From Patescibacteria group bacterium (GTDB lineage: Bacteria > Patescibacteriota > Patescibacteriia > PEXW01): 64,000 nt of DNA. The stretch covers positions 9,978-73,977 of the forward strand of contig JBAZBR010000002.1 in NCBI GenBank assembly GCA_041671325.1, given 5' to 3'. The notes under the pieces are model-generated. The model saw nothing but the letters and a program-made list of their open reading frames with translations. It did not search any database and was not told where the DNA came from. This document shows positions 1-64,000 of this stretch, piece by piece. Positions within the stretch are counted from its first letter, which is position 1. Each line of letters starts with the position of its first letter. The position numbers and the translations under genes are program-made.

Positions 1-2
1 AC

Positions 3-284
3 CTCCCTTGGGGCTATGACTCCAAGAGTGATCCAGCTAACCAGCACAGTTATAACCATCAATACCGCTTTGGCGCTTCATCCGGAAAATGCTACAAGTC
101 TGGCGAAGGTGAGTTTGCCAGCAACCCATTAGTCAAAGGCCATGAGTATTGCGTAGCCAAGCCAAAAATCCAAATCCAGGATAATTGGGAATGGTGCAAT
201 GGCGGCCGATGCATTGGCAGTTTCCCGTCAACTGATCCAGTTTTTTGGAAGGCTTTTGGAGGCAGCATCATCGTGATCCAGTAA
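3..284 (+). CDS. 3' end of a 5'-truncated gene, 93-aa Cys-containing C-terminal fragment (...CYKSGEGEF...CNGGRCIG...IVIQ*). Hypothetical, likely the first gene of the downstream operon.
   Basis: Open frame from the window edge to TAA at 282-284. The provided ORF track does not list it. Same strand as the gene at 301, 16 nt upstream of it. Confidence 0.3.
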   Translation, partial: LPWGYDSKSDPANQHSYNHQYRFGASSGKCYKSGEGEFASNPLVKGHEYCVAKPKIQIQDNWEWCNGGRCIGSFPSTDPVFWKAFGGSIIVIQ

Positions 285-300
285 AATAAATCAAAAATTA

Positions 301-3300
301 ATGTTAAACCGATTAAGATTAATGTTGAATTGGCTTAAAAAGAATCCTGCTAAAGGCAGTCTTTTGGTTTTGCCAATCATTGCCGTCTTGGTTTATATCC
401 TGGTTCCGCACTCAGCCAGAGCCGCCATTACTTTTGAAGGCGCGATCGTCGGGGTTTTAGGCTGGATTTTTTCCTTTTTTGTCTACATCCTAGGCAACAT
501 TTTGGTCAAGTTTATTGATTTGCTGGTCTGGGTGGCGCAATATAACGATTTTATCAATGCTGAAGCCGTGAGAGTGGGTTGGACTGTGGTCAGGGACTTG
601 GCCAACATGTTCTTCATCGTCGCTTTGCTGGTAATCTCTTTCGGCACGGTTTTCCGCATCCAGGAATACAGGTACAACCGCTTGCTCTCCAAAGTCATCA
701 TTATGGCGGTGCTGATTAATTTTTCCAAAATGATCGCCGCTTTTTTCATTGATGTTTCCCAAGTCATCATGCTGACTTTTGTCAACGCTTTCAAAGACAT
801 GGCGGCGGGCAATTTGACTTCAGGTTTCGGCATTGATAATATCGTTTCTTTTTCCCAAGACGTGTCTGCCCAAGGCGGGGACATTAGCGTTACTTCCGTG
901 GCTGGCGCCATGTTTGCCGCGGTCATCATGCTTTTTGTGGCCACGGTAGTGGTGGCGATTTTCACCCTATATTTAGTCCAAAGGATTGTCATGCTTTGGA
1001 TCTACATCATCCTTTCGCCCATGGCTTACATGCTTGCGGTTTTCCCAGGCAGTCTGGGTTCTTTTTGGAGCACTTGGTGGCGGGACTTCACCCAATATGT
1101 CATTCGCGGGCCAGTTATTGCTTTTTTCCTTTGGCTGGCATTGACGATCATTTCCTTATCCCAAGCCACCAGCACCGGCACTATTTTAGGCACCAATCCT
1201 AATGAATCACAGGTTGGCCAATTGGGCGGCGGAGTTGACGTGTCTGAACAGCAAAAAGACCTTTCGGCTACTGCCTCCAAGGCCACGACCAGTGCCAATA
1301 TTTTGAATTACCTTATGGCGGTTGGTTTATTGGTGGCCGGGTTAATGCAAACGGCTAAGGCCGGCGGCGCCGCCGGCAGCGTGGCTGGCAAATGGATGGG
1401 GAATTTCCAGAAATGGGGCGGAGCCATGGCCACTTCCCCAATCGGTATGGCCAAAGGCGTACTTAAACGGCCGGCTTATGGCGTAGCTGGCGCGGCTTTG
1501 GGCACTGCCGCCCGCTTGCCTTTGGTTGGCACGACTTTTGGCAAATTAAACGCCCGGATGCAGCGCCAGCGCCAAAGAGCTGAAGAAAAAGATACTGACT
1601 GGATTAATTATGCGGATGAAAGAACCGTGAAGAGATTAGCTTTAGCTCAAATCAATTTGACTGAAGGGGGTAGGAAAGAATCGAAGATTGCCCGGGAAAG
1701 GCTGTTGAAGAAAAATGAATTAAAGAATTATAAAACAGAAGATCAAGACCGGGTGCTTAATGATTATCGCCGGGATATTGGTTATAAAGAAAAAGAGCGA
1801 AGTCATGGCGATTTCCATGTAAGCTATAGGGACAGTTATGGTGGCCAAATTTTGGAAGATGCTTACAGGAAAAATCCATCATTAAGGGGCCGTGGTTATG
1901 CTGGCGCTTCACCAAGTAAGCAAGCGTATTTAGATGCAGAAATGAAGAAATTAGCCCAAAGAATGACGCTTGATGATTTTGCTAAAAGTGAACCAAAATC
2001 CTGGGAAGATAATGCCGCAAATGCCCCTTGGCTAGCTCAAGCCTTACCAATTTTAGATGCACGATTGGGCGCAACAGGAAGTGAATTTCTTCATCGATTT
2101 GACGCAAACGTTCCAGAAAGCGTTAAAGACACGATCAGAACAACTATGGGAGGAAGAGGATATACGACTGCTTTTCAAGAAGAAATTGATCAGGAAATGC
2201 AAAAACGCACTGCTGAACAGGTTGCGGAATATGAAGCCAGAGGTTTGGATTTCCATGAATCCGCTGAATACCGCGCCGCTCCCAAAGGCACTTATTATGA
2301 TAAAAATACCTACGGCTTGAACGAACGCCAGCGCCAGCGCGTGGAAGAAAGGATGAAATTGACCAAAGAACAAGGTGATGCTGATTTAACGGCGGGTATA
2401 TCTATGTTTGCTAAAGGTTCCAGTAATATGCTGGCAGTCGATCAGGATGTGCTTGATAAAGCTGGAATTAAATTAGCCGCTGGCGGCCATGTTAAAGATA
2501 AAAGGCAGCTTACCCAATTAGCCGGGGCTCTAAGTGAAAAATTAAATTCAGACATTACGGATATTGAAGGCCAGATATCGGGTATTGCTCTTGAAGAGGC
2601 TGATATGGAACAGCCAACGGGCATGGATGCTTCGGGCAGGCAAATGACTCAGGCTGACCAAAATCCGCAAAGAATGCAGGAGATTGCCGCCAGGCGTGAA
2701 GCCTTGGAAGCTAAACGGGAAAATTTTGTCCAAGCCAGGAACAGGTTGCAATCGGGAAAAGGCTTGGAAGACATGCAATTCATTAATAAGGATAGTTATG
2801 TCGGCAACCGCTGGAACCTGATTGCGGAAGAAGCGACCCACAAAAAAATGGACCAGATGGATCCAGACGGCAGCTTTAGAAAGGGTTTGATGGGAAACAT
2901 GTCTCCGGAAGAAATCCAGTCCATTACCCAAGCCATGCGCGCCAAGACTGGCGACGAGACCTTGTCTGATGAGCGGGCATTTGAAGAATATTTGACCAAA
3001 GGCTTGGTTAATGTCCGGGGTGAAAAATACGCCGACACCATGCCAGACGCGGTTAAGCTTAAGAGTGGTTTGGCTTTAGATATCAAGCGCCAAGCAGAAG
3101 CTAAAGGCGTGAAAATTTCTATGGCTGGTTTAGAACCCGAAGAGATTGAAGCGCCGGGCAAAGTTGGCGGGGTTTCTTCCCGCTTAGGCGCTTTGGGGCG
3201 CAAAGTTACCCAACCCTACCGTGAAGTTAGAGAAGCCAGCCAAAAATCACAAATTGCCAGAAGCGCGGAAGCAACCATGGCCAGTCAGGAAAAATTAGAC

Positions 3301-4620
3301 CAGTTAAACCAAGAATACACTCAGGCTGAACAGCATACCAAAGCTGAAGAAGACAACCTCAAGCGCCTGCAGACCATTTCTAAAGGCAAGGTGGATAAGC
3401 TGATGGGTGATTATAATTCCTTGAATCAGCAACGGCAAACAACGACAGATCCCAGGCAGGCTTCTGAGTATGCCCGGCAAATGAACGCCATCAACGGCCA
3501 AGTCCAGGCCGAGAAAAATAAAGTTTCGGAGCAGCAAAAACGAGTTGAAGCCAGCCGCCAGAATTTTGCGGAAAAGCAGAAACAATTAAGCTTGCAAAAT
3601 TCATTGACTAAGAAATTTGAAGCCGAACAGGCCGCCAAAGAAGCAGGCTATGCCGCGACCATTCCTGGCCAGAAAAATGAAGTCCAACAGGAAAGAATGG
3701 AAGCTGAAAAAGTTCTGCCCGGCATCAATCAAAAGTTTGAGCAGAAAAAGACGGTGGCAGAAAAAGCCTTTGCTGAGCTGGAAGAATTTCAAAAGGGAAA
3801 AGAGATGAATCCGGAAATTAGAAAAATGCTTAAAGATGCTGAAGCCAGCAGAAAGGGTAAACATAAGAAAACTTTGAAATATCAGCTTGGCAAGGCTGAA
3901 AATCTTGCCTCCGCGATTCCATTTGAGGAGCGATACACTGTTGCGGGGACAGGCAAAGCCGATCCTGAGTTGCAACAAAAAATTAGATCTGCCGCTCAAG
4001 CTCAAGCTGAATTTGAACAAGCTGAACAAGAAAAAGCCAGTCAAGACGCTAAAGTCAATGCTTTGAAGACAAGGGAAGCGCAATTGCAAGGGGCGCAAAA
4101 AGCCGCCAGGCCAGTTGCGCCAAAAGCTGTCCCGCCTCCAGTTGCGCAGCCAGCCGTTTCAAAACCAGCCCCTCGCCAAGCAACCGCAGCTAGAACCGTT
4201 ACTCAACCGGCTGCTAAAGCGCCAGAAAAGTCGGTTGCAGAAGCTGAGGCCCCGGCAACGCCAATATCGGTAGAGCAGGTAAATAGGAATAACACTATTA
4301 TTCACGAAGAAATAAAAGGTGCTATGCCCAAGGCGCCCAGCGATTTACGTGATATATTTAAGGTTAATCCAGCGTCATATGACAATCTTTTAAGGCAAAT
4401 TCCTTTTATGAGAGAGTTGAATAATCGTTTGAGGTTTGGTTTTGAAAAAATGTTCAAAGCTAGTAATGTTTCTGATATTACCCAAGAAGCAATTCGGAAA
4501 CAGCTTGCTAATTTACAAAAACACACTAATAACAATGATAGCGACAGTTATAGGGAAGAATTGAAAAAACTGCATGGATTAATTAGTTCCAATTCCGGCG
4601 GAGCAAGCGAAGAAGAGTAA
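301..4620 (+). CDS. TrbL/VirB6-like polytopic membrane protein (N-terminal ~300 aa with multiple TM helices) followed by a ~1100-aa charged, coiled-coil-rich (K/E/Q/A) C-terminal extension with Pro/Ala-rich tail
   Basis: Multi-TM N-terminus with VirB6-like hydrophobic pattern, then long low-complexity coiled-coil region. Lies in an operon with VirB3/VirB4-like genes. Confidence 0.5.
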   Translation: MLNRLRLMLNWLKKNPAKGSLLVLPIIAVLVYILVPHSARAAITFEGAIVGVLGWIFSFFVYILGNILVKFIDLLVWVAQYNDFINAEAVRVGWTVVRDLANMFFIVALLVISFGTVFRIQEYRYNRLLSKVIIMAVLINFSKMIAAFFIDVSQVIMLTFVNAFKDMAAGNLTSGFGIDNIVSFSQDVSAQGGDISVTSVAGAMFAAVIMLFVATVVVAIFTLYLVQRIVMLWIYIILSPMAYMLAVFPGSLGSFWSTWWRDFTQYVIRGPVIAFFLWLALTIISLSQATSTGTILGTNPNESQVGQLGGGVDVSEQQKDLSATASKATTSANILNYLMAVGLLVAGLMQTAKAGGAAGSVAGKWMGNFQKWGGAMATSPIGMAKGVLKRPAYGVAGAALGTAARLPLVGTTFGKLNARMQRQRQRAEEKDTDWINYADERTVKRLALAQINLTEGGRKESKIARERLLKKNELKNYKTEDQDRVLNDYRRDIGYKEKERSHGDFHVSYRDSYGGQILEDAYRKNPSLRGRGYAGASPSKQAYLDAEMKKLAQRMTLDDFAKSEPKSWEDNAANAPWLAQALPILDARLGATGSEFLHRFDANVPESVKDTIRTTMGGRGYTTAFQEEIDQEMQKRTAEQVAEYEARGLDFHESAEYRAAPKGTYYDKNTYGLNERQRQRVEERMKLTKEQGDADLTAGISMFAKGSSNMLAVDQDVLDKAGIKLAAGGHVKDKRQLTQLAGALSEKLNSDITDIEGQISGIALEEADMEQPTGMDASGRQMTQADQNPQRMQEIAARREALEAKRENFVQARNRLQSGKGLEDMQFINKDSYVGNRWNLIAEEATHKKMDQMDPDGSFRKGLMGNMSPEEIQSITQAMRAKTGDETLSDERAFEEYLTKGLVNVRGEKYADTMPDAVKLKSGLALDIKRQAEAKGVKISMAGLEPEEIEAPGKVGGVSSRLGALGRKVTQPYREVREASQKSQIARSAEATMASQEKLDQLNQEYTQAEQHTKAEEDNLKRLQTISKGKVDKLMGDYNSLNQQRQTTTDPRQASEYARQMNAINGQVQAEKNKVSEQQKRVEASRQNFAEKQKQLSLQNSLTKKFEAEQAAKEAGYAATIPGQKNEVQQERMEAEKVLPGINQKFEQKKTVAEKAFAELEEFQKGKEMNPEIRKMLKDAEASRKGKHKKTLKYQLGKAENLASAIPFEERYTVAGTGKADPELQQKIRSAAQAQAEFEQAEQEKASQDAKVNALKTREAQLQGAQKAARPVAPKAVPPPVAQPAVSKPAPRQATAARTVTQPAAKAPEKSVAEAEAPATPISVEQVNRNNTIIHEEIKGAMPKAPSDLRDIFKVNPASYDNLLRQIPFMRELNNRLRFGFEKMFKASNVSDITQEAIRKQLANLQKHTNNNDSDSYREELKKLHGLISSNSGGASEEE

Positions 4621-4628
4621 TATTTTAG

Positions 4629-4781
4629 CCCCTCTCCTATATAGGAGAGGGTGGCCACTGGCCGGGTAAGGTGGGGAAAAACGTAATCCAATTATTCTGA
4701 GCGCCCTCACCCCCGCTTCCTGCCCACCGTACTTCGTCTGCGAAGGCAGGCGGGCGCGTACCCTCTCCCAGAGGGAGAGGG
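4629..4781. repeat. solo GC-rich palindromic repeat cluster (MITE-like) with the same end motifs as the DUF559 elements
   Basis: Contains cccctctcctatataggagagggtgg, ggtaaggtgggg, ccctcaccc and ccctctcccagagggagaggg. Confidence 0.6.
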
Positions 4782-4835
4782 ATTAAAAAATAAGATTTTT
4801 CGACTTCGCTCGTAAAGACAAATTAAAAAAATAAA

Positions 4836-6188
4836 ATGCCAGATTCCTTATTATTAAAATTTCAAAAGTTACCCGATTTGACCAAATCTCGCGCTTCCGA
4901 CCCGGAAGCCATGCGGGTGCTTGACCAATTGGAAAAAGATTTCAGCTTAAACTTGGCTGAATTAGTCATGCGGGTTTTAGTTAAGGAAGTTGCACCGGAA
5001 AAAATTGACGAAGCTTTGAATTTGCAATATTCAGTCGACAGAACCAAAGCCAAGGAGGTTGCTCAAGCCATGCTGGATCGTCTATTTTTCCATTTTCATC
5101 TCTTGGAATTGCCAGATGTTTCCCAAGACAAATCTAAAGAAGGCGAACCTTTAAAACCCCAAAGCGGGGCAAATCCCTATTTGGTTCATCCAGATGATGA
5201 AAAAGATATTTTAACCCATCAAAAATTTCTGCAAAATCCCCCTGCCCAGACAGTCGATACTGATTTTGAAAAGGTGGTCAACCGGATTGTCCAAATGGAA
5301 AGGCTGCAATTGGATGAGATTACCAAGCGGCGCTTTGAAAAAGTTATTGAATCAAGGCTGGTAGACGTTAGGGATAAATTAGAAACCAGGGATATTCTGG
5401 TCCGATCGGAAAAAATTGGCGGCATGGGTTTTGATGATGCCAGGGCTGAAAGGATTGTTGCTGAATTGGAAAGGGTGGTTGAAGAAATTCACCGTCGGCC
5501 TAAGCCTGTGATTGAAAAACCAAAACCAGCCATTCAACCAAAACCAATTCCTCCTCCACCCCCACCCCCGCCTAAAGTTCAGGTTGATCTGAAACCAAAG
5601 GCCGAAAACGAAATTCCTAAACCAGTTCCGAAACCAGTCATGCCAAAACCACCCGAAATCCAATCAACACCAGTTTCAATTTCTACCATTGAAAAACCAA
5701 AAAAGATTGTGGCGCCGCCACCCTGGTTCAGGCCATCAAATATCCCCGCAGTTGCTCAGCCCAGCCAGCCAGTGCAGTCAGCGGTTACGTTCAAGCCAAA
5801 ACCAATTGCCCCGCCCCAACCCAGCTACCAAGAAATGGTTACCGATGTTCGGGCACCGGTTAAGGTAATGGGCCCGATTGAAGTTTTAGCCAGCCTGACT
5901 TTGGAAGATTTTCGGAGGTTAGGCGTTGACCCAGAAGCCAGAACTAAAAAAATTATTGATGAAATTGAAGCCTTAGGTAAAGATTCTTTTGGCCAAAAAG
6001 CGGCCGGTATCCAAGCTTGGCGAAAATCCCCGACTTTCCAAAATTACCTTCAGATCGGGCAAATGGCCATGGAAAAGAAAGAGGATTTAACTGACATTAT
6101 CCAGTTGTTAAAAGCCCAGGGCAAGCCCTCTTTAGGTACGGATGAATTTGAGGCTATTGGCGCCCTCATGAGGCAATTTAGATTTTAA
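4836..6188 (+). CDS. hypothetical proline-rich protein (PKP/PPPPPPPP tract) with no TM segment
   Basis: 450-aa ORF with ATG start, in operon context. Confidence 0.5.
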   Translation: MPDSLLLKFQKLPDLTKSRASDPEAMRVLDQLEKDFSLNLAELVMRVLVKEVAPEKIDEALNLQYSVDRTKAKEVAQAMLDRLFFHFHLLELPDVSQDKSKEGEPLKPQSGANPYLVHPDDEKDILTHQKFLQNPPAQTVDTDFEKVVNRIVQMERLQLDEITKRRFEKVIESRLVDVRDKLETRDILVRSEKIGGMGFDDARAERIVAELERVVEEIHRRPKPVIEKPKPAIQPKPIPPPPPPPPKVQVDLKPKAENEIPKPVPKPVMPKPPEIQSTPVSISTIEKPKKIVAPPPWFRPSNIPAVAQPSQPVQSAVTFKPKPIAPPQPSYQEMVTDVRAPVKVMGPIEVLASLTLEDFRRLGVDPEARTKKIIDEIEALGKDSFGQKAAGIQAWRKSPTFQNYLQIGQMAMEKKEDLTDIIQLLKAQGKPSLGTDEFEAIGALMRQFRF

Positions 6189-6191
6189 TTT

Positions 6192-6671
6192 ATGATGCAA
6201 TTTGTAGTTCCCCAATTCATTGATGTCGAAGACAAGATTTTAGGGCCTTTAACCGTCCGCCAATTCTTGTTGCTCTTAGCCTGGGGTATTGTAGGTTTTT
6301 TATCCTTCAAGATCATGAGCTTCTTTACCTTCATATTTTTTGCAATTTTTTGGTCGGGTTTTATTTTTCTGCTGGCTTTTATCAAAATCAACGGCCGGCC
6401 TTTCCATTATTTCATCCTTTCAATTTTGCAGACCGAACGCATGCCAAAGTTGCGCATCTGGCATAAGGAAGATACTGAATATGAATTCCGTTTTGCGGCC
6501 GCCAAGGCCTTAAAACCAAAAACCCCGATAGCCCAAAAGCAGCCCCTCACCGCTTCCCGACTGACCGAACTTTCCTTAGTCGTAGATACTGGCGGCGTTT
6601 ATGATGAAACCGGCGATGTGGTGGCTGAAACTTTAAAAAATTCCAATGGCAAATACAGACCGACAAATTAA
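6192..6671 (+). CDS. PrgI/VirB3-like small T4SS membrane protein
   Basis: N-terminus MMQFVVPQFIDVEDKILGPLTVRQFLLLLAWGIVGFLSF matches the PrgI-family pattern (acidic motif, then GPLT..RQF and two TM helices). Directly upstream of and overlapping VirB4. Confidence 0.5.
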   Translation: MMQFVVPQFIDVEDKILGPLTVRQFLLLLAWGIVGFLSFKIMSFFTFIFFAIFWSGFIFLLAFIKINGRPFHYFILSILQTERMPKLRIWHKEDTEYEFRFAAAKALKPKTPIAQKQPLTASRLTELSLVVDTGGVYDETGDVVAETLKNSNGKYRPTN

Positions 6672-7326
6672 ACTCAAAGCCCCATCAACCCAAAAGTTCT
6701 TGGATGTCTGGGAAATCAAGGATGATGTAGTCATCTTGAAAAACGGCACTATCCGGAGCGTGCTTTTGGTTTCTTCCATGAATTTTGCTCTAAAAAGCGA
6801 CGAGGAGCAGGCGGCTGTCATTCAGGCTTACACTCAATACTTGAATATTATCGATTTTCCTTTGCAGATAGTCATCCAATCCAGGAAGTTGAACATTGAC
6901 CCTTATTTGGACAACCTTAAAGTCATTGAGAAAGCCCAAACCAACGAGCTTTTAAAAATGCAAACCCAAGAATACATCACTTACGTCAAAGAGCTGGTTG
7001 AGTTGGCCGATATTATGTCCAAAAGGTTTTACGTGGTCGTGCCTTTTGAACAAATTACCAAGAAGCGCCAAGGCTTTTTCAAGCGCTTGACGACCGTCAT
7101 TTCGCCCACTAACGTCATCCATATCAAGCAAAAAAGGTTTTTGGAAATGCGGGATGACTTGATGAAGCGGGTTGATTTTGTGGTGGATGGGCTTTCCGGA
7201 CTGGGCTTAAAAGCAGTACCCCTGGATACCCAAGGCTTGATTGAACTTTTTTATACGACCTATAACCCGCAAACTTCTGATCAGCAGAAGTTGGGGAATT
7301 TTGAACAATTGAGCGTTGAAAAATAA
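6646..7326 (+). CDS. VirB4/TraC/TrbE-family ATPase, N-terminal (CagE_TrbE_VirB-like) portion, separate ORF
   Basis: N-terminal region typical of Gram-positive-type VirB4. Ends with TAA overlapping the ATG of the next ORF (TAATG). Confidence 0.55.
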   Translation: MANTDRQIKLKAPSTQKFLDVWEIKDDVVILKNGTIRSVLLVSSMNFALKSDEEQAAVIQAYTQYLNIIDFPLQIVIQSRKLNIDPYLDNLKVIEKAQTNELLKMQTQEYITYVKELVELADIMSKRFYVVVPFEQITKKRQGFFKRLTTVISPTNVIHIKQKRFLEMRDDLMKRVDFVVDGLSGLGLKAVPLDTQGLIELFYTTYNPQTSDQQKLGNFEQLSVEK

Positions 7327-9224
7327 TGGCCATTAATTTATCCAAAAAACCCAAGGCAATGCAAGCGGAAACCCTTCCGCCTGTTCAAATTATGACTGAG
7401 GAAGAGGTGCAGCAGCAGTCAGGAATTGAATTGCAACGGAAGCGGGAAATGCTTGAGGCCGAAAGAATTTACCGCCGGGGCGTGGTTTCGGTTAGGGATT
7501 TTATTGCCCCGGCCTCGTTCAAAGTTTCAGCCAAAGAGGTGGAAATCGGCGGCAAGCTAGCCCGAACCATGTTCATCGTCACCTACCCTCGGTATATTGC
7601 CGTGGGTTGGTTTGCCCCAATTATTAATTTGAACGTGCCTTTGGATGTTTCCATGTTTTTCTACCCCGTCGGTTCAGAAGTGGTGCTCAAGCAATTACGC
7701 AATAAGGTAGGCCAATTGGAAGCCCAAATTTTATCAGATGCGGAAAAAGGCGCGCCCCGCGATCCAATTCGGGAAACGGCCTTGCGGGACATTGAACAGC
7801 TCCGCGATAATTTGACCCAAGGTACGGAAAAATTTTTCCAAGTTGCGCTTTATGTAACTCTTTATGGCGATAATAAAGAGGATTTGGACAAGCTCAGCGA
7901 TAAGGTCGAGTCTATGTTTGGCTCTAAATTGGTTTTTAGCAAGCGCGTCCTATACCAGGCTGAGCAAGGTTTTAATTCAACCTTACCCATTGGCAAAGAT
8001 GAATTGCAGGTATATTTCAACATGAATTCTTCGCCAGCGGCCAGCAGTTTCCCTTTTATTTCTTCAGATGTTTCTTCAGACAATGGCATACTTTATGGCA
8101 TTAACCGCCATAATAATTCTTTGATCCTATTTGACCGCTTTAGCCTGCAAAACGCGAATTTTGTGGTTTTTGCCACTTCTGGTGCGGGCAAAAGCTATGC
8201 CGTCAAGTTGGAAATACTCCGTTCGCTCATGGTTGGCACGGATGTTATCGTCATTGACCCTGAAAGGGAATATAAATATTTATCCGATGCGGTTGGCGGC
8301 ACTTATATCAACATCTCCTTGAATTCTGAATCAAAAATCAATCCCTTTGATTTGCCTCGGGCGGTTGGCGGCGCGGAAAAACCAGCAGACATCATCCGGG
8401 CCGCGGTCATTACTTTAAAAGGCATGTTGCGGCTTATGCTAGGCACCGTAACTCCAGAGGAAGATTCAATCATCGATCGGGCCTTGATTGAAACCTATGC
8501 CAAAAAAGACATAACTGCCGAATCCGATCTGACTACGGTTGAACCGCCATTGATGGCGGATTTCCAAGAGGTTTTATCCGGCATGGTTGGCGCTGAAGGC
8601 ATAACTGAAAGGATTAAAAAATACACCGAAGGCACCTTTTCCGGCCTCTTTAACAGTCCCACCAATATTGAACTCAGGAACCAGTTAGTCACCTTTTCCG
8701 TAAGGGATTTGGAAGATGAATTAAGGCCGATTGGCATTTCCATCATCGTCTCTTATATTTGGAATGTAGTCAGGTCGCAGCTGAAAAAGAGGATTTTGGT
8801 TATTGATGAAGCCTGGTGGCTGATGCAGAACGAAGATTCGGCCAAATTCATTTATGCTTTGGTTAAACGCTGCCGGAAATATTATTTGGGTGTCACGACC
8901 ATAACCCAAGACGTGAATGATTTCTTGCGTTCGCCCTATGGCCAGGCCATTGTCACTAATTCGGCTTTGCAGCTGCTCATGAAACAGTCGCCCGCGGGCA
9001 TTGATATGATCGCCAAGACTTTCATGCTGACCCAAGGTGAAAAATATTTATTGCTGGAAGCCGCGGTTGGCGAAGGTATATTTTTTGCCGGGCCCAAGCA
9101 TGCGGCCATAAAAGTCGTGGCTTCGTACACAGAAGACCAAATAATCACCTCTGACCCCAGGCAGCTTTTGGAAATCGAGGCGGCCAAAAAGGAATTTAAT
9201 GAAAGCAATCCCCAATCCAGTTAA
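7326..9224 (+). CDS. virB4: VirB4/TraC/TrbE-family T4SS ATPase, C-terminal ATPase portion
   Basis: Walker A FATSGAGKSY. VIDPEREY and VIDEAWW (Walker B-like) motifs. Architecture typical of VirB4. Confidence 0.8.
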   Translation: MAINLSKKPKAMQAETLPPVQIMTEEEVQQQSGIELQRKREMLEAERIYRRGVVSVRDFIAPASFKVSAKEVEIGGKLARTMFIVTYPRYIAVGWFAPIINLNVPLDVSMFFYPVGSEVVLKQLRNKVGQLEAQILSDAEKGAPRDPIRETALRDIEQLRDNLTQGTEKFFQVALYVTLYGDNKEDLDKLSDKVESMFGSKLVFSKRVLYQAEQGFNSTLPIGKDELQVYFNMNSSPAASSFPFISSDVSSDNGILYGINRHNNSLILFDRFSLQNANFVVFATSGAGKSYAVKLEILRSLMVGTDVIVIDPEREYKYLSDAVGGTYINISLNSESKINPFDLPRAVGGAEKPADIIRAAVITLKGMLRLMLGTVTPEEDSIIDRALIETYAKKDITAESDLTTVEPPLMADFQEVLSGMVGAEGITERIKKYTEGTFSGLFNSPTNIELRNQLVTFSVRDLEDELRPIGISIIVSYIWNVVRSQLKKRILVIDEAWWLMQNEDSAKFIYALVKRCRKYYLGVTTITQDVNDFLRSPYGQAIVTNSALQLLMKQSPAGIDMIAKTFMLTQGEKYLLLEAAVGEGIFFAGPKHAAIKVVASYTEDQIITSDPRQLLEIEAAKKEFNESNPQSS

Positions 9225-9239
9225 ATCTTAAAAAATAAT

Positions 9240-9836
9240 ATGTCAAAAAAGCTATTAATCATTCTTGCTGGAGCCGTAATTATTACCCTTGCCCTTTTAG
9301 TTTTATTATTCGTTTGGCAAAAGAAGGCGCCTAGCAACACTAATGCCAAAAATACCAATGCCAAAATCCCCAATATCAACACGGTGATTGTCAACCAAAA
9401 CTCAAACCAGAACGCAAACACCCAGCCAGTTGATTCAAATATCAATGACAAGCTTACAGTCCAGCAAGTTGCCCGGAGTTTCGCCGGTATATACGGAAGT
9501 TTTTCCACCCAAAATGATTTTCAGAATATCACTGATTTGTATTTTTACATGACCCCGCAACTGAAAGCCCAGCAAGAGGGCTATGTCGCCACCGAAAGGC
9601 AAAACCGCAAAGATAATTCTCTGTATCGGGGCATCACTTCGGAAGTCCGGATTGTAAATTTGGAAAGTTTTGACGCCCAAAACAAGACCGCGACCGTTAA
9701 AATCTCCTTGCAAAGAGTCGAATCAAGCGGCAGCACCAGCGAGAGTACCAATTATTACCAGGACATCACTTTAAGTTTTGAAAAACAGGATGGCGTCTGG
9801 AAAGTCGGCAAAATTGTTTGGGGGCCTAAGCAATAA
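9240..9836 (+). CDS. bitopic membrane protein with N-terminal TM, Asn-rich linker and C-terminal NTF2-like domain. Possible VirB8-like T4SS component.
   Basis: TM helix at aa 6-26. C-terminal ~120 aa resembles an NTF2-like fold. Position immediately after VirB4. Confidence 0.35.
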   Translation: MSKKLLIILAGAVIITLALLVLLFVWQKKAPSNTNAKNTNAKIPNINTVIVNQNSNQNANTQPVDSNINDKLTVQQVARSFAGIYGSFSTQNDFQNITDLYFYMTPQLKAQQEGYVATERQNRKDNSLYRGITSEVRIVNLESFDAQNKTATVKISLQRVESSGSTSESTNYYQDITLSFEKQDGVWKVGKIVWGPKQ

Positions 9837-9844
9837 TAGCTATT

Positions 9845-10558
9845 ATGGCAACTGCACAAGAAAATCAGCGATTAAGTGCGTTGACGCAAAGTAGTATAGT
9901 AAATAAAAGATTACAGGATGATATTTCAAAATTGACCAAGACGGATTTTCCCACGTGGGATGCGGCCCAAAGCGAACAAGGCAGGATGCAGATGGATTCA
10001 ATTATGGACAGGCAGACAAATAACAGAAGTTCAATACGTACTTCAGCTGATCAGCAAAAACAGGAACAAGGCAGGCTTTCAAGCCGTTTGAAACAATTAC
10101 GCAATATTAGAAAACAGTACGTTGATCAATTAGCCGCCAGCCCGATGGCCGAAGCCGTTACAGTCGCAAACCAGGCTTGGGCAAAGCAAGTGGATCTTTG
10201 GCAATCAGGCTTGGCTATTGGGGTTTGGGGTTTTGATATTGTGGTTTCGGATTGGCTTTTTATTTTGATTTGGCTGGCCAGGGTTTTTTCTCCTCTATTG
10301 CCCAAGCCGCGAGGGTTGCAGATTGTCCCGAGTTATAGCCTGAGAACCATGGGTGGCATTGGCACGGCCATCAGCCACGCCGGGACTGCCTTTTTTGCCG
10401 GGATTTGCTACTTAATCATCATTGTTTTTGTCGGGATAATCGCTTGGTTTGTCATGCAAATAGTCAATGGGAGCTTTTTGGAAAAAATTCAGGCGCTCTA
10501 TTATTTATTTACAGGCCCGTTGACGCCAATTTATGATGTGTTACAAAGCGCTTTATGA
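9845..10558 (+). CDS. hypothetical membrane protein with N-terminal coiled-coil and C-terminal 3-4 TM helices
   Basis: ORF with 4-nt overlap to the next gene. Hydrophobic C-terminus. Confidence 0.45.
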   Translation: MATAQENQRLSALTQSSIVNKRLQDDISKLTKTDFPTWDAAQSEQGRMQMDSIMDRQTNNRSSIRTSADQQKQEQGRLSSRLKQLRNIRKQYVDQLAASPMAEAVTVANQAWAKQVDLWQSGLAIGVWGFDIVVSDWLFILIWLARVFSPLLPKPRGLQIVPSYSLRTMGGIGTAISHAGTAFFAGICYLIIIVFVGIIAWFVMQIVNGSFLEKIQALYYLFTGPLTPIYDVLQSAL

Positions 10559-11754
10559 AGCAGTTTAAATTACTAATCATATTTTTTTTCGCCATTGCCG
10601 CTTTTTTATTTTCCCAACCGGTAAAAGCGGCTCTGGTGAGTTGTGATGAAAACGCAAAAGATTCAAATGGCAACTACATGAATGCTGGGCAAATTGAGCT
10701 GAAATGGATCCATGTCCAATTGCCCATTCCCGGGGTTACGGCGAATTGCGTTGATGACCAAGGCAAGAGCGTGGCCTATATCCAAGACCTCGGAGCCTAT
10801 ATTGCCGGCATGTATAAGTGGTTTTCCGGCGCCATTGGCATCCTGGCCGCCGTCATGGTCATGTACGGCGGGATAAAATGGATGGTGGCCGCGGGCAACC
10901 GCAGCCGAGTCCAAGACGCCAAAGAAACGGTTTTTACCGCCCTTATCGCCGTGGTAATTGCCCTCGGTTCTTATCTCTTGCTTTTTGTCATTAACCCAAA
11001 ATTAGTCAACTTACGGCCGCCAGCCTTGAGCACGGTCAAGCCAGTTTTGCAGAGCTTTGCCATGTGCCCGACCTTTAAAATTTGCCTATCCGGAACTAAC
11101 AAAGGCCAAGCCTGCGTCTTAGACACGGCCTGCGGGGCGCCGGCTAATTCCGGCGCTTGCGACTATGCCGTGGACGTGGGGACGGATATAGAACCAACAT
11201 GCGGCAATGAATACACTTATCGGGAAAAAGCCACGGGTTCTGGCACGTGTCGTGGTTCAGTCTGCCATGATAAGGACAAAAATGTCACTAATGATGTTTG
11301 TACGCTTGGCACCTGGAAGGACTCTGTTTTTTTGCCCAAGGCAATTGGTGGGACTTCTTGGGGCTGTACATCACCCGTACGACAATGCGAATCCATTACC
11401 GATGATAACGGTTCGGCGGCAGATTGTTCGCAATTTAGCATTGCCGGAAAAGGTAAGTGTGCTTGGATAGATTATCCTATGCTTGATCCAAAATCTGATG
11501 GTTGTTATTGGTTCCCAGTGCTTGAATGCGAACAGGGATATGAACGAGTTGGGTGTGATATATGTAATAATTCCGAACCGTTTGTCATTACTCAGTGTAA
11601 TCTTCAGCGTTGTTCCGAAGGGAGACTTTCAAAATGTATTTCGACTCAAGGAGAAATAGTATATTCTAATGATCTAACCCCAGACAAAAAAAATTGTAAG
11701 TCTATTTGTTGTAGAAAAGTTGGCGATACTGACTTAAAATGTTCAGCCCAATAA
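10555..11754 (+). CDS. secreted Cys-rich protein containing a TrbC/VirB2-like T4SS-pilin hairpin (two hydrophobic helices, MYGGIKWMVAAGN motif) and a ~240-aa C-terminal domain with about 28 cysteines
   Basis: Signal peptide MKQFKLLIIFFFAIAAFLFSQPVKA. Pilin-like helix-loop-helix at aa ~78-152. Paralogous to aa 170-245 of the gene at 13696. Confidence 0.55.
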   Translation: MKQFKLLIIFFFAIAAFLFSQPVKAALVSCDENAKDSNGNYMNAGQIELKWIHVQLPIPGVTANCVDDQGKSVAYIQDLGAYIAGMYKWFSGAIGILAAVMVMYGGIKWMVAAGNRSRVQDAKETVFTALIAVVIALGSYLLLFVINPKLVNLRPPALSTVKPVLQSFAMCPTFKICLSGTNKGQACVLDTACGAPANSGACDYAVDVGTDIEPTCGNEYTYREKATGSGTCRGSVCHDKDKNVTNDVCTLGTWKDSVFLPKAIGGTSWGCTSPVRQCESITDDNGSAADCSQFSIAGKGKCAWIDYPMLDPKSDGCYWFPVLECEQGYERVGCDICNNSEPFVITQCNLQRCSEGRLSKCISTQGEIVYSNDLTPDKKNCKSICCRKVGDTDLKCSAQ

Positions 11755-11802
11755 TATAGATTTATTCCTTATCGCCTGGATTTTTAATGCTATTATGAAT
11801 AT

Positions 11803-13059
11803 ATGAACCGTCGAACCTTAGTAATCCTTGCCTTTATAATCGGGGTTATTGCCATCGGTTTTGTTTTGTATATCATGTTTTTCAAACCCTTGCCCCCAGC
11901 CGTCAACCAGAATGGCAACCTTAACACTAATTCGGTTTTGCCTAATATAAACGGCAATGTCAATCGGCCCCAAAATGTTAATGGCGGCTTGCCAAATATC
12001 AATACTGCAAATGTTAATAAGCCCACGGCTAATGTGAATGCCGGTCCGGCAGTCATTGCTGATGGCGGGGATACCCAAGTAAAGACTTTGATTTCCGCGA
12101 ATGCTTTTGACACGGTTATTGATGCCAAAGGCAATTTGCGCTACTACGATAAAGCCTCTGGCCAATTTTTCAAACTTGACGAAAACGGGAATTTAATCGC
12201 CTTGTCCCAAGTCAAGTTTCCTGAAGCCGAAGATATTGCCTGGTCGCCCAGCCGGAGCCAGGTCATAGTCAGTTTTCCGGATGATTCCAAAATCTTTTAT
12301 GATTTTGAAAATAAAAAACAGGCGACTTTGCCCAAAGAAGGCCAAGATTTCAGTTTTGATCCCACTGGCACGCAGATTGCATTCAAGTACAATGCCGCCA
12401 ATGAAGCTGACCGTTTTTTGGTGGTGTCCAGCCCAGACGGCAGTTCCATAACCCCAATTGAACCTTTGGGTGAAAACGGGAGCAGGGTCCAAGTCAACTG
12501 GTCGCCTAACAACCAAGTCATTGCCACTTATTCTCCAGGCCTGAATGATACTAGCCAGGAAGTGCTTTTAGTCGGCAAAAATGGCGAAACTTTTAAATCC
12601 ATAGCCACAGCTGGCCGGGGTTTTGAAGGCACATGGTCTTCTAATGGCCAGCAAATGTTATATAGCGTTTATAATGCCCAAACAAACTATAATCCCACTT
12701 TGTATATAGTAAATGCCCAAGGCGATGCCGCCGGTACGAATAACCGGCCTTTGGAAATTAACACCTGGTCTGACAAATGCACTTTTAACAAGGCCGGCAC
12801 CTCGATTTATTGCGCCGTGCCTGACACTTCAAGTTTACCGGCGGGCAGCGGGATTTACCGTAACCAGGCAAACAACACCACGGATTCTTTTTATTCAGTC
12901 GACCTTTTAACCGGGGCTAAGAACAAGTTAGCCGTGCCAGTTGGGTCTGATGGCAGCCGCCAGTTTTCCGCTAAAAACCTGTGGCTTTCGGCTGATGGCA
13001 GCACTTTATATTTTACCGACGGCCCCACTGGCAAGGTTTTAGAGATGAAAATCCATTAA
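11803..13059 (+). CDS. membrane-anchored PD40/TolB-like beta-propeller protein with Asn-rich linker
   Basis: N-terminal TM. Repeated WSP/WSPN/WSSNG-type propeller blades. Confidence 0.5.
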   Translation: MNRRTLVILAFIIGVIAIGFVLYIMFFKPLPPAVNQNGNLNTNSVLPNINGNVNRPQNVNGGLPNINTANVNKPTANVNAGPAVIADGGDTQVKTLISANAFDTVIDAKGNLRYYDKASGQFFKLDENGNLIALSQVKFPEAEDIAWSPSRSQVIVSFPDDSKIFYDFENKKQATLPKEGQDFSFDPTGTQIAFKYNAANEADRFLVVSSPDGSSITPIEPLGENGSRVQVNWSPNNQVIATYSPGLNDTSQEVLLVGKNGETFKSIATAGRGFEGTWSSNGQQMLYSVYNAQTNYNPTLYIVNAQGDAAGTNNRPLEINTWSDKCTFNKAGTSIYCAVPDTSSLPAGSGIYRNQANNTTDSFYSVDLLTGAKNKLAVPVGSDGSRQFSAKNLWLSADGSTLYFTDGPTGKVLEMKIH

Positions 13060-13066
13060 AACTAGT

Positions 13067-13699
13067 ATGCAAAAAAGGGAAAATATTTTTTTTCTGATCT
13101 TCGGTGGCCTAGCCGTGCTGGTTTTGGTTGTCCTAATGATAAACACTTTTAGCACGAAAAAGGTGATAAAAGATTTATCCCCAAGGATTTTCAGCACCGA
13201 TCCCTATTTAGGCAAGTCCAATGCCAAGGTTACTTTAGTCATTTTTACGGACTTTGAATGCGAATATTGCCGGGCAGAAGTGCCGATTTTAAAAAGCCTT
13301 ATGGCCAGCAATCAAAATTCCGTCAAATTGGTATATAAAGATTATCCTTTAAGCATCCACAAAAACGCCAGGCGGGCGGCGGAAATTGCCAGGTGCGCCC
13401 AAGACCAAGGCGGCGGCCAGGGAAAATTTTGGGCCATGCATGACCAATTGTTCCAGAACCAGGATACTTTGGGCGCTTTAGATTTAGAGAAAATAAGCAA
13501 AGACGTGGACATTGATTCGGCCAAATTAAAGGCTTGTTTGGACTCCCAAGCTGCGGCTAAACGCATTGATGATAATATTGCTGAAGGCCAGCGCTTGAAT
13601 GTTACGGAAACCCCGACGCTTTTTGTGAATGAAAGGCGGATTACCGGCTTGAATGAAGAATCAGTCATCCAAACTTATATTAACCATGTATTGCAATGA
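13067..13699 (+). CDS. DsbA-family thiol:disulfide oxidoreductase (thioredoxin fold, CEYC active site), membrane anchored
   Basis: FTDFECEYCRAEVP CxxC motif. DsbA-like length. N-terminal TM. Confidence 0.7.
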   Translation: MQKRENIFFLIFGGLAVLVLVVLMINTFSTKKVIKDLSPRIFSTDPYLGKSNAKVTLVIFTDFECEYCRAEVPILKSLMASNQNSVKLVYKDYPLSIHKNARRAAEIARCAQDQGGGQGKFWAMHDQLFQNQDTLGALDLEKISKDVDIDSAKLKACLDSQAAAKRIDDNIAEGQRLNVTETPTLFVNERRITGLNEESVIQTYINHVLQ

Positions 13700-15057
13700 A
13701 AGTCTTGAGGCTTTTATTTTTATCAGCATTTTTATTAACGGGACTTTTGGCATTTCCAGGTAATGGAAAAGCTGGTTGCTGCCTTTGCGGGAATTTAAAT
13801 GACGACAATTTTCAATGTCTAATAAATGTTACTGAGGCCGAGTGCAATTCTTGCGGTAATTTCCCCCATCCGTTTTATGAGACCAATGATGCCTGTACGA
13901 ATTTTTGCGCCAAGCCAGTTGATGTTAGTTTAAAAAATTGCTGTGTTTATACGGGCAAGATAGATAAATTAGTAAAGGAATGCAAAGCCGTCCAGGATGA
14001 AACTTCCTGCCAGACAGGTGAATTTGAAATTAACCGGAAAGAATATATTGCCCAGGATTGCGCCAAACAGCCCCAATGCAGTTTAATCGGATCAAAGTAT
14101 GTAGCAGAAAAAAAATCAGACATATATTTCAAGCCCCAGGTTTCTTTGCTTGGTTCAAAATTTATCGCTGGTGAGGAAATTGTCATAACCGGCAATACTT
14201 TAGGCGAATACATTGCCGCCTTTTACGTCTTTTTTGTTTCAGCAATTGCTATTTTGGCTGCGGTCATGATTATGTATGGAGGCATTAAATGGCTGGTGGC
14301 TGGCGGCAATCGTGGCCAAGTCCAAAATGCCAAAGAGCAGATTACTTCAGCGATTATCGGCTTATTAATCGCTTTTGCCGCTTATCTATTATTGCTTTCC
14401 ATCAGCCCAAAATTGGTCAAGTTTACCAGCCTGAATATAACCAGCATCAAACCAATTGAGCAGGCCATAAATAAGCAAGAAATCGCTTATGGTTCAAAGG
14501 GCAACCCCTTGGGAAAAGCTACTATGTCAAAAACTTGGTACGAAAACGTAAAAGCCAAATATGGCTCATTTGTTGCCACAGCAGCAAAAAATACCGGTAT
14601 TGATGAGAATTTAATTTACGCCATAATGTTCGTGGAATCTGGTGGGCAACCCAATTTGTCATCTGAAGCGGGCGCTTGCGGCTTAATGCAATTATTGCCG
14701 GCAACTGCCAGCCAAGTCATGAAAACCGGAGTCTCCTGTTCTGATTTATACAACCCTTCATTTGGGATTGCGGCGGGCGCGGCTTACTTGGCACAGCTTA
14801 AGGAGGATACTTGCCCTGATCATGCCATGAAAAAAGACGAGAGTATTGTTTCCTGCACGCCCAGCTTAACCAAGTGTACGGATGGCGATTTAATGTTTGT
14901 GATTGCGGCATATAACGGCGGCCAAGGGGCTAATTGCAGCAGCGTAGATTGTCCAGGCCAGACCTGGTGGGAATGTCCGGTTAATACTGGTTATCAGCAA
15001 ACCAGGGATTATGTCATAAAAGTCCAGAACAATTTGAAAATAATTAGTGATTATTAG
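13696..15057 (+). CDS. secreted fusion protein with an N-terminal Cys-rich domain, a TrbC/VirB2-like pilin hairpin, and a C-terminal SLT-type lytic transglycosylase (VirB1-like)
   Basis: Signal peptide. About 20 Cys in aa 27-135. AILAAVMIMYGGIKWLVAGGN pilin-like hairpin. SLT motifs IYAIMFVESGG and ACGLMQL. Confidence 0.65.
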   Translation: MKVLRLLFLSAFLLTGLLAFPGNGKAGCCLCGNLNDDNFQCLINVTEAECNSCGNFPHPFYETNDACTNFCAKPVDVSLKNCCVYTGKIDKLVKECKAVQDETSCQTGEFEINRKEYIAQDCAKQPQCSLIGSKYVAEKKSDIYFKPQVSLLGSKFIAGEEIVITGNTLGEYIAAFYVFFVSAIAILAAVMIMYGGIKWLVAGGNRGQVQNAKEQITSAIIGLLIAFAAYLLLLSISPKLVKFTSLNITSIKPIEQAINKQEIAYGSKGNPLGKATMSKTWYENVKAKYGSFVATAAKNTGIDENLIYAIMFVESGGQPNLSSEAGACGLMQLLPATASQVMKTGVSCSDLYNPSFGIAAGAAYLAQLKEDTCPDHAMKKDESIVSCTPSLTKCTDGDLMFVIAAYNGGQGANCSSVDCPGQTWWECPVNTGYQQTRDYVIKVQNNLKIISDY

Positions 15058-15059
15058 GC

Positions 15060-16397
15060 ATGCCAAAAATTGAAACAATTTATTCATGCTCAAACTGTGA
15101 TGCGCAATTCCCCAAGTGGCTGGGTCGCTGCCCTGAATGCGGCAGTTGGGGGACTGTGGAAGCAGCCGGGCCAAAACCCGCAGCTGCCCATCAAGCCATA
15201 AAAGGCAAGCCAGGCCAAACCCAAAATTTTGAAAGCATTTTAAGCGAGCATATCCAAAGGGTAACAAGCGGAATTGAGGAATTTGACCGGACTATTGGCG
15301 GTGGGATTGTGCCGGGTTCTTTAATTTTGCTTGGCGGTGAACCAGGCATCGGCAAATCAACCTTGGCTTTGCAAATTACTTCTGGCTTAAAAGGCCAAGT
15401 TTTGTATGTGTCTGGGGAAGAATCTGCCAACCAGGTCAAATTGAGATATGAGCGCCTGAAAATAGAAGCTTCACAGGTTAATTTCCTGCCAGCAACGGAT
15501 TTACCCACGGTCTTAGCTACTTTGGAAGCGGAAAAACCAAGTTTGGCTGTAATTGATTCTATTCAAACAGTTTTTGACCCAACCTTGCCGTCAGAAGCTG
15601 GTTCCATTGTCCAAGTCAGGGTAGCTTGCGTCAAGCTTATGGAAGTCGCCAAGCGCCTACATATCCCGCTAATTTTAATCGGCCATGTGACCAAAGAAGG
15701 TTCAATTGCCGGTCCTAGGGTCTTGGAACATTTAGTTGACTGTGTTTTGACTATGGAAGGTGATCCTTACCATGCTTATCGTTTGTTGCGCGCCACCAAG
15801 AACCGGTTTGGGCCAACTGATGAGGTGGGGGTTTTTGACATGGCAGAATCTGGCTTGGTTGAGGTTAAAAATCCTTCAGCCAGGTTTCTGGCCGAACGGG
15901 ATGCCCAGATCAGCGGTTCCAGCGTGGTGCCGATAATTGAAGGCACCCGGGTTTTTCTTTTGGAAATCCAAGCCTTGGTTTCCACCACGGTTTTTGGCTA
16001 TCCCCGCCGGGTGACTTCAGGTTTTGATTTGAATCGCTTGCAACTATTATTGGCAGTTCTAACCAAAAGATCAGGCTTGGCTTTAGGTAACCAAGACGTG
16101 CATTTAAATATTGTTGGCGGTTTTAAAGTGGATGAACCAGCCGCAGACTTGGCAGTTTGCCTGGCCGTTGCTTCGTCTTTAAGCAATAAACCCCTACCGC
16201 CGTTATTAGCTGCGGTGGGTGAAGTTGGTTTAGGCGGGGAGATCCGGAGCGTGGCGAATTTTGAACGCCGGGTTGCGGAAGTGGAAAAGCTGGGTTTTAA
16301 AACTTTAATTGCCCCCCAAAACTCAAAATCTGGCAAATCTAAAATAGAAATAATTACGGCTAGGTCAATAATTGACGCCTTAAAATTCATTAAATAA
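15060..16397 (+). CDS. radA: DNA repair protein RadA/Sms
   Basis: C4 zinc finger CSNCDAQFPKWLGRCPECGSW. Walker A GGEPGIGKST. KNRFG motif. Lon-like C-terminal domain. Confidence 0.9.
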   Translation: MPKIETIYSCSNCDAQFPKWLGRCPECGSWGTVEAAGPKPAAAHQAIKGKPGQTQNFESILSEHIQRVTSGIEEFDRTIGGGIVPGSLILLGGEPGIGKSTLALQITSGLKGQVLYVSGEESANQVKLRYERLKIEASQVNFLPATDLPTVLATLEAEKPSLAVIDSIQTVFDPTLPSEAGSIVQVRVACVKLMEVAKRLHIPLILIGHVTKEGSIAGPRVLEHLVDCVLTMEGDPYHAYRLLRATKNRFGPTDEVGVFDMAESGLVEVKNPSARFLAERDAQISGSSVVPIIEGTRVFLLEIQALVSTTVFGYPRRVTSGFDLNRLQLLLAVLTKRSGLALGNQDVHLNIVGGFKVDEPAADLAVCLAVASSLSNKPLPPLLAAVGEVGLGGEIRSVANFERRVAEVEKLGFKTLIAPQNSKSGKSKIEIITARSIIDALKFIK

Positions 16398-16401
16398 AAA
16401 T

Positions 16402-16426
16402 AGGACGGCCTGTGAGGGTCCGTCCT
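16402..16426. terminator. bidirectional rho-independent-like hairpin between convergent genes (radA and the 119-aa gene)
   Basis: aggacggcc-tgtga-gggtccgtcct stem-loop flanked by A/T-rich runs on both sides. Confidence 0.45.
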
Positions 16427-16450
16427 AATAGAAATATTGCCGTAATTGAC

Positions 16451-16810
16451 TCAGGCTAGTTCCGCTGGTTTGAGCAGGTCTCGAGGGTCAAACGTGCCAG
16501 CCATAAAGCCCAATTTGATACCATAGTCGTTAAGATCTACGGTAGCACTTTGACCATGAAAAAGGGCCTTTTGAACACGACCAGTCGGTCCGCACAAATG
16601 GTCTGGGAAGCCATGGTCATCAACAGGCATCCCGCATATTTTGCATGCCCTCAAATCACAAGCATATCGACCAGTCGTAACCTGGCCAATTATTACCGGA
16701 AACTGCTGGCACAAATGCGGGACCTGTTGTTGCCGAGTCTTGAAGTCGGGATGTAGTCTTACTGAAGAAATCAGTTTCCCAACCTCTGAATTTCCAGTAA
16801 ATTTACACAT
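16451..16810 (-). CDS. hypothetical Cys/His-containing small protein (119 aa)
   Basis: ORF with GGAGAG SD-like sequence 5 nt upstream of ATG. No recognisable family. Confidence 0.4.
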   Translation of the reverse strand: MCKFTGNSEVGKLISSVRLHPDFKTRQQQVPHLCQQFPVIIGQVTTGRYACDLRACKICGMPVDDHGFPDHLCGPTGRVQKALFHGQSATVDLNDYGIKLGFMAGTFDPRDLLKPAELA

Positions 16811-17203
16811 AGACTCTCCGATTTTGGTGTTTTTCCTAGTTTAACCTGTCTTCCTTTTTTCGGAGAGTGGCGGTTAAGGTGAAAAGAGCACTAAAACCTC
16901 CTCCTTTAACAATCCATTGCACTTGCCCTTCCTTTACCAAGCTAAAATGCCTTTTTTAAGAAATAAACCATGAAAAATTTGGCCTTATTTAAAGGCAGGG
17001 TTCTTCTTTCAAAGGGCAATTTTAGACTGATAATTCATTTTAGGTTCAGAATTGCTTCGGTGTCAAACCCAAGGTTCGGTCTGGAAAATCCTAGAGATAA
17101 AAAATGTAAAAAAGCCCTGTCCGGAGACGGGACTTCAATTTTTGTGGCGAAAACGAAAAGCCCGGTGGAGTACACCGAGCTTTGCCCGAAAGAAACATTT
17201 CCC

Positions 17204-17542
17204 TTAGGCCAGTTTTTCGCGCTGAAGCTGCAGGCGCGATCTCAACAGGCGAATGAGGATTGGGATACATGCACCGACCAGCATAAATATCCAGAGAGGG
17301 TGCTGAGGGGACAAATTGAATAAGCAATATCCAATACCGTAGGAGACGGCTCCGATTATCGTGCCGATCAAGGCGAGGATGATCAGGGTGATAACGCCAA
17401 GGAAACCGTCGATGGAGTTCCCGAAGAAAAGGCCAATTATGGAACCGACGATAAGGCCGATCCAAATCATCTGCTCCCAAAACAGACCAAAGATTAGTCC
17501 GACGATCGCCCCGATAAAGAGGTACAACAGCAAACGACGCAT
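17204..17542 (-). CDS. small glycine-zipper membrane protein (GxxxG-rich, 3 TM)
   Basis: Strong RBS AAGGAG 7 nt upstream of ATG. Repeated IVGxIxGLxxG motifs. The overlapping 161-aa ORF in another frame looks like off-frame Arg/Pro-rich translation. Confidence 0.5.
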   Translation of the reverse strand: MRRLLLYLFIGAIVGLIFGLFWEQMIWIGLIVGSIIGLFFGNSIDGFLGVITLIILALIGTIIGAVSYGIGYCLFNLSPQHPLWIFMLVGACIPILIRLLRSRLQLQREKLA

Positions 17543-17629
17543 GGCAAGCTCCTTTTTTATATAACCTAATTGTCAAACATCAAACGGTAAAGGTTATCAA
17601 AATAACTTGTTTTTGTCAACCCAAAAAGC

Positions 17630-19693
17630 CTATTCCGGGTGGATTAATAAGCCTTTTGCCTCAACAATGGTTTTTAAATACGAATTCACGTTTAATTCAG
17701 GGTCAGTTGATAACAATTTTTGGGCCGTTTCCTTGGTTTCTTCAATCAATTGTTTATCAGTGAGTCTAGCCACTTTAAAGGGCTGGAAGCCGCTTTGCAG
17801 CTCACCCCAGAGTTCACCCGGGCCACGCCGGTTCAAGTCTTCTTCAGCTAAAGCAAACCCGTCCATTAGCTTTGTCATGACTTTCAAACGCTCCAAGGTT
17901 TCTGGATCTTCGGAGCTGGTTGCCAAATAACAGATGCTTGGCAAGGCGGCCCGGCCAATGCGGCCGCGGAATTGGTGGAGCTGGGCCAAGCCAAAACTGT
18001 CGGCGCCTTCAATCAGCATGACCGTGGCATTGGGAATGTCTATGCCGACTTCAACCACGGCTGTGGCCACCAAAACATTGGTTTTGCCTTCAGAAAAAGC
18101 CGTCATAGCATTTTCTTTTTTGTCAGTGGATAATTTGCCGTGGATTAGGCCGACGTTAATTTTATTAAAAATTCCATTTTTCAATTTTTTAAATTCTTCC
18201 ACGGCTGACTTGATGCCAGCCGGGTCAGTTTCAATCCGGGGGCAGATTATGAAGGCTTGTTCGCCCTGTTCTACTCTTTCCAAAATTTTAAAATACGCTT
18301 CATCCCGGTTCCGGTCATCCAAGAGTTTGGTGGCGATAGGTTTTCTTTCTTTGGGCAAATGCGGGATTTGGGAAATGGAAAGGTCGCCCCAGACTGTCAA
18401 GGCTAAGGTCCGGGGAATGGGCGTGGCAGTCAAGGACAGGAAATGCGGAATGCCAATTTGGCTTTTGGAACGCATAATTTTTCTTTGTTCTACGCCAAAC
18501 CGGTGCTGTTCATCCACAATAACTAAAGCTAATTTGGCAAATGTAACATTTTTAGAAATCAAAGCGTGCGTGCCAATGACCAAATCAATTTGATGGTCGG
18601 CTAATTGTTTTAAAAAAATGGGCTTGCTAAGAGCTTTCTCCCCAATATTGGTTTTCCGGCTGGTGCGGGTAAATAATGCCACGCGCGTGCCAAAAGGCGA
18701 TAACAACTTTGAAAGTTTTTCAAAATGCTGGCGAGCCAGGATTTCCGTCGGCGCCAGATATGCAGTTTGGAAGCCAGCTTTAACCACATTTAAAATCGCA
18801 ATGGCGGCAACTACGGTTTTGCCTGAACCCACGTCGCCTTCTAAAAGCCGGTTCATAGGGTAGGGCTTGTCCATATCCTGCAAAATATCCCAGGCAGACC
18901 TTTTTTGGCCAGGAGTCAAGATAAAAGGCAATTTCTGGACAAAACTTACGGTTTCTTCCTGGTGGAAAGGAATCCTGACACTGGGACTTTTTTCAATTTT
19001 CTGTCTTTCCTTTAAAACTGCCAAATGCACAATTAACAATTCCTCAAAAGCCAAACGTCTTTTAGCCGCGGCAATGTCCTCAAAGCTTTTGGGTTGGTGA
19101 AGGAGTTTTAAAGCTAAATTGCCATTGATTAAACTATGTTTTTGCTCCAGATCAACGGGTAATAATTCTGGCAAATAGCTAGCTAAAGGCAGGGTTTGGT
19201 CAATGAAATTTCTTAACTGTTTTTGCGTCAGGCCATCAGTTAAAGGATAAATTGGGATAATTCCGGCAGCATTCAAGGGGTTATCGCGCTTTTCCCAAGC
19301 TGGGTTCATTAAGGTGGTGCCAAAATAGTTATGTTCAACCTTACCAGCCAGCCAAAGATTTTCGCCGGGAATGAGGATTTTTGCCAAATAGGGTTGGTTA
19401 AACCAAACTACTTTTAAAGAACCAGATTCATCAGCAATAATAGCTTCCACCACCAACATCCTCTTCCGTTTTTGCGCCCGGCGGGAGCTTATCAGTTGCA
19501 GTTTGCCCCTGACCGAAACCGTGGCGTTGCCTTTGATATCAGAAATTTTTTCTACTCGGGTCAAATCCTCATACCTATAAGGCAAATGCCAAATTAAATC
19601 CTGGCAAGTTTGGATTTTCAAACGTTTCAAACGGCTGGCCATGGTCGGGCCAACCCCGGCTAATTCCTTAATGGGCGAATTAAAAACAAGCAT
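17630..19693 (-). CDS. recG: ATP-dependent DNA helicase RecG
   Basis: 687 aa. GDVGSGKT Walker A. DEQHRFG DEAH-box. Wedge and helicase domains in the RecG pattern. Confidence 0.9.
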   Translation of the reverse strand: MLVFNSPIKELAGVGPTMASRLKRLKIQTCQDLIWHLPYRYEDLTRVEKISDIKGNATVSVRGKLQLISSRRAQKRKRMLVVEAIIADESGSLKVVWFNQPYLAKILIPGENLWLAGKVEHNYFGTTLMNPAWEKRDNPLNAAGIIPIYPLTDGLTQKQLRNFIDQTLPLASYLPELLPVDLEQKHSLINGNLALKLLHQPKSFEDIAAAKRRLAFEELLIVHLAVLKERQKIEKSPSVRIPFHQEETVSFVQKLPFILTPGQKRSAWDILQDMDKPYPMNRLLEGDVGSGKTVVAAIAILNVVKAGFQTAYLAPTEILARQHFEKLSKLLSPFGTRVALFTRTSRKTNIGEKALSKPIFLKQLADHQIDLVIGTHALISKNVTFAKLALVIVDEQHRFGVEQRKIMRSKSQIGIPHFLSLTATPIPRTLALTVWGDLSISQIPHLPKERKPIATKLLDDRNRDEAYFKILERVEQGEQAFIICPRIETDPAGIKSAVEEFKKLKNGIFNKINVGLIHGKLSTDKKENAMTAFSEGKTNVLVATAVVEVGIDIPNATVMLIEGADSFGLAQLHQFRGRIGRAALPSICYLATSSEDPETLERLKVMTKLMDGFALAEEDLNRRGPGELWGELQSGFQPFKVARLTDKQLIEETKETAQKLLSTDPELNVNSYLKTIVEAKGLLIHPE

Positions 19694-19750
19694 GTCTTAA
19701 TAATACACTACTTAATCCTTTGCACGAATTTAACAGCCAAAATTAGTTAG

Positions 19751-20143
19751 CTAGGTTTTTAATATGGCTTGGGCAGGGCAATTTGAGATGGCGGTTTGGA
19801 GCGCTGTTGAGCCTAAATTGTCCTCTGTTAAGACCGTTGCTTTACCCGTCCTTGGGTCTAAGGCAAAATGCTCAGGGTCAGTGCGCGTACACCTGCCGCA
19901 ACCAACGCAATTTGGGCTTATCATCAATATGGCTTCATCATCAGCATTATTGTTTGACGGTAGGTTTAGGTTGGTATTGCTTGCGCCATCATCAGACGCG
20001 TTGAGGGCTTCCTGGTTGTCTTGGTTAAGATTATTAGCGGTTTGTTGTTCTTTTTTACCAGCACAACCCGTTAAGACTATGGTGGATAAAACTGGGAATA
20101 AGACGGTTATAAAGGTTTTTTTTGTTTTATTTTTCATAAGCAT
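19751..20143 (-). CDS. lipoprotein with C-terminal single-cluster ferredoxin-like domain (CVGCGRC...CP)
   Basis: Signal peptide plus lipobox LTGC. Asn/Asp-rich linker. Fer4_13/15-like motif ISPNCVGCGRCTRTDPEHF...ISNCPAQAI. Confidence 0.5.
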   Translation of the reverse strand: MLMKNKTKKTFITVLFPVLSTIVLTGCAGKKEQQTANNLNQDNQEALNASDDGASNTNLNLPSNNNADDEAILMISPNCVGCGRCTRTDPEHFALDPRTGKATVLTEDNLGSTALQTAISNCPAQAILKT

Positions 20144-20465
20144 TTTTTTTCAGAGTTAATAAATAATACTTAATGTGCCAGCTGAAATGAAACAGCGCTA
20201 CGATGGCAAAAGCGATGCCGAATTCCACATGAACCCAAAGAAGTTTGGGATACCAAGATAACTTAAACTTTTGGTCAATACTGATGGCCAGGATCAAGCC
20301 AAACAAACCCGAAAAACCGGCAAATAAGGCCAAAATGATATTCCAGATTTTTCTGTTTCTAGACAGCTGACATCTTTTTGTTTTGACCAAAATAGTTGTG
20401 GCGAAATAAGCCAGCAAAACTAAAAGGATTATGGGTAAGGCATGATAATTGTTCATATTAATCAA
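20127..20465 (-). CDS. hypothetical small polytopic membrane protein (3 TM), likely co-transcribed with the ferredoxin-like lipoprotein
   Basis: Hydrophobic profile. 17-nt overlap with the downstream gene. Confidence 0.45.
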   Translation of the reverse strand: MINMNNYHALPIILLVLLAYFATTILVKTKRCQLSRNRKIWNIILALFAGFSGLFGLILAISIDQKFKLSWYPKLLWVHVEFGIAFAIVALFHFSWHIKYYLLTLKKNAYEK

Positions 20466-20598
20466 GAGTATTAAATCAACCTTTGTTTTTGCTTAGAATA
20501 AACTTTGTACATAAAAAATTGAAAAACCGTCGGAGGAGTTTCGGTAAATTAATTAAAATTTAATCACACGTCAATTCGAGTGGTTTTTTGGGGATGGT

Positions 20599-20868
20599 TT
20601 AAATTTCGGATTTAGTAAAATATTCTATCAGCATGGTACGTATTGTCGTTTTACCTTTTGCTGTTTTGAAGTATTTTTCCCTTCGTAGTGCATCATATTT
20701 ATTGGCATAAGCTTCAAAAAAAATTAAATCAAATGGTATACGCGGTTTTGTGGACGGAACCTTGCCTGAATTGTGCTGAATGAGTCGGTTAAATACATTA
20801 TCCGTAAAACCGATATAAAGACGTTTATCGCGCTTGCTTTGTAAAATGTAAACATAGAAATATTTCAT
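20599..20868 (-). CDS. stand-alone GIY-YIG nuclease family protein (90 aa)
   Basis: MKYFYVYILQS...LYIGFTDNVFNRLIQHN GIY-YIG motif. The ORF-track version (to 21018) reads through the tRNA; the internal Met at 20868 was chosen as start. Confidence 0.7.
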   Translation of the reverse strand: MKYFYVYILQSKRDKRLYIGFTDNVFNRLIQHNSGKVPSTKPRIPFDLIFFEAYANKYDALRREKYFKTAKGKTTIRTMLIEYFTKSEI

Positions 20869-20905
20869 AACATTTATAGTCAATGCAATGCACTGGGTGG
20901 CGGAG

Positions 20906-20927
20906 CCATGCACCGTACGGTGCATGG
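20906..20927. repeat. 20-bp perfect palindrome CATGCACCGTACGGTGCATG fused to the CCA end of tRNA-Ser(GCT). A second copy at 23039-23058 is fused to the tRNA-Ser pseudo-copy.
   Basis: Identical 20-mer at both loci, each immediately 3' of ...CTCTCCGCCA. Confidence 0.6.
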
Positions 20928-21016
20928 CGGAGAGTAGAGGATTCGAACCTCTGCGGGACTTTTTAGATCCCCGCGGTTTAGCAAACCGCTGCCTTAAGCC
21001 GCTCGGCCAACTCTCC
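20926..21016 (-). tRNA. tRNA-Ser (anticodon GCT), type II with long variable arm, CCA encoded
   Basis: GGAGAGTTGGCCGAGCGG...anticodon loop TTGCTAA...GGTTCGAATCC...ACTCTCCGCCA. Cloverleaf folds manually. Confidence 0.8.
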
Positions 21017-21159
21017 ACGGATCATCATGAACTTCACCCTTCGCATCCTCGCATTTGCGAGTTTGCTTCGGGTTTCGTTCGTGTGCTCCTCTCCCCATTG
21101 ATACCAAAGGTATCAATGGGGACCCCTAAAATAAATATTACAAAAGATTCATCCAGAAG

Positions 21160-21168
21160 TGCTATACT
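21160..21168 (+). promoter_or_regulatory. extended -10 element (TGcTATACT) 9 nt upstream of ATG of the 21178 gene, suggesting a leaderless or near-leaderless transcript
   Basis: TGnTATACT match. No SD between it and the ATG. Confidence 0.3.
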
Positions 21169-21177
21169 ATACCCAGT

Positions 21178-21681
21178 ATGGAACAGCGTACCAATGAATC
21201 CGAATCTATTCAAGACCAGATACTTTTAGAATGGGAATTCCCCTCTTTTGAAAAGCATAAACGGGGCATAGTCTGGTATTTGGTAATGCCGGTTATTTTT
21301 CTTGCGCTTTTAATTTGGACCATAATCATAAAAAATTTCCTTTTCTCAATAATCATAATCTTAATAGGGATTATCCTGGGTTCAAAAGAGTTTGTTCAGC
21401 CCCAAAGGGTAAAATTTTCAATTAAAGAATCTGGCATAATAATTGATGATAAATTTTACCGTTTTCGGGAATTTGATAAGTTTTGGATTGCCTATGAACC
21501 GCCAGAAATTAAAGTTTTGTACTTAGAATTTAAAACCGGGCTGAGGACAAATTATTCAATCCCTTTATTGGATCAAAATCCGCTTAAAGTCAGGACAATT
21601 TTGCAAAAATACATACTTGAAGATTTGGAAAGGGAAAGCGAAGATTTAACTGACCGTCTTGCCAGGCTTTTTAAGTTTTAA
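21178..21681 (+). CDS. hypothetical membrane protein (2 TM) with C-terminal soluble domain
   Basis: 167-aa ORF with ATG start. Confidence 0.5.
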   Translation: MEQRTNESESIQDQILLEWEFPSFEKHKRGIVWYLVMPVIFLALLIWTIIIKNFLFSIIIILIGIILGSKEFVQPQRVKFSIKESGIIIDDKFYRFREFDKFWIAYEPPEIKVLYLEFKTGLRTNYSIPLLDQNPLKVRTILQKYILEDLERESEDLTDRLARLFKF

Positions 21682-21829
21682 TTAACCTTGCGTGAATATT
21701 CAGGATATGGTACGAAAGTAAGGTTAGATTTTGTGCATTTATTAATTATTTACGCGCTCGTAGTCCCGTCCTCGACTTGCTAAATAAATTAAATCCCTTA
21801 AAAATCAGCATTAGAGAAAATTATTGTGC

Positions 21830-21906
21830 GCGCTCGTAGCTCAGCTGGATAGAGCGCAAGCTTGCGGAGCTTGAGGTCACAGGTTCAACTCCTGTCGAGC
21901 GCACCA
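21830..21906 (+). tRNA. tRNA-Arg (anticodon GCG as folded; anticodon assignment moderately certain), CCA encoded
   Basis: GCGCTCG-TA-GCTCAGCTGGATAGAGC-G-CAAGC-TTGCGGA-GCTTG-AGGTC-ACAGGTTCAACTCCTGT-CGAGCGC-A-CCA. Perfect acceptor and T arms. Confidence 0.7.
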
Positions 21907-22285
21907 CGCGTCAATCCTTGCGTCGGATTACGTGTGCTCATATTTATGAGCCCACTCCCCGCCTGCCTTCGCCAGACGAAGTACGGCGGACAGGCACCCT
22001 CTGCAAGGTTGCCGCTTTTCCTCATCCCGCCGTATGGCGGGACGTGCTCCTCCCCCTCGACTACGCTCGGGGTCGTGCGCGCCTCATTCGCGAGGCGTGT
22101 AAGCAGCCCGCTTACCCCAAATTTTCGATGATAATTTGGGGATCCCTTCTAATGATTTTATAAGCGTGCCGCTTTCCCCATTTCATCTTTGATGAAATGG
22201 GGATCCTAAAATTTGGAACCCTTAATAACTTAACCGCTATGTCGATTTTTCTCGCACTCAAGTTTTGCCGTGCGGAGTCATTAGT

Positions 22286-22314
22286 ATTGACAAAACAAGA
22301 AAATCCTGCTATCT
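22286..22314 (+). promoter_or_regulatory. sigma70-like promoter TTGACA-17nt-TATCTT upstream of the 22371 gene
   Basis: Hexamer and spacing match. Confidence 0.4.
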
Positions 22315-22370
22315 TTTAGCATTAACTGTAATTTCAGTAATTTTCTTTCTAACTTGATAGGAGGTCAACA

Positions 22371-22634
22371 ATGGGCTCGCAAAACGCAATGGTGGCTCTG
22401 CGTCGTGGGGAAGAGCTAGATTTAGGAGGCGTCCGAGTTAAGGCGGTTATGATCTCAGACGGAACTTTGGCCGAGGTTAAAGAGGGAGACCTATATGTTG
22501 CTGAACGCAACACTGGCCCTCATTTGCTGATAGCGGCCAAGATAGTGCCTCCTGGTCACGGAGGCTTTATTGTGCCAACAACGCCGGATTACGCTTTCGA
22601 TATCTGTGATTGCGTGGCGGTTGTCGAAGCCTAA
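22371..22634 (+). CDS. hypothetical small protein (87 aa), orphan gene with its own promoter, strong RBS (AGGAGGT) and terminator
   Basis: GGAGG 6 nt upstream of ATG. Terminator hairpin immediately downstream. Confidence 0.45.
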   Translation: MGSQNAMVALRRGEELDLGGVRVKAVMISDGTLAEVKEGDLYVAERNTGPHLLIAAKIVPPGHGGFIVPTTPDYAFDICDCVAVVEA

Positions 22635-22647
22635 CGCCCAGTCCCTA

Positions 22648-22686
22648 CCCGCCAGATTTTTTAGTCTGGCGGGTTTTCTCTTTTTA
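22648..22686 (+). terminator. rho-independent terminator (cccgccagat-tttttag-tctggcggg followed by a T-run)
   Basis: 9-bp GC stem plus TTTTCTCTTTTT. Confidence 0.6.
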
Positions 22687-22805
22687 TTTCAAGGTAAATG
22701 ATTTATCATACATTTACTGTTCACCGAATAGATTAGCCTGAGTCGGCTCTAAATTGGAGGCGTGCGAGAGTGGTTTAATCGGATGGTCTTGTCCTGCAGC
22801 GTGGC

Positions 22806-22893
22806 GGAGGGTTGGCCGAGTGGTCTATGGCGACGGTCTTGAAAACCGTTAGGGCGCAAGTCCTCGTAGGTTCGAATCCTACACCCTCCGCCA
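22806..22893 (+). tRNA. tRNA-Ser (anticodon TGA), type II, CCA encoded
   Basis: GGAGGGTTGGCCGAGTGG...CTTGAAA anticodon loop...GGTTCGAATCC...ACCCTCCGCCA. Confidence 0.85.
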
Positions 22894-22963
22894 CGAGTCG
22901 GGATCCCGCAGTCCTATATAAAAGATTTCTAAGAGCGGGAAAAACCCTGCCTGCCGGCAGGCA

Positions 22964-23040
22964 GGCGTTAGTGCGCAAGTCCTCGTAGGTTCGCCTGCCC
23001 GCCAAAGCGAAGCGTCGGCAGGAATCCCTCTCTCTCCGCC
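22964..23040 (+). pseudogene. tRNA-Ser 3'-half pseudo-copy: anticodon-stem 3' side, variable arm and T arm, with a 29-nt hairpin insertion (22993-23021) in the T-loop and an acceptor 3' end, CCA and trailer matching those of tRNA-Ser(GCT)
   Basis: 21-nt identity gcgcaagtcctcgtaggttcg with 22855-22875. The 3' end CTCTCCGCCA plus the palindrome CATGCACCGTACGGTGCATG is identical to the 3' end and trailer of the tRNA at 20926-21016. Confidence 0.5.
23004..23034 (+). repeat. direct repeat R0 (aaagcgaagcgtcggcaggaatccctctctc). Imperfect copies R1 at 23773-23827 and R2 at 24404-24446 bracket the UDG-like and lipoprotein genes.
   Basis: 26/31 identity between R0 and R1. R1 and R2 share ctgg(t/c)gc(a/g)gtaaactggc(t/a)attg(t/c)a(a/g)a(g/a)cgaagcgt. 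Confidence 0.5.
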
Positions 23041-23124
23041 ATGCACCGTACGGTGCATGACTCCGCAAGGACAATTTAGTATCGGATGACCCACGTGTCT
23101 CAAAAATTAAATTAAAAGAGATCT

Positions 23125-23691
23125 ATGAATAAAGAAATTCATAACTGTTTAAATATTCAATCAAAGCCACTTTCTTTCTTTTTTCAGAAAGGGTCGAGTA
23201 CTTTAGGCAAGAAAGTCCTTATACTTGGTGAATCTTTGGCAAGAAACGGCTGGTTAGAGTCAGGAAGGGCATTTTATAGTTTACAAAATAAGATTGTCCC
23301 AACCGGCAAACGCTTAAATGAAGAGCTATTGCTAATTCATATGACCCTTGAAGAATGTGCTTTTACAGAGATTGCAAAATGTTATATTAGTAGCAATCGA
23401 AAAAGGCTTGTAGAGTGCGGGTCTTTATGTGCTAGACACCTTCTGGAACAAATACATCACAATAAACCAAAGGTAATTTTATCCTTGGGGGTAGTTACAA
23501 AAGATATTCTGGAATCAACCTTTCAAACTAAATTACAAATGGGTAAGGCGAGTGAAGTTGTTTATAAAACCAAAAAATACTTACTTTTACCACTATTCCA
23601 CCCATCACCAGCAAACCCATTTGGGCATGCAAAAAATATCACAATAATTAATCGTAATAAAAATACACTAAAAAAATTAATTGGAGAGTAA
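23125..23691 (+). CDS. uracil-DNA glycosylase superfamily protein (family 4/5-like; motifs ILGESLARNGW and LFHPSPANP), low-GC gene
   Basis: UDG motif A/B analogues. N-terminal Cys pairs. Visibly more AT-rich than neighbouring genes. Confidence 0.45.
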   Translation: MNKEIHNCLNIQSKPLSFFFQKGSSTLGKKVLILGESLARNGWLESGRAFYSLQNKIVPTGKRLNEELLLIHMTLEECAFTEIAKCYISSNRKRLVECGSLCARHLLEQIHHNKPKVILSLGVVTKDILESTFQTKLQMGKASEVVYKTKKYLLLPLFHPSPANPFGHAKNITIINRNKNTLKKLIGE

Positions 23692-23847
23692 CCCCACGTC
23701 TCTCTTGTCTAATTTTAAACAACATAAAACCGGCTCAGCACCTGTTTTATGAAAATAAATTTTAAGCCACTGCTGGTGCAGTAAACTGGCTATTGTAAAG
23801 CGAAGCGTCGGCGGGAAGCCTTCTCTTTCAGTAACCGTAATTTAGCC

Positions 23848-23876
23848 TTGACAATAAGTCAAAATAGATTTATATT
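23848..23876 (+). promoter_or_regulatory. canonical sigma70 promoter TTGACA-17nt-TATATT upstream of the lipoprotein gene
   Basis: Perfect -35, 17-nt spacer, 5/6 -10. Confidence 0.5.
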
Positions 23877-23917
23877 TGTTTGAAAACATTTGTTCATTTT
23901 TTGACAAGGAGAAGAAC

Positions 23918-24316
23918 ATGTATCGTACGCGCGTGGCCAGCATAACGCTGGTGTTGCTGTCCGTAATGACTTTTTACGGATGTTCAATATTTCAGTCGGA
24001 TCCAATTTGGCGTTCGAATGATGGGCAAGTGTCGCTAAATATTGACAGCTTGGTGACTGCCGGGATGATCTCTGAGCAGCACCTAGCCAAGGGACTGCCC
24101 ACGGCTGACGGGATCTTTGACCAGTACAGTGTTGTACTGCCCCTTGATCGCGATGGAAACCTCAAACTAAGCATGGAAGACGTGGCATTGATTGATCGGG
24201 TTAAGGAGGCGTACGAAATTCAGGCCAAAACCATGAGGATCTACAATTGGCAAACCTGGAGAAACCAGAATGGGACAATACTGGGTGTAAGCTATTTCGT
24301 TGGCTCAAGGATCTAG
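23918..24316 (+). CDS. hypothetical lipoprotein (signal peptide plus lipobox ...TFYGC)
   Basis: RBS AAGGAGAAG upstream of ATG at 23918 (internal Met of the track ORF starting 23876). Terminator downstream. Confidence 0.5.
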   Translation: MYRTRVASITLVLLSVMTFYGCSIFQSDPIWRSNDGQVSLNIDSLVTAGMISEQHLAKGLPTADGIFDQYSVVLPLDRDGNLKLSMEDVALIDRVKEAYEIQAKTMRIYNWQTWRNQNGTILGVSYFVGSRI

Positions 24317-24336
24317 TCTTGCTTTTAAGTCAAACA

Positions 24337-24366
24337 AAAAAGCGGAGCAACAAGCCCCGCTTTTAT
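24337..24366 (+). terminator. rho-independent terminator (aaagcgg...ccccgcttt plus TTTT)
   Basis: Stem-loop followed by a T-run. Confidence 0.5.
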
Positions 24367-24512
24367 ATTGCCTGATTTATGGGTCGAAAAATTTAAACTA
24401 CTACTGGCGCGGTAAACTGGCAATTGCAGAACGAAGCGTTAAGGGGAATTTTTAAGATCCCGCCGCATGGCGGAGCTACGCCCCCTGCCATCGTTTTGCG
24501 TTTTTACTATAA

Positions 24513-25727
24513 TTACCTGGTAATAACCCTTCGGAAAGTCGGAACGGCTATGGCAATCATGACTAAGCCGAAGATGGACAAGATTAACACTTCAGTCCAA
24601 ACCGAACTTAAGCCCGCCCCCAAAACAATTACTTTGCGCAAAGCCGTGGCTTCATAAGTCAAGGGAATGGCTTTTGAGATGTATTGCATGACGTGCGGCA
24701 TTTGTTGGATGGGGAAGAAAGTGCCGGAGAGGAACATCATGGGGAATTGCAAAGTCATCATGATGCTCATGGCTGTTTCTTGGGCCGTGGCCACTGCCGA
24801 AACCAAAATACCAATGCCCATAAAGGCAAAGACGCCTAAAAATAAAAGTAAAATCATGACCAGCCAATTGCCATAAACATGCACGCCGAATATCAGGATT
24901 GCCAAGAGCAGGACAATCATGCCTTGGACCATGCCGCGGGCAGTTTGGGCAAAGGCTTTGCCTAAGATAATTGATAAGCGCGAGATTGGCGCGATCAATA
25001 AGCCATCCATCGTGCCCGATTCCTTTTCCCTGGAAACCGAAACAGCCAAGCCAGTCATAACCGACATCATAACGATTAGCGCCATAATGCCAGGAGCAAT
25101 GAACTGGAAGTAGTTAGTTTTACCCGGAATCAAATTATCAATTTTGGATTGGATGGGCTGGATGATTGTTGCCGGATCCAAATTTGCCATTTGCGGATTG
25201 ACTTTACCCGTGAGCTTGATAATCTCCCCAATCTTGGTTTCAGCAACACCGGTGGACATGCTATTGACTACCTGCTGAATCATTTGTGTCAGGATGGAAG
25301 AAATTTGCGGATTAGATTGGTCGGGGATGATGCTAATCTCGGCAGTTGTATTGTTTAGAACATTTTGGGAAAAGTCCGCTGGAATGAAAATGCCGCCATT
25401 AATTTTTTGGTCTTTTATAGCTTTTTTAATTGCTTCATTGTCAGGATAAATTTTGATGGTAAAAACTTTTTCATCGTTGGAGATTTTCATGTCTGAAAAA
25501 ACCTGGACTAAAGTTTGGCTAATTTGCCCCTGGTCCTGGTTGGCAATGCCCATGGGGATGTTTTTTAGGGAGTTTTCCGAGGGGTAAATGAAACCAGTCA
25601 TGATCATCATAAAAACCGGCATGATTATAAAGAATATTAATTGCATCCGGTCTCGGGAAAAATCAACCAAGTCTTTAGAAGCGATCCGCAAGCTGTCTTT
25701 AAGGGTCGTAAAAAAATTATTTTTCAT
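24513..25727 (-). CDS. ABC-2 family transporter permease
   Basis: 404 aa. N-terminal TM, large extracytoplasmic loop, C-terminal 5 TM bundle typical of ABC-2. Confidence 0.75.
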   Translation of the reverse strand: MKNNFFTTLKDSLRIASKDLVDFSRDRMQLIFFIIMPVFMMIMTGFIYPSENSLKNIPMGIANQDQGQISQTLVQVFSDMKISNDEKVFTIKIYPDNEAIKKAIKDQKINGGIFIPADFSQNVLNNTTAEISIIPDQSNPQISSILTQMIQQVVNSMSTGVAETKIGEIIKLTGKVNPQMANLDPATIIQPIQSKIDNLIPGKTNYFQFIAPGIMALIVMMSVMTGLAVSVSREKESGTMDGLLIAPISRLSIILGKAFAQTARGMVQGMIVLLLAILIFGVHVYGNWLVMILLLFLGVFAFMGIGILVSAVATAQETAMSIMMTLQFPMMFLSGTFFPIQQMPHVMQYISKAIPLTYEATALRKVIVLGAGLSSVWTEVLILSIFGLVMIAIAVPTFRRVITR

Positions 25728-25740
25728 ATTAAGTTAGTGG

Positions 25741-26547
25741 TTATCGGACTCGGGATTTTGCCCCAAATATATGGTCGCTAACAGAAGAAACATCTCCGTG
25801 GGTTTCTTCACGCATGTCCCGGCCAGTTAAAGCCAGGAAAACATCTTCCAAGCTGGCGTTTGGTTTCTGATTGGCTTTTTTTAGATTAGCGGGCGTGTCA
25901 ACCGCGATTATTCTGCCGTGGTCAATTATGGCGATAGTATCCGAAAGTTCATCAGCTTCAGGCATGATATGGGTGGTTAAAATCACAGTAACGCCGTGAG
26001 CATGGAGATCTTTGATAAAATCCCTAATCGAACGGGAAGTTTGCGGATCCAGGCCTAAAGTCGGTTCGTCCAGAAACATCACTTCTGGCTCGGTTAAAAG
26101 CGCCCGGGCAATATTAACCCTTTGCTTCATGCCCGTGGAAAAAGTCCCGACCATTTTATCTTGCCATTTATCCATTTCCAGGGTTGTTAACCATTTTTCC
26201 GCGCGTTCTTGAGCCGTGCTTTTGGGAATATGGTAAAGCTTGCCGAAAAATTTCAAGTTTTCTAACGCAGTCAGGCGATCATAAAGAATTATTTTTTCAG
26301 CCACCAAACCAATATGTTCTCGGACGTCGCCAGCCTGGGTTGTAATATTATGCCCGGCAACAAAGGCTTGGCCAGAAGTCGGTCGGATTAAAGTGGTTAA
26401 CATGCGAATGGTGGTGGATTTGCCCGCACCGTTCGGCCCTAAAAAACCGAAGATTTCGCCTTTTTTTACCTTGAAGCTGATGTTGTCTACAGCCGTAAAT
26501 TCTTTGAATTTTTTGGTTAAGTTGCTTACTTCAATGACGTTTTCCAT
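25741..26547 (-). CDS. ABC transporter ATP-binding protein
   Basis: Walker A GPNGAGKST. Signature/Walker B region FLDEPTLGLDP. Q-loop and H-motif present. Confidence 0.85.
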   Translation of the reverse strand: MENVIEVSNLTKKFKEFTAVDNISFKVKKGEIFGFLGPNGAGKSTTIRMLTTLIRPTSGQAFVAGHNITTQAGDVREHIGLVAEKIILYDRLTALENLKFFGKLYHIPKSTAQERAEKWLTTLEMDKWQDKMVGTFSTGMKQRVNIARALLTEPEVMFLDEPTLGLDPQTSRSIRDFIKDLHAHGVTVILTTHIMPEADELSDTIAIIDHGRIIAVDTPANLKKANQKPNASLEDVFLALTGRDMREETHGDVSSVSDHIFGAKSRVR

Positions 26548-26555
26548 ATTTTTTA

Positions 26556-26807
26556 TTAAGCTAATTTACCTTTCATTTGCTGTTTGAACTTGGAAATATT
26601 CTTAGTGAAACTTGAAGCCATTTTTTCCAAAACGCTGTCTAATTCAAAAGCCCGGATGATGTGTATGACTCGGCCATGGCCAAAGAAGATGAATTCCTCG
26701 TTTGGTTTAATATCCAAGGCCTTGCGGGCTTTGGCTGGGATAACAATCTGGCCGCGCTGGCCCATGGTACCAGAGCCGTATATAAACATTTTTGGGGGAT
26801 TAAACAT
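26556..26807 (-). CDS. AbrB/MazE/SpoVT-family swapped-hairpin DNA-binding protein (putative regulator or antitoxin-like) upstream of the ABC exporter
   Basis: GQRGQIVIPAKARKALDIKPNEEF motif. Start taken at an internal Met; the ORF track begins at 26828. Confidence 0.5.
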   Translation of the reverse strand: MFNPPKMFIYGSGTMGQRGQIVIPAKARKALDIKPNEEFIFFGHGRVIHIIRAFELDSVLEKMASSFTKNISKFKQQMKGKLA

Positions 26808-26936
26808 ATATTTTTGCTTTAATAACAAAAATCATACTTTTCATACATTTCATACCTTAGCTTATGCCAAAAATACTGTCAAGCATAGAAATATTGAATA
26901 ATTTACTGTCATAGTCCTAATTGGTAGAATTAATTC

Positions 26937-27395
26937 ATGAAAAAAGAACAAAAAGCCTGGTTTCAGGTTTCGCTTAAGGTTTTATTAGTCAATTCTCGGG
27001 GCAAAATTTTAATTCTTAAAGCTGCTAAGAGTGGCTCATTCCAAGGCTATTATGATTTGCCCGGCGGCAGGATTAATGTTGGGGAAATTAAAAAACCAAT
27101 CGCAGGTTTAATTAGGAGGGAAATAAAAGAAGAAGTTGGAGAAATTAAGTATGAATTACAACCAACGCCTGTCGCCTTTGGCAGACACGTAATACCTGCC
27201 AAGTTCAATTCAAGCAAAAAGCCAATAAATGTCTTTTATGTGTTTTTTATTGCTAAGTATAAAGGCGAGAAAATAAAAATCAGTCGAGAGCATCAGGGTT
27301 TTAAATGGGTCAACTTGAGTAAAATAAAACTTGAAAAATATTTCAAATCAGGGATTTTAGAGGGAGTAAAAAAATATACCTCCTCTCCTATATAG
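26937..27395 (+). CDS. NUDIX hydrolase
   Basis: Nudix box LPGGRINVGE...REIKEEVGE. Confidence 0.75.
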   Translation: MKKEQKAWFQVSLKVLLVNSRGKILILKAAKSGSFQGYYDLPGGRINVGEIKKPIAGLIRREIKEEVGEIKYELQPTPVAFGRHVIPAKFNSSKKPINVFYVFFIAKYKGEKIKISREHQGFKWVNLSKIKLEKYFKSGILEGVKKYTSSPI

Positions 27396-27497
27396 GAGAG
27401 GAGCCCCCGGCCGCGGGGGCAGGTGAGGTTGGCTAATAAACTTACTCATTTTTTTCAGAGTACCCTCACCCCAAACCCTCTCCCAGAGGGAGAGGGG
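27381..27497. repeat. solo GC-rich palindromic repeat cluster (MITE-like)
   Basis: Contains ctctcctatataggagagg, gcccccggccgcgggggc, aggtgaggttgg, ccctcacccc and ccctctcccagagggagaggggg. Confidence 0.6.
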
Positions 27498-27515
27498 GAA
27501 GAAAAGCCGCCTTAT

Positions 27516-27677
27516 TCAGGCGGCTTTGGGCTTTCCTAGGTTTGATAAACCCCGGTAAAGTTTTAGGGCAAGGACCTTGATAAAGTCGCCAGTGATTAGC
27601 GTTAGTAAGTCATAGATTGCCAGTAGGATCAGAATCCCTAAAACCAAGCCGACTGTTTTTAGTGCAATGTCCCACAT
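27516..27677 (-). CDS. small hydrophobic protein (53 aa, MWDIALKTVGLVLGILILLAIYDLL...) not in the ORF track
   Basis: GGGAGGT SD 5 nt upstream of ATG. Stop codon embedded in a terminator-like hairpin (27499-27525). Downstream of comFC on the same strand. Confidence 0.35.
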   Translation of the reverse strand: MWDIALKTVGLVLGILILLAIYDLLTLITGDFIKVLALKLYRGLSNLGKPKAA

Positions 27678-27742
27678 TTTTTACCTCCCCGATTTTTTTG
27701 ATTTTCTAAAGGAATTATAATTTAAATTAGCCTATCAGTCCA

Positions 27743-28399
27743 TTACCCCCTAGCTACGGTAATTCCAATAATCGGCACTTGGCTGAATTTCCGAATCGCC
27801 AAAGCGGCTTCTAAAAAAGTTGAGCCGGTAGTGGTAACATCATCAAGTAAAATTATTCTCTTTGCATTAATATCGCTTTGATAAACAAAAGCTTCTTTAA
27901 GGTTTGTTCGTCTTTCTTCGCCAGTACATTCCACCTGGGGTTTGGTGTTGCGGATTCGCTTGAGGTTTTGATTGGTCGGAATATTAAATTCCCTAGATAA
28001 TTTTTTTGCCATTAACTCGCTTTGGTTAAAGCCGCGTTCCCTTTGGCGGGTCGGGTGCAATGGAATGGGGATTAACTCGTCATCGGGTACGAAAAAATTT
28101 TGTAAGTTTGATATAAGCCATTCAGCCAAGATGTCGCTGACTGAAAAAATCCCGTCATATTTCAAGGCGTGGATTAATTTTTGGACTAAAGGTTCATCAA
28201 AATTCGCCACGGTTACCGTGGTTTGGATTGGCTCGGGCCCGGGCGTGGCCTTTAATTCAATTTTGACTTTGGCTAAACAATCAGCACAAGCAATCATCCC
28301 AATTCTTTTGCAGCCCAAACACCTTAAAGGCGCAATGGCATCCAAGATAAATTTACCGCCTAAATCAAATTGCTGGCGGAATTTTTGGATGATTGCCAT
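27743..28399 (-). CDS. comFC: ComF-family protein (ComFC-like phosphoribosyltransferase-fold competence protein)
   Basis: N-terminal Cys4 (CLGCKR...CADCL). PRTase motif ILLDDVTTTGSTF. Confidence 0.75.
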   Translation of the reverse strand: MAIIQKFRQQFDLGGKFILDAIAPLRCLGCKRIGMIACADCLAKVKIELKATPGPEPIQTTVTVANFDEPLVQKLIHALKYDGIFSVSDILAEWLISNLQNFFVPDDELIPIPLHPTRQRERGFNQSELMAKKLSREFNIPTNQNLKRIRNTKPQVECTGEERRTNLKEAFVYQSDINAKRIILLDDVTTTGSTFLEAALAIRKFSQVPIIGITVARG

Positions 28400-28406
28400 T
28401 AGTTTT

Positions 28407-30887
28407 TTAATTTATGGAAAAACCTGACTTTATGGCATTAACCTTGATAGTCGCGCCTTTTTTAAAGCGGTTTTCCAAAATTCCGCGCGATAAAGGATTT
28501 TCTATTTCCTCTTGAATGACTTTGCGGATAGCCCGGGCGCCTTGTTCTGGGGAAAAACCGATTTCCGCAATCCGGCTGATGGCCGAAGGTGAAATTTTTA
28601 GTTTGTAACCCTGGGCTTCGGCCAGTTTTTGGAGTTCAGTCATATGCAAAAGCACAATTTCCTTGACGTCTTTGGGCGTCAAAGACCGGAAAACAATAAC
28701 CTTATCAATGCGGTTCAAGAATTCTGGCCGGAATTGTTCACGTAATTGCCCAGTTACTTGCTGGCTGATTTCCTGAAATTTTTGTTCCGCCTTTTTCTTT
28801 TCGTCTTTTTCTGCCAGTTCAAAACCAACTTTGGCAGACTGGTTCAAGCTTTGCAAACCGACATTGGAAGTGAAAATGATTATAGTATTTTTGAAATTAA
28901 CCTGCTTGCCCGTGGCATCAGTTAAATGCCCGTCTTCCAATACCTGCAAAAGCAGATTGAAAACATCTGGATGGGCTTTTTCCACCTCATCAAAAAGCAC
29001 CACGGAATATGGCTTGCGGCGGATGGGCTCAGTCAATTTACTGCCTTCTTTGTAACCGACATAGCCAGCTGGGGCGCCAATGAGTTTGGTCACATTAAAG
29101 CTTTCTCCAAACTCGGACATATCAACCCTGACAAGCGCGTTTTCATCTTCAAAAACCTCTCGAGCCAGGACTTTGGCCATTTCGGTTTTGCCTACGCCTG
29201 AAGGCCCCATGAAGATAAATGAGCCAATTGGCCGATTGTGATTTCTTAAGCCCACCCTGGAGCGCCTAATGGCGTCTGCAATGGCTTTAACGGCTTCGGT
29301 TTGGCCGATAATATGCTTTTTGAGGTTTTCTTCCAGGTGTAAAAGCCGGTTTCTTTCTTCGCTGACCAAATCTTTTAAAGGCACGTTAGTGATGCGGTGG
29401 ACTACGTCAGCCACATCAGCGCGGTGAATTGTGGCCAGATTTTTACGGCCCTTTTCCATGGCAATAAAATTTGCCAACTTATTCTTAAGTTTTTCTCCCG
29501 ACATTTTTAAATTTATTGCTTCTTCAAACCTCTCATCCATAACAGCTTCGTTTTTTTGCTTCTCAATTTCCTTCAGCTGGTTTTCCAGCAGCCTTTGTTT
29601 TTTTGCCAAAACCGTGCCGCCAGCCTCAACCTTGCGCTTGGCTGCCGCCTCATCAATCAGGTCAATGGCTTTATCGGGCAAGAATTTGTCCTGCAAATAC
29701 CTTTCTGAAAGCTCAACCGCAGACTCAATCGCCTCATCAGTGATTTTTACGGCATGGAATTTTTCGTAATTAGCCTTTAAGCCTTGGAGGATTTGCTTGG
29801 TTTCATCCAAACTTGGCTCATTAATAATAATCGGTTGGAAGCGGCGTTCCAGGGCCGCGTCAGATTCAATATGCTTGCGGTATTCATCCAAGGTAGTGGC
29901 GCCGATGACGCGCAGTTCGCCCCTGGCTAAGGCTGGTTTCAAAATATTGGCGGCGTCCATAGAGCCTGAAGCCGAACCCGCGCCAATAATGGTGTGGATC
30001 TCATCAATAAAAACAATTATATTTGGGTCAGCCGTGATTTCGTCTATCAGCTGTTTGAGGCGGGATTCAAATTCCCCGCGGTACATGGTGCCAGCCACAA
30101 TCAGCGATAAGTCCAGCCTTAAGATTTTTTTGCCAATTAAGATTTCGGGCACATCGCCATGGATTATTTTTTTGGCCAGCCCTTCCACAATGGCGGTTTT
30201 GCCCACGCCGGGATCGCCCAGCAAGACCGGATTATTTTTTGTCCGGCGTGAAAGGATATGGATGAGCCTTTCCAATTCCTGTTTCCTGCCAATAACCGGG
30301 TCAATTTTAGTTTGCAATTTTTCATCAGTTAAGTCTGTGGCGAAAAAGTCCAAGGCCGGGGTTTTGGAATTCTTTTTCTCGCCAGTTTCATCTTCAGTCT
30401 TTTCTTCTTCAAATAGTTCAGTGATGTCAGGAAATTTGGTGGTGGAACGCAAGACCATGGTCACTTGGCTTAAAATTTCCTCGGGGTTGAAACTTTGTTC
30501 TTTCCACATCCTGGCCATGAACGCGCTTTCAAGTTTTAACAAGCCGTAAAGCAGATGTTCGGTGCCAATGTAACGGTGGTTGAATTTGGCGGCAATGATG
30601 GCGCTCTTTTCAATGGCGGTTTTGCTTTCCGTAGACAAGGTGGGTTTGCTGGCTGCAGTTGGATTGTCCATGCCGCCATCGCGCAGTTGTATGGCTTGGC
30701 GGATGAGATCCAATTTCAGGCCGGTTTTCAGCAAAATTTCATAGGCAATAGAGCCTTTTTGCAAGCCCAAAGCGTACAATAAATGCTCCGGTCCAATGGC
30801 TTTAGCCCGGTTGCCAGCCGCAAAATTCGTGGCCTTGTTCAAAACCTCTTTTAAGTGGGTGGTGAATTTATTCAGAATAGGCGGCAT
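28407..30887 (-). CDS. clpC: Clp-family AAA+ chaperone (ClpC/ClpB-type, two AAA modules, Clp_N repeats)
   Basis: Clp_N domains. Walker A GDPGVGKT and GPSGVGKT. Short inter-domain linker consistent with ClpC length (826 aa). Confidence 0.85.
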   Translation of the reverse strand: MPPILNKFTTHLKEVLNKATNFAAGNRAKAIGPEHLLYALGLQKGSIAYEILLKTGLKLDLIRQAIQLRDGGMDNPTAASKPTLSTESKTAIEKSAIIAAKFNHRYIGTEHLLYGLLKLESAFMARMWKEQSFNPEEILSQVTMVLRSTTKFPDITELFEEEKTEDETGEKKNSKTPALDFFATDLTDEKLQTKIDPVIGRKQELERLIHILSRRTKNNPVLLGDPGVGKTAIVEGLAKKIIHGDVPEILIGKKILRLDLSLIVAGTMYRGEFESRLKQLIDEITADPNIIVFIDEIHTIIGAGSASGSMDAANILKPALARGELRVIGATTLDEYRKHIESDAALERRFQPIIINEPSLDETKQILQGLKANYEKFHAVKITDEAIESAVELSERYLQDKFLPDKAIDLIDEAAAKRKVEAGGTVLAKKQRLLENQLKEIEKQKNEAVMDERFEEAINLKMSGEKLKNKLANFIAMEKGRKNLATIHRADVADVVHRITNVPLKDLVSEERNRLLHLEENLKKHIIGQTEAVKAIADAIRRSRVGLRNHNRPIGSFIFMGPSGVGKTEMAKVLAREVFEDENALVRVDMSEFGESFNVTKLIGAPAGYVGYKEGSKLTEPIRRKPYSVVLFDEVEKAHPDVFNLLLQVLEDGHLTDATGKQVNFKNTIIIFTSNVGLQSLNQSAKVGFELAEKDEKKKAEQKFQEISQQVTGQLREQFRPEFLNRIDKVIVFRSLTPKDVKEIVLLHMTELQKLAEAQGYKLKISPSAISRIAEIGFSPEQGARAIRKVIQEEIENPLSRGILENRFKKGATIKVNAIKSGFSIN

Positions 30888-30957
30888 AGTTGGAAAAATG
30901 TAACATTTTAAGAGTCTTCAGTCAATTATAATTTACATTTATTAAGGTCTGGTTATT

Positions 30958-30995
30958 ACAAAGAAAAAAGGCGCGGTTCCGTGAGGAGGCGCCTT
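30958..30995 (-). terminator. rho-independent terminator for htpX (aaggcgc...gcgcctt followed by a T-run on the minus strand)
   Basis: 7-bp GC-rich stem. TTTTTCTT follows on the minus strand. Confidence 0.45.
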
Positions 30996-31267
30996 TAATA
31001 CAAGAACTATATTAAAGCGCGTTTCAAATGAAGATACATATTACGCGCAAATTTTTATTTTTTGTTTTTCGAGGAAGTAATAAATACTTACTCTACATAA
31101 GCATTATAGCGCAAAAAAAGCTTTTTGTCAAAGGTGGATGGGGAGAAAGAAGAGATAAGGAGATTAGGAGTAGAAGAGCTTGAAGAGAAAGAGGAGCTAA
31201 TGAAGAGCGCTAGAATCAAATGGGAAAAAAGGAGTGAAGTTTTTTTGGCTTTTTTGCTCCCTAGCTC

Positions 31268-32167
31268 TTACATGCTCTTTAAAATTTTAATCCTTTCCTC
31301 AATTGGGGGATGGGTGGAAAAAAGTTTGCCCAAACCTTTGGCATGTACTGCGCCAAAAGGGTTAGCGATAAACAAATGCGCTGTGGCATTGCTGGGCTTG
31401 CGGAGTTTTTCGTCTTGCGTCCCAATTTTTTCCAAAGCCTTGGCCAAGCCTTCGGGATAGCGGGTCAGCTGGGCGCCTGAAGCGTCAGCCAGAAATTCCC
31501 TTTTCCTGGAAACTGCTAGCTGAATTAAGGTTGCGGCAATTGGCGCCAAGATGGAAAGGATAATGCCGATAAGCAAAAAGATCATGCCGATATTCCCACC
31601 GCCTCGGTCGCTGCTGGACCGGCGGCCGCCAAAGAAATTTATCCGGATAAACCAGTTGGCCAGCAAACTGATTATGCCGACCAGGACAGCCACCAAAGTC
31701 ATGAACCGAACATCGTAATTGCCAATATGGGAAAGTTCGTGCGCCAAGACCCCCTCCAATTCCTCGTTTTCCAAATTTTCAATGGCACCTTGGGTTACAG
31801 CCAGAGAAGCATGCTGAGGATCCCGGCCAGTGGCAAAGGCGTTAATCATGACTTCGGGCATAACGTAAACTTTGGGCATGGGCAAGCCCGCAGTGATGCA
31901 CAGATTTTCTATCATTCTTATCAAGTAAGGATTGTCTTCTTTGATGGCTGGAATGGCCCCATTGGTCCAAAGGGCAATTTTGTCCCCGCTATAATAACCG
32001 ATTAAAGTCATGATAACGGAAAAAATAATTGCCAAAATTACATAGGCTGGCCCGGATGCATAAGCGCGACTGAAAACATAAGCCAAGCCGATGATTATAA
32101 TGATGAAAATTCCTATTAAAAAGACACTTCGGCGTTTGTTGGAGGAAATTTGGGTGTAAGTAGTCAT
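31268..32167 (-). CDS. htpX: zinc metalloprotease HtpX (M48 family)
   Basis: HELSHI (HExxH) motif. 4 TM helices. Typical length. Confidence 0.85.
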   Translation of the reverse strand: MTTYTQISSNKRRSVFLIGIFIIIIIGLAYVFSRAYASGPAYVILAIIFSVIMTLIGYYSGDKIALWTNGAIPAIKEDNPYLIRMIENLCITAGLPMPKVYVMPEVMINAFATGRDPQHASLAVTQGAIENLENEELEGVLAHELSHIGNYDVRFMTLVAVLVGIISLLANWFIRINFFGGRRSSSDRGGGNIGMIFLLIGIILSILAPIAATLIQLAVSRKREFLADASGAQLTRYPEGLAKALEKIGTQDEKLRKPSNATAHLFIANPFGAVHAKGLGKLFSTHPPIEERIKILKSM

Positions 32168-32215
32168 AGGGTTTTAGTATATACCAACAACATTAACAAT
32201 ATATACAAGAAGTGA

Positions 32216-32532
32216 ATATATTTTATTCCCTCTCCCTCTGTCCAGGGCTGATTTTGTTTTTCTAATCGTAATATTTTTGGCTAACCTCCCCCAAACCCCC
32301 TCCTTGGTAAGGAGGGGAAGGCTGGTTCTTAAACTCCTCCCCTTGCCAAGGGGAGGGTTTGGGTGGGGTCACAATTCTCGCGATAACTGAGGAAATTCCG
32401 ATTACGTAAATAGAACCACAATTTCAATTCATGGGGGTTCAGTAATTTCCTTTGTTTCCTGGCAAGAGGAGTAATTTTTTTCATGCTTGCTAACCTCACC
32501 CTCAATCCCTCTCCTTTATAGGAGAGGGAGGG
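32216..32532. repeat. cluster of related GC-rich palindromes between lemA and htpX
   Basis: Contains ccccctccttggtaaggagggg, cctccccttgccaaggggagg, ggtgggg and cctcaccctcaatccctctcctttataggagagggaggg. Confidence 0.55.
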
Positions 32533-32573
32533 TTGTTTGGTTATTTAGCTGACTATCACCAACTTGCTAATTA

Positions 32574-33128
32574 CTAAAATTTAACCTCGACCGGGTTCTT
32601 GGCAGCCTCTTCAGCCAGTTCAAAGAACTCACGTTTTTGGAAGTGGAAGGTTGAAGCAATCATATTGGTCGGGAAGGTCTCGATCTTGATGTTCAAGTCC
32701 CGGACATTGCCATTATAGAACCTGCGGGCGGCCTGGATTTTGTTTTCCGTATCGGAAAGTTCGTCCTGGAGCTTGGCAAAGTTTTCATTGGCTTTTAAAA
32801 TCGGGTAATTTTCCGCTACTGCAAAAAGGGATTTCAAGGTGTCAGTCAGCATGTTTTCGGCTTTGGCTTTGTCTGCCATGCCATTGGCGCCCATGGCTGC
32901 GGCCCGCGCCTGGGTGACTTTTTCAAATAATTCCCGTTCGTGGGTGGCATAGCCCTTGACCGTGTTCACCAAATTCGGGATCAGGTCATATCTCCTTTTT
33001 AATTGCACATCAATGTCTGACCAGGCTTCCTGGGTCTGGTTCTTGAGTTTGACCAAGTGGTTATAAGTTGCCCAAAGCCAGAGAATGGCAATGGCAATTA
33101 TCGCGATGATTATATAAATTATGGCCAT
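32574..33128 (-). CDS. lemA: LemA family protein
   Basis: N-terminal TM plus conserved LemA core (RYDLIPNLV...). Adjacent to htpX, as is common. Confidence 0.8.
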
Positions 33129-33157
33129 AAGTTTTTAAATTATTTAAGAATTATTTT

Positions 33158-33667
33158 TTAAGGATAGATTAGCATGCTGACTTTTTGCGCATTTACCGTG
33201 TCAGCGCTGGTGTCTTTGGTCAAGATGACGACATTCAAACCGACCTTGAGGTCGCTTTGTTTAATGGCGACGCCATCGCCAAAGCCGTTTTTGGGAATGG
33301 AGCGAAAATCCAGTTTCCGGATAAGCGTGTCTTTGGAAATATTCGCGGTCAAAGTCCGGGCGGTTTCACCAGAGGCGATCTGGATTTCTACGCTGTCTTT
33401 TGAAACTTTGGTGATTTTTCCGGAAATGGCAATGGTCTCCGGTTTTGTTGAAGTTCCGGTATTGCTGTTTAAGGCCGTTGAATTGGAATTTTTTGAAGAG
33501 CTCGAACCGGTTTCAGAATTATTTTTGCCATACCAAAAACCTGCAAAAGCGAAAATCGCCAACAAAAGGAAAACCGCGATAGTGGCGATAATAGCGCGTT
33601 GCTGGGGGGTTTGAAAATTTGATTTTGTTGCAACCATATTTTTATTGTTTACCTTGATTTTGGACAA
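33158..33667 (-). CDS. hypothetical bitopic membrane protein with Ser/Thr/Asn-rich linker
   Basis: 169-aa ORF with a TM helix at aa ~27-47. Confidence 0.45.
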   Translation of the reverse strand: MSKIKVNNKNMVATKSNFQTPQQRAIIATIAVFLLLAIFAFAGFWYGKNNSETGSSSSKNSNSTALNSNTGTSTKPETIAISGKITKVSKDSVEIQIASGETARTLTANISKDTLIRKLDFRSIPKNGFGDGVAIKQSDLKVGLNVVILTKDTSADTVNAQKVSMLIYP

Positions 33668-33745
33668 TACCTTTTGGATATTGTATAATAACTATTGCCC
33701 AGTATAGTTGAAAACGGGTAAATCCGCAAATAAACTAATAAAAAT

Positions 33746-35599
33746 ATGCAAAACCATCCTAAAAGCCAAAACGCCTTTCCTCGTTGGTTGGGCTATTGCC
33801 TGATTGCCATTCTGGTGGTCTTTTTTGGTATTGGTTTGAAAACTGTCTTTGCGGCTTTTAATGACCCAACTTGCGATCCGCTTACTAGCCCAGGCACCTG
33901 TAATACCAAACCGCCAATTTTTACACAAACCGATCCTGCAGGCGCTATTCAAACCATAGAAACTCCGTTGACCATTGGGGCAACCGGCGGAATTTCAGAA
34001 GATTTGAATTTATATGGAAGCATTATTCTTAATGAAAACGGGCAGAACCTAAGGACAAATGGATATGCCAGTGGCACCGTTGCACCGATTAATGTTTCAA
34101 ATTCCGGTTCATTTTATACCATCGTTTCAAATGCATCAGAAGCAACCGGAGCCGCTTATTCAGCTAGCGCTTCTGGTTATGCGACCGGGCTTCTTGCAAA
34201 TTCCATCAATGGGACTGCTTTATACGCAATTACAACTGGCGAGGGGTATGGCTTACGAATTGATTATTCCGGTACAACCACAGCCCTTAAGATTAATGCT
34301 TCTGGCAAGCAGGCCATGAATATTACAGGCGACTCAATTTTAACTGGCAATGCCAATATTACAGGCGCTTTAACAGTTGGGTCAATAACCGTTGGTGGTC
34401 AAAGTTTGACTGGGAACGAAAAAACTTTAACCGGGGTAATTCCATCTGCTACTCTTCCAGCCTATGGCGAATTGGTTATTCCCTTAAAAAGCGTGGCATT
34501 TAATAACAGTAATTATCGACTAACCAGTCTGCAAATTTTATATTCTAAAACAGCAACACCGCCAGCTAATACTTATTGGTATCAATTCCCGGTTGATTCA
34601 ACAAAACTCAAATATCAAGAATGCAATAATACTGGCTTAGGGACTTTTGTTGGTAATTTAACTTTGACCAATCCTTTATCTGATGCGACAAATGTTAGGG
34701 TTAAACTTACTTATTCTACAGATGCTGTGAATTGCGCTTCAGACAATTCCGCGCCGCTAGCCCCGATTATTTCTGTTACGCCTACGCCCTACGCAAATGG
34801 AGGCAAAAATTATGTAAAAGGATTGCCAACCCTAAATGTAACCGCTTCAGACCCAGAATCGGATATAACAGAAGTGACAATTTATGCTAACGCTGTTTTG
34901 GTAGCTACCTGTAGCATGAGTCCGTGTAGTTATACCTATGCTTCAGTACCAACAACTAAACAGACAATTACCGCAACGGCGAAATCCGGTGCTGCTGAAA
35001 TTTCACCAACTGCGACTTATATTTTTTCTCCTGATAATTATGGGCCGATCATAACCGCATTTAGCGCTCCAGCAGCAACTGTTAGCAGTCAAACCAATAT
35101 ATCAGTTCAAATTTCTGAAAATTTAAGCGGTGTTAAAATGGAAAGTGGTAAATATACCGGAGTCAGATTGTATCTTTGTCCAGGAGCTACTTGTACAGTG
35201 GGTGCTGGTACTGAACTGAAAGATTTTACTACAAACGATTTTGCTCAATCAACTGATGATACTTACTGGAAGATTAATTGGAACACAACTGCTTTTGTTA
35301 ACGGTACTTATACCATACTTGCAACCGCAGTTGATAATGTGGGGAATATAGCAACGGTTCCACCCTCAATTGTTAATTCCAAGACTATAGCAATAAGCAA
35401 TGTGCCTATTTGTGGTATTGCTGGCGCTTGTTATACAATTCCCAATTCAACAGAGCATAAAACGTCATGTTGCACTAACACTTGTTATGACCCAATAGTT
35501 AAAGGTTGTTGTGCTGGAGCAACTTATGATTTAAGTTCGGAATGTTGCTATAGTAATGTCGTTCATCCAATTGCTTATTGCAGTTGTCCAGGTTGTTAA
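33746..35599 (+). CDS. large secreted protein (617 aa) with a fibre-like Gly/Thr/Ala-rich region, Ig-like domains and a Cys-rich C-terminal module
   Basis: N-terminal TM/signal. Big-like beta-rich repeats. About 14 Cys in the last 60 aa. Confidence 0.5.
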   Translation: MQNHPKSQNAFPRWLGYCLIAILVVFFGIGLKTVFAAFNDPTCDPLTSPGTCNTKPPIFTQTDPAGAIQTIETPLTIGATGGISEDLNLYGSIILNENGQNLRTNGYASGTVAPINVSNSGSFYTIVSNASEATGAAYSASASGYATGLLANSINGTALYAITTGEGYGLRIDYSGTTTALKINASGKQAMNITGDSILTGNANITGALTVGSITVGGQSLTGNEKTLTGVIPSATLPAYGELVIPLKSVAFNNSNYRLTSLQILYSKTATPPANTYWYQFPVDSTKLKYQECNNTGLGTFVGNLTLTNPLSDATNVRVKLTYSTDAVNCASDNSAPLAPIISVTPTPYANGGKNYVKGLPTLNVTASDPESDITEVTIYANAVLVATCSMSPCSYTYASVPTTKQTITATAKSGAAEISPTATYIFSPDNYGPIITAFSAPAATVSSQTNISVQISENLSGVKMESGKYTGVRLYLCPGATCTVGAGTELKDFTTNDFAQSTDDTYWKINWNTTAFVNGTYTILATAVDNVGNIATVPPSIVNSKTIAISNVPICGIAGACYTIPNSTEHKTSCCTNTCYDPIVKGCCAGATYDLSSECCYSNVVHPIAYCSCPGC

Positions 35600-35739
35600 T
35601 TAACTAATAAATTGGATAATTAAAATACCGTTCTAGTAACAAAGGGGCGGTATTTTGTTATTTCCCAATAAAAGTTGACTTTTTGTTGATTTGATGGTAC
35701 AATATAAATGTTTGTAAACATAAAAAACTAACAATTCGG

Positions 35740-38700
35740 ATGCAAAAATCTCACCTATTAAATACAAAGGTAAGAGCTTGGCTAATTATGGCCGTGGCTT
35801 TTTTTACGTTATCGGTTTTCCTGCCCAAAGCGCTTTTAGCGGCCTTGACCAGCCCTTCAATCGTCGTGGGCGGAGACCAATATGCAAATGACAGTTCATT
35901 AGGCAAGATTTCCCAAAGAAATTGGCGGAGCGAAAACCAAAAAAGCCGAAAGATTGTTTATGTTAATCCTAATGATAAGACCCCGACTTTATTTGCTGGT
36001 TACGTTAACGAAGACAGCACGGCCTGCGCGAATACGGTCGATGGCGGGGTGACAATCAAAAGATGCAGACTGGAATTTAAAATGAGCATTGACAACGGCA
36101 TGACTTGGTCCCAAGCGATTTCCAGCTCCCAAACTTGGTTAGATATCGAAGTTATTAATTCAGCCATTGATCCGACCTTAACTAATTATTCGCCTGAGTT
36201 TTCAATAATATTAAGCCCGAACAACCAAGACATTTGGGTGGCGTATAAAACATATAGCACTGATATTAATAACAATATTAGTTTTGGCCAGGAATCTCAA
36301 ATCGCTAAATTGACCTGGGATGCCAGTACCAGCAAATGGAAAATCGGGACAATAAGAAAACCGTCAGTACCAATAGCGCCAACAGTGCCGAATATTAATA
36401 CAGAAACTAATGGCTGGTGTAATTATTATTCGACTTATAGAACGTCTTTGCCAACCGTATTTGTAGAGAATTTAAGTGATGGAACGGAAAGGGTTTGGGC
36501 AATACTACAATGTTTAAGTCTTCACGGCCCAGCCCCTGCATACCATTCGCATGAATATTACCCGATTTATAATGATGATTTTTCCAATTCTAATGATTGG
36601 ACAGTGGCAAAAAGTGGAGGCTCACCGCTACAAATAGAATACGATAATTATCCTAATCCCCCTGGCACTTATGGATATGCCCCGCCAAAAATGACCTTTA
36701 TTCCCCTCGGTAGCAATAAATTGCCAAGTATTATAAGTGCAAGAGAGCAATTTGTTGCTGGGGAAAATCCTTGCGTAAAGATATTTACTAAAAATAATGA
36801 TATAAGCGCGGATAGTTGGACAGCAACCTATAAATGCGCGGTTAGTGTTGTACCGGAAAAAGATACAAAACTTTTTGATTTTTCTATTGCGGCTTACCCA
36901 ACGTCTACAGACCAGTCCCGATTTGTAGTTGCCTATGAGGGTGGATATGATGTTGCCAGTGGAGGTGCAATAAGTTATGAAAATAAAACCAGGATAAGAA
37001 GCTGTTTATTTACGAATAGTGGTACCAGTGGTTGCAAAGCCGCCATTATTAGCGGATCGAATTTTTTTACTAACGCCTATTCGCCGTCCGTGGGTTTTTT
37101 TAACAGCAAAGCGTTTATTGCTCTACGGGATTCAGGCACTGGAAATTTGATAACCAGCGAAGAAAGTGCTGATTATTCTACTTGGCCACCGGCAGATTAT
37201 ACTTGGGTAGACGCATCTTCACATTCGTCTTCAGCCACGACCCAGACTCCCAGCGTTCCAGTTTATGTTTATGACGGGAAAATAACTTTGAATTCCGGAC
37301 TCTGGCCAATTATGTGGCTTCAAACAAATAATAAAAAAGTAGTTTTCTCTGAAAACATAGGAGGCACAGTAATCGGCCCGAATTTGCCGGCTTATCCAGT
37401 GCTGGGCTGGGGCTGGTCATCAAATTTCGGCTGGTTATCCTTAAATTGCGTAAATAGAATTTCATCAGACCTAAATGTTATTCCAAATTGTAATCCTGCT
37501 TATGGCGTCGGGGTGGGGATTGCCAGTTCAAATGTTCCAGCTGGCAATGCTTTTTCCGCGCCTGATGGCTACCCTTTGGGCGGTTATGCCTGGTCATCCA
37601 ATGCTGGCCTGGTTTCTTTTGAAAGAAAAGACAGCGTTAATAGCACAAATAATCCATATGGAAACCCGGCGAACCTGCCCTATAACAATAGCGCCAATGC
37701 CAATGACCCAATTATTAAATATGATACAACTGCCCAAAAAATCCATGGCTGGGGCAGGTTTTTGAACCTTTGTAATTTTGACAATACTTCAAAATGCAAA
37801 GATAAAGAGAAAGGCTGGTTGAAAATGCAGGGCTATTGGCTAAAACCCGGAGTAAAATGTGCAATTTTTCATAATACTAATAATACTGTTACTTTTTCTA
37901 ATGCGTTTCCTGGTGGTTGTACAGATTATGCTAAATTCGATATTGGCGGCGGTATTATCGTAGTTGACGGCGATTATTATCAATATACAAGCAGAGTTAG
38001 CAATAAATTAAACGGAATTTCACCGAATATTGGCCTAGCGCCTGATGATAGGGTCGACGACATGGTTTACGCGGCAAGCGGCACTGATCCAGATGATCCC
38101 CCTGGTTGCACTGGGAGTGCGTGCAGACTCAATGGCGGCCCATACGGCGTCCAAGCTTTTTGGAACGGTTCAAATTATGAATTCAGTGGCTGGGGCTGGA
38201 GCGATGATTATGGCTGGATTGCCTTCAGGCCATTGATCTTTGTGGGCTATGCCTGGATGGAATCTTTATTCGGCAATATTTATTCAGGAGGGGCAATCAG
38301 TTTGCCCAAGCCGGAAAACAAGTCTGGCACGCCAATTATGTGCGATTACAATAACGATGGAGTGGCAGAATCAGAATGCGTGGTCAGTACTTACCGGATT
38401 GAAGCTGGCGGAAACATTTCAACTTTTAACCCGCCTGGCACTTCTTACACAACCAAACTGCCAACTTCGGGATACGGTGGAAATTTCGGACCGGAAAACC
38501 GTCTATTGGGAAATCTGGAAAATTTTTTTGATTCAAACCTTTTAACCACAGGATCAGGAAACGCAGACCTATATTCTTTAAACACTAGCGAATCGACCGT
38601 GGTTTACCGGAATGCCCTGGGCAAACTGGATTTGACTGGTTTGATCAGTTATAGTGATTCAAATCTTATTAATTATTTTTATGAAACTGATCCTTCAACT

Positions 38701-39666
38701 GCTAAACAAATCAAGCTTGGTTTAAATCGTTTTGGCAATACAGTATGGGAAAATGTCATTTTGCCAGAAAGTAATATACCATCAGGCGGTTGGACCACAT
38801 CTTTGCTGGGAGGCTTAAGTACTTTTGGTAAATGGCAGGACAACCACCCAACCCTAGAATCATTTCAAAATGAAGTTGTGCATATCACTACTGACCTGAC
38901 AATTGACGGCGGATCTGGGGTATGGGCATCAAAAGCAGGCGATTGGACATCGGCTGCGGGCGGAACCCTGACCATATCAGGGGCAACTGGAAACTTTTCA
39001 ACCCCTGCTGACCCGGCAACTGGTAGTAGTCCACCATTACAAAAAGCTCTTTGTTCAACCTGTGCTTTGGTAATTGATCCAAATACAGCTAATGAAGAAT
39101 ATGTTTCTTATACTTCATTTTCAGGTTCAACTTTTAATGGGGTGAGAACTATTAATGGCATCAAAACTCATTCTGGCGCACCAATCGTCAGGTCAGCCTG
39201 GAGATTACCCTATACTTCTGGTGAAGCTAATGCGCAAACAGTTACATTTGTAGTGGACGGAAACTTGAATATTAATTATAATATAATTGGATCAAACCCA
39301 TCGAATCCACAAAAAATTCGTGATCTACCGACCGTTGCTTTTATCGTCAAAGGCAACGTGAATATTGACCCAGCAGTCAATAAAGTGACGGGCGCATTCG
39401 TTGCTTTAGGCCCAGCCAGTCAATTTAACACTGGTAATGACTATGGCTATTGTCCGCAGGGTACTGCGCTTGGCGTTATCTGCAATCCCCTGGAAGTTGT
39501 GGGCTTGGTTATGGCAAAGAGCTTTAGCTTGGAAAGGTATGGAGCTAAAGACTTGTCAAAACCCGGGGAAAAATTTGTTTACGATTCCAGTTTGTTCTTA
39601 AACCCACCGCCTGGCCTTAATGATTTAAGCAAAGCCTTGGCTAACCCAACCCGAACTCAACCTTAA
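35740..39666 (+). CDS. giant secreted protein (1308 aa) with repeated GWGWS..GW(L/I) motifs. Ends 5 nt before pilM, so probably co-transcribed.
   Basis: Signal peptide. Internal repeats LGWGWSSNFGWLSLNC, GGYAWSSNAGLVSF and SGWGWSDDYGWIAFRP. No recognisable enzymatic motifs. Confidence 0.5.
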   Translation: MQKSHLLNTKVRAWLIMAVAFFTLSVFLPKALLAALTSPSIVVGGDQYANDSSLGKISQRNWRSENQKSRKIVYVNPNDKTPTLFAGYVNEDSTACANTVDGGVTIKRCRLEFKMSIDNGMTWSQAISSSQTWLDIEVINSAIDPTLTNYSPEFSIILSPNNQDIWVAYKTYSTDINNNISFGQESQIAKLTWDASTSKWKIGTIRKPSVPIAPTVPNINTETNGWCNYYSTYRTSLPTVFVENLSDGTERVWAILQCLSLHGPAPAYHSHEYYPIYNDDFSNSNDWTVAKSGGSPLQIEYDNYPNPPGTYGYAPPKMTFIPLGSNKLPSIISAREQFVAGENPCVKIFTKNNDISADSWTATYKCAVSVVPEKDTKLFDFSIAAYPTSTDQSRFVVAYEGGYDVASGGAISYENKTRIRSCLFTNSGTSGCKAAIISGSNFFTNAYSPSVGFFNSKAFIALRDSGTGNLITSEESADYSTWPPADYTWVDASSHSSSATTQTPSVPVYVYDGKITLNSGLWPIMWLQTNNKKVVFSENIGGTVIGPNLPAYPVLGWGWSSNFGWLSLNCVNRISSDLNVIPNCNPAYGVGVGIASSNVPAGNAFSAPDGYPLGGYAWSSNAGLVSFERKDSVNSTNNPYGNPANLPYNNSANANDPIIKYDTTAQKIHGWGRFLNLCNFDNTSKCKDKEKGWLKMQGYWLKPGVKCAIFHNTNNTVTFSNAFPGGCTDYAKFDIGGGIIVVDGDYYQYTSRVSNKLNGISPNIGLAPDDRVDDMVYAASGTDPDDPPGCTGSACRLNGGPYGVQAFWNGSNYEFSGWGWSDDYGWIAFRPLIFVGYAWMESLFGNIYSGGAISLPKPENKSGTPIMCDYNNDGVAESECVVSTYRIEAGGNISTFNPPGTSYTTKLPTSGYGGNFGPENRLLGNLENFFDSNLLTTGSGNADLYSLNTSESTVVYRNALGKLDLTGLISYSDSNLINYFYETDPSTAKQIKLGLNRFGNTVWENVILPESNIPSGGWTTSLLGGLSTFGKWQDNHPTLESFQNEVVHITTDLTIDGGSGVWASKAGDWTSAAGGTLTISGATGNFSTPADPATGSSPPLQKALCSTCALVIDPNTANEEYVSYTSFSGSTFNGVRTINGIKTHSGAPIVRSAWRLPYTSGEANAQTVTFVVDGNLNINYNIIGSNPSNPQKIRDLPTVAFIVKGNVNIDPAVNKVTGAFVALGPASQFNTGNDYGYCPQGTALGVICNPLEVVGLVMAKSFSLERYGAKDLSKPGEKFVYDSSLFLNPPPGLNDLSKALANPTRTQP

Positions 39667-39670
39667 AAAT

Positions 39671-40801
39671 ATGCCGATTTTTTCTTCAAAACAAAGCTAT
39701 TTAGGCATTGATATTGGCGGTTCAGCCATTAAGCTGGTTGAAATTAAACCGATTGCCAACCGGCCGACTTTGGTTACCTATGGTTTTGCGGAAAAACGCA
39801 GTGACTTGCTTAAAAGCACCTTAGGCGAAGAAATGAAAGCCATAATCGCGGCCATAAAACAGGTGGTTGAAGCCAGTCGTGCCAGTTCCAGGCTAGTAGT
39901 CAGCGCTTTGCCCAGTTTTACGGTTTTCAGCTCAATAATTTCCCTGCCGCAGATGTCAAAAAAAGAATTAATGTCAGCCGTAAAATGGGAAGCGAAAAAA
40001 TTTGTGCCCATGCCGGTTGAAGAAATGATTTTGGACTGGGAAGTCTTGAAAGATGATACCTTGGCGGCCAAGGTGGCAGGCGTGAACGCGCAAGGTACGG
40101 TAACCAAGGACGCAAACCTGCCTTCGCCGGAAGTGGCCGGCAAAAACAGCGCCAAAGACCTGAAGGTTTTACTGACTGCCGCGCCAAAAAATTTGGTCCA
40201 AAAATACATGGAGATTTTCAAAGCCGCTGATTTGCAACTGGTGGCTTTGGAAACTGAAGCTTTTTCTTTGGAAAGGTCGTTAATCGGCCATGACAAGGCG
40301 CCCATCATGATTGTGGATATTGGCGCGGTGGCTTCCAATATCGTAGTCTTCAGCGAAGGCATTCCCATGCTGACCCGCTCCATCGATGTCGGCGGCGATA
40401 CTATTACAAAAACCATAGCCAGCACCCTAAGGGTCAGCCCAGATCGGGCCGAACAGTTTAAGCGGGATTTTTTCATTGCCACCCAAGGCATGACTGACAG
40501 CAATATCCCCAAGGCCATTGAGTTTGTGGTTAATTCCATAACCAACGAGATTAAATACGTCCTGAATCTTTACCAGAACCAGGGCACTGGCCGGAATATT
40601 GAAAAAATTATTCTTTCCGGCGGCTCGGCTTTCCTGACCAATTTGCCCGAATACTTCACGAAAATTTTAAATATCCAAACTTATATTGGCGATCCCTGGG
40701 CCAGGGTTTCTTACCCGGTGGAATTAAAGCCGGTTTGGGATGAAATTGGGCCCAGATTTGCGGTTGCCGTAGGCTTGGCCTTAAGGCAATTAGGAAGTTA
40801 A
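39671..40801 (+). CDS. pilM: type IV pilus assembly ATPase-like protein PilM (actin/FtsA fold)
   Basis: LGIDIGGSAIKLVE N-terminus. Length and motifs in the PilM pattern. Confidence 0.85.
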   Translation: MPIFSSKQSYLGIDIGGSAIKLVEIKPIANRPTLVTYGFAEKRSDLLKSTLGEEMKAIIAAIKQVVEASRASSRLVVSALPSFTVFSSIISLPQMSKKELMSAVKWEAKKFVPMPVEEMILDWEVLKDDTLAAKVAGVNAQGTVTKDANLPSPEVAGKNSAKDLKVLLTAAPKNLVQKYMEIFKAADLQLVALETEAFSLERSLIGHDKAPIMIVDIGAVASNIVVFSEGIPMLTRSIDVGGDTITKTIASTLRVSPDRAEQFKRDFFIATQGMTDSNIPKAIEFVVNSITNEIKYVLNLYQNQGTGRNIEKIILSGGSAFLTNLPEYFTKILNIQTYIGDPWARVSYPVELKPVWDEIGPRFAVAVGLALRQLGS

Positions 40802-40804
40802 CTT

Positions 40805-42148
40805 ATGGAGTCAGAAATAAATTTGCTTCCAGAAAAGGATAAACAATTAAAACGAGAAGCCAAGCCGAAAGCTCCGGAAATTGAAATGACTCAGCCAAAG
40901 GATAGGGTTTTTTCTGAACATGTTGTCCCGGCGAGCGGCTTAGTTGAGTTTTTTAAGAATTTGTTTGGCAAGAAAGACCAATTAATCATCAAAAAAGGGC
41001 ATGAAAAGCTAGAACCGCCCGAGCCAAAGAAGTCGGTGTTAACGCCAGCCGCGCCAATTGGGCCAGTGACCAGAATAGAAGCTATGGCTAGCCGGGTGAC
41101 TATGCCCCCGCCTCCGCCAGTGCCAGTTCAGTTGAAACCGCAAAGCCAAAACCAGGCAAAATCCACGGCAACTTCTGCTAAGCCAGGTTTTTTCCATAAA
41201 TTTTTGAATAAAATTGAGGGCATACCAGAAAAACCAGCGCCAAAACCAAGCAAAAATATTGAAGATAAGAATATCCTTCCGTCCAGGCCAACTCAACCTC
41301 CTCCTCAACAGCCAGAATATCGGCCAGAAACCCCCTTACCCGCCAGAAAACCAGTTTGGACCCCGCCTCCGCCTCCTGCTGTTATGGTTAATGCACCCGA
41401 ATCCCAAGCCAGTACGCTAAACAAATTGCCGCCAGTGCCGCTCCCGCCCAGAAAACCAGTTACGGATTCCGGCGAAGCGGTTAGGGAAGTAACCAAGGGC
41501 AAACAGCGGCCAGAACCTAGCCCAGTTATGGGCTTGGGTCTGAATGTCAACTTAGTGCCTGAAGAGTACCAAACTAAAACCGGACCGAAGTTAAAAGTTT
41601 ATTTTGCATTAACAATATTAATCCCGATATTAATAATTGCGGGAATGTCTTTTGGCTTGTGGATATATACTAAGAACGTTCAAAATAAAATTTCAAAAAT
41701 AAATGACGAATTGCAATTGGTAAAAACCCAAATTGAATCCATTACCACCGGGACTTTGACGTATGCGCAGGCCTTGCAGCAAAAAACCAGCAGCCTGAAC
41801 ACGGTTTTAAACCAGCATGTTTATTGGGACAAGTTTTTTATGTATTTGGAAAAATACACCCTACCGTCGGTAAGCTACCAGAATATGTCGGTGGATATTA
41901 CCGGAGGTGTGAGCTTATCCGCCACCACAAAAACTTTTGATGATGTTGGCCGGGAATTATTGATCCTAAAACAGGCTGCGGATTTTGTGAATGAAGTTAC
42001 CATCACTTCAGCCGTTAAAGCTAGTATTGCAAATCCTTTAGCCGCCAATCCGCCTGACCAGAAAGTAGAACAAAAAACCGAGGAAGTGGTTAATTTTTCC
42101 ATTGCTTTGAAAGTTAAGCCGGAAATTTTCTTTAAAAGATCTAAGTAG
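40805..42148 (+). CDS. PilN-like pilus assembly protein with a ~260-aa Pro-rich cytoplasmic N-terminal extension
   Basis: Single TM (aa ~265-290) followed by a PilN-like periplasmic domain. Position after pilM. Confidence 0.5.
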   Translation: MESEINLLPEKDKQLKREAKPKAPEIEMTQPKDRVFSEHVVPASGLVEFFKNLFGKKDQLIIKKGHEKLEPPEPKKSVLTPAAPIGPVTRIEAMASRVTMPPPPPVPVQLKPQSQNQAKSTATSAKPGFFHKFLNKIEGIPEKPAPKPSKNIEDKNILPSRPTQPPPQQPEYRPETPLPARKPVWTPPPPPAVMVNAPESQASTLNKLPPVPLPPRKPVTDSGEAVREVTKGKQRPEPSPVMGLGLNVNLVPEEYQTKTGPKLKVYFALTILIPILIIAGMSFGLWIYTKNVQNKISKINDELQLVKTQIESITTGTLTYAQALQQKTSSLNTVLNQHVYWDKFFMYLEKYTLPSVSYQNMSVDITGGVSLSATTKTFDDVGRELLILKQAADFVNEVTITSAVKASIANPLAANPPDQKVEQKTEEVVNFSIALKVKPEIFFKRSK

Positions 42149-42156
42149 AAAATTCA

Positions 42157-42759
42157 ATGCGTATTAGTCTTAAAAAAATAACCAGCTTCATTGCCGAACA
42201 CTTGTCAATAATCGGCAAGATAGTTGCTTTTATTATCCTGATAATCGGCATATTATTTTTAGTCGTACCCCAGTATCAGAAGGCCAGGGGATTAGCCGGT
42301 GTAGATTACACCTATAAAAAAACCCAACTCGAAAACGAAACACAATATAGAGACAGCTTGTTTGAGTTGAGAAATAGCTTAAACAAAATCCCCCAAGAGG
42401 ACATTGACCGAATTTCCTTGATAATTCCTAAAGGCAAGGATATCCCGGGCATATTCAAGCAGATGGAGGGATTTGCTAAATCAGTGGGCATGACCCTGCA
42501 ATCAGTTTCGATTTCTGATGGTGGGCTAGCAACCGGTTCAACCGCAAGCGCAGCGGCAGGAAATGCCAGCCAAGTTAAAACTCTTTCAATTTCCGTGGTT
42601 TTGGGCGGTTCAATGAATTATAGCCGAATGAAAGATTTCTTGAACACTTTAGCCAAACAGGCTCCGATATTGGATCTAACCAGCATTTCATATTCTCCTG
42701 CCACCAGCGCGGTACCCACTACGTATAGCTTTTCCTTTCGTTCGTATTATTTTCAATAA
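42157..42759 (+). CDS. PilO-like pilus assembly protein
   Basis: N-terminal TM, coiled-coil, and C-terminal domain. Operon position pilM-N-O. Confidence 0.5.
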   Translation: MRISLKKITSFIAEHLSIIGKIVAFIILIIGILFLVVPQYQKARGLAGVDYTYKKTQLENETQYRDSLFELRNSLNKIPQEDIDRISLIIPKGKDIPGIFKQMEGFAKSVGMTLQSVSISDGGLATGSTASAAAGNASQVKTLSISVVLGGSMNYSRMKDFLNTLAKQAPILDLTSISYSPATSAVPTTYSFSFRSYYFQ

Positions 42760-42764
42760 ATATT

Positions 42765-43910
42765 ATGCTTGTCCAAAAGCAAGCCACAAAAAATTTACGT
42801 AATTACTTATTAATCGGCGGGATTATCCTAGTCTTATTGCTGGGGTATTTAGTTTATCAAAAAATGTCCAATTCTAACCAGGATTTGTCAGGAGATTCAG
42901 GGGGTGCAAAAAGACAAGCCTTGCCAAAAGATTTTGGCCAGAAGCTTTTTAAAGATCCAAGATTTTATGACCTAAAGCCAATTGCTGGGACTGAATTGGT
43001 CCAACAGGCAATGGTAACAACCCTTTCAACATTATTGCCCGCGCCAGAGAATTTTCAGGCATTTGACATGCAAAGCGGCGGTCGAATTATTTTTTCCTGG
43101 GTAAGGCCAGCTCTGGCCGAAGAAGCCACCAGTTTTAGGATTGTTAAAGGCCAAGAGAATTCTGCAAAAAATATTATTTCTTTAAAACCCGAAGAGACAA
43201 GCTTTGAATATTCATCGGCCACCAACAACGCAAAAGAAAGTTATTTCGGATACTATGTCAAGGAAGAAATACTCAGCCAAAGCCCCCAAATCTTGAGTCA
43301 GGACGGCCAAATTGGCGGAAGCATTAGGATTGCCATGTATCAGAATAGTGCAACATTAAGCTGGGCCAATCCTGATAATTCTGGGCTTAAGGCCATAGAA
43401 ATATTTCGTTCAGACAAAATCGGGTCTTTGGGAAGATTATTGGTAAATTTGGAAAATAATATTACGGAATATGAGGACAGTGATTCCGGCCCAGGACTGT
43501 ACTATTATACGGTTATTTGGGTTGGGAATGTCACTTTGGGCGAGAAGAGTCCAGCGGTAATTCAAGCAACGGACTCAAGCGCGCCAAGCGCTCCCCAAGC
43601 ACTTTCGGTAAAGTATATTCCTGAATCAAATAATATCGAATTAAGCTGGCAACCTTCTGCCTCAAGCGATGTCATAAGCTATGAAATTTATAAGTCAGAA
43701 ATACAAAATACTTTAGGTATAAATATCAGCACTATTGAAGTCCCAACAAATCAAGATGTTTCAAAAAATTCCCTTAATTATCTGGATGAATCCGTCCAGC
43801 CGAATAAGAAATTTTATTACAGCGTGGTGGCAGTAGACAGTTCTGGAAACAAATCTACCCAACAAACCCTTGGCGTTCCGGGAAATTCTAATCCTTTTGG
43901 CGAACAATGA
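42765..43910 (+). CDS. membrane-anchored protein with fibronectin type III-like domains (possible PilP-type or secretin-replacing accessory protein of a monoderm T4P)
   Basis: N-terminal TM. FN3-like PSAPQALSVKYIPESNNIELSWQP...YYSVVAVDSSGNKS. Confidence 0.45.
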   Translation: MLVQKQATKNLRNYLLIGGIILVLLLGYLVYQKMSNSNQDLSGDSGGAKRQALPKDFGQKLFKDPRFYDLKPIAGTELVQQAMVTTLSTLLPAPENFQAFDMQSGGRIIFSWVRPALAEEATSFRIVKGQENSAKNIISLKPEETSFEYSSATNNAKESYFGYYVKEEILSQSPQILSQDGQIGGSIRIAMYQNSATLSWANPDNSGLKAIEIFRSDKIGSLGRLLVNLENNITEYEDSDSGPGLYYYTVIWVGNVTLGEKSPAVIQATDSSAPSAPQALSVKYIPESNNIELSWQPSASSDVISYEIYKSEIQNTLGINISTIEVPTNQDVSKNSLNYLDESVQPNKKFYYSVVAVDSSGNKSTQQTLGVPGNSNPFGEQ

Positions 43911-45670
43911 GCTTAAGCCCAAATCAAATAAATATTCGGGATATTGGCTCGGTGCTTTTGGCAAAAGGCCTGATTAACAAAGAGCAATATGCCCAAGCGG
44001 AAAAACAAGCCCGCCAAAAACGCGTGCCGGTTAATGTTATTTTGGAAGAGAAAGGCTTGGTTAAAGACGAAGACCTGGCAAGGGTCCGGGCTGAAGTTTT
44101 CCAGATTCCCTACGTGGACCTTCATGGCCGGGTAATTTCTACAGAGCTTTTGAATATTGTCCCGAGGGAAATTGCCAGAAATTACCAAATGGTGGCGTTT
44201 GCCAAAGAAGGCCGCAAAATAAGCGTGGCTTTGCTTGACCCCGCTAATTTTCGGGCTTTAGAAGCCATAGAATTCATTGCTCGGAATAGTAATTTCATAA
44301 TTGATTATTACGTCTCGTCTTTTGCCTCAATTGGCAGCATTTTAAAGCAATATGCCAGCTTATCCGCCGAAGTTGAAGAAGCTTTAGCGGCGTCCGGGCC
44401 CAGGGAAAAGCCAAAAATCAGCGCCCTTGATGAAATTGCCTTGGCCGACAAGGGCATTGAAGAAGTCATCAAGACTGCCCCGGTTTCCAAAATGGTGGCA
44501 GTTATCTTGAGGCACGCCATTGAAGGCGGCGCTTCGGATATCCATATTGAACCCAGCGCTGAAGGTTCACGGGTAAGGTACAGGGTAGACGGCATTTTGC
44601 ATACCTCAATCAAATTACCGCCATACGTGCATGCCTCAATTGTTGCCAGGATTAAGGTTATTTCCAATTTGAAGCTGGATGAAACCAGGCTGCCGCAGGA
44701 CGGCCGTTTCCATACCGAAGTTGACGGTAAATCCATTGACTTGCGTGTTTCAACGCTGCCCCTGATGAATAACGAAAAGGTGGTAATGAGAATTTTGGAT
44801 TCCTCTTCCCAGCATTTGAACCTGGATGACCTGGGCTTTATCGCCCGGGAAAAGGAAGTTTTGATAAAATGCCTGGAATCAACCCAGGGCATGGTTTTAA
44901 GCACTGGCCCAACCGGTTCAGGCAAATCCACTACCTTATATACCTTGCTAGGCATGATCAATACCGAAGATATTAATATCGTCACTTTGGAAGACCCGGT
45001 TGAATACCATATGGAAGGCGTGAATCAATCGCAAATCAATCCTGAGGTTGGCCTGACTTTTGCCAATGGCTTAAGGTCCATCTTGCGGCAAGACCCGGAT
45101 GTGGTCATGGTTGGCGAAATCCGCGATACCGAAACCGCGGAATTGGCTGTCAACGCCGCCTTGACTGGACACTTAGTTTTTTCCACTTTGCACACCAATG
45201 ACGCGTTTGGCGCCATCCCGCGCTTGATTGACATGAAAGTTGAACCATTCTTGATTTCTTCCTCTTTATCGACTATCGTTGCCCAGCGTTTGGTCAGAAG
45301 AATCTGTGAACACTGCAAGGTAATAGAGGAGGTTCCGGAAGCAACCAGGCAGGAAGTTTTGGAAACCCTTAAAAAGGCCGCAAAATCTGCTTTTCCAAAA
45401 GACTTTTCATTGGATAAACCTTTAGTTTTCCATAGGGGCAAGGGTTGCATTCGCTGCGGTAATAGCGGGTACAAAGGCCGCATGGTCGTGGCTGAAGTTT
45501 TGGAAGTAACCGAAGAGCTTCAAATAATAATTAACAGTGGCTCCAAACTGCAGGATATAAAAGCCGAAGCAAAAAGACAGGGTGTCTTGACCATGAAAGA
45601 AGACGGTTTTGTAAAAGCTTGCGTAGGCTATACCTCTATTGAAGAGGTTTTGCGGGCCACGCAAGAATAA
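43907..45670 (+). CDS. pilB: type IV pilus assembly ATPase PilB (GspE family)
   Basis: GspE N-domain. Walker A GPTGSGKSTT. Asp box. Cys4 motif CEHCK...CIRCGNSGYKG. Confidence 0.9.
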   Translation: MSLSPNQINIRDIGSVLLAKGLINKEQYAQAEKQARQKRVPVNVILEEKGLVKDEDLARVRAEVFQIPYVDLHGRVISTELLNIVPREIARNYQMVAFAKEGRKISVALLDPANFRALEAIEFIARNSNFIIDYYVSSFASIGSILKQYASLSAEVEEALAASGPREKPKISALDEIALADKGIEEVIKTAPVSKMVAVILRHAIEGGASDIHIEPSAEGSRVRYRVDGILHTSIKLPPYVHASIVARIKVISNLKLDETRLPQDGRFHTEVDGKSIDLRVSTLPLMNNEKVVMRILDSSSQHLNLDDLGFIAREKEVLIKCLESTQGMVLSTGPTGSGKSTTLYTLLGMINTEDINIVTLEDPVEYHMEGVNQSQINPEVGLTFANGLRSILRQDPDVVMVGEIRDTETAELAVNAALTGHLVFSTLHTNDAFGAIPRLIDMKVEPFLISSSLSTIVAQRLVRRICEHCKVIEEVPEATRQEVLETLKKAAKSAFPKDFSLDKPLVFHRGKGCIRCGNSGYKGRMVVAEVLEVTEELQIIINSGSKLQDIKAEAKRQGVLTMKEDGFVKACVGYTSIEEVLRATQE

Positions 45671-45706
45671 CCATTGATCTCATTAAATCTCCATAATCAG
45701 TAATTT

Positions 45707-46153
45707 ATGCCAAACCAAATGACGAAAAAAAGCGATAGCCGCAAGAATCACGCTGAAAATGCCAAGAAACCCGCCCACGAATTGGGCAAGAAAACCATAC
45801 TTCTGGTGGAGGATGACACGTTTTTAGCTGGAATGTATGTGACTAAACTGGAACTGGAAGGCTTCCGGGTTTTGCTGGCCAGTGATGGCGAACAGGCCGT
45901 GGTTTTAGCCAAAAAAGAAATTCCAAATATCATGCTTTTGGACATTATTTTGCCCAAGAAAAGCGGTTTTGAAGTATTGCAAGAGATAAAAGCCAGTGCT
46001 TCAACCAAGAATATTCCGGTTATACTCCTAACCAACCTCGGCCAGAAAGAAGATGTCCAAAAAGGCTTAAAATTAGGGGCAGTTGATTATTTAATCAAGG
46101 CGCATTTCATGCCTTCCGAAGTCGTGGCCAAAGTTAAGAGATTAGTGAAGTGA
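45707..46153 (+). CDS. single-domain response regulator (CheY-like receiver, PilH/PilG-like position)
   Basis: LLVEDD...D57-like LLDIILP...K at the expected positions. Confidence 0.8.
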   Translation: MPNQMTKKSDSRKNHAENAKKPAHELGKKTILLVEDDTFLAGMYVTKLELEGFRVLLASDGEQAVVLAKKEIPNIMLLDIILPKKSGFEVLQEIKASASTKNIPVILLTNLGQKEDVQKGLKLGAVDYLIKAHFMPSEVVAKVKRLVK

Positions 46154-46285
46154 TGAATTTAAAAACGTCTTTGCGGGGAAGTGCCCATGTCACTGACGAC
46201 GCAATCCCATTAAATAAAAGACCAAGTAAGTTAAACAGTGGGATTGCCACGTCGCTCCGCTCCTCGCAATGACATATAATAAACG

Positions 46286-47359
46286 ATGCTTACCTCTGAA
46301 CAACAATCTATTACTAGAATTTTAACTCAAGCCATTCAATACCGGGCTTCAGATGTTCATTTGGTTCCAGGCAATCCGCCAGTTTTAAGGGTGGACGGCA
46401 AATTAATGCAGTTGGATCAGGAAATGATAATCAGCGCGGACCTGCTAAAAAGTTATATTGAATCAATCTTGAATCCTGAACAATTAAAGATCCTGGAGCA
46501 AGACAGGGACTTGCGTACGACCATAGCTTTAGAAGGCAAACTCCGTTTCAGGCTTATTGCTATTTACCAAAAAGGCGGTTTGTCTTTGGATATGCGCTAT
46601 ATCCCAGAAGTTATTCCAACTATTGCCGAACTGGGCTTGCCTAAGGAAGTAGAGAATTTTGCCCAAGCTCCGCATGGCTTGATTTTAGTTTCCGGACCCT
46701 TTGGCTCCGGCCGAACCACAACCTTGGCGGCCATGCTTAATTTAATAAACCAAGAAAGGGTTTGCCACATCATCACCATTGAGAAGCCAATTGAGTATTT
46801 ATTGGCCGGACAAAAAAGCATTATTGAACAAAGAGAGGTTGGCGTTGACGTCAAGAATATTGAACATGCTTTAAGCCTGATTGAATCTGAAGATGTGGAC
46901 GTGGTAGCGGTTTCCGAATTAGAAAACGATTCAGATATTCAGGCCTGCGTGAAGATTTTGCACAGCGGCCGGCTGATTCTGGCCACCCTAACTGCTGATT
47001 CCTCAACCCAGGCTTTAGAAAGGCTGGTAAACGCTTTTCCAGCGGAGAGTCAGTCGACGGTCAGTAAAAATATTTCCGACGCCATTCAAGGCATTATCAA
47101 TTTACGGCTAGTCCCCAGGATTGGCGGCGGCCGGGTTTTAGTTTCGGAAATTTTTTCGCCGACCAGCGCTTCCCGGGCGGTAATTAGGGACAGGCAATTC
47201 ATGCAATTGGCCAACACCATTCAAACCTCAAGGGTGGAAGGCATGATTTCCTTGGACCGTTCCTTGGCTGAGATGGTCAGGGTTGGCGATGTGAAAATTG
47301 AAGACGCGGAAGCCGTTTCAATTGATCCCCAAAACTTAAGACAAATGATAAACCGATAA
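46286..47359 (+). CDS. pilT: twitching motility ATPase PilT
   Basis: Walker A GPFGSGRTTT. PilT-length hexameric ATPase motifs. Confidence 0.85.
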   Translation: MLTSEQQSITRILTQAIQYRASDVHLVPGNPPVLRVDGKLMQLDQEMIISADLLKSYIESILNPEQLKILEQDRDLRTTIALEGKLRFRLIAIYQKGGLSLDMRYIPEVIPTIAELGLPKEVENFAQAPHGLILVSGPFGSGRTTTLAAMLNLINQERVCHIITIEKPIEYLLAGQKSIIEQREVGVDVKNIEHALSLIESEDVDVVAVSELENDSDIQACVKILHSGRLILATLTADSSTQALERLVNAFPAESQSTVSKNISDAIQGIINLRLVPRIGGGRVLVSEIFSPTSASRAVIRDRQFMQLANTIQTSRVEGMISLDRSLAEMVRVGDVKIEDAEAVSIDPQNLRQMINR

Positions 47360-47362
47360 TTT

Positions 47363-48571
47363 ATGGCAATTTTTGACTACCGGGCAAAAAATTTTCAGGG
47401 CCAGACAGTCGAAGGGGCGGTAGTCGCGCCTTCTGACGCGGTTGCTTACGATACGCTTAGGGAAAAAAGCTTGACCATAATTTCCCTGAAAGAACGCCCC
47501 AAAGGCGACAAAATTTTTGGTACGAACTTGTTTAAAAAAGTCAGCGTCAAAGAGCAGGTAATTTTCGCCAGGCAATTATCAGTTATGATCTCGGCGAATG
47601 TGCCTATAGTCAGGGCCTTAAGGATTTTAGTCCGGCAAACCAAGAATGTTAATTTCAAGATGATCCTTTCGGATATCCTGGATGAGGTTGATGGCGGCGC
47701 CAGGCTATCCATGGCCCTGGCTCGGTATCCCCAAGTTTTTAACACTTTTTTCGTGTCCATGATTAGGTCTGGCGAAACCACTGGCAAACTGGATGAGGTT
47801 TTAGTTTATCTGGCCGACCAAAAGGAAAAAGATTATGGGATTACCAGCCGGGTCAGGGGCGCGTTCATATATCCGGCTGTGGTTTTGTTTGCCGTGCTGG
47901 CCGTGGGCGTGGTCATGGTGGTTTTTGTCCTCCCAAAATTGCTGACAATTTTCACCGAAGGAGGCGCTGAACTCCCCTTAACGACAAAAATGTTGATAGG
48001 CATCAGTAATTTTGTGACCCATCAGTGGTATGTAGTAATTTTGATCATTTTGGCAGCAACTGTGGCTTTTATTTGGTGGAAGCGGACGCCCGGCGGCAGA
48101 AATGCTTTGGATGAAATAAAGCTGCGGATGCCGATTGCGGGCAGGATTTTCACCATGATTTACTTGACCCGCCTTGCCAGGTCATTATCCACGCTTTTGG
48201 GCTCGGGCGTGCCAATCTCCCAGGCTTTGTCAATTACGGCAGAGGTGGTTGGCAACCATGCTTACCAAAGGATAATCGAAAAAACCATCCGCGAAGTGGA
48301 AGACGGAAATTCCATAACCACGGTTTTCATCAAAAGCAAGCAAGTGCCTTTAATGCTTTCCCAAATGATGGCCGTGGGCGAGCAATCCGGCCAGCTGGAT
48401 CAAGTTTTGATGAAAGTCGCCCAATTTTATGAAAATGAGCTGGATGGCCTGGTCAGGAACCTCGTTTCATTGATTGAACCTTTAATCCTGCTCTTAATGG
48501 GCGTCGGCGTCGGCTTTATGGTTTCTTCCATCTTATTGCCGATTTACAACGTCGGCAATGCGATTAATTAG
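47363..48571 (+). CDS. pilC: type IV pilus platform protein PilC (GspF family)
   Basis: Two GspF repeats, 3 TM, typical length. Confidence 0.85.
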   Translation: MAIFDYRAKNFQGQTVEGAVVAPSDAVAYDTLREKSLTIISLKERPKGDKIFGTNLFKKVSVKEQVIFARQLSVMISANVPIVRALRILVRQTKNVNFKMILSDILDEVDGGARLSMALARYPQVFNTFFVSMIRSGETTGKLDEVLVYLADQKEKDYGITSRVRGAFIYPAVVLFAVLAVGVVMVVFVLPKLLTIFTEGGAELPLTTKMLIGISNFVTHQWYVVILIILAATVAFIWWKRTPGGRNALDEIKLRMPIAGRIFTMIYLTRLARSLSTLLGSGVPISQALSITAEVVGNHAYQRIIEKTIREVEDGNSITTVFIKSKQVPLMLSQMMAVGEQSGQLDQVLMKVAQFYENELDGLVRNLVSLIEPLILLLMGVGVGFMVSSILLPIYNVGNAIN

Positions 48572-48653
48572 GTCTATTGTCATTCCGACCGAGTCTTTAT
48601 TATAAAAAGACGAACGGTAATCCTCAAATTAATGAGAAGATAGTGCTAACGAA

Positions 48654-49380
48654 TCCTCTCCTCACAGAAGAGGATGCCGGAGGCAGGAGGGGTTTGTGGT
48701 AAATATGCAAGAAATTAGCATAAAAAGAGCCAGGCAATTACGAAAAAAATTAACACCATCAGAAGTAAAAATGTGGTCATTATTGCGGAATAAGCGATTT
48801 CTTAATTATAAATTTTACCGTCAGTTTCCTGTGGGACCATATATTACAGATTTTTGCTGTCGGAGCAGGAAGCTAATAATAGAAATTGACGGGGGTGGCC
48901 ATGCCATTCAGAAACAGAGTATAAAAGACGAATATAGAAATAAATATTTAGTTAAATGCGGATTTCGCGTGATGAGAATCTGGTCCAATGAGCTGTTTAG
49001 TAACATTGACGGGGTAATGGAAGGGGTTTTAATAGAATTGCAAAAACAATAAATCTATTTGCCTTTGATCATTCCCCTCACCCGGCCTACGGCCACCCTC
49101 TCCCAGAGGGAGAGGGAGATAAAGAACGGTTCCTCTCCTCCGCCAGAGGCGGACAGGCAGAAGGAGAGGGGGTAGTTGAATAGTCCTCTCCTCACAGGAG
49201 AGGATGCCGGAGGCAGGAGAGGTTCATGGTTATTATATAAGAAGCCATTATTAAGTAAGACAGACAATTATTATAAGTTCAATAGAATTAGAAAAAAACA
49301 ACAGACTTTCTTGATTTTCAAACACCTCCCTCACCCGGCCTACGGCTACCCTCTCCCGCCAGGGGAGAGGGAGGAATAGG
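48654..49380 (+). mobile_element. DUF559 element 1: a DUF559 gene preceded by a palindromic 5' module and followed by a cluster of GC-rich palindromes. The unit is bracketed by 51-bp imperfect direct repeats (48654-48704 and 49184-49234).
   Basis: Direct repeats tcctctcctcacag[a/g]agaggatgccggaggcaggag[g/a]gg... Inverted motif pair ggtgagg/cctcacc and cctctcc/ggagagg at both ends. Confidence 0.5.
48705..49052 (+). CDS. DUF559 domain protein (Vsr-like PD-(D/E)xK endonuclease fold), copy 1
   Basis: Conserved (Y/F)DFCC...IE(I/V)DGG(G/Q)H...(I/F)W(S/N)N(E/D) pattern shared with the copies at 53121 and 61073. Confidence 0.75.
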   Translation: MQEISIKRARQLRKKLTPSEVKMWSLLRNKRFLNYKFYRQFPVGPYITDFCCRSRKLIIEIDGGGHAIQKQSIKDEYRNKYLVKCGFRVMRIWSNELFSNIDGVMEGVLIELQKQ

Positions 49381-49611
49381 TAAAATACTAGTCAAAAACC
49401 AAAAAATCTGCTATACTAATTACATATCCTTGTCGTGGCTGGCGGGCCCACCAATGCATTCTAAAGTGCTTCGGTGGGTGAATCCCTTAATTGGGACTTG
49501 TCCTCCAAAGCCCTTAATTGGGCAAAGGAGGGGATGGGTGATTCAGTACTGATCACTGATCCCCAACAAAACCCGCTTTCCTCGCTTAACATTGAAGGGA
49601 GGTGACAGATA
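49381..49611 (+). promoter_or_regulatory. long structured 5' leader upstream of the major pilin gene, containing several hairpins and a duplicated cccttaattggg motif
   Basis: No ORF. Hairpins cccacc...ggtggg, ggac-tt-gtcc and gggga...tcccc. Possible -10 tatact at 49418-49423. Strong RBS at the 3' end. Confidence 0.3.
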
Positions 49612-50121
49612 ATGACAAAAAGAAAAGGTTTTACTTTAATTGAATTGTTGGTGGTTATTGCCATCATCGGTATTCTGTCAGCCGTGGGTTTGATCGCGCT
49701 TAATGGCGCTCGAGAAAAAGCCCGTGACTCACAGAGAAAGAGCGATTTGGGCCAATTGAGAACCGGTTTGGCTTTGTATTATGATACTTATAATAATTTT
49801 CCAACAGCTGCAACAGCGATAGCGGCCGATTATGTTAACGGTGCAGGACTCGCGCTTGATGCGGGATTGGTTGCTACAGACCAGAAATTTATTTCAAAAT
49901 TACCGAACATGCCAAGCACTTCAGATACTGGCACAGCACGCCAATATATGTACCAAACCTGCGGTGTGACTGCTGCAACCGACTATATACTTTACGCTGG
50001 CTTGGAAAGACCTAAGGATACTGGAGCTTATTGGACATTAAGCTATAGCCAAGGCGTTGCTTGTGAAGCAACTTCTTTTAGTTGTGCAGTAGGCGCTGCC
50101 TCCACTGTAACTTGTTTGTAA
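49612..50121 (+). CDS. pilA: type IV pilin (major pilin candidate), prepilin leader MTKRKG|[16 protein letters not shown]
   Basis: Class III signal. Strong RBS AAGGGAGGTG. C-terminal Cys pair. Confidence 0.8.
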
Positions 50122-50224
50122 TCTGTTAATATAGCTAATATAACAATCAAAAAGGGCCATTTAGGCTCTTTTTGATTTAATAGCCAGATTTCCCAAATAG
50201 AATAATTTATTATAATCTTAAGTA

Positions 50225-50713
50225 ATGAAAAAGAGTACGAATCAGAATTCGGGCTTCACCCTAATAGAATTATTAATAGTGATTGCTATTATCGGTATTT
50301 TAACGGCAATTGGTTTAATTGTTTTAAGCAATAGCCGTGAACGAGCCAGAGACATTAAACGCAAAACGGATTTAAATAGCGTCAAATTGGGTTTGGAGTT
50401 GTATTTTGACAGCTTTAATGCTTACCCCTCTCAAGACACTTTTTTGGGTTTTAGTAATGCAACCGGGGCTGGAAATTTGGTTTACGATTCATTAGTTGGC
50501 AACGCAAAATTTATTAGTAGCTTGCCACAAACACCTTTAGCCGGCGAATTGTATTATTATCGGTCATGCGTGCCTGCAGGCCAAACTGGCTATACAGATT
50601 ACACACTCTATTCGCGCTTGGAGCAACCCACAGTTCCAGGGAATTTTTGGATAATTAGCAAGAGTAAAGCCACTAGCCAGGAAGTAAATTCAGTTAATTG
50701 TCCCCAAACTTAG
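50225..50713 (+). CDS. type IV pilin paralogue (MKKSTNQNSG|[16 protein letters not shown])
   Basis: Class III signal peptide. Conserved alpha1 region similar to the 49612 gene. Confidence 0.8.
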   Translation: MKKSTNQNSGFTLIELLIVIAIIGILTAIGLIVLSNSRERARDIKRKTDLNSVKLGLELYFDSFNAYPSQDTFLGFSNATGAGNLVYDSLVGNAKFISSLPQTPLAGELYYYRSCVPAGQTGYTDYTLYSRLEQPTVPGNFWIISKSKATSQEVNSVNCPQT

Positions 50714-50718
50714 AGAAT

Positions 50719-52446
50719 ATGAAAGTTAAAAGAGAGGCGGTTTTGCCGATTGTTCTAGGCTTTGCGTTTTTTGTGACCAACACTTTTGCTGGCGACTCGA
50801 CGCCGTGGGTGGAAGGGTTTTTGGGAATCCTGACAATTCTTTTATTGCTTTTTAGCCGTCAAAATCTTGGTTTTGGTCAGGACTGGTTCTCTCCTTGGCG
50901 GTGGTTTTTAATTTTAATTGTATTTTTTTCTCTAACCGTGCCTTTCGCCGGTGACAAATATCAAGCCTTGAGAACCTGGATATATTGGTTCATTTCCGCT
51001 GTTTTTTTCTTAAGTGCCTGGTCAATAGACCGGCAATACCGGAAAAAAATGTTGTTAATCATGGTTTGGATTGCGGGAGCCGGCAGCTTATGGGCGATTG
51101 TCAATTTTATAAGCGTGCCCGGTTTAGATAGAGCCGGGGGCTTTTTTAAAAATGCCAATGCCTTAGGGGGTTACTGCGTATTGACCCTGCCTTTGGCTAT
51201 TGCCTTGATATTTGAAACAAAGCGATTGACTAGAATAAGCATTTTGATTTCTTCTGTGAGCATTGCTATTTCTTTAATTTTAAGTTTTTCGGTTACGGGA
51301 TTTGTAGCATTGGTAGGGGTATTAATCTTTGTTCTTGTTATTTGGCGAAAAAACATTAAAAGAAAATGGTTTTTACTTACGGGGGGGGTAATTATTGGCT
51401 TAATCGTTGTGGGCGTTGGCATACGTTTTTTTCAAACCCATTCTTTTAAAACGGCGGTTCGATTAGATAAGATAATTTCCCAAACGCATTTTAAGTCCAG
51501 TTTTACGCAACGTTGGCAATTTAACGCCGTTGCATTTGCTATGTTTAAAAAACATCCAATCGTTGGGATTGGTTTGGGTAATTATCAGCAAGCGTTTTCT
51601 CAGTACGCAAATTCGCGCTTGGAACAGCCACGCTATGTTCACAACGCCTATTTAGAGATTTTTACTGAAACCGGAATATTGGGAGGGTTAGCATTTTTAA
51701 TCATTATAATTTCATTAGCAACTGCGACTGTGCGGACTTACCAAAAATCCGAAATTGATAAAATTTTAATTTTTGGAGCTGGTATGGGCTTGCTGGCTTC
51801 AGCTTTGAATGCATTTGTTGATTTTGGCTGGCATTTTCCTGGAATCTGGGTCGGTTTTTGGATTATTTCCGGTTTAGTTTTATTGCCTGTACAAAATAAG
51901 GCAACACCGTTAAAGTCTGGTTTAATTGCTAGTTTATTTATTATTTTAGGAGGCTTGGTTCTTATCCGGGGCCTGGGTGTTGTGGCCAGTTATACCTATT
52001 TTGCCAGAGCCGAACGTTTGGTTGAGCAAGGTGAAGACCAACAAGCCATTCCGAATTTTCAAAAAGGGTTAAAATATGATCCAGATCCCGTGAGAATGAC
52101 AAACTTGGCAACCTCATTATGGTTGAGACATAACTCTCAAGCCGATGCTTTGATAAGAGCTGAAGAACAAGTTAATCAAGCCTTGAAGTGGTCAAAAATA
52201 AACTACACAACGTATTTGGTTCAGGCGCGTATAGCTTTAGCTAATAAAGATTATGCAAAAACCCGCATTAGTTATGAAAAAATGCTGGAGATTGACCGCC
52301 ATTTTCATCCTGACGCAACCGCGGAATTCGTTAATTTTTTACGCTTTCAAAAAGATTTCACAAAAGCCGACGCGATTGTTAAAGAGGCCGAAAAAGCTTA
52401 TAAAGATATTCTAAAACCAGGCGAGAGCTTGTTTAAGCGGCTGTAA
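50719..52446 (+). CDS. O-antigen ligase (Wzy_C)-like polytopic membrane protein with C-terminal TPR region. Putative pilin O-glycosyltransferase.
   Basis: About 10 TM helices with a large loop. TPR-like C-terminus. Immediately downstream of pilin genes. Start taken at MKVKRE (the ORF track starts at 50698). Confidence 0.55.
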   Translation: MKVKREAVLPIVLGFAFFVTNTFAGDSTPWVEGFLGILTILLLLFSRQNLGFGQDWFSPWRWFLILIVFFSLTVPFAGDKYQALRTWIYWFISAVFFLSAWSIDRQYRKKMLLIMVWIAGAGSLWAIVNFISVPGLDRAGGFFKNANALGGYCVLTLPLAIALIFETKRLTRISILISSVSIAISLILSFSVTGFVALVGVLIFVLVIWRKNIKRKWFLLTGGVIIGLIVVGVGIRFFQTHSFKTAVRLDKIISQTHFKSSFTQRWQFNAVAFAMFKKHPIVGIGLGNYQQAFSQYANSRLEQPRYVHNAYLEIFTETGILGGLAFLIIIISLATATVRTYQKSEIDKILIFGAGMGLLASALNAFVDFGWHFPGIWVGFWIISGLVLLPVQNKATPLKSGLIASLFIILGGLVLIRGLGVVASYTYFARAERLVEQGEDQQAIPNFQKGLKYDPDPVRMTNLATSLWLRHNSQADALIRAEEQVNQALKWSKINYTTYLVQARIALANKDYAKTRISYEKMLEIDRHFHPDATAEFVNFLRFQKDFTKADAIVKEAEKAYKDILKPGESLFKRL

Positions 52447-52489
52447 ATAATAATTAGTCAAAGTCAAGTTTATATAATATAATTACTTT

Positions 52490-52903
52490 ATGATGAAAAA
52501 AGGTATTGGCATGATCGGTATTGTTTTAATTAGCTTAGCCTTTTTGCTGGTCATCTTTTTTGGTTTAAGGATTATTGGTGCCGAAAGGGCGAAAACTAGG
52601 GATGCCCAAAGGGTGGCTGATATGGCCAGAATCCAAGTCGGGTTTATGGCGCTTTTCAATCGCACTGCCAGCTATGCCCAGGCTGCGCAGAATGGCTGTG
52701 ATGCGGTCGGTAGTCCGGTTCGGGTGTGTAACTTGGCCCAGGATTTTCCAAGCGTAAAGAATTTTAAAGACCCCAAAGGCACAGAATATTTGGTTTCTAA
52801 AGTCCCGGACGCCACCACTTACGAAATAACTTTTTCTTTAGAAGTTGGCGCCACGGGTTTGGCAAAAGGCAAACATACCCTAACCCCGGCGGGAATAAAA
52901 TAA
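52490..52903 (+). CDS. pilin-like protein with N-terminal hydrophobic helix but no canonical G|FTLIE prepilin cleavage motif
   Basis: Post-helix region ERAKTRDAQRVADMARIQ parallels [17 protein letters not shown] of the true pilins. Cys pair near the middle. Confidence 0.45.
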   Translation: MMKKGIGMIGIVLISLAFLLVIFFGLRIIGAERAKTRDAQRVADMARIQVGFMALFNRTASYAQAAQNGCDAVGSPVRVCNLAQDFPSVKNFKDPKGTEYLVSKVPDATTYEITFSLEVGATGLAKGKHTLTPAGIK

Positions 52904-53039
52904 AATTTTTGAAAAGCAAGATTGCCGCGCTTCCTTGTAAGAGCGAGGTCGCTCGCAATGACCGATCTTTAATCAACCGTCTTTGCGAGTCCCGCAGCCG
53001 CGGCAGGGACGGGAAAGGAGGGAGAAAGTAAGGCAATGG

Positions 53040-53505
53040 TTATATTTATCCTCCTCTCCGCCTTTTAGGGGGAGAGGATGTCCCGAGCAAAGTCGAGGGA
53101 CAGGTGAGGTGGTAAGTATTATGAAACTGAAACCATTAACCATAAAAGCAAAGAGGCTTAGGCAAAGGCAAACTCCGCAAGAAGTAAAATTATGGTCAAG
53201 ACTTAAAAACAGACAATGCTCTGGCTATAAATTTAGGCGGCAAGTACATCTAGGCAAGTATATTGTTGATTTCTATTGTCCAGAGAAAAAATTTATTGTT
53301 GAAGTTGATGGGGGTCAGCATAGTCATGAACGATTTTCTAAGCGTGATTCATTTAGGAGTAATTATCTGAAAAACCAAGGATGCAAAGTTATCCGATTTT
53401 GGAACAATGATATTGATTCAAATTTAGAAGGTGTTTATCAAGTAATTCTTGATTTTCTAAGTTCCCCCTCACCTCTATCTCCTCTCCCGCGAGAGGAGAG
53501 GAGGA
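53040..53505 (+). mobile_element. DUF559 element 2, with a 5' palindromic module (53040-53120) and a 3' palindromic module (53464-53505)
   Basis: Same architecture as element 1. ggacaggtgaggtgg 5' and ccctcacc...ctcctctcccgcgagaggagagg 3'. Confidence 0.5.
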
Positions 53506-53516
53506 ATGAAAGGTAA
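53121..53516 (+). CDS. DUF559 domain protein, copy 2
   Basis: Start at ATG 53121 with AGGTGAGGTGG SD-like sequence. Conserved DUF559 motifs. Confidence 0.75.
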   Translation: MKLKPLTIKAKRLRQRQTPQEVKLWSRLKNRQCSGYKFRRQVHLGKYIVDFYCPEKKFIVEVDGGQHSHERFSKRDSFRSNYLKNQGCKVIRFWNNDIDSNLEGVYQVILDFLSSPSPLSPLPREERRNER

Positions 53517-53535
53517 AGTTTAATTAAAATAAAAA

Positions 53536-54303
53536 ATGAACATAATTGCTTACATATTTATTTTTCTCCTCGGCCTCTGCATTGGCAGTTTTTTAAATGT
53601 GGTGATTTTGCGCTTGCCCAAGAAAAAGAAATTTTTGAAATTAAACCAAAGGTCAAAATGTCCAAAGTGCCGGCACGCTTTGCGTTTTTTGGATTTGGTT
53701 CCGCTTTTTAGTTTTCTATTTCTGAAATTCCGCTGCCGATATTGCCACAAAAAAATCAGCTGGCAATATCCTTTGGTGGAATTTTTAACCGCGCTGTTTT
53801 TTGCCTTAATTTTTTGGCAATACGGTTTGACTTGGGTAGCATTGATTGGCTTTATTGGCGCAGGGTTTTTAATGGCTTTAGCTTTTATTGACGGAAAATT
53901 CCAAATTGTCCCAGACAGCATAAGCCTGCCAGGAATAATTATAATTTTAGTATTGCAGCTTTTGACCAATTTTAAAGATTGGCAAAGCTTGCTTCTTGGC
54001 TTGCTACTTGGCTCAACCTGGTTTTTACTGCAGTGGGTGGTTTCCAAAGGCAAATGGGTGGGTAGCGGCGATATCCGCATTGGTGCTTTATTAGGAGTAT
54101 TCTTGGGTTTCTGGGGTACTGCCTTGGCGCTTTTCGCTTCCTATTTTATGGGCAGCCTCTGGGCAATATATTTGCTTTCCAGAGGCAAAGCCAAGTTAAA
54201 AAGCAAGATCCCCTTTGGCGTGTTTTTGGGGATTTTTGGCATTTTAGCCTTTATTTTTGGGCCTGAAGTGGTATCCTGGTATAAGGGGATTATCGGTTTG
54301 TAA
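53536..54303 (+). CDS. pilD: prepilin peptidase PilD (A24 family)
   Basis: N-terminal CxxC...CxxC zinc module. Multiple TM. Conserved Asp-containing motifs. Confidence 0.85.
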   Translation: MNIIAYIFIFLLGLCIGSFLNVVILRLPKKKKFLKLNQRSKCPKCRHALRFLDLVPLFSFLFLKFRCRYCHKKISWQYPLVEFLTALFFALIFWQYGLTWVALIGFIGAGFLMALAFIDGKFQIVPDSISLPGIIIILVLQLLTNFKDWQSLLLGLLLGSTWFLLQWVVSKGKWVGSGDIRIGALLGVFLGFWGTALALFASYFMGSLWAIYLLSRGKAKLKSKIPFGVFLGIFGILAFIFGPEVVSWYKGIIGL

Positions 54304-54340
54304 ATCCAGCACCACTTTTCAACAAAACATTAAAAAATTC

Positions 54341-55243
54341 ATGGCTAAATTGAAAAAAGGATTTTCAATCCTGGAAATATTAGTGACTATAGGCATCACT
54401 GCGCTCCTAATGGGCGTGGTCATTGGCAATTACCGCCGGGGCGGCGATGACAGTATTTTGGAAAAAGAAATCAACTTGCTTATGACCAGAGTTAGGCTGA
54501 CCCAGGAACAGACTGCCGGCGGGACAACCGGAAAATATTGCGAAAATCCAAATTATGGCAAAACTTGCAGTGTAGATTCGGATTGTCCTTCATCAACAAC
54601 TTGTTTGGAGGCTGATACGCCAAAAGGCGGTTATGCAATAGTTTTTAATTGTGACCCGAGTTATCAGTGGGGTTTGGATTATCCAAAAATGGACGTAATG
54701 GATGATGTAACCGAAACCAATACTACCCCTTATTTTATTTTTGGCGATAGGCTTTCCTGTAATTCTAATTGTTTTAATAATTTAAATTTTGATTGGTCTT
54801 ATATAGACTCTGATGGCCTGATAACTCTGATAAATTCTTCTCCTATGATAAACCCTCCTACCATAGGAGACACCCTGGTTAATACTTATGAGCTGGATAA
54901 TAAATTAGTGTTTAAAGATTTGCAGATAGTTTCCTCTAATTTAGAAATGTATTCTTGTAAATCAATTAATTTGTCAGATTTGAGAGGGAGGCCGGTTCCA
55001 GACCACGGTGTTGTTCCCGCGGAGTATCCCTTACAAGCGACAATCAGGTTTAAACCGCCAGACGGCAGGCAATTGGAAATTACTGATGGCGTTAGGACAC
55101 AAACACCTGGCGGAAATAATTGGCAGAAAGTAAGCGTAATGTTCGGCTTAAAAGACCGGAATACGGATTGCAAAATCGTGTCAATTAGCAAAGACGGATT
55201 TATTACTAAAGATAATGATCCGAATTGCAGTTTTGAGAGTTAA
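54341..55243 (+). CDS. minor pilin-like protein (MAKLKKG|FSILEILVTIGITAL)
   Basis: Class III signal at ATG 54341. The ORF track starts at 54257, upstream of the likely start. Confidence 0.75.
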   Translation: MAKLKKGFSILEILVTIGITALLMGVVIGNYRRGGDDSILEKEINLLMTRVRLTQEQTAGGTTGKYCENPNYGKTCSVDSDCPSSTTCLEADTPKGGYAIVFNCDPSYQWGLDYPKMDVMDDVTETNTTPYFIFGDRLSCNSNCFNNLNFDWSYIDSDGLITLINSSPMINPPTIGDTLVNTYELDNKLVFKDLQIVSSNLEMYSCKSINLSDLRGRPVPDHGVVPAEYPLQATIRFKPPDGRQLEITDGVRTQTPGGNNWQKVSVMFGLKDRNTDCKIVSISKDGFITKDNDPNCSFES

Positions 55244-55298
55244 TTTCTAAAAGTTAAAAAATAATTAATAAACAAAGAAATAGACAATTAAAGAGTTT

Positions 55299-55405
55299 AT
55301 CCAGCACCACTTTTCAATAATACGCTATAAATATCACTATGAATTTTGACCAGAAAAAAATCAATAACCAGCACGAAAGACCTTTTTTGAAAAGTGGTGC
55401 TGGAT
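55299..55405. repeat. perfect 19-bp inverted repeat (atccagcaccacttttcaa ... ttgaaaagtggtgctggat) flanking the start codon and leader-coding region of the minor pilin gene
   Basis: Exact reverse complements at 55299-55317 and 55387-55405. Further copies at 54304-54322, 57847-57863 and 57955-57974/57978-57997. Confidence 0.7.
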
Positions 55406-56343
55406 TTACCTTGATTGAAACCCTGGTAGCGATGGGGATTATGCTGGCTTTATTGTCCGTGATTTTGGCGAATTACCGGCGGGGCAATGATGACAGCGTC
55501 TTAAACCGGGAAACCGCAATGTTAATGTCTAATATCAGGTTAGCACAGGAAGAAACCGCGGCTGGCCAAATTTTACGTTTTTGCACTACTAATATTGGGC
55601 AAACCTGTAAAACCGATTCAGATTGTCCGACGGGCGATACCTGTAATCCAACCCAAGAAACTCCTAAAGGTGGATATGGGATTGTTTTAGGTTGCAAGAA
55701 TGGTACTGTTGTGGGTACGACGTTGCCGTGGATTGAGCATGGGGTGGATATCAGTAACCCGAATAATCCAAATGCTTATTTTTTATACGGTGATAACCTG
55801 AGCTGTGTTGGCTCAACAGCGTACAATTCTTGCTTTCCGATGAATCCTTTACTTTATAACCCCAATGGTCCGACTTCATATGACAGGAGAATTGGCAGCT
55901 GGCAAACTGGTGAGAATTATGGTGATACTTTGGAAAAAGAAGTAGTATTGAATGATAAAGTTAAGATTAAAGATTTTAAATTAACCAGGGGAACTGATTC
56001 AAACCTGACTTATTATACATGCGATGTATCGAATACTGGTCTTAGCGCAGATCATTATTCCCCTTGGAGCCTGTCCGGTGCTATTATTCCAGGAATTAAT
56101 ACTGTTGTTCCAGCAAATTATCCTTTGCAATTATATATCAATTTTTCTCCGCCTACTGGCAGACAAACATACATCTCTGATAATATTGAATATTTTTTGC
56201 CTGGCGGACCTAACTTGACAGACATCTGGCTTAAAGCGGAAATTATGCTGGGGGTAAAAAACCGTGATACTGACTGCCAGGTTGTTACTGTTACTAAAGA
56301 GGGCATGATCAGCCGGTCAGTCGATGCGGATTGTAAATTTTAG
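55339..56343 (+). CDS. minor pilin-like protein with long leader (MNFDQKKINNQHERPFLKSGAG|FTLIETLVAMGIM)
   Basis: Class III signal. Possible alternative TTG start at 55387 giving the leader MKSGAG. Confidence 0.75.
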   Translation: MNFDQKKINNQHERPFLKSGAGFTLIETLVAMGIMLALLSVILANYRRGNDDSVLNRETAMLMSNIRLAQEETAAGQILRFCTTNIGQTCKTDSDCPTGDTCNPTQETPKGGYGIVLGCKNGTVVGTTLPWIEHGVDISNPNNPNAYFLYGDNLSCVGSTAYNSCFPMNPLLYNPNGPTSYDRRIGSWQTGENYGDTLEKEVVLNDKVKIKDFKLTRGTDSNLTYYTCDVSNTGLSADHYSPWSLSGAIIPGINTVVPANYPLQLYINFSPPTGRQTYISDNIEYFLPGGPNLTDIWLKAEIMLGVKNRDTDCQVVTVTKEGMISRSVDADCKF

Positions 56344-56355
56344 GTTTTAATTAAA

Positions 56356-57456
56356 ATGAATTTTTTTGGCTTAAAAAAGAAAACCCATAAAGGCCAGACC
56401 CTCTTAGAAGCCATCATCGCCATTGGCGTGATTATGACTGGCGTAATTGGCTCTTTGGTTTTGGTTACCACGACCATAAAGCTTGGCCGGACAAACCAAG
56501 ACCGGGTCATTGCCCAAAATCTGGCCAGGGAAGGCATGGAATTGGTTTATAATCTCAGGAATTCCGCAACCCTAATGGGCATTGAATCGCCCTATATAAG
56601 CTGGGATTATTTTTTATACAAAAAAAAATCAAAAGCGGTCTTAGGCTATAAGGAATATTATGATATTGCCACTGGAGAAGGGACAGAATCTAGTCCTTGT
56701 GTTAACGCGCCAGATGTTAGTTCTAATGATAATAAACTGAATGACTGTGATGCAATAGTTATTGAAAAATACTTATTTGAACCACCAAATATTTTGCCTC
56801 CGATTTGTGAAGATTATCAATATCCCGTCCCAGGTACACCGCCCTATACAACAACTCCTTGTGATTTTAATGGCGATGACAAATTGAACATTACTGATGT
56901 GGTTTGGCTAATTAATTATATATATAGAAATTCTTACATTATGGCCTATGGCGGTTATCCGCAAATTTTGACAACTGTTGCCGGGAGCATTAAGCCTTAT
57001 GAAAAAATAGATTTTAATCAAGACAACAGCACTTTATTTTTTATCGGCACTGATCCGCTAGCAAATATTCCCGCAGCTTGGGAAGCCCCAACGGTTGATG
57101 ATCCTAACCTGATTGAAAAGAGAAGCCGGGTTTATAAATATAACAATACTTACACTCAAAATGTCCTTCCAGATACTACCCCTGGATTGGAAAAGACAAA
57201 ATTTTACCGCATGATAACCCTGCAATCTGTTTGCCGCGGAACACACAATGGTACTCCTGACACCACTGTTTTACTGCCAGTAGACTCAGTTCTCAATTGC
57301 TACGACTACGTGAGAACACAGGTTTGGAATGTTGCTGACGCTAACACCGTAAAAAAAGTCGGGATTTTAGCAAATGTTGAAGTTCGCTGGTCAACAGCCT
57401 TGAGTCCAACCAATGTCAAATACCAAGAATTTATTTACGATTGGATTAATTTTTAA
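56356..57456 (+). CDS. PilV-like minor pilin (leader ...KKTHKG|QTLLEAIIAIGV) carrying a dockerin-like Ca-binding repeat (DFNGDDKLNITDVVWLINYIY)
   Basis: PilV-type N-terminus. Dockerin type-I-like repeat. Confidence 0.6.
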   Translation: MNFFGLKKKTHKGQTLLEAIIAIGVIMTGVIGSLVLVTTTIKLGRTNQDRVIAQNLAREGMELVYNLRNSATLMGIESPYISWDYFLYKKKSKAVLGYKEYYDIATGEGTESSPCVNAPDVSSNDNKLNDCDAIVIEKYLFEPPNILPPICEDYQYPVPGTPPYTTTPCDFNGDDKLNITDVVWLINYIYRNSYIMAYGGYPQILTTVAGSIKPYEKIDFNQDNSTLFFIGTDPLANIPAAWEAPTVDDPNLIEKRSRVYKYNNTYTQNVLPDTTPGLEKTKFYRMITLQSVCRGTHNGTPDTTVLLPVDSVLNCYDYVRTQVWNVADANTVKKVGILANVEVRWSTALSPTNVKYQEFIYDWINF

Positions 57457-57494
57457 TCCCGCGCCAATTCATTTGAACGCTTAAACTGCCAACC

Positions 57495-57575
57495 ATGAAT
57501 TTTTACCGGCAAAAAATTGACAATCAACAAAAAAGACTTTCATTGAAAAGTGGTACGGGATTAATAAATGACTAG
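57495..57575 (+). pseudogene. decayed copy of the minor-pilin 5' module (MNFYRQKIDNQQKRLSLKSGTGLIND*), truncated after the leader
   Basis: Nucleotide similarity to 55339-55410 and 57886-57960. Stops after 26 codons. Confidence 0.45.
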
Positions 57576-57885
57576 ATTTGAAAAATGTATTTTGTCTATT
57601 TATTACGAAGCAAGAAAAATAAAGCAATTTACATTGGCTCCACCAATAATTTAAAATTGAGACTACGACAGCACAATAAAGGACTAGTGTTTTCAACAAA
57701 AAGATATATGCCTTGGGAATTAGTATATTATGAAGCATATAATAACGAAGGCCAAGCCCGTTTGCGGGAAAAGAGGCTTAAATACAATGGTAATGCTATT
57801 AGAGAATTAAAAAGAAGAGTTGGGTTGTGATAATTACATGGGTTTACCCAGCACCACTTTCCATAAAAATAATTAATAATAATTA
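57576..57885 (+). mobile_element. GIY-YIG nuclease gene inserted between tandem copies of the pilin 5' module
   Basis: Flanked by homologous leader-module copies at 57495-57575 and 57886-57960. Confidence 0.45.
57585..57830 (+). CDS. stand-alone GIY-YIG nuclease family protein (81 aa), paralogue of the 20599 gene
   Basis: MYFVYLLRSKKNKAIYIGSTNNLKLRLRQHN GIY-YIG motif. Confidence 0.7.
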   Translation: MYFVYLLRSKKNKAIYIGSTNNLKLRLRQHNKGLVFSTKRYMPWELVYYEAYNNEGQARLREKRLKYNGNAIRELKRRVGL

Positions 57886-57978
57886 ATGAGATTTTACTTG
57901 AAAAATATCCAAAATCACAAAAAAAGACTTTTTTTGAAAAAAAAGGTGGGATTTATCCAGCACCACTTTTCATTCCGA

Positions 57979-58743
57979 ATGAAAAGTGGTGCTGGATTCA
58001 CGCTTATTGAGGTCATTATTGCCATGGCGGTTTTTTCCGTTGCTATGGTTTTGGCAACCGCCACTTTTGTCTCTTTTGTCCAAAGCCAAAGAAGGACCAT
58101 TACCCAGCAGGAAATGCAAAATGATGCCCGCTCAGCCATTGAGGAAATCGCCCAGGTCTTAAGGGAAGGCGTGGTTGATTATGCTTATTATTCTACCAAT
58201 TTTACAGAACCAATTGAAAAAACCATACTTTTTGATTCTCTTGATGGCACGGGAAAAAAATGTTTGGCAATCCGGAGCGCTTTGAATGAATATTATTATT
58301 ATAAATTAGACGGCGGGGTAATAAAAAAATATTTTTCAGCTAGCCCTATCAGCACTTCTTGCGTTGGCGGCACGAACTGGTCGGTTGTAACACCAGAAAA
58401 TTTAACCATAACCAATTTCACTTTTTTAATCACCCCTTCCCAAAACCCATTTCAGGGTAAATCTTACCAAGCATGCGGAACCCCGGGGGCTCCGACTGCC
58501 TGCACCGAATGGGGGACTTATTGCAATGAAGATGGTAGTATCGATTGTGCTTACCAAAAAGGGACTTCCTGTTATTGCGTACCAAAAGTTTATGGTGATT
58601 TAATCCCTTTGCACCCAAAAGTCACTTTCAGTTTGACCGTATCCAGGAAAGCCAACCAGACCACGCTTTCAGAAACCTACCAAACCACCATAACCAGCCG
58701 GGTCTATAAGAATTTTGACCTTTTAAACCGCTATGCGCCTTAA
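57979..58743 (+). CDS. PilW-like minor pilin (MKSGAG|FTLIEVIIAMAVF). An alternative upstream start at 57886 would give a 41-aa leader.
   Basis: Class III signal. The start codon lies in the stem of a perfect 20-bp hairpin. Confidence 0.7.
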   Translation: MKSGAGFTLIEVIIAMAVFSVAMVLATATFVSFVQSQRRTITQQEMQNDARSAIEEIAQVLREGVVDYAYYSTNFTEPIEKTILFDSLDGTGKKCLAIRSALNEYYYYKLDGGVIKKYFSASPISTSCVGGTNWSVVTPENLTITNFTFLITPSQNPFQGKSYQACGTPGAPTACTEWGTYCNEDGSIDCAYQKGTSCYCVPKVYGDLIPLHPKVTFSLTVSRKANQTTLSETYQTTITSRVYKNFDLLNRYAP

Positions 58744-60019
58744 TATTTCCCACAGAAAAAAAGCTAAGAAATCAGCCAATCAAGAAAATAAAGGCATAAC
58801 TCTGCTAGTTTCTTTATTGGTTATGTCAGTGGTGGTGGCGATTGGCATTACCATCAGCACGGTAGTGGTCTCCCAGGTGAAAATTAATTTAGTCGTTACC
58901 CAAGGCCACCAGAATTATTATATCGCCGAATCAGGCATTGAAAACGCTTTAGAGACGTTAAAAGAAAAAAAAGGCGGCACGATTGCAGAAGCCTTAACAG
59001 CCATACAAAGTTTAGTTTTTCCGTCTGGCAGCGATATAACCGCCGATTTAACAAAAAGCGATAGTCTTTCCGGCGGCCAGACCGTACCCACAGAACTTAA
59101 GGAAAATAGCAGTGCGTTTATTGATTTATATGATGTAGACGCAAGTTTGTCCTCGATTGGGATAGATCCTCCAGTTTTTTGCGTTTATGGCGAGTCTACT
59201 GATGAAGAAGCTCCTTATAAAGATAACGAGGTTATGGAAGTTACTTGGATTGCCTGGTCAGAAAATTTGGAGGTTTCCGCGCCGCAAAAAGCCTTAGTCG
59301 CCCATTCAAATTTCAGTGATCCGTCTGGCTGTGCTCCTTATGGCGGTCAGGCAATAGATTTAACTTATTTTTTTTCGGCATTTACGTATACTGGGTCATT
59401 AGCTGGTTTTAGGTTTAAGGTGACTGCCTTAAAACCACCCGGTCCACCAACTCCAGGCGATGGGGATATCAAGAATTTTAAAGTTTATACGTCTCCAACA
59501 GATTTAAGCACGCAAATCCAGGTCAAATCCGTCAGTAATTACGCCGGCCAAACCCAGGCTTTGGTTGCCACTTTCCCTTGGTCAACCCCCCTTTCTTCGT
59601 TTTATGATTTTGTGATTTTTAGTGAAGAGGATTTAAAAAAAGAGTTATCTGTTTCCGTAGACCAAACAATTAAGAAATTTGGGCCATATCCGGCAGTGAG
59701 TAGTCCCATTAGTGACGTGGCTTTTGTTGGCTGCGACAGCTCGCCATGCCAATATTATATTCGTTTGTTAAGAGCTGACGCTAAAACTTGGGGTGAGTTT
59801 GATATTACTACCAGTGGTGCCGCATCTGGCACAGAGCCACAAACAATTATAGTTACATCGAATATTACTAGCTGTATTGTTAGAAATTATTATACTTTTA
59901 GTACTGCTTCTGGAAACACTATTACTTTTAGCGCTATCCCCGCAGATGGTCCAACACAATACGAGCTTATTTCCAAAGCCACTTTTATAGATCCTAGCGA
60001 AACATATTGCCCAACCTAG
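58733..60019 (+). CDS. PilX-like pilus assembly/minor pilin protein
   Basis: PilX_N-like hydrophobic N-terminus KGITLLVSLLVMSVVVAIG. 10-nt overlap with the upstream gene. Confidence 0.5.
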   Translation: MRLNISHRKKAKKSANQENKGITLLVSLLVMSVVVAIGITISTVVVSQVKINLVVTQGHQNYYIAESGIENALETLKEKKGGTIAEALTAIQSLVFPSGSDITADLTKSDSLSGGQTVPTELKENSSAFIDLYDVDASLSSIGIDPPVFCVYGESTDEEAPYKDNEVMEVTWIAWSENLEVSAPQKALVAHSNFSDPSGCAPYGGQAIDLTYFFSAFTYTGSLAGFRFKVTALKPPGPPTPGDGDIKNFKVYTSPTDLSTQIQVKSVSNYAGQTQALVATFPWSTPLSSFYDFVIFSEEDLKKELSVSVDQTIKKFGPYPAVSSPISDVAFVGCDSSPCQYYIRLLRADAKTWGEFDITTSGAASGTEPQTIIVTSNITSCIVRNYYTFSTASGNTITFSAIPADGPTQYELISKATFIDPSETYCPT

Positions 60020-60024
60020 CAAAT

Positions 60025-60924
60025 TTAATTTTCAAGCGGATAAATAAAATCCGTGGAAATGGTTTTGCCTTGCACCAGGACTTTTAGGGCATGGTATTTG
60101 GGCTTGAATAAGCCGCCCAAAGCGCTCTGGGGCAATTGGCCGCCGCCGCCAGTGACTATGACTGGTACGCTTTTAGTCACCTTGCCTTGGCTGTCTTTGG
60201 CCAAAGCCATAGTAAAGTCAAAGTAATTATGGATATGCCCGGTAAAAATTTGGTTAGGCGGGTATTTGGCCAAAATCGCCAGGAACTTAGCGTTGCTGGC
60301 AGTTGAGGTTTTGGTTTCGTCGTCGCCTAGAATCGAAGCTAAAGGATAATTAAAAGGCCGGTGATAAGCCAAAACCAGCACTGAATTTTTTAATTTATTT
60401 TTAGCGTAATCCGCCAGGTCATTTTCCAGCCAGGCAAGTTCGGTTTCCTCAAAGCCGATTTTACGGTTGGAATTATCCAGCAAAACCAGGTGGATATTTT
60501 CTATATCAACTGCTTGCCATCTTGGCCCGACTTGCCCTGTCCAAATGCCCCCATTTTGGTCTTCGGCCAAATCGTGGTTGCCAGGAATATAATAGATGGG
60601 AATTTTTAAGCCCAAATTGGCATGAAGTTTTTTTAAACTTTCGAATTCTGCCTGGGTGCCATTTTCCGTGGCATCACCCACATGCAACAAGAATTTTATT
60701 TCGGGATCTTTGGCAATTTGTCCAATCAGGCCTGTGTATATGGAATTTTCACCTTCATTATCGCCAATGACGGCAAAAGCCAAAGGTTTTTCTTTGGTTT
60801 TTAAGAGTTGAAAATTAGTTAAATCCTGGAAATTAACCTTAATGGGTTTCCAGAGGTTGAAGAGCATTAGCATAGCCAAGCTAACAATCAACACCAAGCC
60901 TGAAATGCGGTATACTGGTTTCAT
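60025..60924 (-). CDS. calcineurin-like metallophosphoesterase, membrane-anchored or secreted
   Basis: GDNEG, HVGD, GNHD and GHIH metal-binding motifs. Start taken at ATG 60924; the track uses TTG at 60942. Confidence 0.75.
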   Translation of the reverse strand: MKPVYRISGLVLIVSLAMLMLFNLWKPIKVNFQDLTNFQLLKTKEKPLAFAVIGDNEGENSIYTGLIGQIAKDPEIKFLLHVGDATENGTQAEFESLKKLHANLGLKIPIYYIPGNHDLAEDQNGGIWTGQVGPRWQAVDIENIHLVLLDNSNRKIGFEETELAWLENDLADYAKNKLKNSVLVLAYHRPFNYPLASILGDDETKTSTASNAKFLAILAKYPPNQIFTGHIHNYFDFTMALAKDSQGKVTKSVPVIVTGGGGQLPQSALGGLFKPKYHALKVLVQGKTISTDFIYPLEN

Positions 60925-61002
60925 AGTAATGGAAGCATACAAGAAAATTTATTTATTTTCCAGAAATTATAGAATATAATTATTCGGAATTTATACTAAT
61001 TA

Positions 61003-61450
61003 TTCCCTCTCCTCTGGCAGGAGAGGGAATCCCGCCAAATGGCGGGATGGGTGAGGAGGAAAACAATTATACATGAGAAAAATATTAACCAATAGAGCAA
61101 GGGTATTTCGAAAAAAACAAACTTCATCAGAGGCTATTTTGTGGCAAAATTTAAGAAATAAGAAACTATTAGGATATAAATTTTATCGGCAATACCCAAT
61201 TAATAACTATATTGTTGATTTTTGTTGTCCGATTAAACGGTTAATCATTGAAGTTGATGGTGGCGGTCATAATTATGACGAACAAAAAGCTAAAGATGAG
61301 ACCCGTGATATTTTTTTAAAAAAACAAAAATTTTATGTTTTAAGGTTTTGGAGTAACGATATTCATAAAAATTTATCCGGAGTAATGGAGACAATTTTTG
61401 ATTTTTTATCCCCCCTCTCCTTTGGTTCCTCCCCCGCATAAGGGGGGAGG
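61003..61450 (+). mobile_element. DUF559 element 3, with a 5' palindromic module (61003-61059) and a 3' palindromic module (61411-61450)
   Basis: ccctctcctctggcaggagaggg, cccgccaaatggcggg and gggtgaggagg at the 5' end. ccccctctcc...cccccgcataaggggggagg at the 3' end. Confidence 0.5.
61073..61441 (+). CDS. DUF559 domain protein, copy 3
   Basis: Conserved DUF559 motifs (YIVDFCCP, IEVDGGGH, RFWSND). Confidence 0.75.
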   Translation: MRKILTNRARVFRKKQTSSEAILWQNLRNKKLLGYKFYRQYPINNYIVDFCCPIKRLIIEVDGGGHNYDEQKAKDETRDIFLKKQKFYVLRFWSNDIHKNLSGVMETIFDFLSPLSFGSSPA

Positions 61451-61489
61451 AAAAATTGAATATCGCTTTGCCTTAAATAAGGTAGATAA

Positions 61490-63511
<2,022 letters not shown>

Positions 63512-63527
63512 GATATAATCAAGGTAT

Positions 63528-63809
63528 ATGCAGCTTTCTGAACAAGATATCGAGCATTTAGCCAAGTTAGCCAGGCTAAATCTGGATAAAACAACTGAAC
63601 AAAAATTTGCCGAGCAGTTGTCTCGGGTCATTGATTATGTTGAGGTGATTAATAATGAACAAATTACAGACGAGGAAAAAAAAGAGTTTGGGGGTTTAAG
63701 TCCAATTGAATTTCGAACTGACAAGCCAGGCGAATCGGATATTAAAAATTTAGAAAAACTGCCGCCTAAAAAAGAAGGTAAATATATCGTTTCACCACCC
63801 TTGACTTAA
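63528..63809 (+). CDS. gatC: Asp-tRNA(Asn)/Glu-tRNA(Gln) amidotransferase subunit C
   Basis: Typical GatC N-terminus (MQLSEQDIEHLAKLARLNL) and length (93 aa). Followed by gatA. Confidence 0.85.
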   Translation: MQLSEQDIEHLAKLARLNLDKTTEQKFAEQLSRVIDYVEVINNEQITDEEKKEFGGLSPIEFRTDKPGESDIKNLEKLPPKKEGKYIVSPPLT

Positions 63810-63810
63810 A

Positions 63811-64000
63811 ATGGAAATTAAGCTTTTAACTATTGACCAGCTTCAAGAAGCCTATGCCTCGGGCGAGCTTTCGGTTGAAGCGGTGGTAAGCGCATATTTA
63901 GACTCCATAACCCATCAAGATTCCAAGATCGGCGCTTATTTAGAGATTTTAGGCGATCAGGCCATTAAGCGCGCAGAAGAGTTAGATGATAAGCTGCAAA
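63811..64000 (+). CDS. gatA: amidotransferase subunit A, N-terminal fragment (runs off the window)
   Basis: ATG at 63811, 2 nt after the gatC stop. Typical GatA N-terminus. Confidence 0.75.
   Translation, partial: MEIKLLTIDQLQEAYASGELSVEAVVSAYLDSITHQDSKIGAYLEILGDQAIKRAEELDDKLQ

Follow-up and report, generated by a model that had tools for sequence, protein, structure and literature searches.

The locus raises the question of what a train of T4SS-like genes does when it lies among repair genes: whether it moves DNA or connects the cell to a host. We analysed it within a window of 64,000 nucleotides (64 kb), the whole stretch of DNA under consideration, and compared it with related loci. The best explanation for the whole, to which we give a probability of about 0.78, is a vertically inherited chromosomal T4SS of the Patescibacteria clade in the arrangement typical of ABY1 (Kerfeldbacteria-like), working as a host-contact machine.

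The T4SS gene train at 301–15057 described in the initial annotation is confirmed. Eleven co-directional, partly overlapping ORFs on the + strand span these ~15 kb, with intergenic gaps of −26 to +48 nt and a sole exception of 215 nt (Table 1). Profile-HMM searches assigned ORFs to T4SS component families (PF12666, PF18895, conju_CD1110). Since a scan for promoter and terminator consensus gave sites not above chance level, we infer the operon structure from spacing alone. The GC content of the cluster is level with its flanks, and no signature of a mobile element (integrase, GC shift) was found in the 64-kb window. The description of the cluster as compact and beginning at 301 had to be given up, since a giant co-directional gene ends at position 283. 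In the source contig this gene encodes 3,048 aa with a precomputed Dockerin_1 match, and 49 Cys fall within the last 1,364 aa. It has tblastn matches (E ≤ 1e-5) in 30 related loci and, where checked, lies upstream of the VirB6-like gene; judged from this sequence comparison, it is the first conserved gene of the T4SS cluster. The hairpin family of the element in the large gap occurs in 10 copies in the window versus 0 expected, its predicted RNA fold reaches −80.9 kcal/mol (z −3.97), and the corresponding junction spans just 3–9 nt in close relatives. The ORFs at 4836–6188, 6646–7326 and 9845–10558 did not figure in the initial component list.

Table 1. Features of the gene train and its borders (window coordinates)
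Position	Strand	Feature	Basis or remark
1..283	+	Giant Cys-rich secreted/surface protein gene, 3' end	Truncated by window start; stop at 281–283, 17 nt before next ATG
301..4620	+	VirB6/TrbL-like polytopic membrane protein ("extended VirB6")	Hydropathy, composition, TrbL matches of homologues
4621..4835	.	GC-rich palindromic repeat element, inserted	Two CCTCTCC-loop-GGAGAGG hairpins; fills the only large gap of the train
4836..6188	+	Conserved orphan protein, predicted cytoplasmic	Three helical domains, Pro-rich linker; always between VirB6-like gene and PrgI
6192..6671	+	PrgI/VirB3-like small membrane protein	PF12666, 8.9e-9, 36.2 bits vs gathering score 27
6646..7326	+	TrsD-like protein, split-off N-terminal part of VirB4	NCBIfam VirB4_plasma, TrsD NF041427
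7326..9224	+	VirB4 ATPase, 632 aa (remaining N-terminal region and C-terminal motor domain)	P-loop_TraG, AAA_10, DUF87, conju_CD1110
9240..9836	+	Bitopic membrane protein, NTF2-like domain predicted extracytoplasmic (VirB8-like)	AlphaFold and Foldseek
9845..10558	+	Small membrane protein, hydrophilic N-terminal half, two C-terminal hydrophobic segments	TM prediction
10555..11754	+	Pilin-core fusion 1: signal peptide, VirB2-like helical hairpin, ~230-aa C-terminal domain	T4SS_pilin PF18895
11803..13059	+	N-terminally anchored, presumably extracytoplasmic protein, weakly propeller-like	Sub-threshold matches, TM anchor
13067..13699	+	Membrane-anchored DsbA-type thiol-disulfide oxidoreductase	Thioredoxin_4 1e-27, DSBA 6e-18
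13696..15057	+	Pilin-core fusion 2: signal peptide, Cys-rich N-terminal domain, VirB2-like hairpin, SLT lytic transglycosylase (VirB1-like function)	SLT, T4SS_pilin
15060..16397	+	radA (sms), last gene of train, not a T4SS part	TIGR00416 548 bits vs cut-off 403

The cytoplasmic and membrane core comprises a VirB6/TrbL-like channel protein, PrgI/VirB3, a split VirB4 and a bitopic NTF2-fold VirB8-like protein, in line with the components first named. The giant VirB6-like protein displays ~8–10 hydrophobic segments in residues 1–350, followed by a ~1,090-aa hydrophilic, A/E/K/Q-rich tail without Cys. It has no Pfam match itself, and its assignment to VirB6 is transitive: 12 of 44 homologues match TrbL (PF04610), and one (P0039), with the same gene order, carries TrbL_3 (PF19590). 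Just the N-terminal quarter or so aligns in relatives (tblastn, median coverage 0.25). PrgI/VirB3, recognised above its family threshold, contains two or three hydrophobic segments that overlap. The orphan protein preceding it contains neither TM segments nor Cys and has no match in Pfam or NCBIfam; its AlphaFold model consists of three domains at a pLDDT of ~90, with no fold match in the PDB at E ≤ 1e-3. It was found in 79 of the best 80 of 435 VirB4 loci, and its family amounts to 2,720 representative clusters, with one distant member in the same gene context.

VirB4 had been proposed as one gene. The ATPase family stands, while the single gene does not, because the TrsD-like ORF covers positions 101–238 (1.3e-9) and the ATPase ORF positions 292–893 of one and the same 894-position VirB4 profile, the mycoplasma-ICE profile VirB4_plasma. 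The former additionally matches TrsD (NF041427, 9e-5) and carries a precomputed PF26593 TraC-like match; its identity over the best 80 of 435 related loci is 48–84%, and all of these 80 keep the split state. The latter matches P-loop_TraG (2e-26, Pfam) as well as AAA_10 and DUF87, exceeds the NCBIfam cut-off of conju_CD1110 (355.5 vs 325 bits, profile positions 177–729 of 752) and has readable Walker A (GAGKS) and Walker B (VIDEAW) motifs.

The suggestion of a TM segment with a VirB8-like NTF2 fold behind virB4 was borne out by the AlphaFold model (pLDDT 74.7), which combines a TM helix and a disordered linker with three helices and a 4-strand sheet. Foldseek against the PDB retrieved NTF2-like folds, among them VirB8-like OrfG (8s7l, rank 2) and the VirB8 domain of PrgL (7aed, rank 13). 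However, NTF2-like folds are common, proteins from outside T4SSs, the CaMKII hub for instance, reach equally good scores, and no sequence family is matched, so that the putative assignment to VirB8 stays at fold level. The small membrane protein that follows has no family match (Pfam, NCBIfam) and is poorly conserved, being recognisable in the six nearest loci only.

The exported set consists of two VirB2-like hairpin fusions, an anchored weakly propeller-like protein, membrane-anchored DsbA and the ~3,000-aa Cys-rich surface protein. Two pilin fusions had been predicted. Fusion 2 passes the gathering score of PF18895 (2.3e-9, 37.6 vs 26.6 bits), while fusion 1 remains just below it (3.8e-5, 24.1 bits) and also matches the Mbov_0395 pilin-like family (3.7e-4, NCBIfam); the two cores share 90 aa at 53% identity (E 2e-29). 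Every VirB2-like core found sits inside a 300–570-aa protein. The SLT is present (6.1e-21, with ES, GLMQ and AYNGG motifs), yet as the C-terminal domain of fusion 2 rather than as a separate gene, and SLT and pilin core share one ORF in 16 related loci. Fusion 1 contains 26 Cys, 24 of them in its C-terminal domain. DsbA was correctly recognised and has a CEYC active site and an N-terminal TM segment. For the supposed propeller protein there are weak matches (PD40 5.5e-4, THOC3 propeller 1.8e-5) and none above threshold, and a profile search of PDB sequences returned nothing; a beta-propeller is not firmly confirmed from these sequence matches. The protein occurs in 57 related loci at 35–71% identity. 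The overall topology is self-consistent, with signal peptides, a positively charged loop between the hairpin helices, Cys-rich and SLT domains outside and DsbA encoded between them.

For comparison among relatives, the best 80 of 435 related VirB4 loci were picked by VirB4 similarity. In these 80 genomes VirB4 identity is 71–92%, and most loci keep the same gene order, including dozens of Kerfeldbacteria/Buchananbacteria-type genomes. They are mostly labelled Patescibacteria, Parcubacteria, Kerfeldbacteria, Buchananbacteria or Veblenbacteria, about a quarter "uncultured Gammaproteobacteria" or "bacterium", and one Pirellulales. The closest loci come from Kerfeldbacteria/Buchananbacteria-type MAGs, and one relative (L031, GCA_001818315.1) is listed as class ABY1 in Table S1 of PMC12102498. 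In all 33 paired loci VirB4 exceeds RadA in conservation, the median difference being 23 points, a contrast somewhat inflated because the loci were chosen by VirB4 similarity; the conservation of VirB4 points to strong purifying selection. Two more distant relatives have housekeeping genes at the upstream border of the cluster (ksgA in both, uvrD in one), and their loci contain neither T4CP nor relaxase. The cluster thus appears, from gene order and sequence, to be chromosomal and ancient.

A Pfam scan of ~55 ORFs over 64 kb yielded no match for T4CP (VirD4), relaxase, VirB9, VirB10 or VirB11, as had been noted before. The one VirB11-like ATPase, a 357-aa T2SSE protein, is PilT (TIGR01420 299 bits vs VirB11 21.7). 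It belongs to a type IV pilus cluster in the same window with PilB, PilT, PilC, PilD, PilM and several pilins. The absence of a coupling protein holds for this window only, because two ABY1 genomes in Table S3 of PMC12102498 carry T4CP-profile (t4cp1) matches far from virB4 at 92–97% profile coverage.

We propose a model in which Sec would export the signal-bearing parts, DsbA would form the many disulfides of the Cys-rich domains, and the hairpin-tethered SLT would open the peptidoglycan locally. VirB4 would sit on PrgI and the VirB6-like protein and use ATP to extract pilin hairpins from the membrane, and the extracted hairpins would build a pilus-like or contact structure reaching the host cell, which would serve attachment and the exchange of macromolecules or nutrients. 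The host-contact function is extrapolated by analogy from Saccharibacteria, a class other than ABY1, where Southlakia epibionticum depends on a homologous cluster for epibiotic growth but not on comEC (PMC10633639, PMC12857230). For tubular structures at the interface of a parasite and its host, an identity as T4SS pili has been suggested (bioRxiv 10.64898/2026.06.21.733656).

The surroundings of the cluster bear on another, rather unlikely role. As initially annotated, radA directly follows the operon and recG, comF, ligA and UDG lie elsewhere in the window, and we find the linkage of radA, recG and comF conserved. The apparatus could be a machine for DNA import or exchange like Helicobacter ComB or archaeal Ced, in which VirB4, VirB6 and VirB2-like proteins would bring DNA to or through the envelope and RadA, RecG and ComF would process it for recombination or nucleotide salvage. 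radA starts 2 nt past the stop of the last T4SS-cluster gene. In 25 of 37 related loci a same-strand gene of the cluster ends no more than 150 nt upstream of radA, and in relatives with an inverted downstream gene order radA travels together with the pilin/propeller block. PMC12102498 already describes the linkage of the T4SS to radA, recG and comF as class-wide in ABY1, with possible functional coordination. However, radA and recG are universal repair genes whose adjacency is heritable without a functional link in small, highly syntenic genomes, and radA is probably just carried along in transcription at the 3' end of the cluster. ComF and RadA conventionally partner with a type IV pilus cluster such as the one in the window, and comEC and dprA are absent from the window. 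The H. pylori ComB and crenarchaeal Ced systems are likewise VirB4, VirB6 and VirB2-like sets without T4CP, relaxase or VirB11 (PMC12857230, PMC9905601), but ComB has the diderm VirB7/9/10 core, and Ced proteins are not detectably orthologous, the weak CedB match of VirB4 reaching 35 bits against a cut-off of 700; in comparison with both, the only link of the present cluster to DNA is the neighbouring repair genes. S. epibionticum cannot do without its T4SS but can dispense with comEC, comF and dprA, transformation needs ComEC (PMC10633639), and reviewers credit type IV pili with competence (PMC12857230). By analogy, these Saccharibacteria data disfavour the idea of DNA uptake.

We regard it as quite improbable that the cluster is a true conjugative or mobilising T4SS with coupling protein and relaxase encoded elsewhere or too divergent to be recognised. 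Most likely it is not a conjugation machine, because the 64 kb contain neither component and the locus lies outside any mobile element. The Patescibacteria T4SS clade is related to the MPF-FATA conjugation machines of monoderms, namely pCF10 Prg/Pcf, pGO1 Trs, the Clostridioides CD1110-type and mycoplasma ICE, and VirB4 here passes the cut-off of the CD1110 family, a conjugal-transfer ATPase model, and the pilin cores show weak similarity to the mycoplasma-ICE Mbov_0395 family. The order VirB6-like, VirB3-like, VirB4, VirB8-like resembles PrgH-I-J-(K)-L. The split into TrsD and VirB4 matches the pGO1 TrsD family named in PMC12102498. Genes for T4CPs are often distant from virB4: that paper counts 5,713 T4CP homologues in 2,918 Patescibacteria genomes, only 148 of them near virB4, and the two ABY1 genomes with distant t4cp1 matches would fit such an arrangement; yet it counts just 109 relaxase homologues, in 103 genomes, and the t4cp homologue of S. 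epibionticum is not essential whereas the T4SS genes are. Unlike MPF-FATA systems, the locus lacks relaxase, T4CP and PrgB-type adhesin and sits on neither plasmid nor ICE, and it possesses VirB2-like proteins, normally absent from Gram-positive conjugation systems (PMC12857230, PMC12102498). Its chromosomal position is fixed, with level GC and gene order kept among the best 80 genomes, and the degree of VirB4 conservation (71–92%) is unusual for plasmid or ICE transfer genes. A decaying, non-functional remnant of an integrated conjugative element that lost its DNA-processing genes, for which the missing relaxase and T4CP, the two VirB4 ORFs and the inserted repeat could speak, is effectively refuted, because VirB4, SLT and DsbA retain their catalytic motifs, every ORF is intact, and the split VirB4, its TrsD-like part and the order and content of the cluster are conserved over dozens of related genomes, the opposite of decay.

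The host-contact T4SS that we favour corresponds to the minimal sets published for monoderms and Patescibacteria (PMC10633639, PMC12857230 and passages of PMC12102498), as the initial annotation stated, and the same repertoire is described for the Patescibacteria T4SS (passages of PMC12102498; Quinonero-Coronel 2025). In common with the Patescibacteria-clade system in these passages, it has VirB4 with adjacent TrsD-like protein, PrgI/VirB3, VirB6-like, VirB2-like (PF18895) and VirB8-like proteins, is chromosomal beside radA, recG and comF, and lacks relaxase, T4CP and outer-membrane core nearby; VirB8 homologues are there reported as almost confined to ABY1. Measured against them, there is no difference in kind from the ABY1 arrangement. 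The passages do not contain VirB2-like cores inside 300–570-aa fusions, one with SLT, or, as conserved cluster members, the DsbA, weakly propeller-like, orphan-fold cytoplasmic and ~3,000-aa Cys-rich upstream proteins, and a search of the paper's text gave no mention of DsbA, thioredoxin or propeller. The T4SS of S. epibionticum ML1 (SEML1_0006-0019; Wang 2023, PMC10633639) is likewise chromosomal, with a Gram-positive-like subunit set and without recognisable coupling protein or relaxase. This monoderm ultra-small epibiont with essential VirB2-like pilins belongs to Saccharimonadia, unlike the ABY1-like host here, and has six small pilins in an array with peptidase and lysozyme genes downstream of virB4, in contrast to two large pilin-core fusions with SLT (PMC10633639). 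No structural VirB8 homologue was detected in its proteome according to PMC12102498, whereas an NTF2-fold protein follows virB4 here; essentiality is shown for the S. epibionticum system only (PMC10633639). The locus is a chromosomal, well-conserved T4SS cluster of an ultra-small ABY1/Kerfeldbacteria-like bacterium, and it is a good example of a known system rather than a discovery, because publications of 2023–2025 describe the same kind of system as indispensable for living on a host cell.

The T4SS-like gene train that the initial annotation had placed between positions 301 and 15057 of the window could be confirmed as a whole, and its interpretation proved largely right, with corrections to boundaries and gene structure. 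Eleven plus-strand ORFs (O1 to O11) fill this extent, but the left boundary does not hold, since a co-directional giant gene ends at position 283 and the cluster start is therefore not 301. Genes of the train overlap or lie within 48 nt of each other, with a 215-nt gap between O1 and O2 as the sole exception, and the cluster does not differ from its flanks in GC content (0.44–0.47). The number of sites found in a scan for consensus promoters and terminators did not exceed that in shuffled sequence and says nothing on operon structure, which leaves gene spacing as the basis for the idea of a single operon. Rfam searches over the whole window returned three tRNAs only. We additionally observed that a 139-aa GIY-YIG-domain ORF (20599–21018, minus strand) overlaps tRNA-Ser(gct) (20925–21016) on the same strand, which points either to an ORF called with too early a start or to a small GIY-YIG gene right beside the tRNA.

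Coordinates of the cluster genes and of neighbouring genes in the window
Feature	Positions	Strand	Length (aa)	Description
O1	301–4620	+	1,439	VirB6-like
O2	4836–6188	+	450	orphan cytoplasmic protein
O3	6192–6671	+	159	PrgI/VirB3
O4	6646–7326	+	226	TrsD-like
O5	7326–9224	+	632	VirB4
O6	9240–9836	+	198	VirB8-like (fold level)
O7	9845–10558	+	237	small membrane protein
O8	10555–11754	+	399	pilin-core fusion
O9	11803–13059	+	418	weakly propeller-like
O10	13067–13699	+	210	DsbA
O11	13696–15057	+	453	pilin-core fusion with SLT domain
radA	15060–16397	+	445	directly behind O11
recG	17630–19693	-		
comF	27743–28399	-		

For O5, we obtained Pfam matches to P-loop_TraG (2e-26), AAA_10 and DUF87 and an NCBIfam match to conju_CD1110 (CD1110-type conjugal ATPases) of 355.5 bits, above the cut-off of 325, and its Walker A (GAGKS) and Walker B (VIDEAW) motifs are intact. 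O5 is the VirB4 signature ATPase, of the FATA-like kind found in monoderms, and O3, which lies near virB4 and scores 36.2 bits against PF12666 (gathering score 27), is PrgI/VirB3; both proteins had been named correctly beforehand. O4 was not listed in the initial annotation. This protein matches profile positions 101–238 of the mycoplasma-ICE VirB4 model (VirB4_plasma, 1.3e-9) as well as TrsD NF041427 (9e-5, under the curated cut-off), and its public gene call carries a precomputed match to the TraC-like PF26593. Since O5 aligns to positions 292–893 of the same mycoplasma-ICE model, the two ranges are consecutive on one VirB4 profile, and O4 and O5 are therefore collinear pieces of a single split VirB4 in a TrsD-type arrangement, with O4 as the TrsD-like homologue of the VirB4 N-terminus next to virB4. 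The collinear NCBIfam matches rule out that O4 and O5 are paralogues; hhalign of the TrsD-like against the VirB4 family gave no signal (probability 0.06). Apparent PrgI–TrsD fusions in the related loci L006, L007, L013 and L054 are ORF-extension artefacts, as an in-frame stop separates the genes on translation.

O1 shows roughly 8–10 hydrophobic segments by hydropathy in its first 350 residues, followed by a tail of about 1,090 residues that is rich in A, E, K and Q and free of Cys; its public gene call starts later and yields 1,432 aa. No HMM match was obtained for O1 itself in Pfam, NCBIfam or a profile search of PDB sequences. Among its homologues, 12 of 44 match TrbL/VirB6 (PF04610) and one in a syntenic position carries PF19590 (TrbL_3), and by this transitive evidence O1 is probably VirB6/TrbL-like. 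Profile searches of PDB sequences with the VirB6-like, VirB8-like and TrsD-like families returned noise or low-complexity matches only. O2 contains neither a TM segment nor Cys and has no family match of its own. It belongs to a large, unnamed family, for which a search of the global protein library at E<=1e-3 gave 2,720 representative clusters. Wherever the context was examined, the gene was found upstream of PrgI, and in the window and the closest loci it comes immediately behind the VirB6-like gene.

The AlphaFold models rest on shallow alignments of 18 and 25 sequences. The model of O2 consists of three confident helical domains with Pro-rich linkers between them, for which Foldseek found no fold match in the PDB at E<=1e-3. 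The model of O6 (pLDDT 74.7) comprises a TM helix, a disordered Asn-rich linker, three helices and a four-stranded sheet, and Foldseek placed it in the NTF2-like superfold, with VirB8-like OrfG (8s7l) at rank 2 (3.1e-4) and the PrgL VirB8 domain (7aed) at rank 13 (6.8e-4, target TM-score 0.54), while the CaMKII hub, LinA and Tim44 domains score as well as the VirB8 proteins. O6 has VirB8 architecture, i.e. a bitopic protein of a T4SS cluster with N-terminal TM helix and NTF2-like periplasmic domain, at the level of fold only. Pfam and NCBIfam revealed no sequence homology of O6 to VirB8, PrgL or TraM, and a profile of 44 O6 orthologues found nothing among PDB sequences. The TM helix and NTF2 fold proposed earlier for this protein are thus retained in the model, and the accompanying VirB8 guess does not extend to sequence. 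O6 is encoded immediately behind virB4 in 68 of the 80 loci compared below, and is followed here by the small, poorly conserved membrane protein O7.

The exported set comprises O8 to O11 and a giant protein encoded just before O1. O11 is a three-part fusion, in which a signal peptide and a Cys-rich domain precede a VirB2-like T4SS_pilin core (PF18895, 37.6 bits, gathering score 26.6) and an SLT domain (6e-21) with ES, GLMQ and AYNGG motifs. O8 reaches 24.1 bits against PF18895, just under the gathering score of 26.6; its core is 53% identical to that of O11 over 90 aa, and a C-terminal domain of about 230 aa behind it holds most of the 26 Cys of the protein. Judged by sequence, O8 and O11 are candidate VirB2-like pilins near virB4. 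The two pilin fusions reported earlier thus stand, but the SLT is a domain inside O11 instead of a separate gene. In relatives, pilin cores are always found within ORFs of about 300–570 aa, and in 16 loci an SLT domain is recognisable in the same ORF. The predicted DsbA was borne out as O10, which is membrane-anchored and carries a CEYC site. O9, the earlier propeller protein, is better described as weakly propeller-like, with an N-terminal anchor and sub-threshold matches to PD40 and beta-propeller models, to which single-sequence and family-profile searches of PDB sequences added nothing beyond noise and low-complexity matches. The giant gene cut by the window start (window 1–283; 1–4093 of the source contig, L081) encodes a Cys-rich protein of 3,048 aa with a precomputed Dockerin_1 match and 49 Cys in its last 1,364 residues; Pfam gave no match on the C-terminal 1,363 aa. 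By tblastn, 30 related loci contain homologues, whose genes immediately precede that of the VirB6-like protein where coordinates were checked.

For the VirB4 protein O5, 435 relatives were confirmed in a species-level genome collection, of which the best 80 are 71–92% identical. Their record titles mostly carry the names Patescibacteria, Parcubacteria, Kerfeldbacteria, Buchananbacteria or Veblenbacteria, with about a quarter titled "uncultured Gammaproteobacteria" or "bacterium" and one Pirellulales. With tblastn of every window protein, the same gene order was recovered in most of these 80 loci, namely VirB6-like, O2, PrgI, TrsD-like, VirB4, O6, pilin fusion, propeller-like, DsbA, pilin/SLT fusion and radA, followed by recG on the opposite strand. 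Median identities were 76% for VirB4, 56% for the TrsD-like protein, 54% for RadA, 47% for PrgI, 46% for RecG and 30–42% for the rest. VirB4 was more conserved than RadA in all 33 paired loci with a median gap of 23 points, a contrast that is biased upward by the selection of loci on VirB4 similarity and is still large. Such strong constraint is unusual for a secretion ATPase, with the same selection to be kept in mind. In eight loci (L042, L047, L052, L056, L065, L068, L073 and L077), the downstream genes are reversed relative to virB4, with recG on the plus strand and radA and the propeller-like gene on the minus strand, which looks like a block inversion. radA was detected in five of these eight, on the same strand as and beside the propeller-like gene. 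The apparent inversion therefore suggests two transcription units, radA staying with the unit of exported components where it was detected.

A family of GC-rich intergenic palindromes (CCTCTCC, a loop of 5–7 nt, GGAGAGG, often with a CCCTCACCC box) occurs in the window in 10 copies versus 0 expected, at 4621–4835, 27382–27495, 32508–32527, 49097–49370, 53481–53501 and 61006–61026. The pair at the first of these sites fills the only large gap of the train and folds with -80.9 kcal/mol (z -3.97). Since close relatives have 3–9 nt at the O1/O2 junction, this pair resembles an inserted REP/MITE-like element. Of the ten copies, five adjoin three ORFs of the DUF559 type (Vsr-like endonuclease; 48696–49052, 52983–53516 and 61073–61441), located within and just after a type IV pilus cluster. 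The first of these ORFs lies between 87-nt direct repeats (48654 and 49184), and two of the three share a 74-nt stretch of 73% identity. The DUF559 ORFs may be selfish or mobile genes tied to the palindromic repeats.

No Pfam match to a T4CP, relaxase, VirB9, VirB10 or VirB11 was found among the about 55 ORFs of the whole 64 kb, as the initial annotation had stated for the window. A 357-aa T2SSE ATPase, the only candidate for a VirB11, scores 299 bits against the PilT model versus 21.7 against VirB11; it sits among the type IV pilus genes and is PilT. In two relatives at greater distance, neighbourhoods of roughly 20 kb likewise contain neither relaxase nor T4CP; here housekeeping genes (ksgA in both, uvrD in addition in one) come first, then one giant gene or several genes for surface proteins, then the cluster, and transfer genes do not appear. 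Thus, where relatives show the flanks, no full conjugative module is seen adjacent to the cluster. The relaxase and T4CP of a conjugative T4SS are absent from the window, and carriage on a plasmid or integrative element does not agree with the level GC content, the housekeeping genes flanking the cluster, the lack of an integrase among window ORFs and the chromosomal order kept in most of the 80 genomes. The cluster is chromosomal, and in the window virB4 is accompanied by neither a relaxase nor a T4CP nor an outer-membrane core. The finding of no coupling protein is a statement on this window, since two ABY1 genomes in Table S3 of Quinonero-Coronel et al. 2025 (PMC12102498) have T4CP-profile matches away from virB4.

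This repertoire is already known. T4SS genes have been surveyed across Patescibacteria by Quinonero-Coronel et al. 2025 (PMC12102498), who describe a monophyletic Patescibacteria VirB4 clade related to MPF-FATA, with TrsD as the commonest VirB4 companion and sets of PrgI/VirB3, VirB6 and PF18895 VirB2-like pilins. According to the same survey, VirB8 homologues are nearly restricted to class ABY1, VirB1 is rare, relaxases are almost lacking, T4CP homologues are mostly distant from virB4, and ABY1 loci adjoin comF, recG and radA (PMC12102498). The locus studied here has this ABY1-type neighbourhood, with all three genes in the window and radA and recG also kept beside the cluster in relatives. 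Membership of O5 in the Patescibacteria VirB4 clade is suggested by proxies, namely most record titles of the best 80 relatives and the listing of L031 (Kerfeldbacteria RIFCSPLOWO2_02_FULL_42_19) as ABY1 and VirB4-positive in Table S1 of the survey (PMC12102498). Wang et al. 2023 reported that the homologous cluster of Southlakia epibionticum, which has no recognisable coupling protein or relaxase, is essential for epibiotic growth (PMC10633639), and a 2025 review regards the Patescibacteria systems as unique among monoderm T4SSs in being essential and possibly pilus-making (PMC12857230). Since the same repertoire and class-specific context have been described, the locus is an instance of a known system and no new kind, adding incremental detail on accessory genes.

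It could be argued that the cluster is a DNA-uptake machine, as the linkage to radA, recG and comFC, read previously as compatible with DNA uptake or exchange, is real and conserved, and as the T4SS-like ComB and Ced machines import DNA without T4CP or relaxase. However, CedB similarity is trivial (35 bits versus a cut-off of 700), CedD reaches 19 bits versus 600 and no VirB7, VirB9 or VirB10 was found, so that subunit orthology of the window proteins to ComB or Ced is not apparent from sequence. Moreover, a conventional competence route of type IV pilus and ComF is encoded in the same window, from which comEC is absent, and genetics in Saccharibacteria separate T4SS essentiality from competence: in S. 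epibionticum comEC, comF and dprA are dispensable, with comEC needed for transformation (PMC10633639). We therefore consider the uptake function improbable. The type IV pilus cluster (33746–60019) encodes PilM, PilB (573 bits), a response regulator, PilT, PilC, PilD, at least six pilins with N-methyl motif, a Wzy_C/TPR protein, a dockerin-domain protein and two large unannotated proteins of 617 and 1,308 aa, and is likely the competence and adhesion apparatus of the organism.

For the ABY1-type secretion cluster, we propose a model based on the parts list, intact catalytic motifs, signal peptides and anchors, and conservation. In the pilin cores, the loop that joins the two helices of the hairpin is positively charged and should face the cytoplasm, which would place the Cys-rich domains and the SLT outside, where the former could be oxidised by the neighbouring DsbA and the latter could open peptidoglycan close to the apparatus. 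VirB4 would dock on PrgI and the VirB6-like protein and draw the hairpins out of the membrane to build a pilus-like or contact structure; the role of VirB4 in conjugative pilus assembly is established and is extrapolated here to this cluster. Candidates for docking in the cytoplasm are O2 and the long VirB6 tail; for host binding, they are the giant Cys-rich protein and the Cys-rich appendages of the pilins.

A further-reaching reading, to which we assign a probability of roughly one in eight, is that the ABY1 T4SS has been rebuilt beyond the Saccharibacteria model. The VirB2-like hairpins may anchor or polymerise and thereby display the SLT enzyme and Cys-rich binding domains, supported perhaps by the dedicated DsbA, the anchored, weakly propeller-like O9 and the surface protein of about 3,000 aa. 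The orphan-fold family of O2 may stand in for the coupling protein, and by virtue of its fixed transcriptional coupling to radA, near recG and comF, the system may take up DNA or nucleic acid of the host, to be used in recombination or salvage. If true, ComB and Ced would have a counterpart in a monoderm bacterium.

A large part of bacterial diversity belongs to the Patescibacteria, which seem to live on other cells, and to our knowledge no T4SS before theirs had been shown to be essential for its own carrier bacterium. The locus is a clean and complete ABY1 example of such a system, sharpening a few points, among them the constraint on VirB4 exceeding that on RadA, the collinear split of VirB4 and the possibility of tethering a peptidoglycan hydrolase to a pilin-like hairpin. 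The conserved cluster also includes several unannotated families, and the missing parts for substrate recognition and host contact are most obviously sought among O2, the weakly propeller-like O9, DsbA and the giant Cys-rich surface protein.

Follow-up and report, generated by a model that had tools for sequence, protein, structure and literature searches.

On chromosomal DNA from an ultra-small member of the Patescibacteria (CPR), a monoderm-type T4SS locus encodes two large proteins that share a pilin-type hairpin, and these are probably T4SS-linked extracytoplasmic proteins held by that hairpin; the one fused to a lytic transglycosylase (SLT) domain would be an equivalent of VirB1, and the Cys-rich one a surface protein or adhesin. 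Both are encoded in the 64,000-nucleotide stretch of DNA that was analysed as a whole (“the window”), in a single operon whose module genes overlap or abut (Table 1). The sequence-only reading had listed VirB4, VirB6 and VirB3-like genes in this operon; VirB4 and a PrgI/VirB3-like gene were recovered, but VirB6 was recognised by no model, and a polytopic protein of 1439 amino acids at 301-4620 is only a candidate for it. Neither of the two small membrane proteins following VirB4 matched a family in domain and family model searches, and the 198-aa one has conserved orthologues in related loci (E 1e-14 to 1e-86). The protein between the pilin genes is placed as first read, and its propeller matches are weak; as a PD40 protein it falls short (20.3 bits against a cut-off of 20.9). 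Its orthologues occur in the related loci L001-L003, L005 and L006 (E 1e-98 to 1e-208).

Table 1. Features of the T4SS-linked locus; positions are those of the window.
Feature	Position	Strand	Evidence
PrgI/VirB3-like	6192-6671	+	PF12666 E 9e-9
TraC/TrsD-like	6646-7326	+	TrsD E 9e-5
VirB4 ATPase, CD1110-family	7326-9224	+	NF045971 E 6e-106
Small membrane proteins of 198 and 237 aa, separating VirB4 from the first pilin gene	9240-10558	+	TM segments
Large pilin-domain protein, 399 aa	10555-11754	+	ORF; PF18895 24.1 bits, below cut-off
Pilin hairpin of the former, residues 79-151, conserved GN...AK loop	10789-11007	+	AF2 helices 79-111, 116-146
Disulfide-rich C-terminal module, residues 169-399, 24 Cys, predicted extracytoplasmic	11059-11751	+	
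Beta-propeller protein with TM anchor, 418 aa, located between the pilin genes	11803-13059	+	Weak PD40 / Beta-prop matches
Membrane-anchored DsbA-like thiol:disulfide oxidoreductase, 210 aa	13067-13699	+	Thioredoxin_4 E 1e-27, DSBA E 6e-18
Pilin-SLT fusion, 453 aa	13696-15057	+	PF18895 37.6 bits, PF01464 E 6e-21, AF2 mean pLDDT 84
N-terminal Cys-rich module of fusion, residues 27-131, begins with conserved GCC	13774-14088	+	Cys positions; 16% mean identity (A2)
Pilin hairpin of fusion, residues 168-236	14197-14403	+	AF2 helices 168-201, 206-236
Family-1 lytic transglycosylase (SLT) domain, eight conserved Cys	14530-15054	+	PF01464; A2; profile; Foldseek

The sole significant BLASTP segment between the two proteins spans residues 79-168 of the large pilin-domain protein and 169-258 of the fusion (53% identity, 73% positives, no gaps, E 2e-29); a shared segment had thus been seen correctly, its length being 90 and not ~75 amino acids. 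Outside of it BLASTP gave no alignment, and the Cys-rich modules have no homology to one another. With PF18895 (T4SS_pilin; cut-off 26.6 bits), the fusion scores 37.6 bits and the large pilin-domain protein a sub-threshold 24.1 bits, the latter being assigned to the family because the two are paralogous. Neither protein matches PF04956 (TrbC/VirB2) directly at E <= 1; the proposed tie to TrbC/VirB2 holds by way of PF18895 relatives, as the hairpin profile also finds standalone patescibacterial pilins of 110-146 aa, some of which match PF04956. In both proteins, hydropathy and AF2 place two long helices, connected by a GN(R)..(Q/D)AKE loop, after a signal peptide, and low-pLDDT flexible linkers flank the hairpin in both. 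The T4SS-pilin topology first proposed is thereby confirmed, and the assignment of the hairpin, judged from sequence, to a T4SS-pilin-family domain of the VirB2-like type of Patescibacteria is supported. A protein identical to the large pilin-domain protein is named “pilin” by NCBI.

The fusion, named “transglycosylase SLT domain-containing protein” by NCBI, comprises a signal peptide (residues 1-26), a 14-Cys module (27-131), the pilin domain (141-240), a linker (241-278) and the lytic transglycosylase (279-453). An SLT domain does follow the hairpin (PF01464, E 6e-21) and contains all of the motifs ESGG...GLMQL...AAYNGG; in the 35-member alignment of the fusion family (A2), the catalytic Glu314 (nt 14635-14637) is present, and E314-S315, GLMQL and AAYNGG vary little or not at all. 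A profile of the domain matches MltE, MltC and Slt70 (E ~1e-16), the ES motifs aligning with each other, and Foldseek relates its predicted fold to MltC and MltE (E ~7e-7; TM 0.64 to MltE). Motifs and predicted fold together support an intact family-1 lytic transglycosylase. It is the only catalytic domain of the fusion, domain search having returned no CHAP, NlpC/P60 or LytM partner.

Cysteine accounts for 6.5% of the large pilin-domain protein and 4.9% of the fusion, as compared with 0.91% in the 45 other ORFs of the window (binomial p ~2e-14 and ~5e-10, respectively), and all of it lies on either side of the Cys-free hairpin. The large pilin-domain protein is composed of a signal peptide (1-25), a small N-terminal module with one conserved Cys pair (C30 and C65), the hairpin, a linker and a C-terminal module of 231 residues; two of its 26 Cys are N-terminal and 24 are contained within residues 171-396. 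In the fusion, 14 of 22 Cys fall in residues 28-128 and eight in the SLT domain. Enriched modules after the one hairpin and before the other had been noticed, with counts (~28 and ~20) that turned out too high. As in the first reading, the modules are predicted to be extracytoplasmic and not cytoplasmic, a placement supported by the signal peptide and two predicted TM helices. Homologues of the N-terminal module of the fusion are the same module in close relatives only, and no fold match was found for that of the large pilin-domain protein. The latter is most likely a variable surface or adhesin module, as suggested by its location, variability and disulfide content, the basis of this assignment.

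The oxidoreductase encoded between them is, as had been read, a membrane-anchored CxxC protein of thioredoxin fold (CEYC at residues 65-68, nt 13259-13270; TM segment 3-34; Thioredoxin_4 E 1e-27). The stop codon of its gene overlaps the start of the pilin-SLT gene, and translational coupling of the two is supported. A dedicated Dsb partner holds for the close relatives of the window, the gene being present in 12 of 57 related loci and absent from 45. Because of the even Cys counts and this gene coupling, the DsbA-like protein, where present, would be expected to form the predicted disulfides (12-13 in the large pilin-domain protein, ~11 in the fusion). It resembles F-plasmid TrbB/TraF and B. 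subtilis BdbD (ComGC pseudopilin) in being a thioredoxin-fold oxidoreductase that is encoded together with, or needed by, a pilin-based machine. TrbB and TraF models gave only weak matches, far below their cut-offs; rather than an orthologue of these, it is a TM-anchored Thioredoxin_4 protein of the DsbA/BdbD type.

The fusion is kept in related genomes: of 67 species-level loci, 57 encode hairpin and SLT within a single ORF. A second hairpin ORF accompanies it in 40 of these 57, the propeller protein in 28 and the full module in 25; VirB4 lies within 6 kb in 32, and several of the 25 loci without it are truncated by contig ends. Genes in L001-L003, L005 and L006 follow the same order (VirB4, small membrane protein(s), large pilin, propeller, (DsbA), pilin-SLT), and this VirB4-linked arrangement spans Parcubacteria-, Kerfeldbacteria- and Nomurabacteria-labelled genomes, while in L004 a DsbA, pilin and pilin-SLT trio is located away from VirB4. 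That trio and the 25 loci lacking a nearby VirB4 would fit a hairpin serving as a mere two-TM anchor, with the SLT protein engaged in housekeeping wall remodelling, the Cys-rich one an unrelated surface protein and neither T4SS-related; such a view is very improbable given the VirB4 linkage in the other 32, the fixed order across three genome labels and the overlapping or abutting genes. Moreover, the hairpin keeps its pilin-family motifs and is the best-conserved region of both proteins, with a mean identity of 71% in the family of the large pilin-domain protein (13-member alignment A1) and 63% in A2, versus 47% for the SLT domain and 31% and 16% for the Cys modules of the large pilin-domain protein and the fusion, and is therefore taken to be more than a passive anchor.

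The same hairpin is recurrently coupled to wall hydrolysis domains: Pfam domains among 64 other long single-hairpin proteins include SLT (11), 3D (5), M15/VanY-type (3, 2 and 2), Amidase_5 (1) and NlpC/P60 (1). This diversity, a hairpin conserved above the catalytic domain, and the loop and tail motifs of standalone pilins retained in the fusions would also suit true pilus subunits, the hairpin being extracted by VirB4 into a filament, most plausibly as first (tip) or minor subunit, so that transglycosylase and Cys-rich module ride the pilus and act on the own wall and later on the host envelope. Both pilin termini point outward in the solved structures of F and T pili, flexible linkers surround the hairpin here, and no small standalone pilin was found in the window or in the ±10-kb loci L001-L006. 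However, a domain of 175-230 residues per subunit is difficult to pack, which leaves at most a minor or tip position likely; small pilins may be encoded elsewhere in the genome, the window covering 64 kb of a 229-kb contig; and no pilus has been observed in these organisms, nor yet been demonstrated for any patescibacterial T4SS (PMC12857230). We consider pilus subunits unlikely, if worth keeping in mind.

Standalone pilins stop exactly at the INPxLVxL tail, the fusions run past it through a disordered linker, and a ...V.P(I).Q motif downstream is kept in both families (A1, A2). By analogy with propilin processing and VirB1* release in Agrobacterium, a protease might cut tail or linker after helix 2 and/or before the PIPG-like motif after export, liberating a secreted enzyme or Cys-rich protein from a small pilin of the usual kind; multi-hairpin polyproteins, which also exist, could need cleavage. 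Precursors of this kind seem improbable: all support comes from sequence, the module has no conserved protease gene (window and L001-L006), and no motif cleaved by a known peptidase was identified.

Membrane-anchored extracytoplasmic proteins, the reading favoured here, have parallels in known systems. Patescibacterial VirB2-like pilins (PF18895; S. epibionticum SEML1_0014-0019; Quinonero-Coronel et al. 2025, PMC12102498; Wang et al. 2023, PMC10633639) belong to the same hairpin family and have in common with the fusions the signal peptide, two helices, GN...AK loop and INPxLV tail, the adjoining MPF_FATA-like VirB4 and PrgI, and more than one paralogue per locus. However, the described pilins are 110-146 aa long with nothing attached, whereas here extracytoplasmic domains of 105-230 residues occupy one or both ends; the hairpin paralogues are 53% identical, against an average of 25% in published pilin arrays; and the locus lacks a small pilin, unlike those described. 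In S. epibionticum, the one system studied, the T4SS locus encodes small pilins and, as separate proteins, lysozyme/M15 hydrolases, both of which are essential (PMC10633639).

PrgK (pCF10), TraG (pIP501), CwlT (ICEBs1) and TcpG (pCW3) are, like the fusion, membrane-anchored, T4SS-encoded cell-wall hydrolases with a presumed role in opening the wall for the apparatus, and the SLT catalytic domain of the fusion shares its superfamily with those of PrgK and TraG. In monoderm T4SSs, VirB1-type hydrolases are normally membrane-anchored. In contrast to their single N-terminal TM helix and partner domains (CHAP, NlpC/P60 or LytM), the fusion has a pilin-family hairpin and one catalytic domain; it carries in addition a Cys-rich module at its N-terminus, and its SLT domain probably contains four disulfides. 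Agrobacterium VirB1/VirB1* and E. coli MltE/EmtA and MltC are alike in fold and in the ES, GLMQ and AYNGG motifs, but these Gram-negative enzymes are periplasmic or lipoprotein-anchored, are not Cys-rich, and reside on a polypeptide separate from the pilin. VirB1* cooperates functionally with VirB2 and VirB5 in pilus formation and is therefore a precedent for coupling pilin and transglycosylase.

Both proteins would thus be Sec-exported membrane proteins with a VirB2-type hairpin (PF18895) as anchor, its short GN...AK loop in the cytoplasm and both ends on the outer side, and this hairpin may dock them at the pilin-handling platform of the T4SS (VirB4 and polytopic partners). The fusion, a disulfide-stabilised family-1 lytic transglycosylase on a flexible tether of ~40 residues, may cut peptidoglycan exactly where apparatus or pilus crosses the wall, and the fast-evolving disulfide-rich module of its partner may mediate contact or adhesion; a surface-displayed platform on a T4SS-like apparatus, as the sequence-only reading suggested, is plausible. 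Most VirB2-containing patescibacterial genomes seem to be without VirB1 (PMC12102498), a gap which the pilin-SLT fusion would fill. Patescibacterial T4SS pilins are already known, but large pilin fusions appear undescribed in print, and no description of the pilin-hydrolase layout was found in the literature searched; the architecture is new relative to characterised systems, although the precomputed Pfam annotation of more than 50 public protein clusters already shows its two domains together. In this locus both pilin genes are large fusions, one enzyme-bearing and the other variable and disulfide-rich, a layout kept in at least 57 species.

The two secreted proteins share a single region of homology. 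When protein 1 (the large pilin, 399 aa) was compared with the pilin-SLT fusion (453 aa) by BLASTP, one significant segment of 90 residues was obtained (53% identity, E 2e-29); this bears out the common segment described in the sequence-only reading. Its assignment to a T4SS pilin family holds as well: the fusion matches PF18895 (T4SS_pilin) with 37.6 bits (E 2.3e-9), above the gathering score of 26.6 bits, and protein 1, at 24.1 bits slightly under that score, is a member via this paralogy. Both proteins display the pilin-family layout of a signal peptide and then two helices with a short polar loop between them (hydropathy, AF2 and alignment). The helices are long and hydrophobic, the loop reads GN(R)x(R/Q)VQ(D/N)AKE (hydropathy, AF2), and the Sec signal peptides are predicted to be cleaved after VKA25 (protein 1) and GKA26 (fusion), at sites that are conserved in homologues. 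With their extra domains, both exceed the norm of the family, whose members are small, with one domain and roughly 110-150 aa.

Ordinary patescibacterial pilins of 81-146 aa are retrieved by a hairpin-only profile, and the alignment reveals that the window proteins have in common with them a P-I-P-G-like motif ahead of the hairpin, the GN...AK loop, and an INPxLVxL tail, the latter being the C-terminal end of the small pilins. Among 1.84 billion cluster representatives, the hairpin profile finds 68,055 at E <= 1e-3; against PDB sequences, it yields chance-level matches only. The link to canonical VirB2 is indirect, because neither window protein matches PF04956 (TrbC/VirB2) at E <= 1; relatives matching both PF18895 and PF04956 are 6 of 120 standalone pilins, 2 of 64 long proteins, and SEML1_0018/0019. 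Conservation peaks in the hairpin, where mean identity to the window proteins is 71% (protein 1) and 63% (fusion), as against 47% in the SLT domain and 31% (protein 1) and 16% (fusion) in the Cys modules. Such constraint would exceed that on a passive anchor, which suggests that the hairpin makes specific contacts, be it with the T4SS platform or among hairpins.

By its predicted fold and motifs, the SLT domain qualifies as a genuine family-1 lytic transglycosylase. It matches PF01464 with 74.6 bits (cut-off 21.3; E 6e-21), its profile matches MltE, MltC, and Slt70 at E about 1e-16, and the Glu expected from the sequence-only reading is present and in register with the catalytic Glu of MltE. 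Across 35 homologues, E314 and S315 are invariant, likewise G329/Q332 and Y406/N407/G409, and the motifs GLMQL and AAYNGG show little or no variation. Within the domain, AF2 pLDDT is > 90, and Foldseek returns MltC and MltE (E about 7e-7; TM 0.64 to MltE); eight conserved Cys are specific to the family. Only the SLT and pilin domains are detected in the fusion at E <= 1, with no second hydrolase domain (CHAP, NlpC/P60, LytM). A conserved A-G-C-C past the signal peptide was considered as a lipoprotein signal and rejected, and cleavage by signal peptidase I is preferred, because the -3 position mismatches the lipobox in most homologues. A phage lysis cassette, with a holin-like hairpin plus SLT, was ruled out by the chromosomal T4SS context conserved across 57 species. 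At a Falkowbacteria UBA917 locus (L051, 5833-7695), a second SLT paralogue directly follows the pilin-SLT gene; the paralogue has a single TM anchor and no hairpin.

All Cys residues lie outside the hairpin (2 + 24 in protein 1, 14 + 8 in the fusion). Since a signal peptide is followed by two TM helices, both ends of each protein are extracellular; the Cys positions agree, and the extracytoplasmic location proposed earlier for the Cys-rich modules is upheld by this topology logic. The counts of about 28 and 20 Cys given at that time were over-estimates (24 and 14), but the Cys-richness itself was correctly seen: Cys makes up 6.5% of protein 1 and 4.9% of the fusion, compared with 0.91% in 45 other window ORFs, and it is this low window-wide content that makes the few Cys-rich secreted proteins conspicuous. 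Many predicted window proteins are devoid of Cys; VirB4 has one, and ClpB and the 1439-aa protein have none. Homology between the two Cys-rich modules was ruled out, each matching its own family only. The 24-Cys C-terminal module has a largely beta structure by prediction and no significant PDB match; the large pilins of more distant loci retain their N-terminal part and hairpin, and their C-terminal modules are unalignable, yet contain 10-22 Cys. A gene between the two pilin-domain genes, as had been proposed, encodes a membrane-anchored DsbA-like oxidoreductase, which matches Thioredoxin_4 (PF13462, 97.8 bits) and DSBA (PF01323, 65.6 bits), contains the active-site motif CEYC (residues 65-68), and is anchored by an N-terminal TM segment (3-34). 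No re-oxidising partner (DsbB or VKOR) was seen among the subset of window ORFs scanned.

Both pilin-domain genes belong to one same-strand operon with PrgI and VirB4. Over the stretch 301-16397 of the + strand, genes are closely spaced or overlapping, and a promoter/terminator scan gave no convincing terminator in between.

Coordinates of the T4SS operon, its neighbours, and the type IV pilus genes in the window
Feature	Position	Strand	Remark
1439-aa Cys-free polytopic protein	301-4620	+	no family match
Pro-rich 450-aa protein	4836-6188	+	
PrgI/VirB3-like	6192-6671	+	PF12666, E 9e-9
TraC/TrsD-like protein	6646-7326	+	
VirB4	7326-9224	+	CD1110 family, E 6e-106
Two small membrane proteins	9240-9836, 9845-10558	+	
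Protein 1 (large pilin)	10555-11754	+	
TM-anchored beta-propeller protein	11803-13059	+	
DsbA-like protein	13067-13699	+	
Pilin-SLT fusion	13696-15057	+	
RadA	15060-16397	+	start 3 nt past pilin-SLT stop codon
RecG	17630-19693	-	
ComF-like phosphoribosyltransferase	27743-28399	-	in vicinity of RadA/RecG
PilM	39671-40801		
PilB	43907-45670		
PilT-like ATPase	46286-47359		
PilC	47363-48571		
Wzy_C/TPR protein	50698-52446		
Prepilin peptidase PilD	53536-54303		

The 1439-aa protein at the operon head has about 8-10 N-terminal TM segments and an orthologue at the equivalent position in related loci, e.g., a 1324-aa protein in L001; it matched nothing in Pfam, NCBIfam, or PDB sequences. For the VirB6 gene that the sequence-only reading had placed in the operon, this is the sole candidate, and no model recognises a VirB6. 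Likewise, a 198-aa membrane protein gave no match among models or PDB sequences. On the minus strand, an ORF at 16451-16810 encodes 119 aa with 6 Cys and has a counterpart in L001; the stretch of ~820 nt beyond it (16.8-17.6 kb) contains no convincing ORF and no Rfam match, and a near-consensus promoter-like site is located at 17066-17037 (-), within the region 16451-17629. A radA/recG/comF neighbourhood is on record already for the ABY1 class (PMC12102498), and the vicinity of RadA, RecG, and ComF leaves room for a DNA-uptake or recombination role of the whole system. Elsewhere in the window, positions 33746-57456 comprise a complete type IV pilus locus, which also includes a response regulator and four N_methyl pilins; ahead of the type IV pilus genes are two large Cys-rich proteins at 33746-35599 (21 Cys) and 35740-39666 (22 Cys).

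Conservation of the fusion in related genomes, a check put forward earlier, came out positive. Six loci were fetched around homologues of the fusion (L001-L006), five of which, from genomes labelled Parcubacteria, Kerfeldbacteria, and Nomurabacteria, have the gene order PrgI - TraC-like - VirB4 - small membrane protein(s) - large pilin - propeller - (DsbA) - pilin-SLT, with RadA and RecG usually coming next; the sixth retains the DsbA - large pilin - pilin-SLT trio only. With each GTDB species represented by one genome, a scan resulted in 67 loci, and the hairpin and SLT were found by HMM in one ORF in 57 of these. Three more loci (L058, L060, L070) had appeared to be "split", with SLT beside a hairpin; this was rejected, since a divergent hairpin was found inside the same ORF in all three. 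Within ±6 kb of the 57 fusion ORFs, a second hairpin ORF is present at 40 loci, VirB4 at 32, a beta-propeller at 28, RadA at 24, and a DsbA-like gene at 12, with the full module (two hairpin ORFs, propeller, and VirB4) at 25. Alongside this linkage with VirB4, a housekeeping role independent of the T4SS appears very improbable. Several contigs with the T4SS module (L011, L013, L015, L020, L023, L026, L028, L032, L055) are titled "uncultured Gammaproteobacteria bacterium", which presumably is a labelling artefact of one assembly series.

The observation that two hairpin proteins are encoded, one of them fused to SLT, is thus confirmed, and the interpretation that accompanied it is supported in part only. 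We lean towards a joint reading, in which the hairpin would interact specifically with the T4SS platform or with further hairpins, the SLT fusion would provide the VirB1 function where the apparatus passes through the wall, the variable Cys-rich module would be turned outward, possibly as an adhesin, and the DsbA-like protein would oxidise both proteins. AF2 places low-confidence linkers around the hairpin (residues 132-140 and 241-259 of the fusion, 153-167 of protein 1), so that the modelled domains look like beads on a string. These linkers fit the main rival explanation, namely that the fusions enter the filament as tip or minor subunits and carry the enzyme to the wall of the host, as do two further points: in known conjugative pilins the termini face outward, and neither the window nor any of the six related loci has a small pilin. 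However, subunits that each bear a 20-25 kDa domain are unlikely to pack, a T4SS pilus has yet to be observed in Patescibacteria, and we consider this explanation rather doubtful compared with a VirB1-like role at the wall.

The hairpin is combined with other enzymes, too. All of 64 further long single-hairpin proteins match PF18895; SLT is present in eleven, 3D in five, an M15/VanY peptidase in several, and Amidase_5 and NlpC/P60 in one each, and the checked hairpin-enzyme fusions always follow the order of hairpin, linker of roughly 45-65 residues, and enzyme. It is conceivable, if unlikely, that the PF18895 hairpin serves as a general "T4SS hand-over" module: VirB4 would draw hairpin-tagged proteins from the patescibacterial membrane and mount them on or through the T4SS filament, the cargo of SLT, 3D, M15, NlpC/P60, and amidase enzymes and of variable disulfide-rich adhesins being placed at the tip and breaching the host envelope. 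If true, such a pilus-borne drill would explain why the epibiotic lifestyle requires the T4SS. Single ORFs with 3 to 16 tandem PF18895 hairpins were also observed among public hairpin proteins (P0244, P0257, P0271, P0302), with six clear repeats in the 552 aa of P0244. No description of such "polypilins" was found; their topology is consistent, and processing may be needed. Precursor processing as an explanation of the window proteins is, in our estimation, quite improbable.

Patescibacterial T4SSs with VirB2-like pilins and of monoderm (MPF_FATA-like) ancestry are on record (PMC12102498), and a 2025 review has drawn attention to them, a pilus having been demonstrated for no member of the PF18895 family so far (PMC12857230). 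In S. epibionticum, the one genetically tractable member, the T4SS and pilins are essential for life on the host cell (PMC10633639). Its pilins are small, and its lysozyme and M15 hydrolases have genes of their own in that locus. Functionally, the SLT fusion is like the membrane-anchored hydrolases PrgK, TraG (pIP501), and CwlT from Gram-positive T4SSs, but it differs in its anchor and has one catalytic domain only. The pilin-SLT fusion is not a new class of system. The literature searched contains no mention of pilin-hairpin fusions, be it with a hydrolase or with Cys-rich domains, and the supplements of PMC12102498 do not mention SLT or pilin fusions. The architecture is undescribed rather than undetected, as it shows in precomputed Pfam annotations of public proteins; NCBI names the identical proteins "pilin" (protein 1) and "transglycosylase SLT domain-containing protein" (fusion).

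In a broad set of lineages, a hydrolase is physically joined to the pilin hairpin, and the same hairpin recurs in fusions with further types of peptidoglycan hydrolase and with variable disulfide-rich domains. The fusion constitutes Rosetta-stone-type evidence for the cooperation of pilin and wall hydrolase. According to a 2025 census, most genomes with VirB2-like pilins seemingly do without a VirB1 wall hydrolase (PMC12102498); this "missing VirB1" may reflect an annotation gap instead of a real absence. The finding raises the question of whether these domains are on a pilus aimed at the host wall or act at the base of the machine only. Patescibacteria represent a large share of bacterial diversity, and the lead, which generalises over several hydrolase families, is of use to both T4SS and CPR biology.

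Follow-up and report, generated by a model that had tools for sequence, protein, structure and literature searches.

The tRNA-Ser genes of the locus described here appear to have been hit repeatedly by a selfish system that targets tRNA genes and combines a GIY-YIG nuclease with a short hairpin, an overall explanation to which we give a probability of about 0.55. The firmest part of it concerns the hairpin itself, a 22-bp palindrome found twice in the window (the whole stretch of DNA that was analysed, 64 kb in length), which very probably is an independent insertion placed before the CCA of a tRNA gene with duplication of the preceding 5 nt. The features of the locus are collected in Table 1.

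Table 1. Features of the locus, in window coordinates
Feature	Coordinates	Strand	Remarks
Stand-alone GIY-YIG nuclease gene, 89 aa, Slx1/UPF0213 type	20599-20868	-	Pfam PF01541, E=8e-16
Displaced original end of tRNA-Ser(GCT)	20898-20905	-	Second CTCCG and original CCA, CTCCGCCA
22-bp hairpin element, copy 1	20906-20927		CCATGCACCGTACGGTGCATGG; perfect palindrome between discriminator G73 and C74
tRNA-Ser(GCT), intact	20925-21016	-	ARAGORN; Rfam tRNA, 56.1 bits
5-nt target-site duplication, tRNA-side copy	20928-20932	-	CTCCG, tRNA positions 69-73
tRNA-Arg(GCG)	21830-21906	+	ARAGORN and Rfam
Hairpin in tRNA-Arg trailer (context)	21962-21994	+	CCTGCC...GACAGG family
5' fragment of an older tRNA-Ser	22756-22791	+	Acceptor strand, D-arm, anticodon stem to first two anticodon bases (TG)
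Resident tRNA-Ser(TGA), intact	22806-22893	+	CCA without palindrome; ARAGORN; Rfam, 60.5 bits
GC-rich 20-bp palindrome	22946-22965		CCTGCCTGCCGGCAGGCAGG; left bound of pseudo-copy
28-nt copy of resident tRNA-Ser(TGA), positions ~42-57	22966-22993	+	27/28 against 22847-22874
29-nt hairpin at T-loop junction	22994-23022	+	CCTGCC-N17-GGCAGG
Probable 3' end of an older tRNA-Ser(TGA)	23023-23038	+	T-loop AAT, 3' T-stem strand, 3' acceptor strand, discriminator
22-bp hairpin element, copy 2	23039-23060		CCATGCACCGTACGGTGCATGA; 21/22, last base mutated
Second duplication copy with displaced, decayed original end and trailer	23061-23070	+	CTCCG, then CAAGG

Soundness of the locus

The locus is real, and an assembly artefact is excluded by the agreement of three independent assemblies: one ENA contig and two Logan contigs, all from other samples, match it with 1 base difference each over 17.9 kb, 7.3 kb and 1.2 kb. 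A chimera arising from the repeated tRNA segments could be suspected from two Logan contigs, which stop at 22864 within the resident tRNA-Ser(TGA), inside its 28-nt repeated segment; this possibility is negligible, however, given that the different samples agree to within one base across the whole locus and that unrelated genomes show the same architecture. As a separate observation, the tRNA-Arg trailer is a stretch of 300 nt rich in hairpins.

The 22-bp hairpin at tRNA ends

The 20-mer CATGCACCGTACGGTGCATG is found at exactly two sites in the 64 kb (20907 and 23040), with none expected in 100 shuffles even when 3 mismatches are allowed, and the earlier note was right that two Ser tRNA ends share a palindrome. 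The two sites have 28 identical nucleotides in common, CTCTCCGCCATGCACCGTACGGTGCATG, within a 45-nt inverted repeat (89%). At tRNA-Ser(GCT) the inserted palindrome provides the present encoded CCA (20925-20927) with its first three bases and so restores the tRNA end, and the original end is displaced to a position just past the element. This layout of a displaced N5 and CCA is also present in L044, L032, L009, L013, L014, L024 and other loci.

In public data, 40 contigs carry the identical element; they come from Patescibacteria, Saccharibacteria, Saganbacteria, Terriglobia and Gammaproteobacteria, and the GC content of the contigs ranges from 0.35 to 0.64. The element abuts a complete tRNA 3' end in 17 of the 40 loci (13 Ser, 3 Asn and 1 Gln). 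In most of the others, with flanks read by eye, its neighbour is a pseudo 3' end or a tRNA truncated by the end of the contig; the 22-mer has a non-tRNA placement in 8 loci (6 sites). The palindrome follows Ser tRNAs with three different anticodons, tRNAs for Asn and Gln, and further tRNAs across several phyla, a spread over many unrelated tRNAs that the earlier note had named as counting against its own reading.

Together with a flanking 5-nt repeat, the 22-mer is found at 29 places in the public loci. The repeats on its two sides, of 5 nt (4 nt at a few sites), vary with the site: CTCCG at tRNA-Ser, CGGAG at tRNA-Asn, CCAG in L007, CCCCG in L029, CACG in L031 and CGAG in L026, and the 4-5 nt repeats come in at least seven versions, the pattern of a site-dependent target-site duplication. 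A blind scan of the collected loci for a 22-bp hairpin between two copies of N5 returns 39 cases, against 0-1 in shuffles, and the element is exactly 22 bp long in all 39. Since the 5 nt after it duplicate whatever stands before it, the palindrome is to be seen as an independent insertion and not as the recombination core that the earlier note had offered as one option, and its non-tRNA sites point the same way. Each insertion recreates the target, and tandem arrays of 22-bp hairpins therefore form (L012, L011, L010, L045 and L057).

For comparison with sites that lack the insertion, L050 has a homologous trailer without the 27-bp insertion, and the region at 23061-23070, minus these 27 bp, aligns with its palindrome-free site CACTTCCTCCG/CCAAGAGAACTTAGTATCGGACAGACCC. 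In L052, tRNA-Ser(TGA) is followed 68 nt later by the UDG gene with nothing between. Both are distant relatives, and no strain-level empty allele is found.

The hairpin might instead be a selected signal at the RNA level that does not move, and that serves the tRNA precursor in its 3' processing, its stability or its termination, or caps the 5' end of the GIY-YIG mRNA. Several features are consistent with such a role: the hairpin always starts at the CCA, the 136-nt region that holds the pseudo-copy (22940-23075) folds strongly (-56.3 kcal/mol, z = -3.95), and the 22-mer of L042 lies within a terminator-like A8/T8 stem. The sister hairpins also appear to keep their pairing through compensatory changes, as judged from 12 distinct 22-mers in which both-sided changes are present at 6 of 9 pairs and 95% of cells pair, a fraction inflated by a scan that demanded pairing. 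Against this, neither window copy is flagged by the terminator scan or followed by a T-run (the copies continue with CTCCGCCACCCAG and CTCCGCAAGGAC), and the element lacks the combination of GC-rich hairpin and T-run that characterizes an intrinsic terminator. Selection on a signal, moreover, cannot yield a target-specific 5-nt duplication with a displaced CCA, and the hairpin is missing from the orthologous tRNAs of relatives but present on dead pseudo-ends and at non-tRNA sites. We conclude that the palindrome is neither a terminator, contrary to the other option of the earlier note, nor an att core, and consider an immobile RNA signal very improbable.

The composite half-tRNA

The second copy of the hairpin stands at the end of a composite of tRNA pieces. 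The partial copy of tRNA-Ser(TGA) described in the earlier note is confirmed at 27 of 28 positions, with an exact run of 21 nt; it covers the anticodon stem 3' side, the variable arm, the T-stem 5' side and TTCG. The hairpin that was said to interrupt the T-loop is there as well, between GGTTCG and AATCC. It belongs to a small dispersed family, since the pattern CCTGYC-N8-26-GRCAGG has 4 matches in the window against 0.11 expected, and its right half recurs at 23797-23829. The 20-mer CCTGCCTGCCGGCAGGCAGG, on the left, is identical in the related loci L055 and L056, and is also found inside a tRNA D-loop (L061/L093) and in 35 stretches of IMG/VR contigs.

Past the T-loop the pseudo-copy switches to the 3' end of a different tRNA. 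The earlier note took this end to be exactly that of tRNA-Ser(GCT), and only the last ~8 nt of the tRNA part match; the 17-nt end GAATCCCTCTCTCTCCG (23023-23038 with the preceding G) is instead identical, 17/17, to the 3' end of tRNA-Ser(TGA) in L055/L056, and its last 15 nt, ATCCCTCTCTCTCCG, are also found in tRNA-Ser(TGA) of L053. In L055 this tRNA has its own 22-bp hairpin, CTCCG and a GIY-YIG gene. By these alignments the segment does not come from the resident gene and is probably the displaced end of an ancestral tRNA-Ser(TGA). A further piece that the earlier note lacks, the 36-nt 5' fragment at 22756-22791, is located just upstream of the intact tRNA-Ser(TGA), breaks off in the anticodon loop, and agrees at 24 of 27 positions with the 5' portion of tRNA-Ser(GGA) in L049, the closest relative. 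No single ancestral gene accounts for all three pieces at 22756-23038, whose acceptor strands read GGAGGCG, GGAGGGT and TCTCTCC.

A functional intron-containing or split tRNA was considered and rejected: ARAGORN makes no call and Rfam gives no hit at E<=10 on 22756-22791 or 22966-23041, in keeping with the earlier note, and the T-stem strands of the pseudo-copy, GTAGG and CCCTC, are unable to pair.

The earlier note saw in this locus an attachment-site remnant. In that explanation an integrase-mobilised island or prophage was lost, the partial tRNA copy is its attR, and the palindrome lies in the att core. The part that stands is that the partial copy records an insertion of DNA in the 3' half of a tRNA-Ser gene. 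Integrating elements commonly leave incomplete second copies of tRNAs (PMC9897764). The breakpoints of the pseudo-tRNA are in the anticodon loop and the T-loop. Two loci, L028 and L039, keep only the last 27 nt of tRNA-Ser with the palindrome, resembling a genuine attR of a larger insertion. The two loops are reportedly the classic sublocations of integrase crossover, as Williams is said to have described in 2002. The remainder does not hold: no integrase, recombinase or transposase is found by Pfam in ~35 window ORFs, including all within 10 kb of the locus; the 28-nt direct repeat bounds just 91 nt, with no island or cargo, and does not run to the tRNA 3' end as the repeat bounding an integrated element does; the match to the resident tRNA ends at the T-loop; and a palindrome with its own 5-nt duplication, found also at non-tRNA sites, leaves no shared att core. 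We therefore find an attachment-site remnant quite improbable.

The same architecture recurs elsewhere. An intact tRNA, a short spacer, and a hairpin with pseudo 3' end and 22-mer are found in L006/L020, L016, L021, L017 and L053, and L049 has the layout without the 22-mer. The tRNA-linked repeats enclose 90-320 nt and at most one 89-aa gene, with GC-rich hairpins at the junctions. Such comparisons suggest that the half-tRNA is wreckage from tRNA-Ser genes that were repeatedly hit and replaced.

The neighbouring GIY-YIG gene

The GIY-YIG gene starts 29 nt past the displaced end of tRNA-Ser(GCT), on the same strand as the tRNA, and lies outside the palindrome and its duplication. The GIY-YIG domain, the catalytic domain of one class of homing endonucleases, spans residues 4-73 of the 89 aa, and the protein has no separate DNA-binding domain that could confer specificity for a long site. 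Residues Y7, Y18, G20, R28, H32 and E64 are invariant among 27 homologues, and the closest solved structures are the UPF0213 proteins 1zg2 and 1ywl and SLX1 (7wme).

At least 17 loci have a homologue at a distance of ~30-400 nt from the palindrome. The element usually has such a gene after it, with a product of 85-95 aa, placed just downstream of the hairpin-bearing tRNA. In L016, L021 and L027 the gene has the tRNA on one side and, on the other, a 13-nt repeat of the tRNA 3' end. The distribution is sporadic, with genes adjoining tRNA-Ser, Asn, Gln or Met in some genomes while the same tRNAs in relatives are without them. In a small sample selected through GIY-YIG, whose loci were reached through the proteins and not the palindrome, the 22-bp hairpin with its duplication is present at 5 of 6 tRNAs with an adjacent GIY-YIG gene versus 0 of 7 tRNAs without (6/1287 = 0.005 in Fisher's test, calculated by hand).

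The association is observed, and it makes the GIY-YIG nuclease a tentative candidate for the enzyme of hairpin insertion. The question is whether the hairpin could instead be a non-autonomous mini-transposon or REP-like repeat, mobilised in trans by an unlinked transposase, with the GIY-YIG gene an independent selfish or housekeeping gene that is associated with tRNAs and shares the hot spot. The duplication, the palindromic ends, the many sites and the sister families are all expected of such a repeat. About half of the loci have the palindrome but no GIY-YIG gene close by; among them, in the sequence covered per locus, are the six non-tRNA sites and a seven-locus Terriglobia group (L004, L013, L022, L024, L028, L030 and L039). 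Conversely, no tRNA or hairpin lies near the other GIY-YIG gene of the window (57585-57830). Because the 20-mer is identical across phyla and the adjoining proteins are only 37-60% identical, palindrome and GIY-YIG gene are not simply moving together. On the other side, no transposase is seen near any copy, no autonomous partner with CCATGCACCGT...ACGGTGCATGG ends is seen in about 60 loci, and the element is far shorter than known MITEs; to our knowledge, 22 bp is below any substrate of a conventional transposase. The REP features are missing as well (5' GTAG is absent, a duplication is present, and no RAYT, the IS200-like TnpA, is among the tested window ORFs), and the linkage to GIY-YIG is tight in a sample not chosen through the palindrome. 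We regard the trans-mobilised repeat as unlikely.

Proposed mechanism and its meaning

In our preferred reading of a GIY-YIG/hairpin system, the insertion itself is the part that is shown: the hairpin enters between the discriminator and C74 with the preceding 5 nt duplicated, its initial CCA rebuilds the encoded tRNA 3' end, and the old N5 and CCA, shifted 27 bp downstream, decay. A structure-specific GIY-YIG nuclease may make the 5-nt staggered break where the acceptor stem meets the single-stranded tail, and tRNA loop positions are possible cut sites as well. Ligation of the hairpin and fill-in of the stagger would then give the duplication, and the inserted hairpin would spoil the target of the nuclease while the tRNA stays functional.

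Applied to the composite, the last 16 nt of the pseudo-half with the palindrome and duplication would be the original end of an older tRNA-Ser(TGA) that, like its counterparts in relatives, once had the UDG gene directly after it. Subsequent events may have broken the older gene at the anticodon loop and the T-loop, left GC-rich hairpins at the junctions and installed the present tRNA-Ser(TGA), and the 5' fragment of yet another tRNA-Ser would remain upstream.

In its most far-reaching form, which we consider doubtful, the proposal is a minimal transposable system of a new mechanistic kind: a structure-specific nuclease of 85-95 aa would have the tRNA gene, folded or extruded, as its recognition target, make two cuts with a 5-nt offset at the acceptor-end junction and put in the 22-bp hairpin, which would immunise the site and keep the tRNA alive, and the system would spread across phyla by way of the universal shape of tRNA genes.

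If correct, this would be a very small and very widespread mobile DNA that uses the acceptor end common to all tRNA genes and spares the gene. The multi-copy "GIY-YIG nuclease family protein" genes of candidate-phyla-radiation and other genomes would acquire a function, and many annotation-confusing tRNA fragments and odd tRNA trailers would be explained. It would also mean that tRNA-Ser genes are serially overwritten in small genomes.

Comparison with known systems

SegB is a two-domain phage protein, whereas the window protein is a bare domain of the Slx1/UPF0213 type. It offers a precedent for the present proposal: as a free-standing GIY-YIG homing endonuclease of phages T4/T6, often co-located with tRNAs, it is reported to cut tRNA-containing DNA and to drive local segmental duplication through breaks and recombination (PMC13096335). 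In both cases the nuclease gene adjoins tRNA genes, and the GIY-YIG genes of the present family have tandem duplications and tRNA fragments around them (a triplication in L055, and L044). The present family differs in being chromosomal, with viral contigs nearly without it (2 loci), and a 22-bp hairpin with duplication is not described for SegB.

Like this locus, the islands and prophages of tyrosine integrases have their breakpoints in the anticodon loop, in the T-loop or at the tRNA 3' end. Integrative elements that target tRNA leave partial tRNA duplicates and restore a functional tRNA (PMC9897764), whereas the locus here has no integrase and no island, its enclosed stretches are short, and GC-rich hairpins mark the junctions.

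Like REP/RAYT elements and MITEs, the 22-bp element is short, dispersed, intergenic, hairpin-forming and non-autonomous. REPs have a 5' GTAG and no duplications, MITEs have a minimum length of ~50-100 bp and inverted repeats that match those of a known IS, and we know of neither that targets the discriminator/CCA junction.

For the protein, the UPF0213 structures 1zg2 and 1ywl, which have the same minimal domain, are the best structural relatives. The excerpted text of a survey describes the stand-alone UPF0213/Slx1-like family as a minimal GIY-YIG variant with a predicted repair role, and treats it there as mostly vertically inherited repair proteins, without a tRNA link (PMC1564403). The genes here, by contrast with that excerpt, are multi-copy, sporadic, and flank tRNAs and tRNA fragments.

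The Neurospora palindrome has the core CCCTGCAGTACTGCAGGG, which resembles the 22-mer in outline. Neurospora PstI palindromes flank tRNA genes (PMC4478555, citing Yin et al. 1981). The mitochondrial GC clusters (yeast GC42) are GC-rich palindromes set in genomes rich in AT; they occur sporadically among strains, have a short target-site duplication and a hairpin constraint, and merge into arrays, and endonucleases are suspected as the enzyme (PMC4478555). The 22-bp element shares the short GC-rich palindrome, the short duplication, the hairpin constraint and the arrays; it differs in its occurrence in bacteria of several phyla instead of organelles, in its exact discriminator/CCA insertion point, fixed 22 bp and 5-nt duplication, and in its link to a specific nuclease gene. 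If our reading is correct, it would be a bacterial counterpart to these long-unexplained mobile palindromes, with a testable candidate enzyme.

Insertion of a 22-bp palindrome at the discriminator-CCA junction

The element found at tRNA 3' ends in the window is a perfect 22-bp palindrome (CCATGCACCGTACGGTGCATGG), and the five nucleotides that precede it (four at a few sites) are repeated directly after it. The repeat varies with the site: CTCCG at tRNA-Ser, CGGAG at tRNA-Asn, CCAG, CCCCG and CACG in the public loci L007, L029 and L031, and CGAG in L026, L037 and L040. The original CCA is usually next after the second repeat. The tRNA-Ser(GCT) gene on the minus strand reads ...ACTCTCCG (CCATGCACCGTACGGTGCATGG) CTCCG CCA CC..., and the tRNA-Ser-like pseudo-copy reads ...CTCTCTCCG (CCATGCACCGTACGGTGCATGA) CTCCG CAAGG.... 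The repeats and the placing of the CCA show that the element was inserted between the discriminator G73 and C74 with duplication of positions 69-73. The inserted element supplies a new CCA, and the old tRNA end is displaced 27 bp downstream.

A scan blind to sequence (any 22-bp hairpin whose arms are 8 bp long and whose flanking pentamers are identical) finds 39 cases in the collected loci versus 0-1 in shuffles, every element found being exactly 22 bp. An element-free site is present in locus L050 (...CACTTCCTCCG followed by CCAAGAGAACTTAGTATCGGACAGACCC), with which the window minus 27 bp (...CTCTCTCCG joined to C-AAGGACAATTTAGTATCGGATGACCC) can be aligned. In L052, the UDG gene, which lies next to tRNA-Ser in relatives, starts 68 nt after tRNA-Ser(TGA), and both the hairpin and the pseudo-copy are absent. 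A search through UDG homologues yielded L049, L050 and L052 and no strain-level empty allele, gene order being poorly conserved.

The search core of the element, the 20-mer CATGCACCGTACGGTGCATG, occurs in the window at two positions only, where chance predicts none even with three mismatches; together they make up an inverted repeat of 45 nt with 89% identity. The locus is present in contigs of three other samples (one from ENA, two from Logan), and their agreement with the window to one base each indicates that its structure is real. An intrinsic terminator, one of the roles suggested for the palindrome in the earlier note, is rejected, since a T-run follows neither of the window copies and a terminator scan flags neither.

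Features of the window
Feature	Coordinates	Strand	Remarks
Third hairpin family, CCCTCTCC-N4-6-GGAGAGGG	4630-4651, 4761-4781, 27380-27403, 27476-27496, 32297-32356, 32506-32529, 49096-49371, 53052-53078, 53478-53503, 61002-61030		GC-rich, abundant, often after CCCTCACCC
Type IV secretion-like genes; type IV pilus/T2SS-like cluster	6192-11754 and 39671-58743		PrgI, T4SS pilin; PilM, T2SSE, T2SSF, several N-methyl pilins
First GIY-YIG gene	20599-20868	as tRNA-Ser(GCT)	89 aa, PF01541, E=8e-16
20-mer sites	20907 and 23040		
tRNA-Ser(GCT)	20925-21016	minus	ARAGORN, Rfam
Hairpin related to the tRNA-Arg trailer repeats	21092-21122		after the 5' side of tRNA-Ser(GCT)
tRNA-Arg(GCG)	21830-21906		ARAGORN, Rfam
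tRNA-Arg trailer	21907-22215		~300 nt, ORF-free, rich in hairpins
46-nt unit ending TCCCCA(AT-rich)TGGGGATCC	22100-22145 and 22161-22206		two copies within the trailer
tRNA-Ser 5' fragment	22756-22791		36 nt
tRNA-Ser(TGA), intact	22806-22893		ARAGORN, Rfam
20-bp palindrome CCTGCCTGCCGGCAGGCAGG	22946-22965		
Pseudo 3' half, left part	22966-22993		equals 22847-22874 at 27/28
T-loop hairpin CCTGCC...GGCAGG	22994-23022		29 nt, between GGTTCG and AATCC
Pseudo 3' half, right part	23023-23038		AATCCCTCTCTCTCCG, followed by CCATGCACCGTACGGTGCATGA
61-nt repeat	23757-23829 and 24388-24448		77% identity
ORF between the 61-nt repeats	23918-24316		132 aa
DUF559 (Vsr-like endonuclease) ORF	48696-49052		118 aa, Pfam E=2e-33
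Second GIY-YIG gene	57585-57830	+	81 aa, PF01541 E=2e-18, 49% identical to first

Occurrence and relatives of the element

The 20-mer is matched exactly in 40 public loci, 8 of them in species-representative genomes and 32 in metagenome contigs. Hosts with a name are three Patescibacteria genomes, members of Saccharibacteria, Saganbacteria and Terriglobia, and one gammaproteobacterium, and the GC content of the contigs ranges from 0.35 to 0.64. The element abuts a complete tRNA 3' end in 17 of the 40 loci (13 Ser with anticodons CGA, GCT and GGA, 3 Asn, 1 Gln); in most of the others, according to our reading of the flanks, it follows a pseudo 3' end or a tRNA truncated by the contig end. Eight loci, corresponding to six sites, have it away from tRNAs. 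At L041 (843-862), the palindrome lies ~90 nt past the point (754) at which a 23S rRNA match, covering model positions 1387-2036, breaks off, and is probably inside an rRNA insertion. In the Terriglobia-like L028 (9965-10020) and L039 (60-130), tRNA-Ser(CGA) is reduced to its last 27 nt with palindrome and duplication, a remnant that resembles a true attR left by a large insertion; a CRISPR repeat match is also present in L028.

The element has sister sequences (CCCTGTACCGTACGGTACAGGG, CCATGTACCGTACGGTACATGG, CCGTATACCATCCGGTATACGG, CTATACACCGAATGGTGTCTAG and CCCTGTACCGGCTGGTACAGGG among them). The 12 distinct family members keep a 9-bp stem around a 4-nt loop, with changes on both sides in 6 of 9 pairs, and 95% of the cells pair, a fraction to be read with the caveat that the hairpins came from a scan requiring pairing. 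Since each insertion recreates N5/CCA on both sides, arrays result, as in L012 (one copy and four of a variant), L011, L010, L045 and L057. A longer hairpin is seen in L058 (1359-1420), beside another GIY-YIG gene, where tRNA-Met ends CGCAA-CCATGTACC...(22-nt loop)...GGTACATGG-CTTGCG; it has the same arms, CCATGTACC and GGTACATGG, and its flank is inverted, not direct.

Composition of the pseudo 3' half

The earlier note described a partial copy of tRNA-Ser(TGA) after the intact gene, with a 29-nt hairpin in its T-loop. Both are confirmed, the copy lying 72 nt downstream. Is this interrupted copy a functional tRNA with an intron, the reading that the earlier note had set against its own? It lacks the tested defining features of one: Rfam, at gathering thresholds and even at E<=10, yields only the three tRNAs. 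The hairpins match no ribozyme or other RNA family.

The pseudo 3' half is composite. The near-exact match of its left part to the resident gene indicates a recent copy. The right part cannot pair with the T-stem strand of the left part, and it differs from the ends of both the resident gene (AATCCTACACCCTCCG) and tRNA-Ser(GCT) (AATCCTCTACTCTCCG), to the second of which the earlier note had assigned it. With the preceding G (GAATCCCTCTCTCTCCG), the right part matches the tRNA-Ser(TGA) 3' end of loci L055 and L056 at 17/17 positions, and its last 15 nt also occur in L053. The alignment with L055/L056 runs on through hairpin and repeat (39/45 positions), L055 for its part bearing a 22-bp hairpin with CTCCG as well as a GIY-YIG gene, and in the relatives L052 and L049 a tRNA-Ser lies directly upstream of UDG. 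On the strength of this match and of the gene order in relatives, 23023-23065 is read, in preference to the tRNA-Ser(GCT) assignment, as the end that an older tRNA-Ser(TGA) originally had at this locus, with the 22-bp insertion already present.

The earlier note overlooked a tRNA-Ser 5' fragment directly upstream of the intact gene, which comprises acceptor strand, D-arm and anticodon stem through the first two anticodon bases. It belongs to a third tRNA gene and matches tRNA-Ser(GGA) of L049 at 24/27. A single split gene as the source of both fragment and pseudo 3' half is rejected because their acceptor strands do not pair (GGAGGCG vs TCTCTCC). As the three pieces do not form one gene, at least two replacement events are recorded here.

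Comparable architectures exist elsewhere. In L017, an 11-nt 5' fragment and the 3' half of one tRNA-Ser(CGA), intact in L008, bracket a different intact tRNA-Ser(CGA), and the 3' half ends in the palindrome and a decayed repeat (CTCCT). An intact tRNA-Ser followed by ~100-160 nt, a GC-rich hairpin and (G)AATC... to the 3' end is found in L006/L020, L053 and L049, the pseudo-end of L049 without the 22-mer. In each of L016, L021 and L027, the tRNA is separated by a GIY-YIG gene from a 13-nt repeat of the tRNA 3' end; in L035, virtually the tRNA of L016 stands without a cassette, the palindrome directly on its CCA. From these layouts, the window pseudo-copy looks like the right-hand remnant of a cassette of this kind that has lost its gene. 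Searching by pattern for more pseudo 3' ends gave results at noise level. The 61-nt repeat flanks a 132-aa ORF, and its first copy runs into AAAGCGAAGCGTCGGCGGGAAGCCTTCTCTTTC; this stretch has 88% identity to the pseudo-tRNA end together with the right half of the T-loop hairpin, and may be a further pseudo 3' end.

The hairpins at the junctions are members of a small family, CCTGYC-N-GRCAGG, with 4 window copies versus 0.11 expected. The 20-bp palindrome CCTGCCTGCCGGCAGGCAGG is identical in the related bacterial loci L055/L056 (L055 1136 and 1258) and occurs in 35 IMG/VR stretches (L062-L096); phage contigs carry it inside the D-loop of a tRNA adjoining a GIY-YIG gene (L061/L093 515) and within a tRNA-Met, in its variable loop (L063 8616, L086 2284). 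Its copies have no consistent target-site duplication. A 122-nt unit (39 nt from upstream, nucleotides 1-15 of tRNA-Ser(TGA), GGTTCCGCCAAAG... and the 20-bp palindrome) stands three times in tandem at L055 1060-1340, twice in full and the third continuing into the intact tRNA-Ser(TGA); this triplication is a local segmental amplification beside a GIY-YIG gene. The third hairpin family clusters around the DUF559 ORF, which may be another pairing of nuclease and hairpin.

A GIY-YIG gene beside the element

We turn to the gene that starts 29 nt past the displaced end of tRNA-Ser(GCT). Its product, in which Glu64 is an invariant residue, is a bare GIY-YIG domain with the UPF0213 proteins 1zg2 and 1ywl and the SLX1 homologue 7wme as closest solved relatives, and it belongs to the stand-alone Slx1-like branch described by Dunin-Horkawicz et al. 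(PMC1564403). By tblastn, homologues lie ~30-400 nt from the palindrome in at least 17 loci, usually in the order tRNA, hairpin(s), GIY-YIG on one strand. The Nitrospirae locus L057 runs from serS and tRNA-Ser(TGA) through a pair of hairpins, each with CTCCG behind it, to CCACCC and GIY-YIG; the relative L044, which shares a Clp-ComF gene neighbourhood with the window, has three GIY-YIG genes, and its tRNA-Ser(GCT) bears the identical palindrome plus CTCCG. In loci collected independently of the palindrome (through the GIY-YIG homologues P0005, P0024, P0009, P0016, P0044 and P0045 and through UDG homologues), a 22-bp hairpin with pentamer repeat is present at 5 of the 6 tRNAs that have a GIY-YIG gene next to them and at 0 of the 7 that do not (one-sided Fisher 6/1287 = 0.005, by hand).

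Several observations speak against the enzyme link, however. About half of the palindrome loci have no GIY-YIG gene in the DNA examined, the palindrome stays identical between loci whose proteins share only 37-60% identity, the 89-aa protein has no DNA-binding domain, and the second GIY-YIG gene of the window, flanked by type IV pilus-related genes, has no tRNA or 22-bp hairpin nearby. The secretion genes and the large pilus cluster are typical of Patescibacteria and have no bearing on the element. Downstream of the first GIY-YIG gene, a second boundary repeat was sought and only a weak CTCCG at ~20536, not significant, was found. A phage origin is rejected: an exact-match scan of IMG/VR viral contigs gives zero copies of the 20-mer, and the GIY-YIG family is nearly absent there (only 2 loci).

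A possible mechanism

What the loci show is where the element sits, its duplication, the CCA it restores, its arrays, its spread over several phyla, its linkage to the nuclease gene and the architecture of the fragments; the rest is inference. The breakpoints fall at 73/74, in the T-loop and in the anticodon loop, and in relatives in the D-loop; in a tRNA gene strand folded as a cloverleaf, all of these would be single-stranded or junctions. Slx1-Slx4 cutting is structure-specific. The GIY-YIG nuclease could cut cloverleaf-type structures of the tRNA gene, in keeping with the structure specificity of Slx1-type nucleases (PMC1564403). At the acceptor end, a 5-nt staggered break would be filled in to give the duplication, and the hairpin would be joined into the break, parting the tRNA body from its downstream context, so that the site would no longer be cut while its tRNA would still function. 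Repeated breaks and recombination with other tRNA-Ser copies could then produce duplications, replacements and fragments. For the step of break and recombination there is a documented precedent in phage SegB, a GIY-YIG endonuclease often found with tRNAs, which drives tRNA-segB segmental amplification via breaks and homologous recombination (PMC13096335).

Comparison with known systems

In open-access full texts, we found analogues only: no 22-bp element at the discriminator-CCA junction is described, and the small GIY-YIG family is not described as tRNA-linked. The attachment-site remnant proposed in the earlier note is unlikely: the locus lacks those features of an integrase att site that were tested as defining, and those of REP sequences are likewise lacking. 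The element has the duplication of a transposable insertion; no autonomous partner with matching ends is seen in about 60 loci. The closest systems are the GIY-YIG homing endonucleases that stand free in phage tRNA clusters, integrase att remnants (PMC9897764), REP/MITE repeats, and the mobile GC-rich palindromes found in mitochondria, characterized by a short duplication, a hairpin constraint, tRNA-flanking positions and no known enzyme (PMC4478555). We consider it rather unlikely that the locus is a mechanistically new minimal transposable system, and rate it as a variant of homing-endonuclease-associated mobile palindromes.
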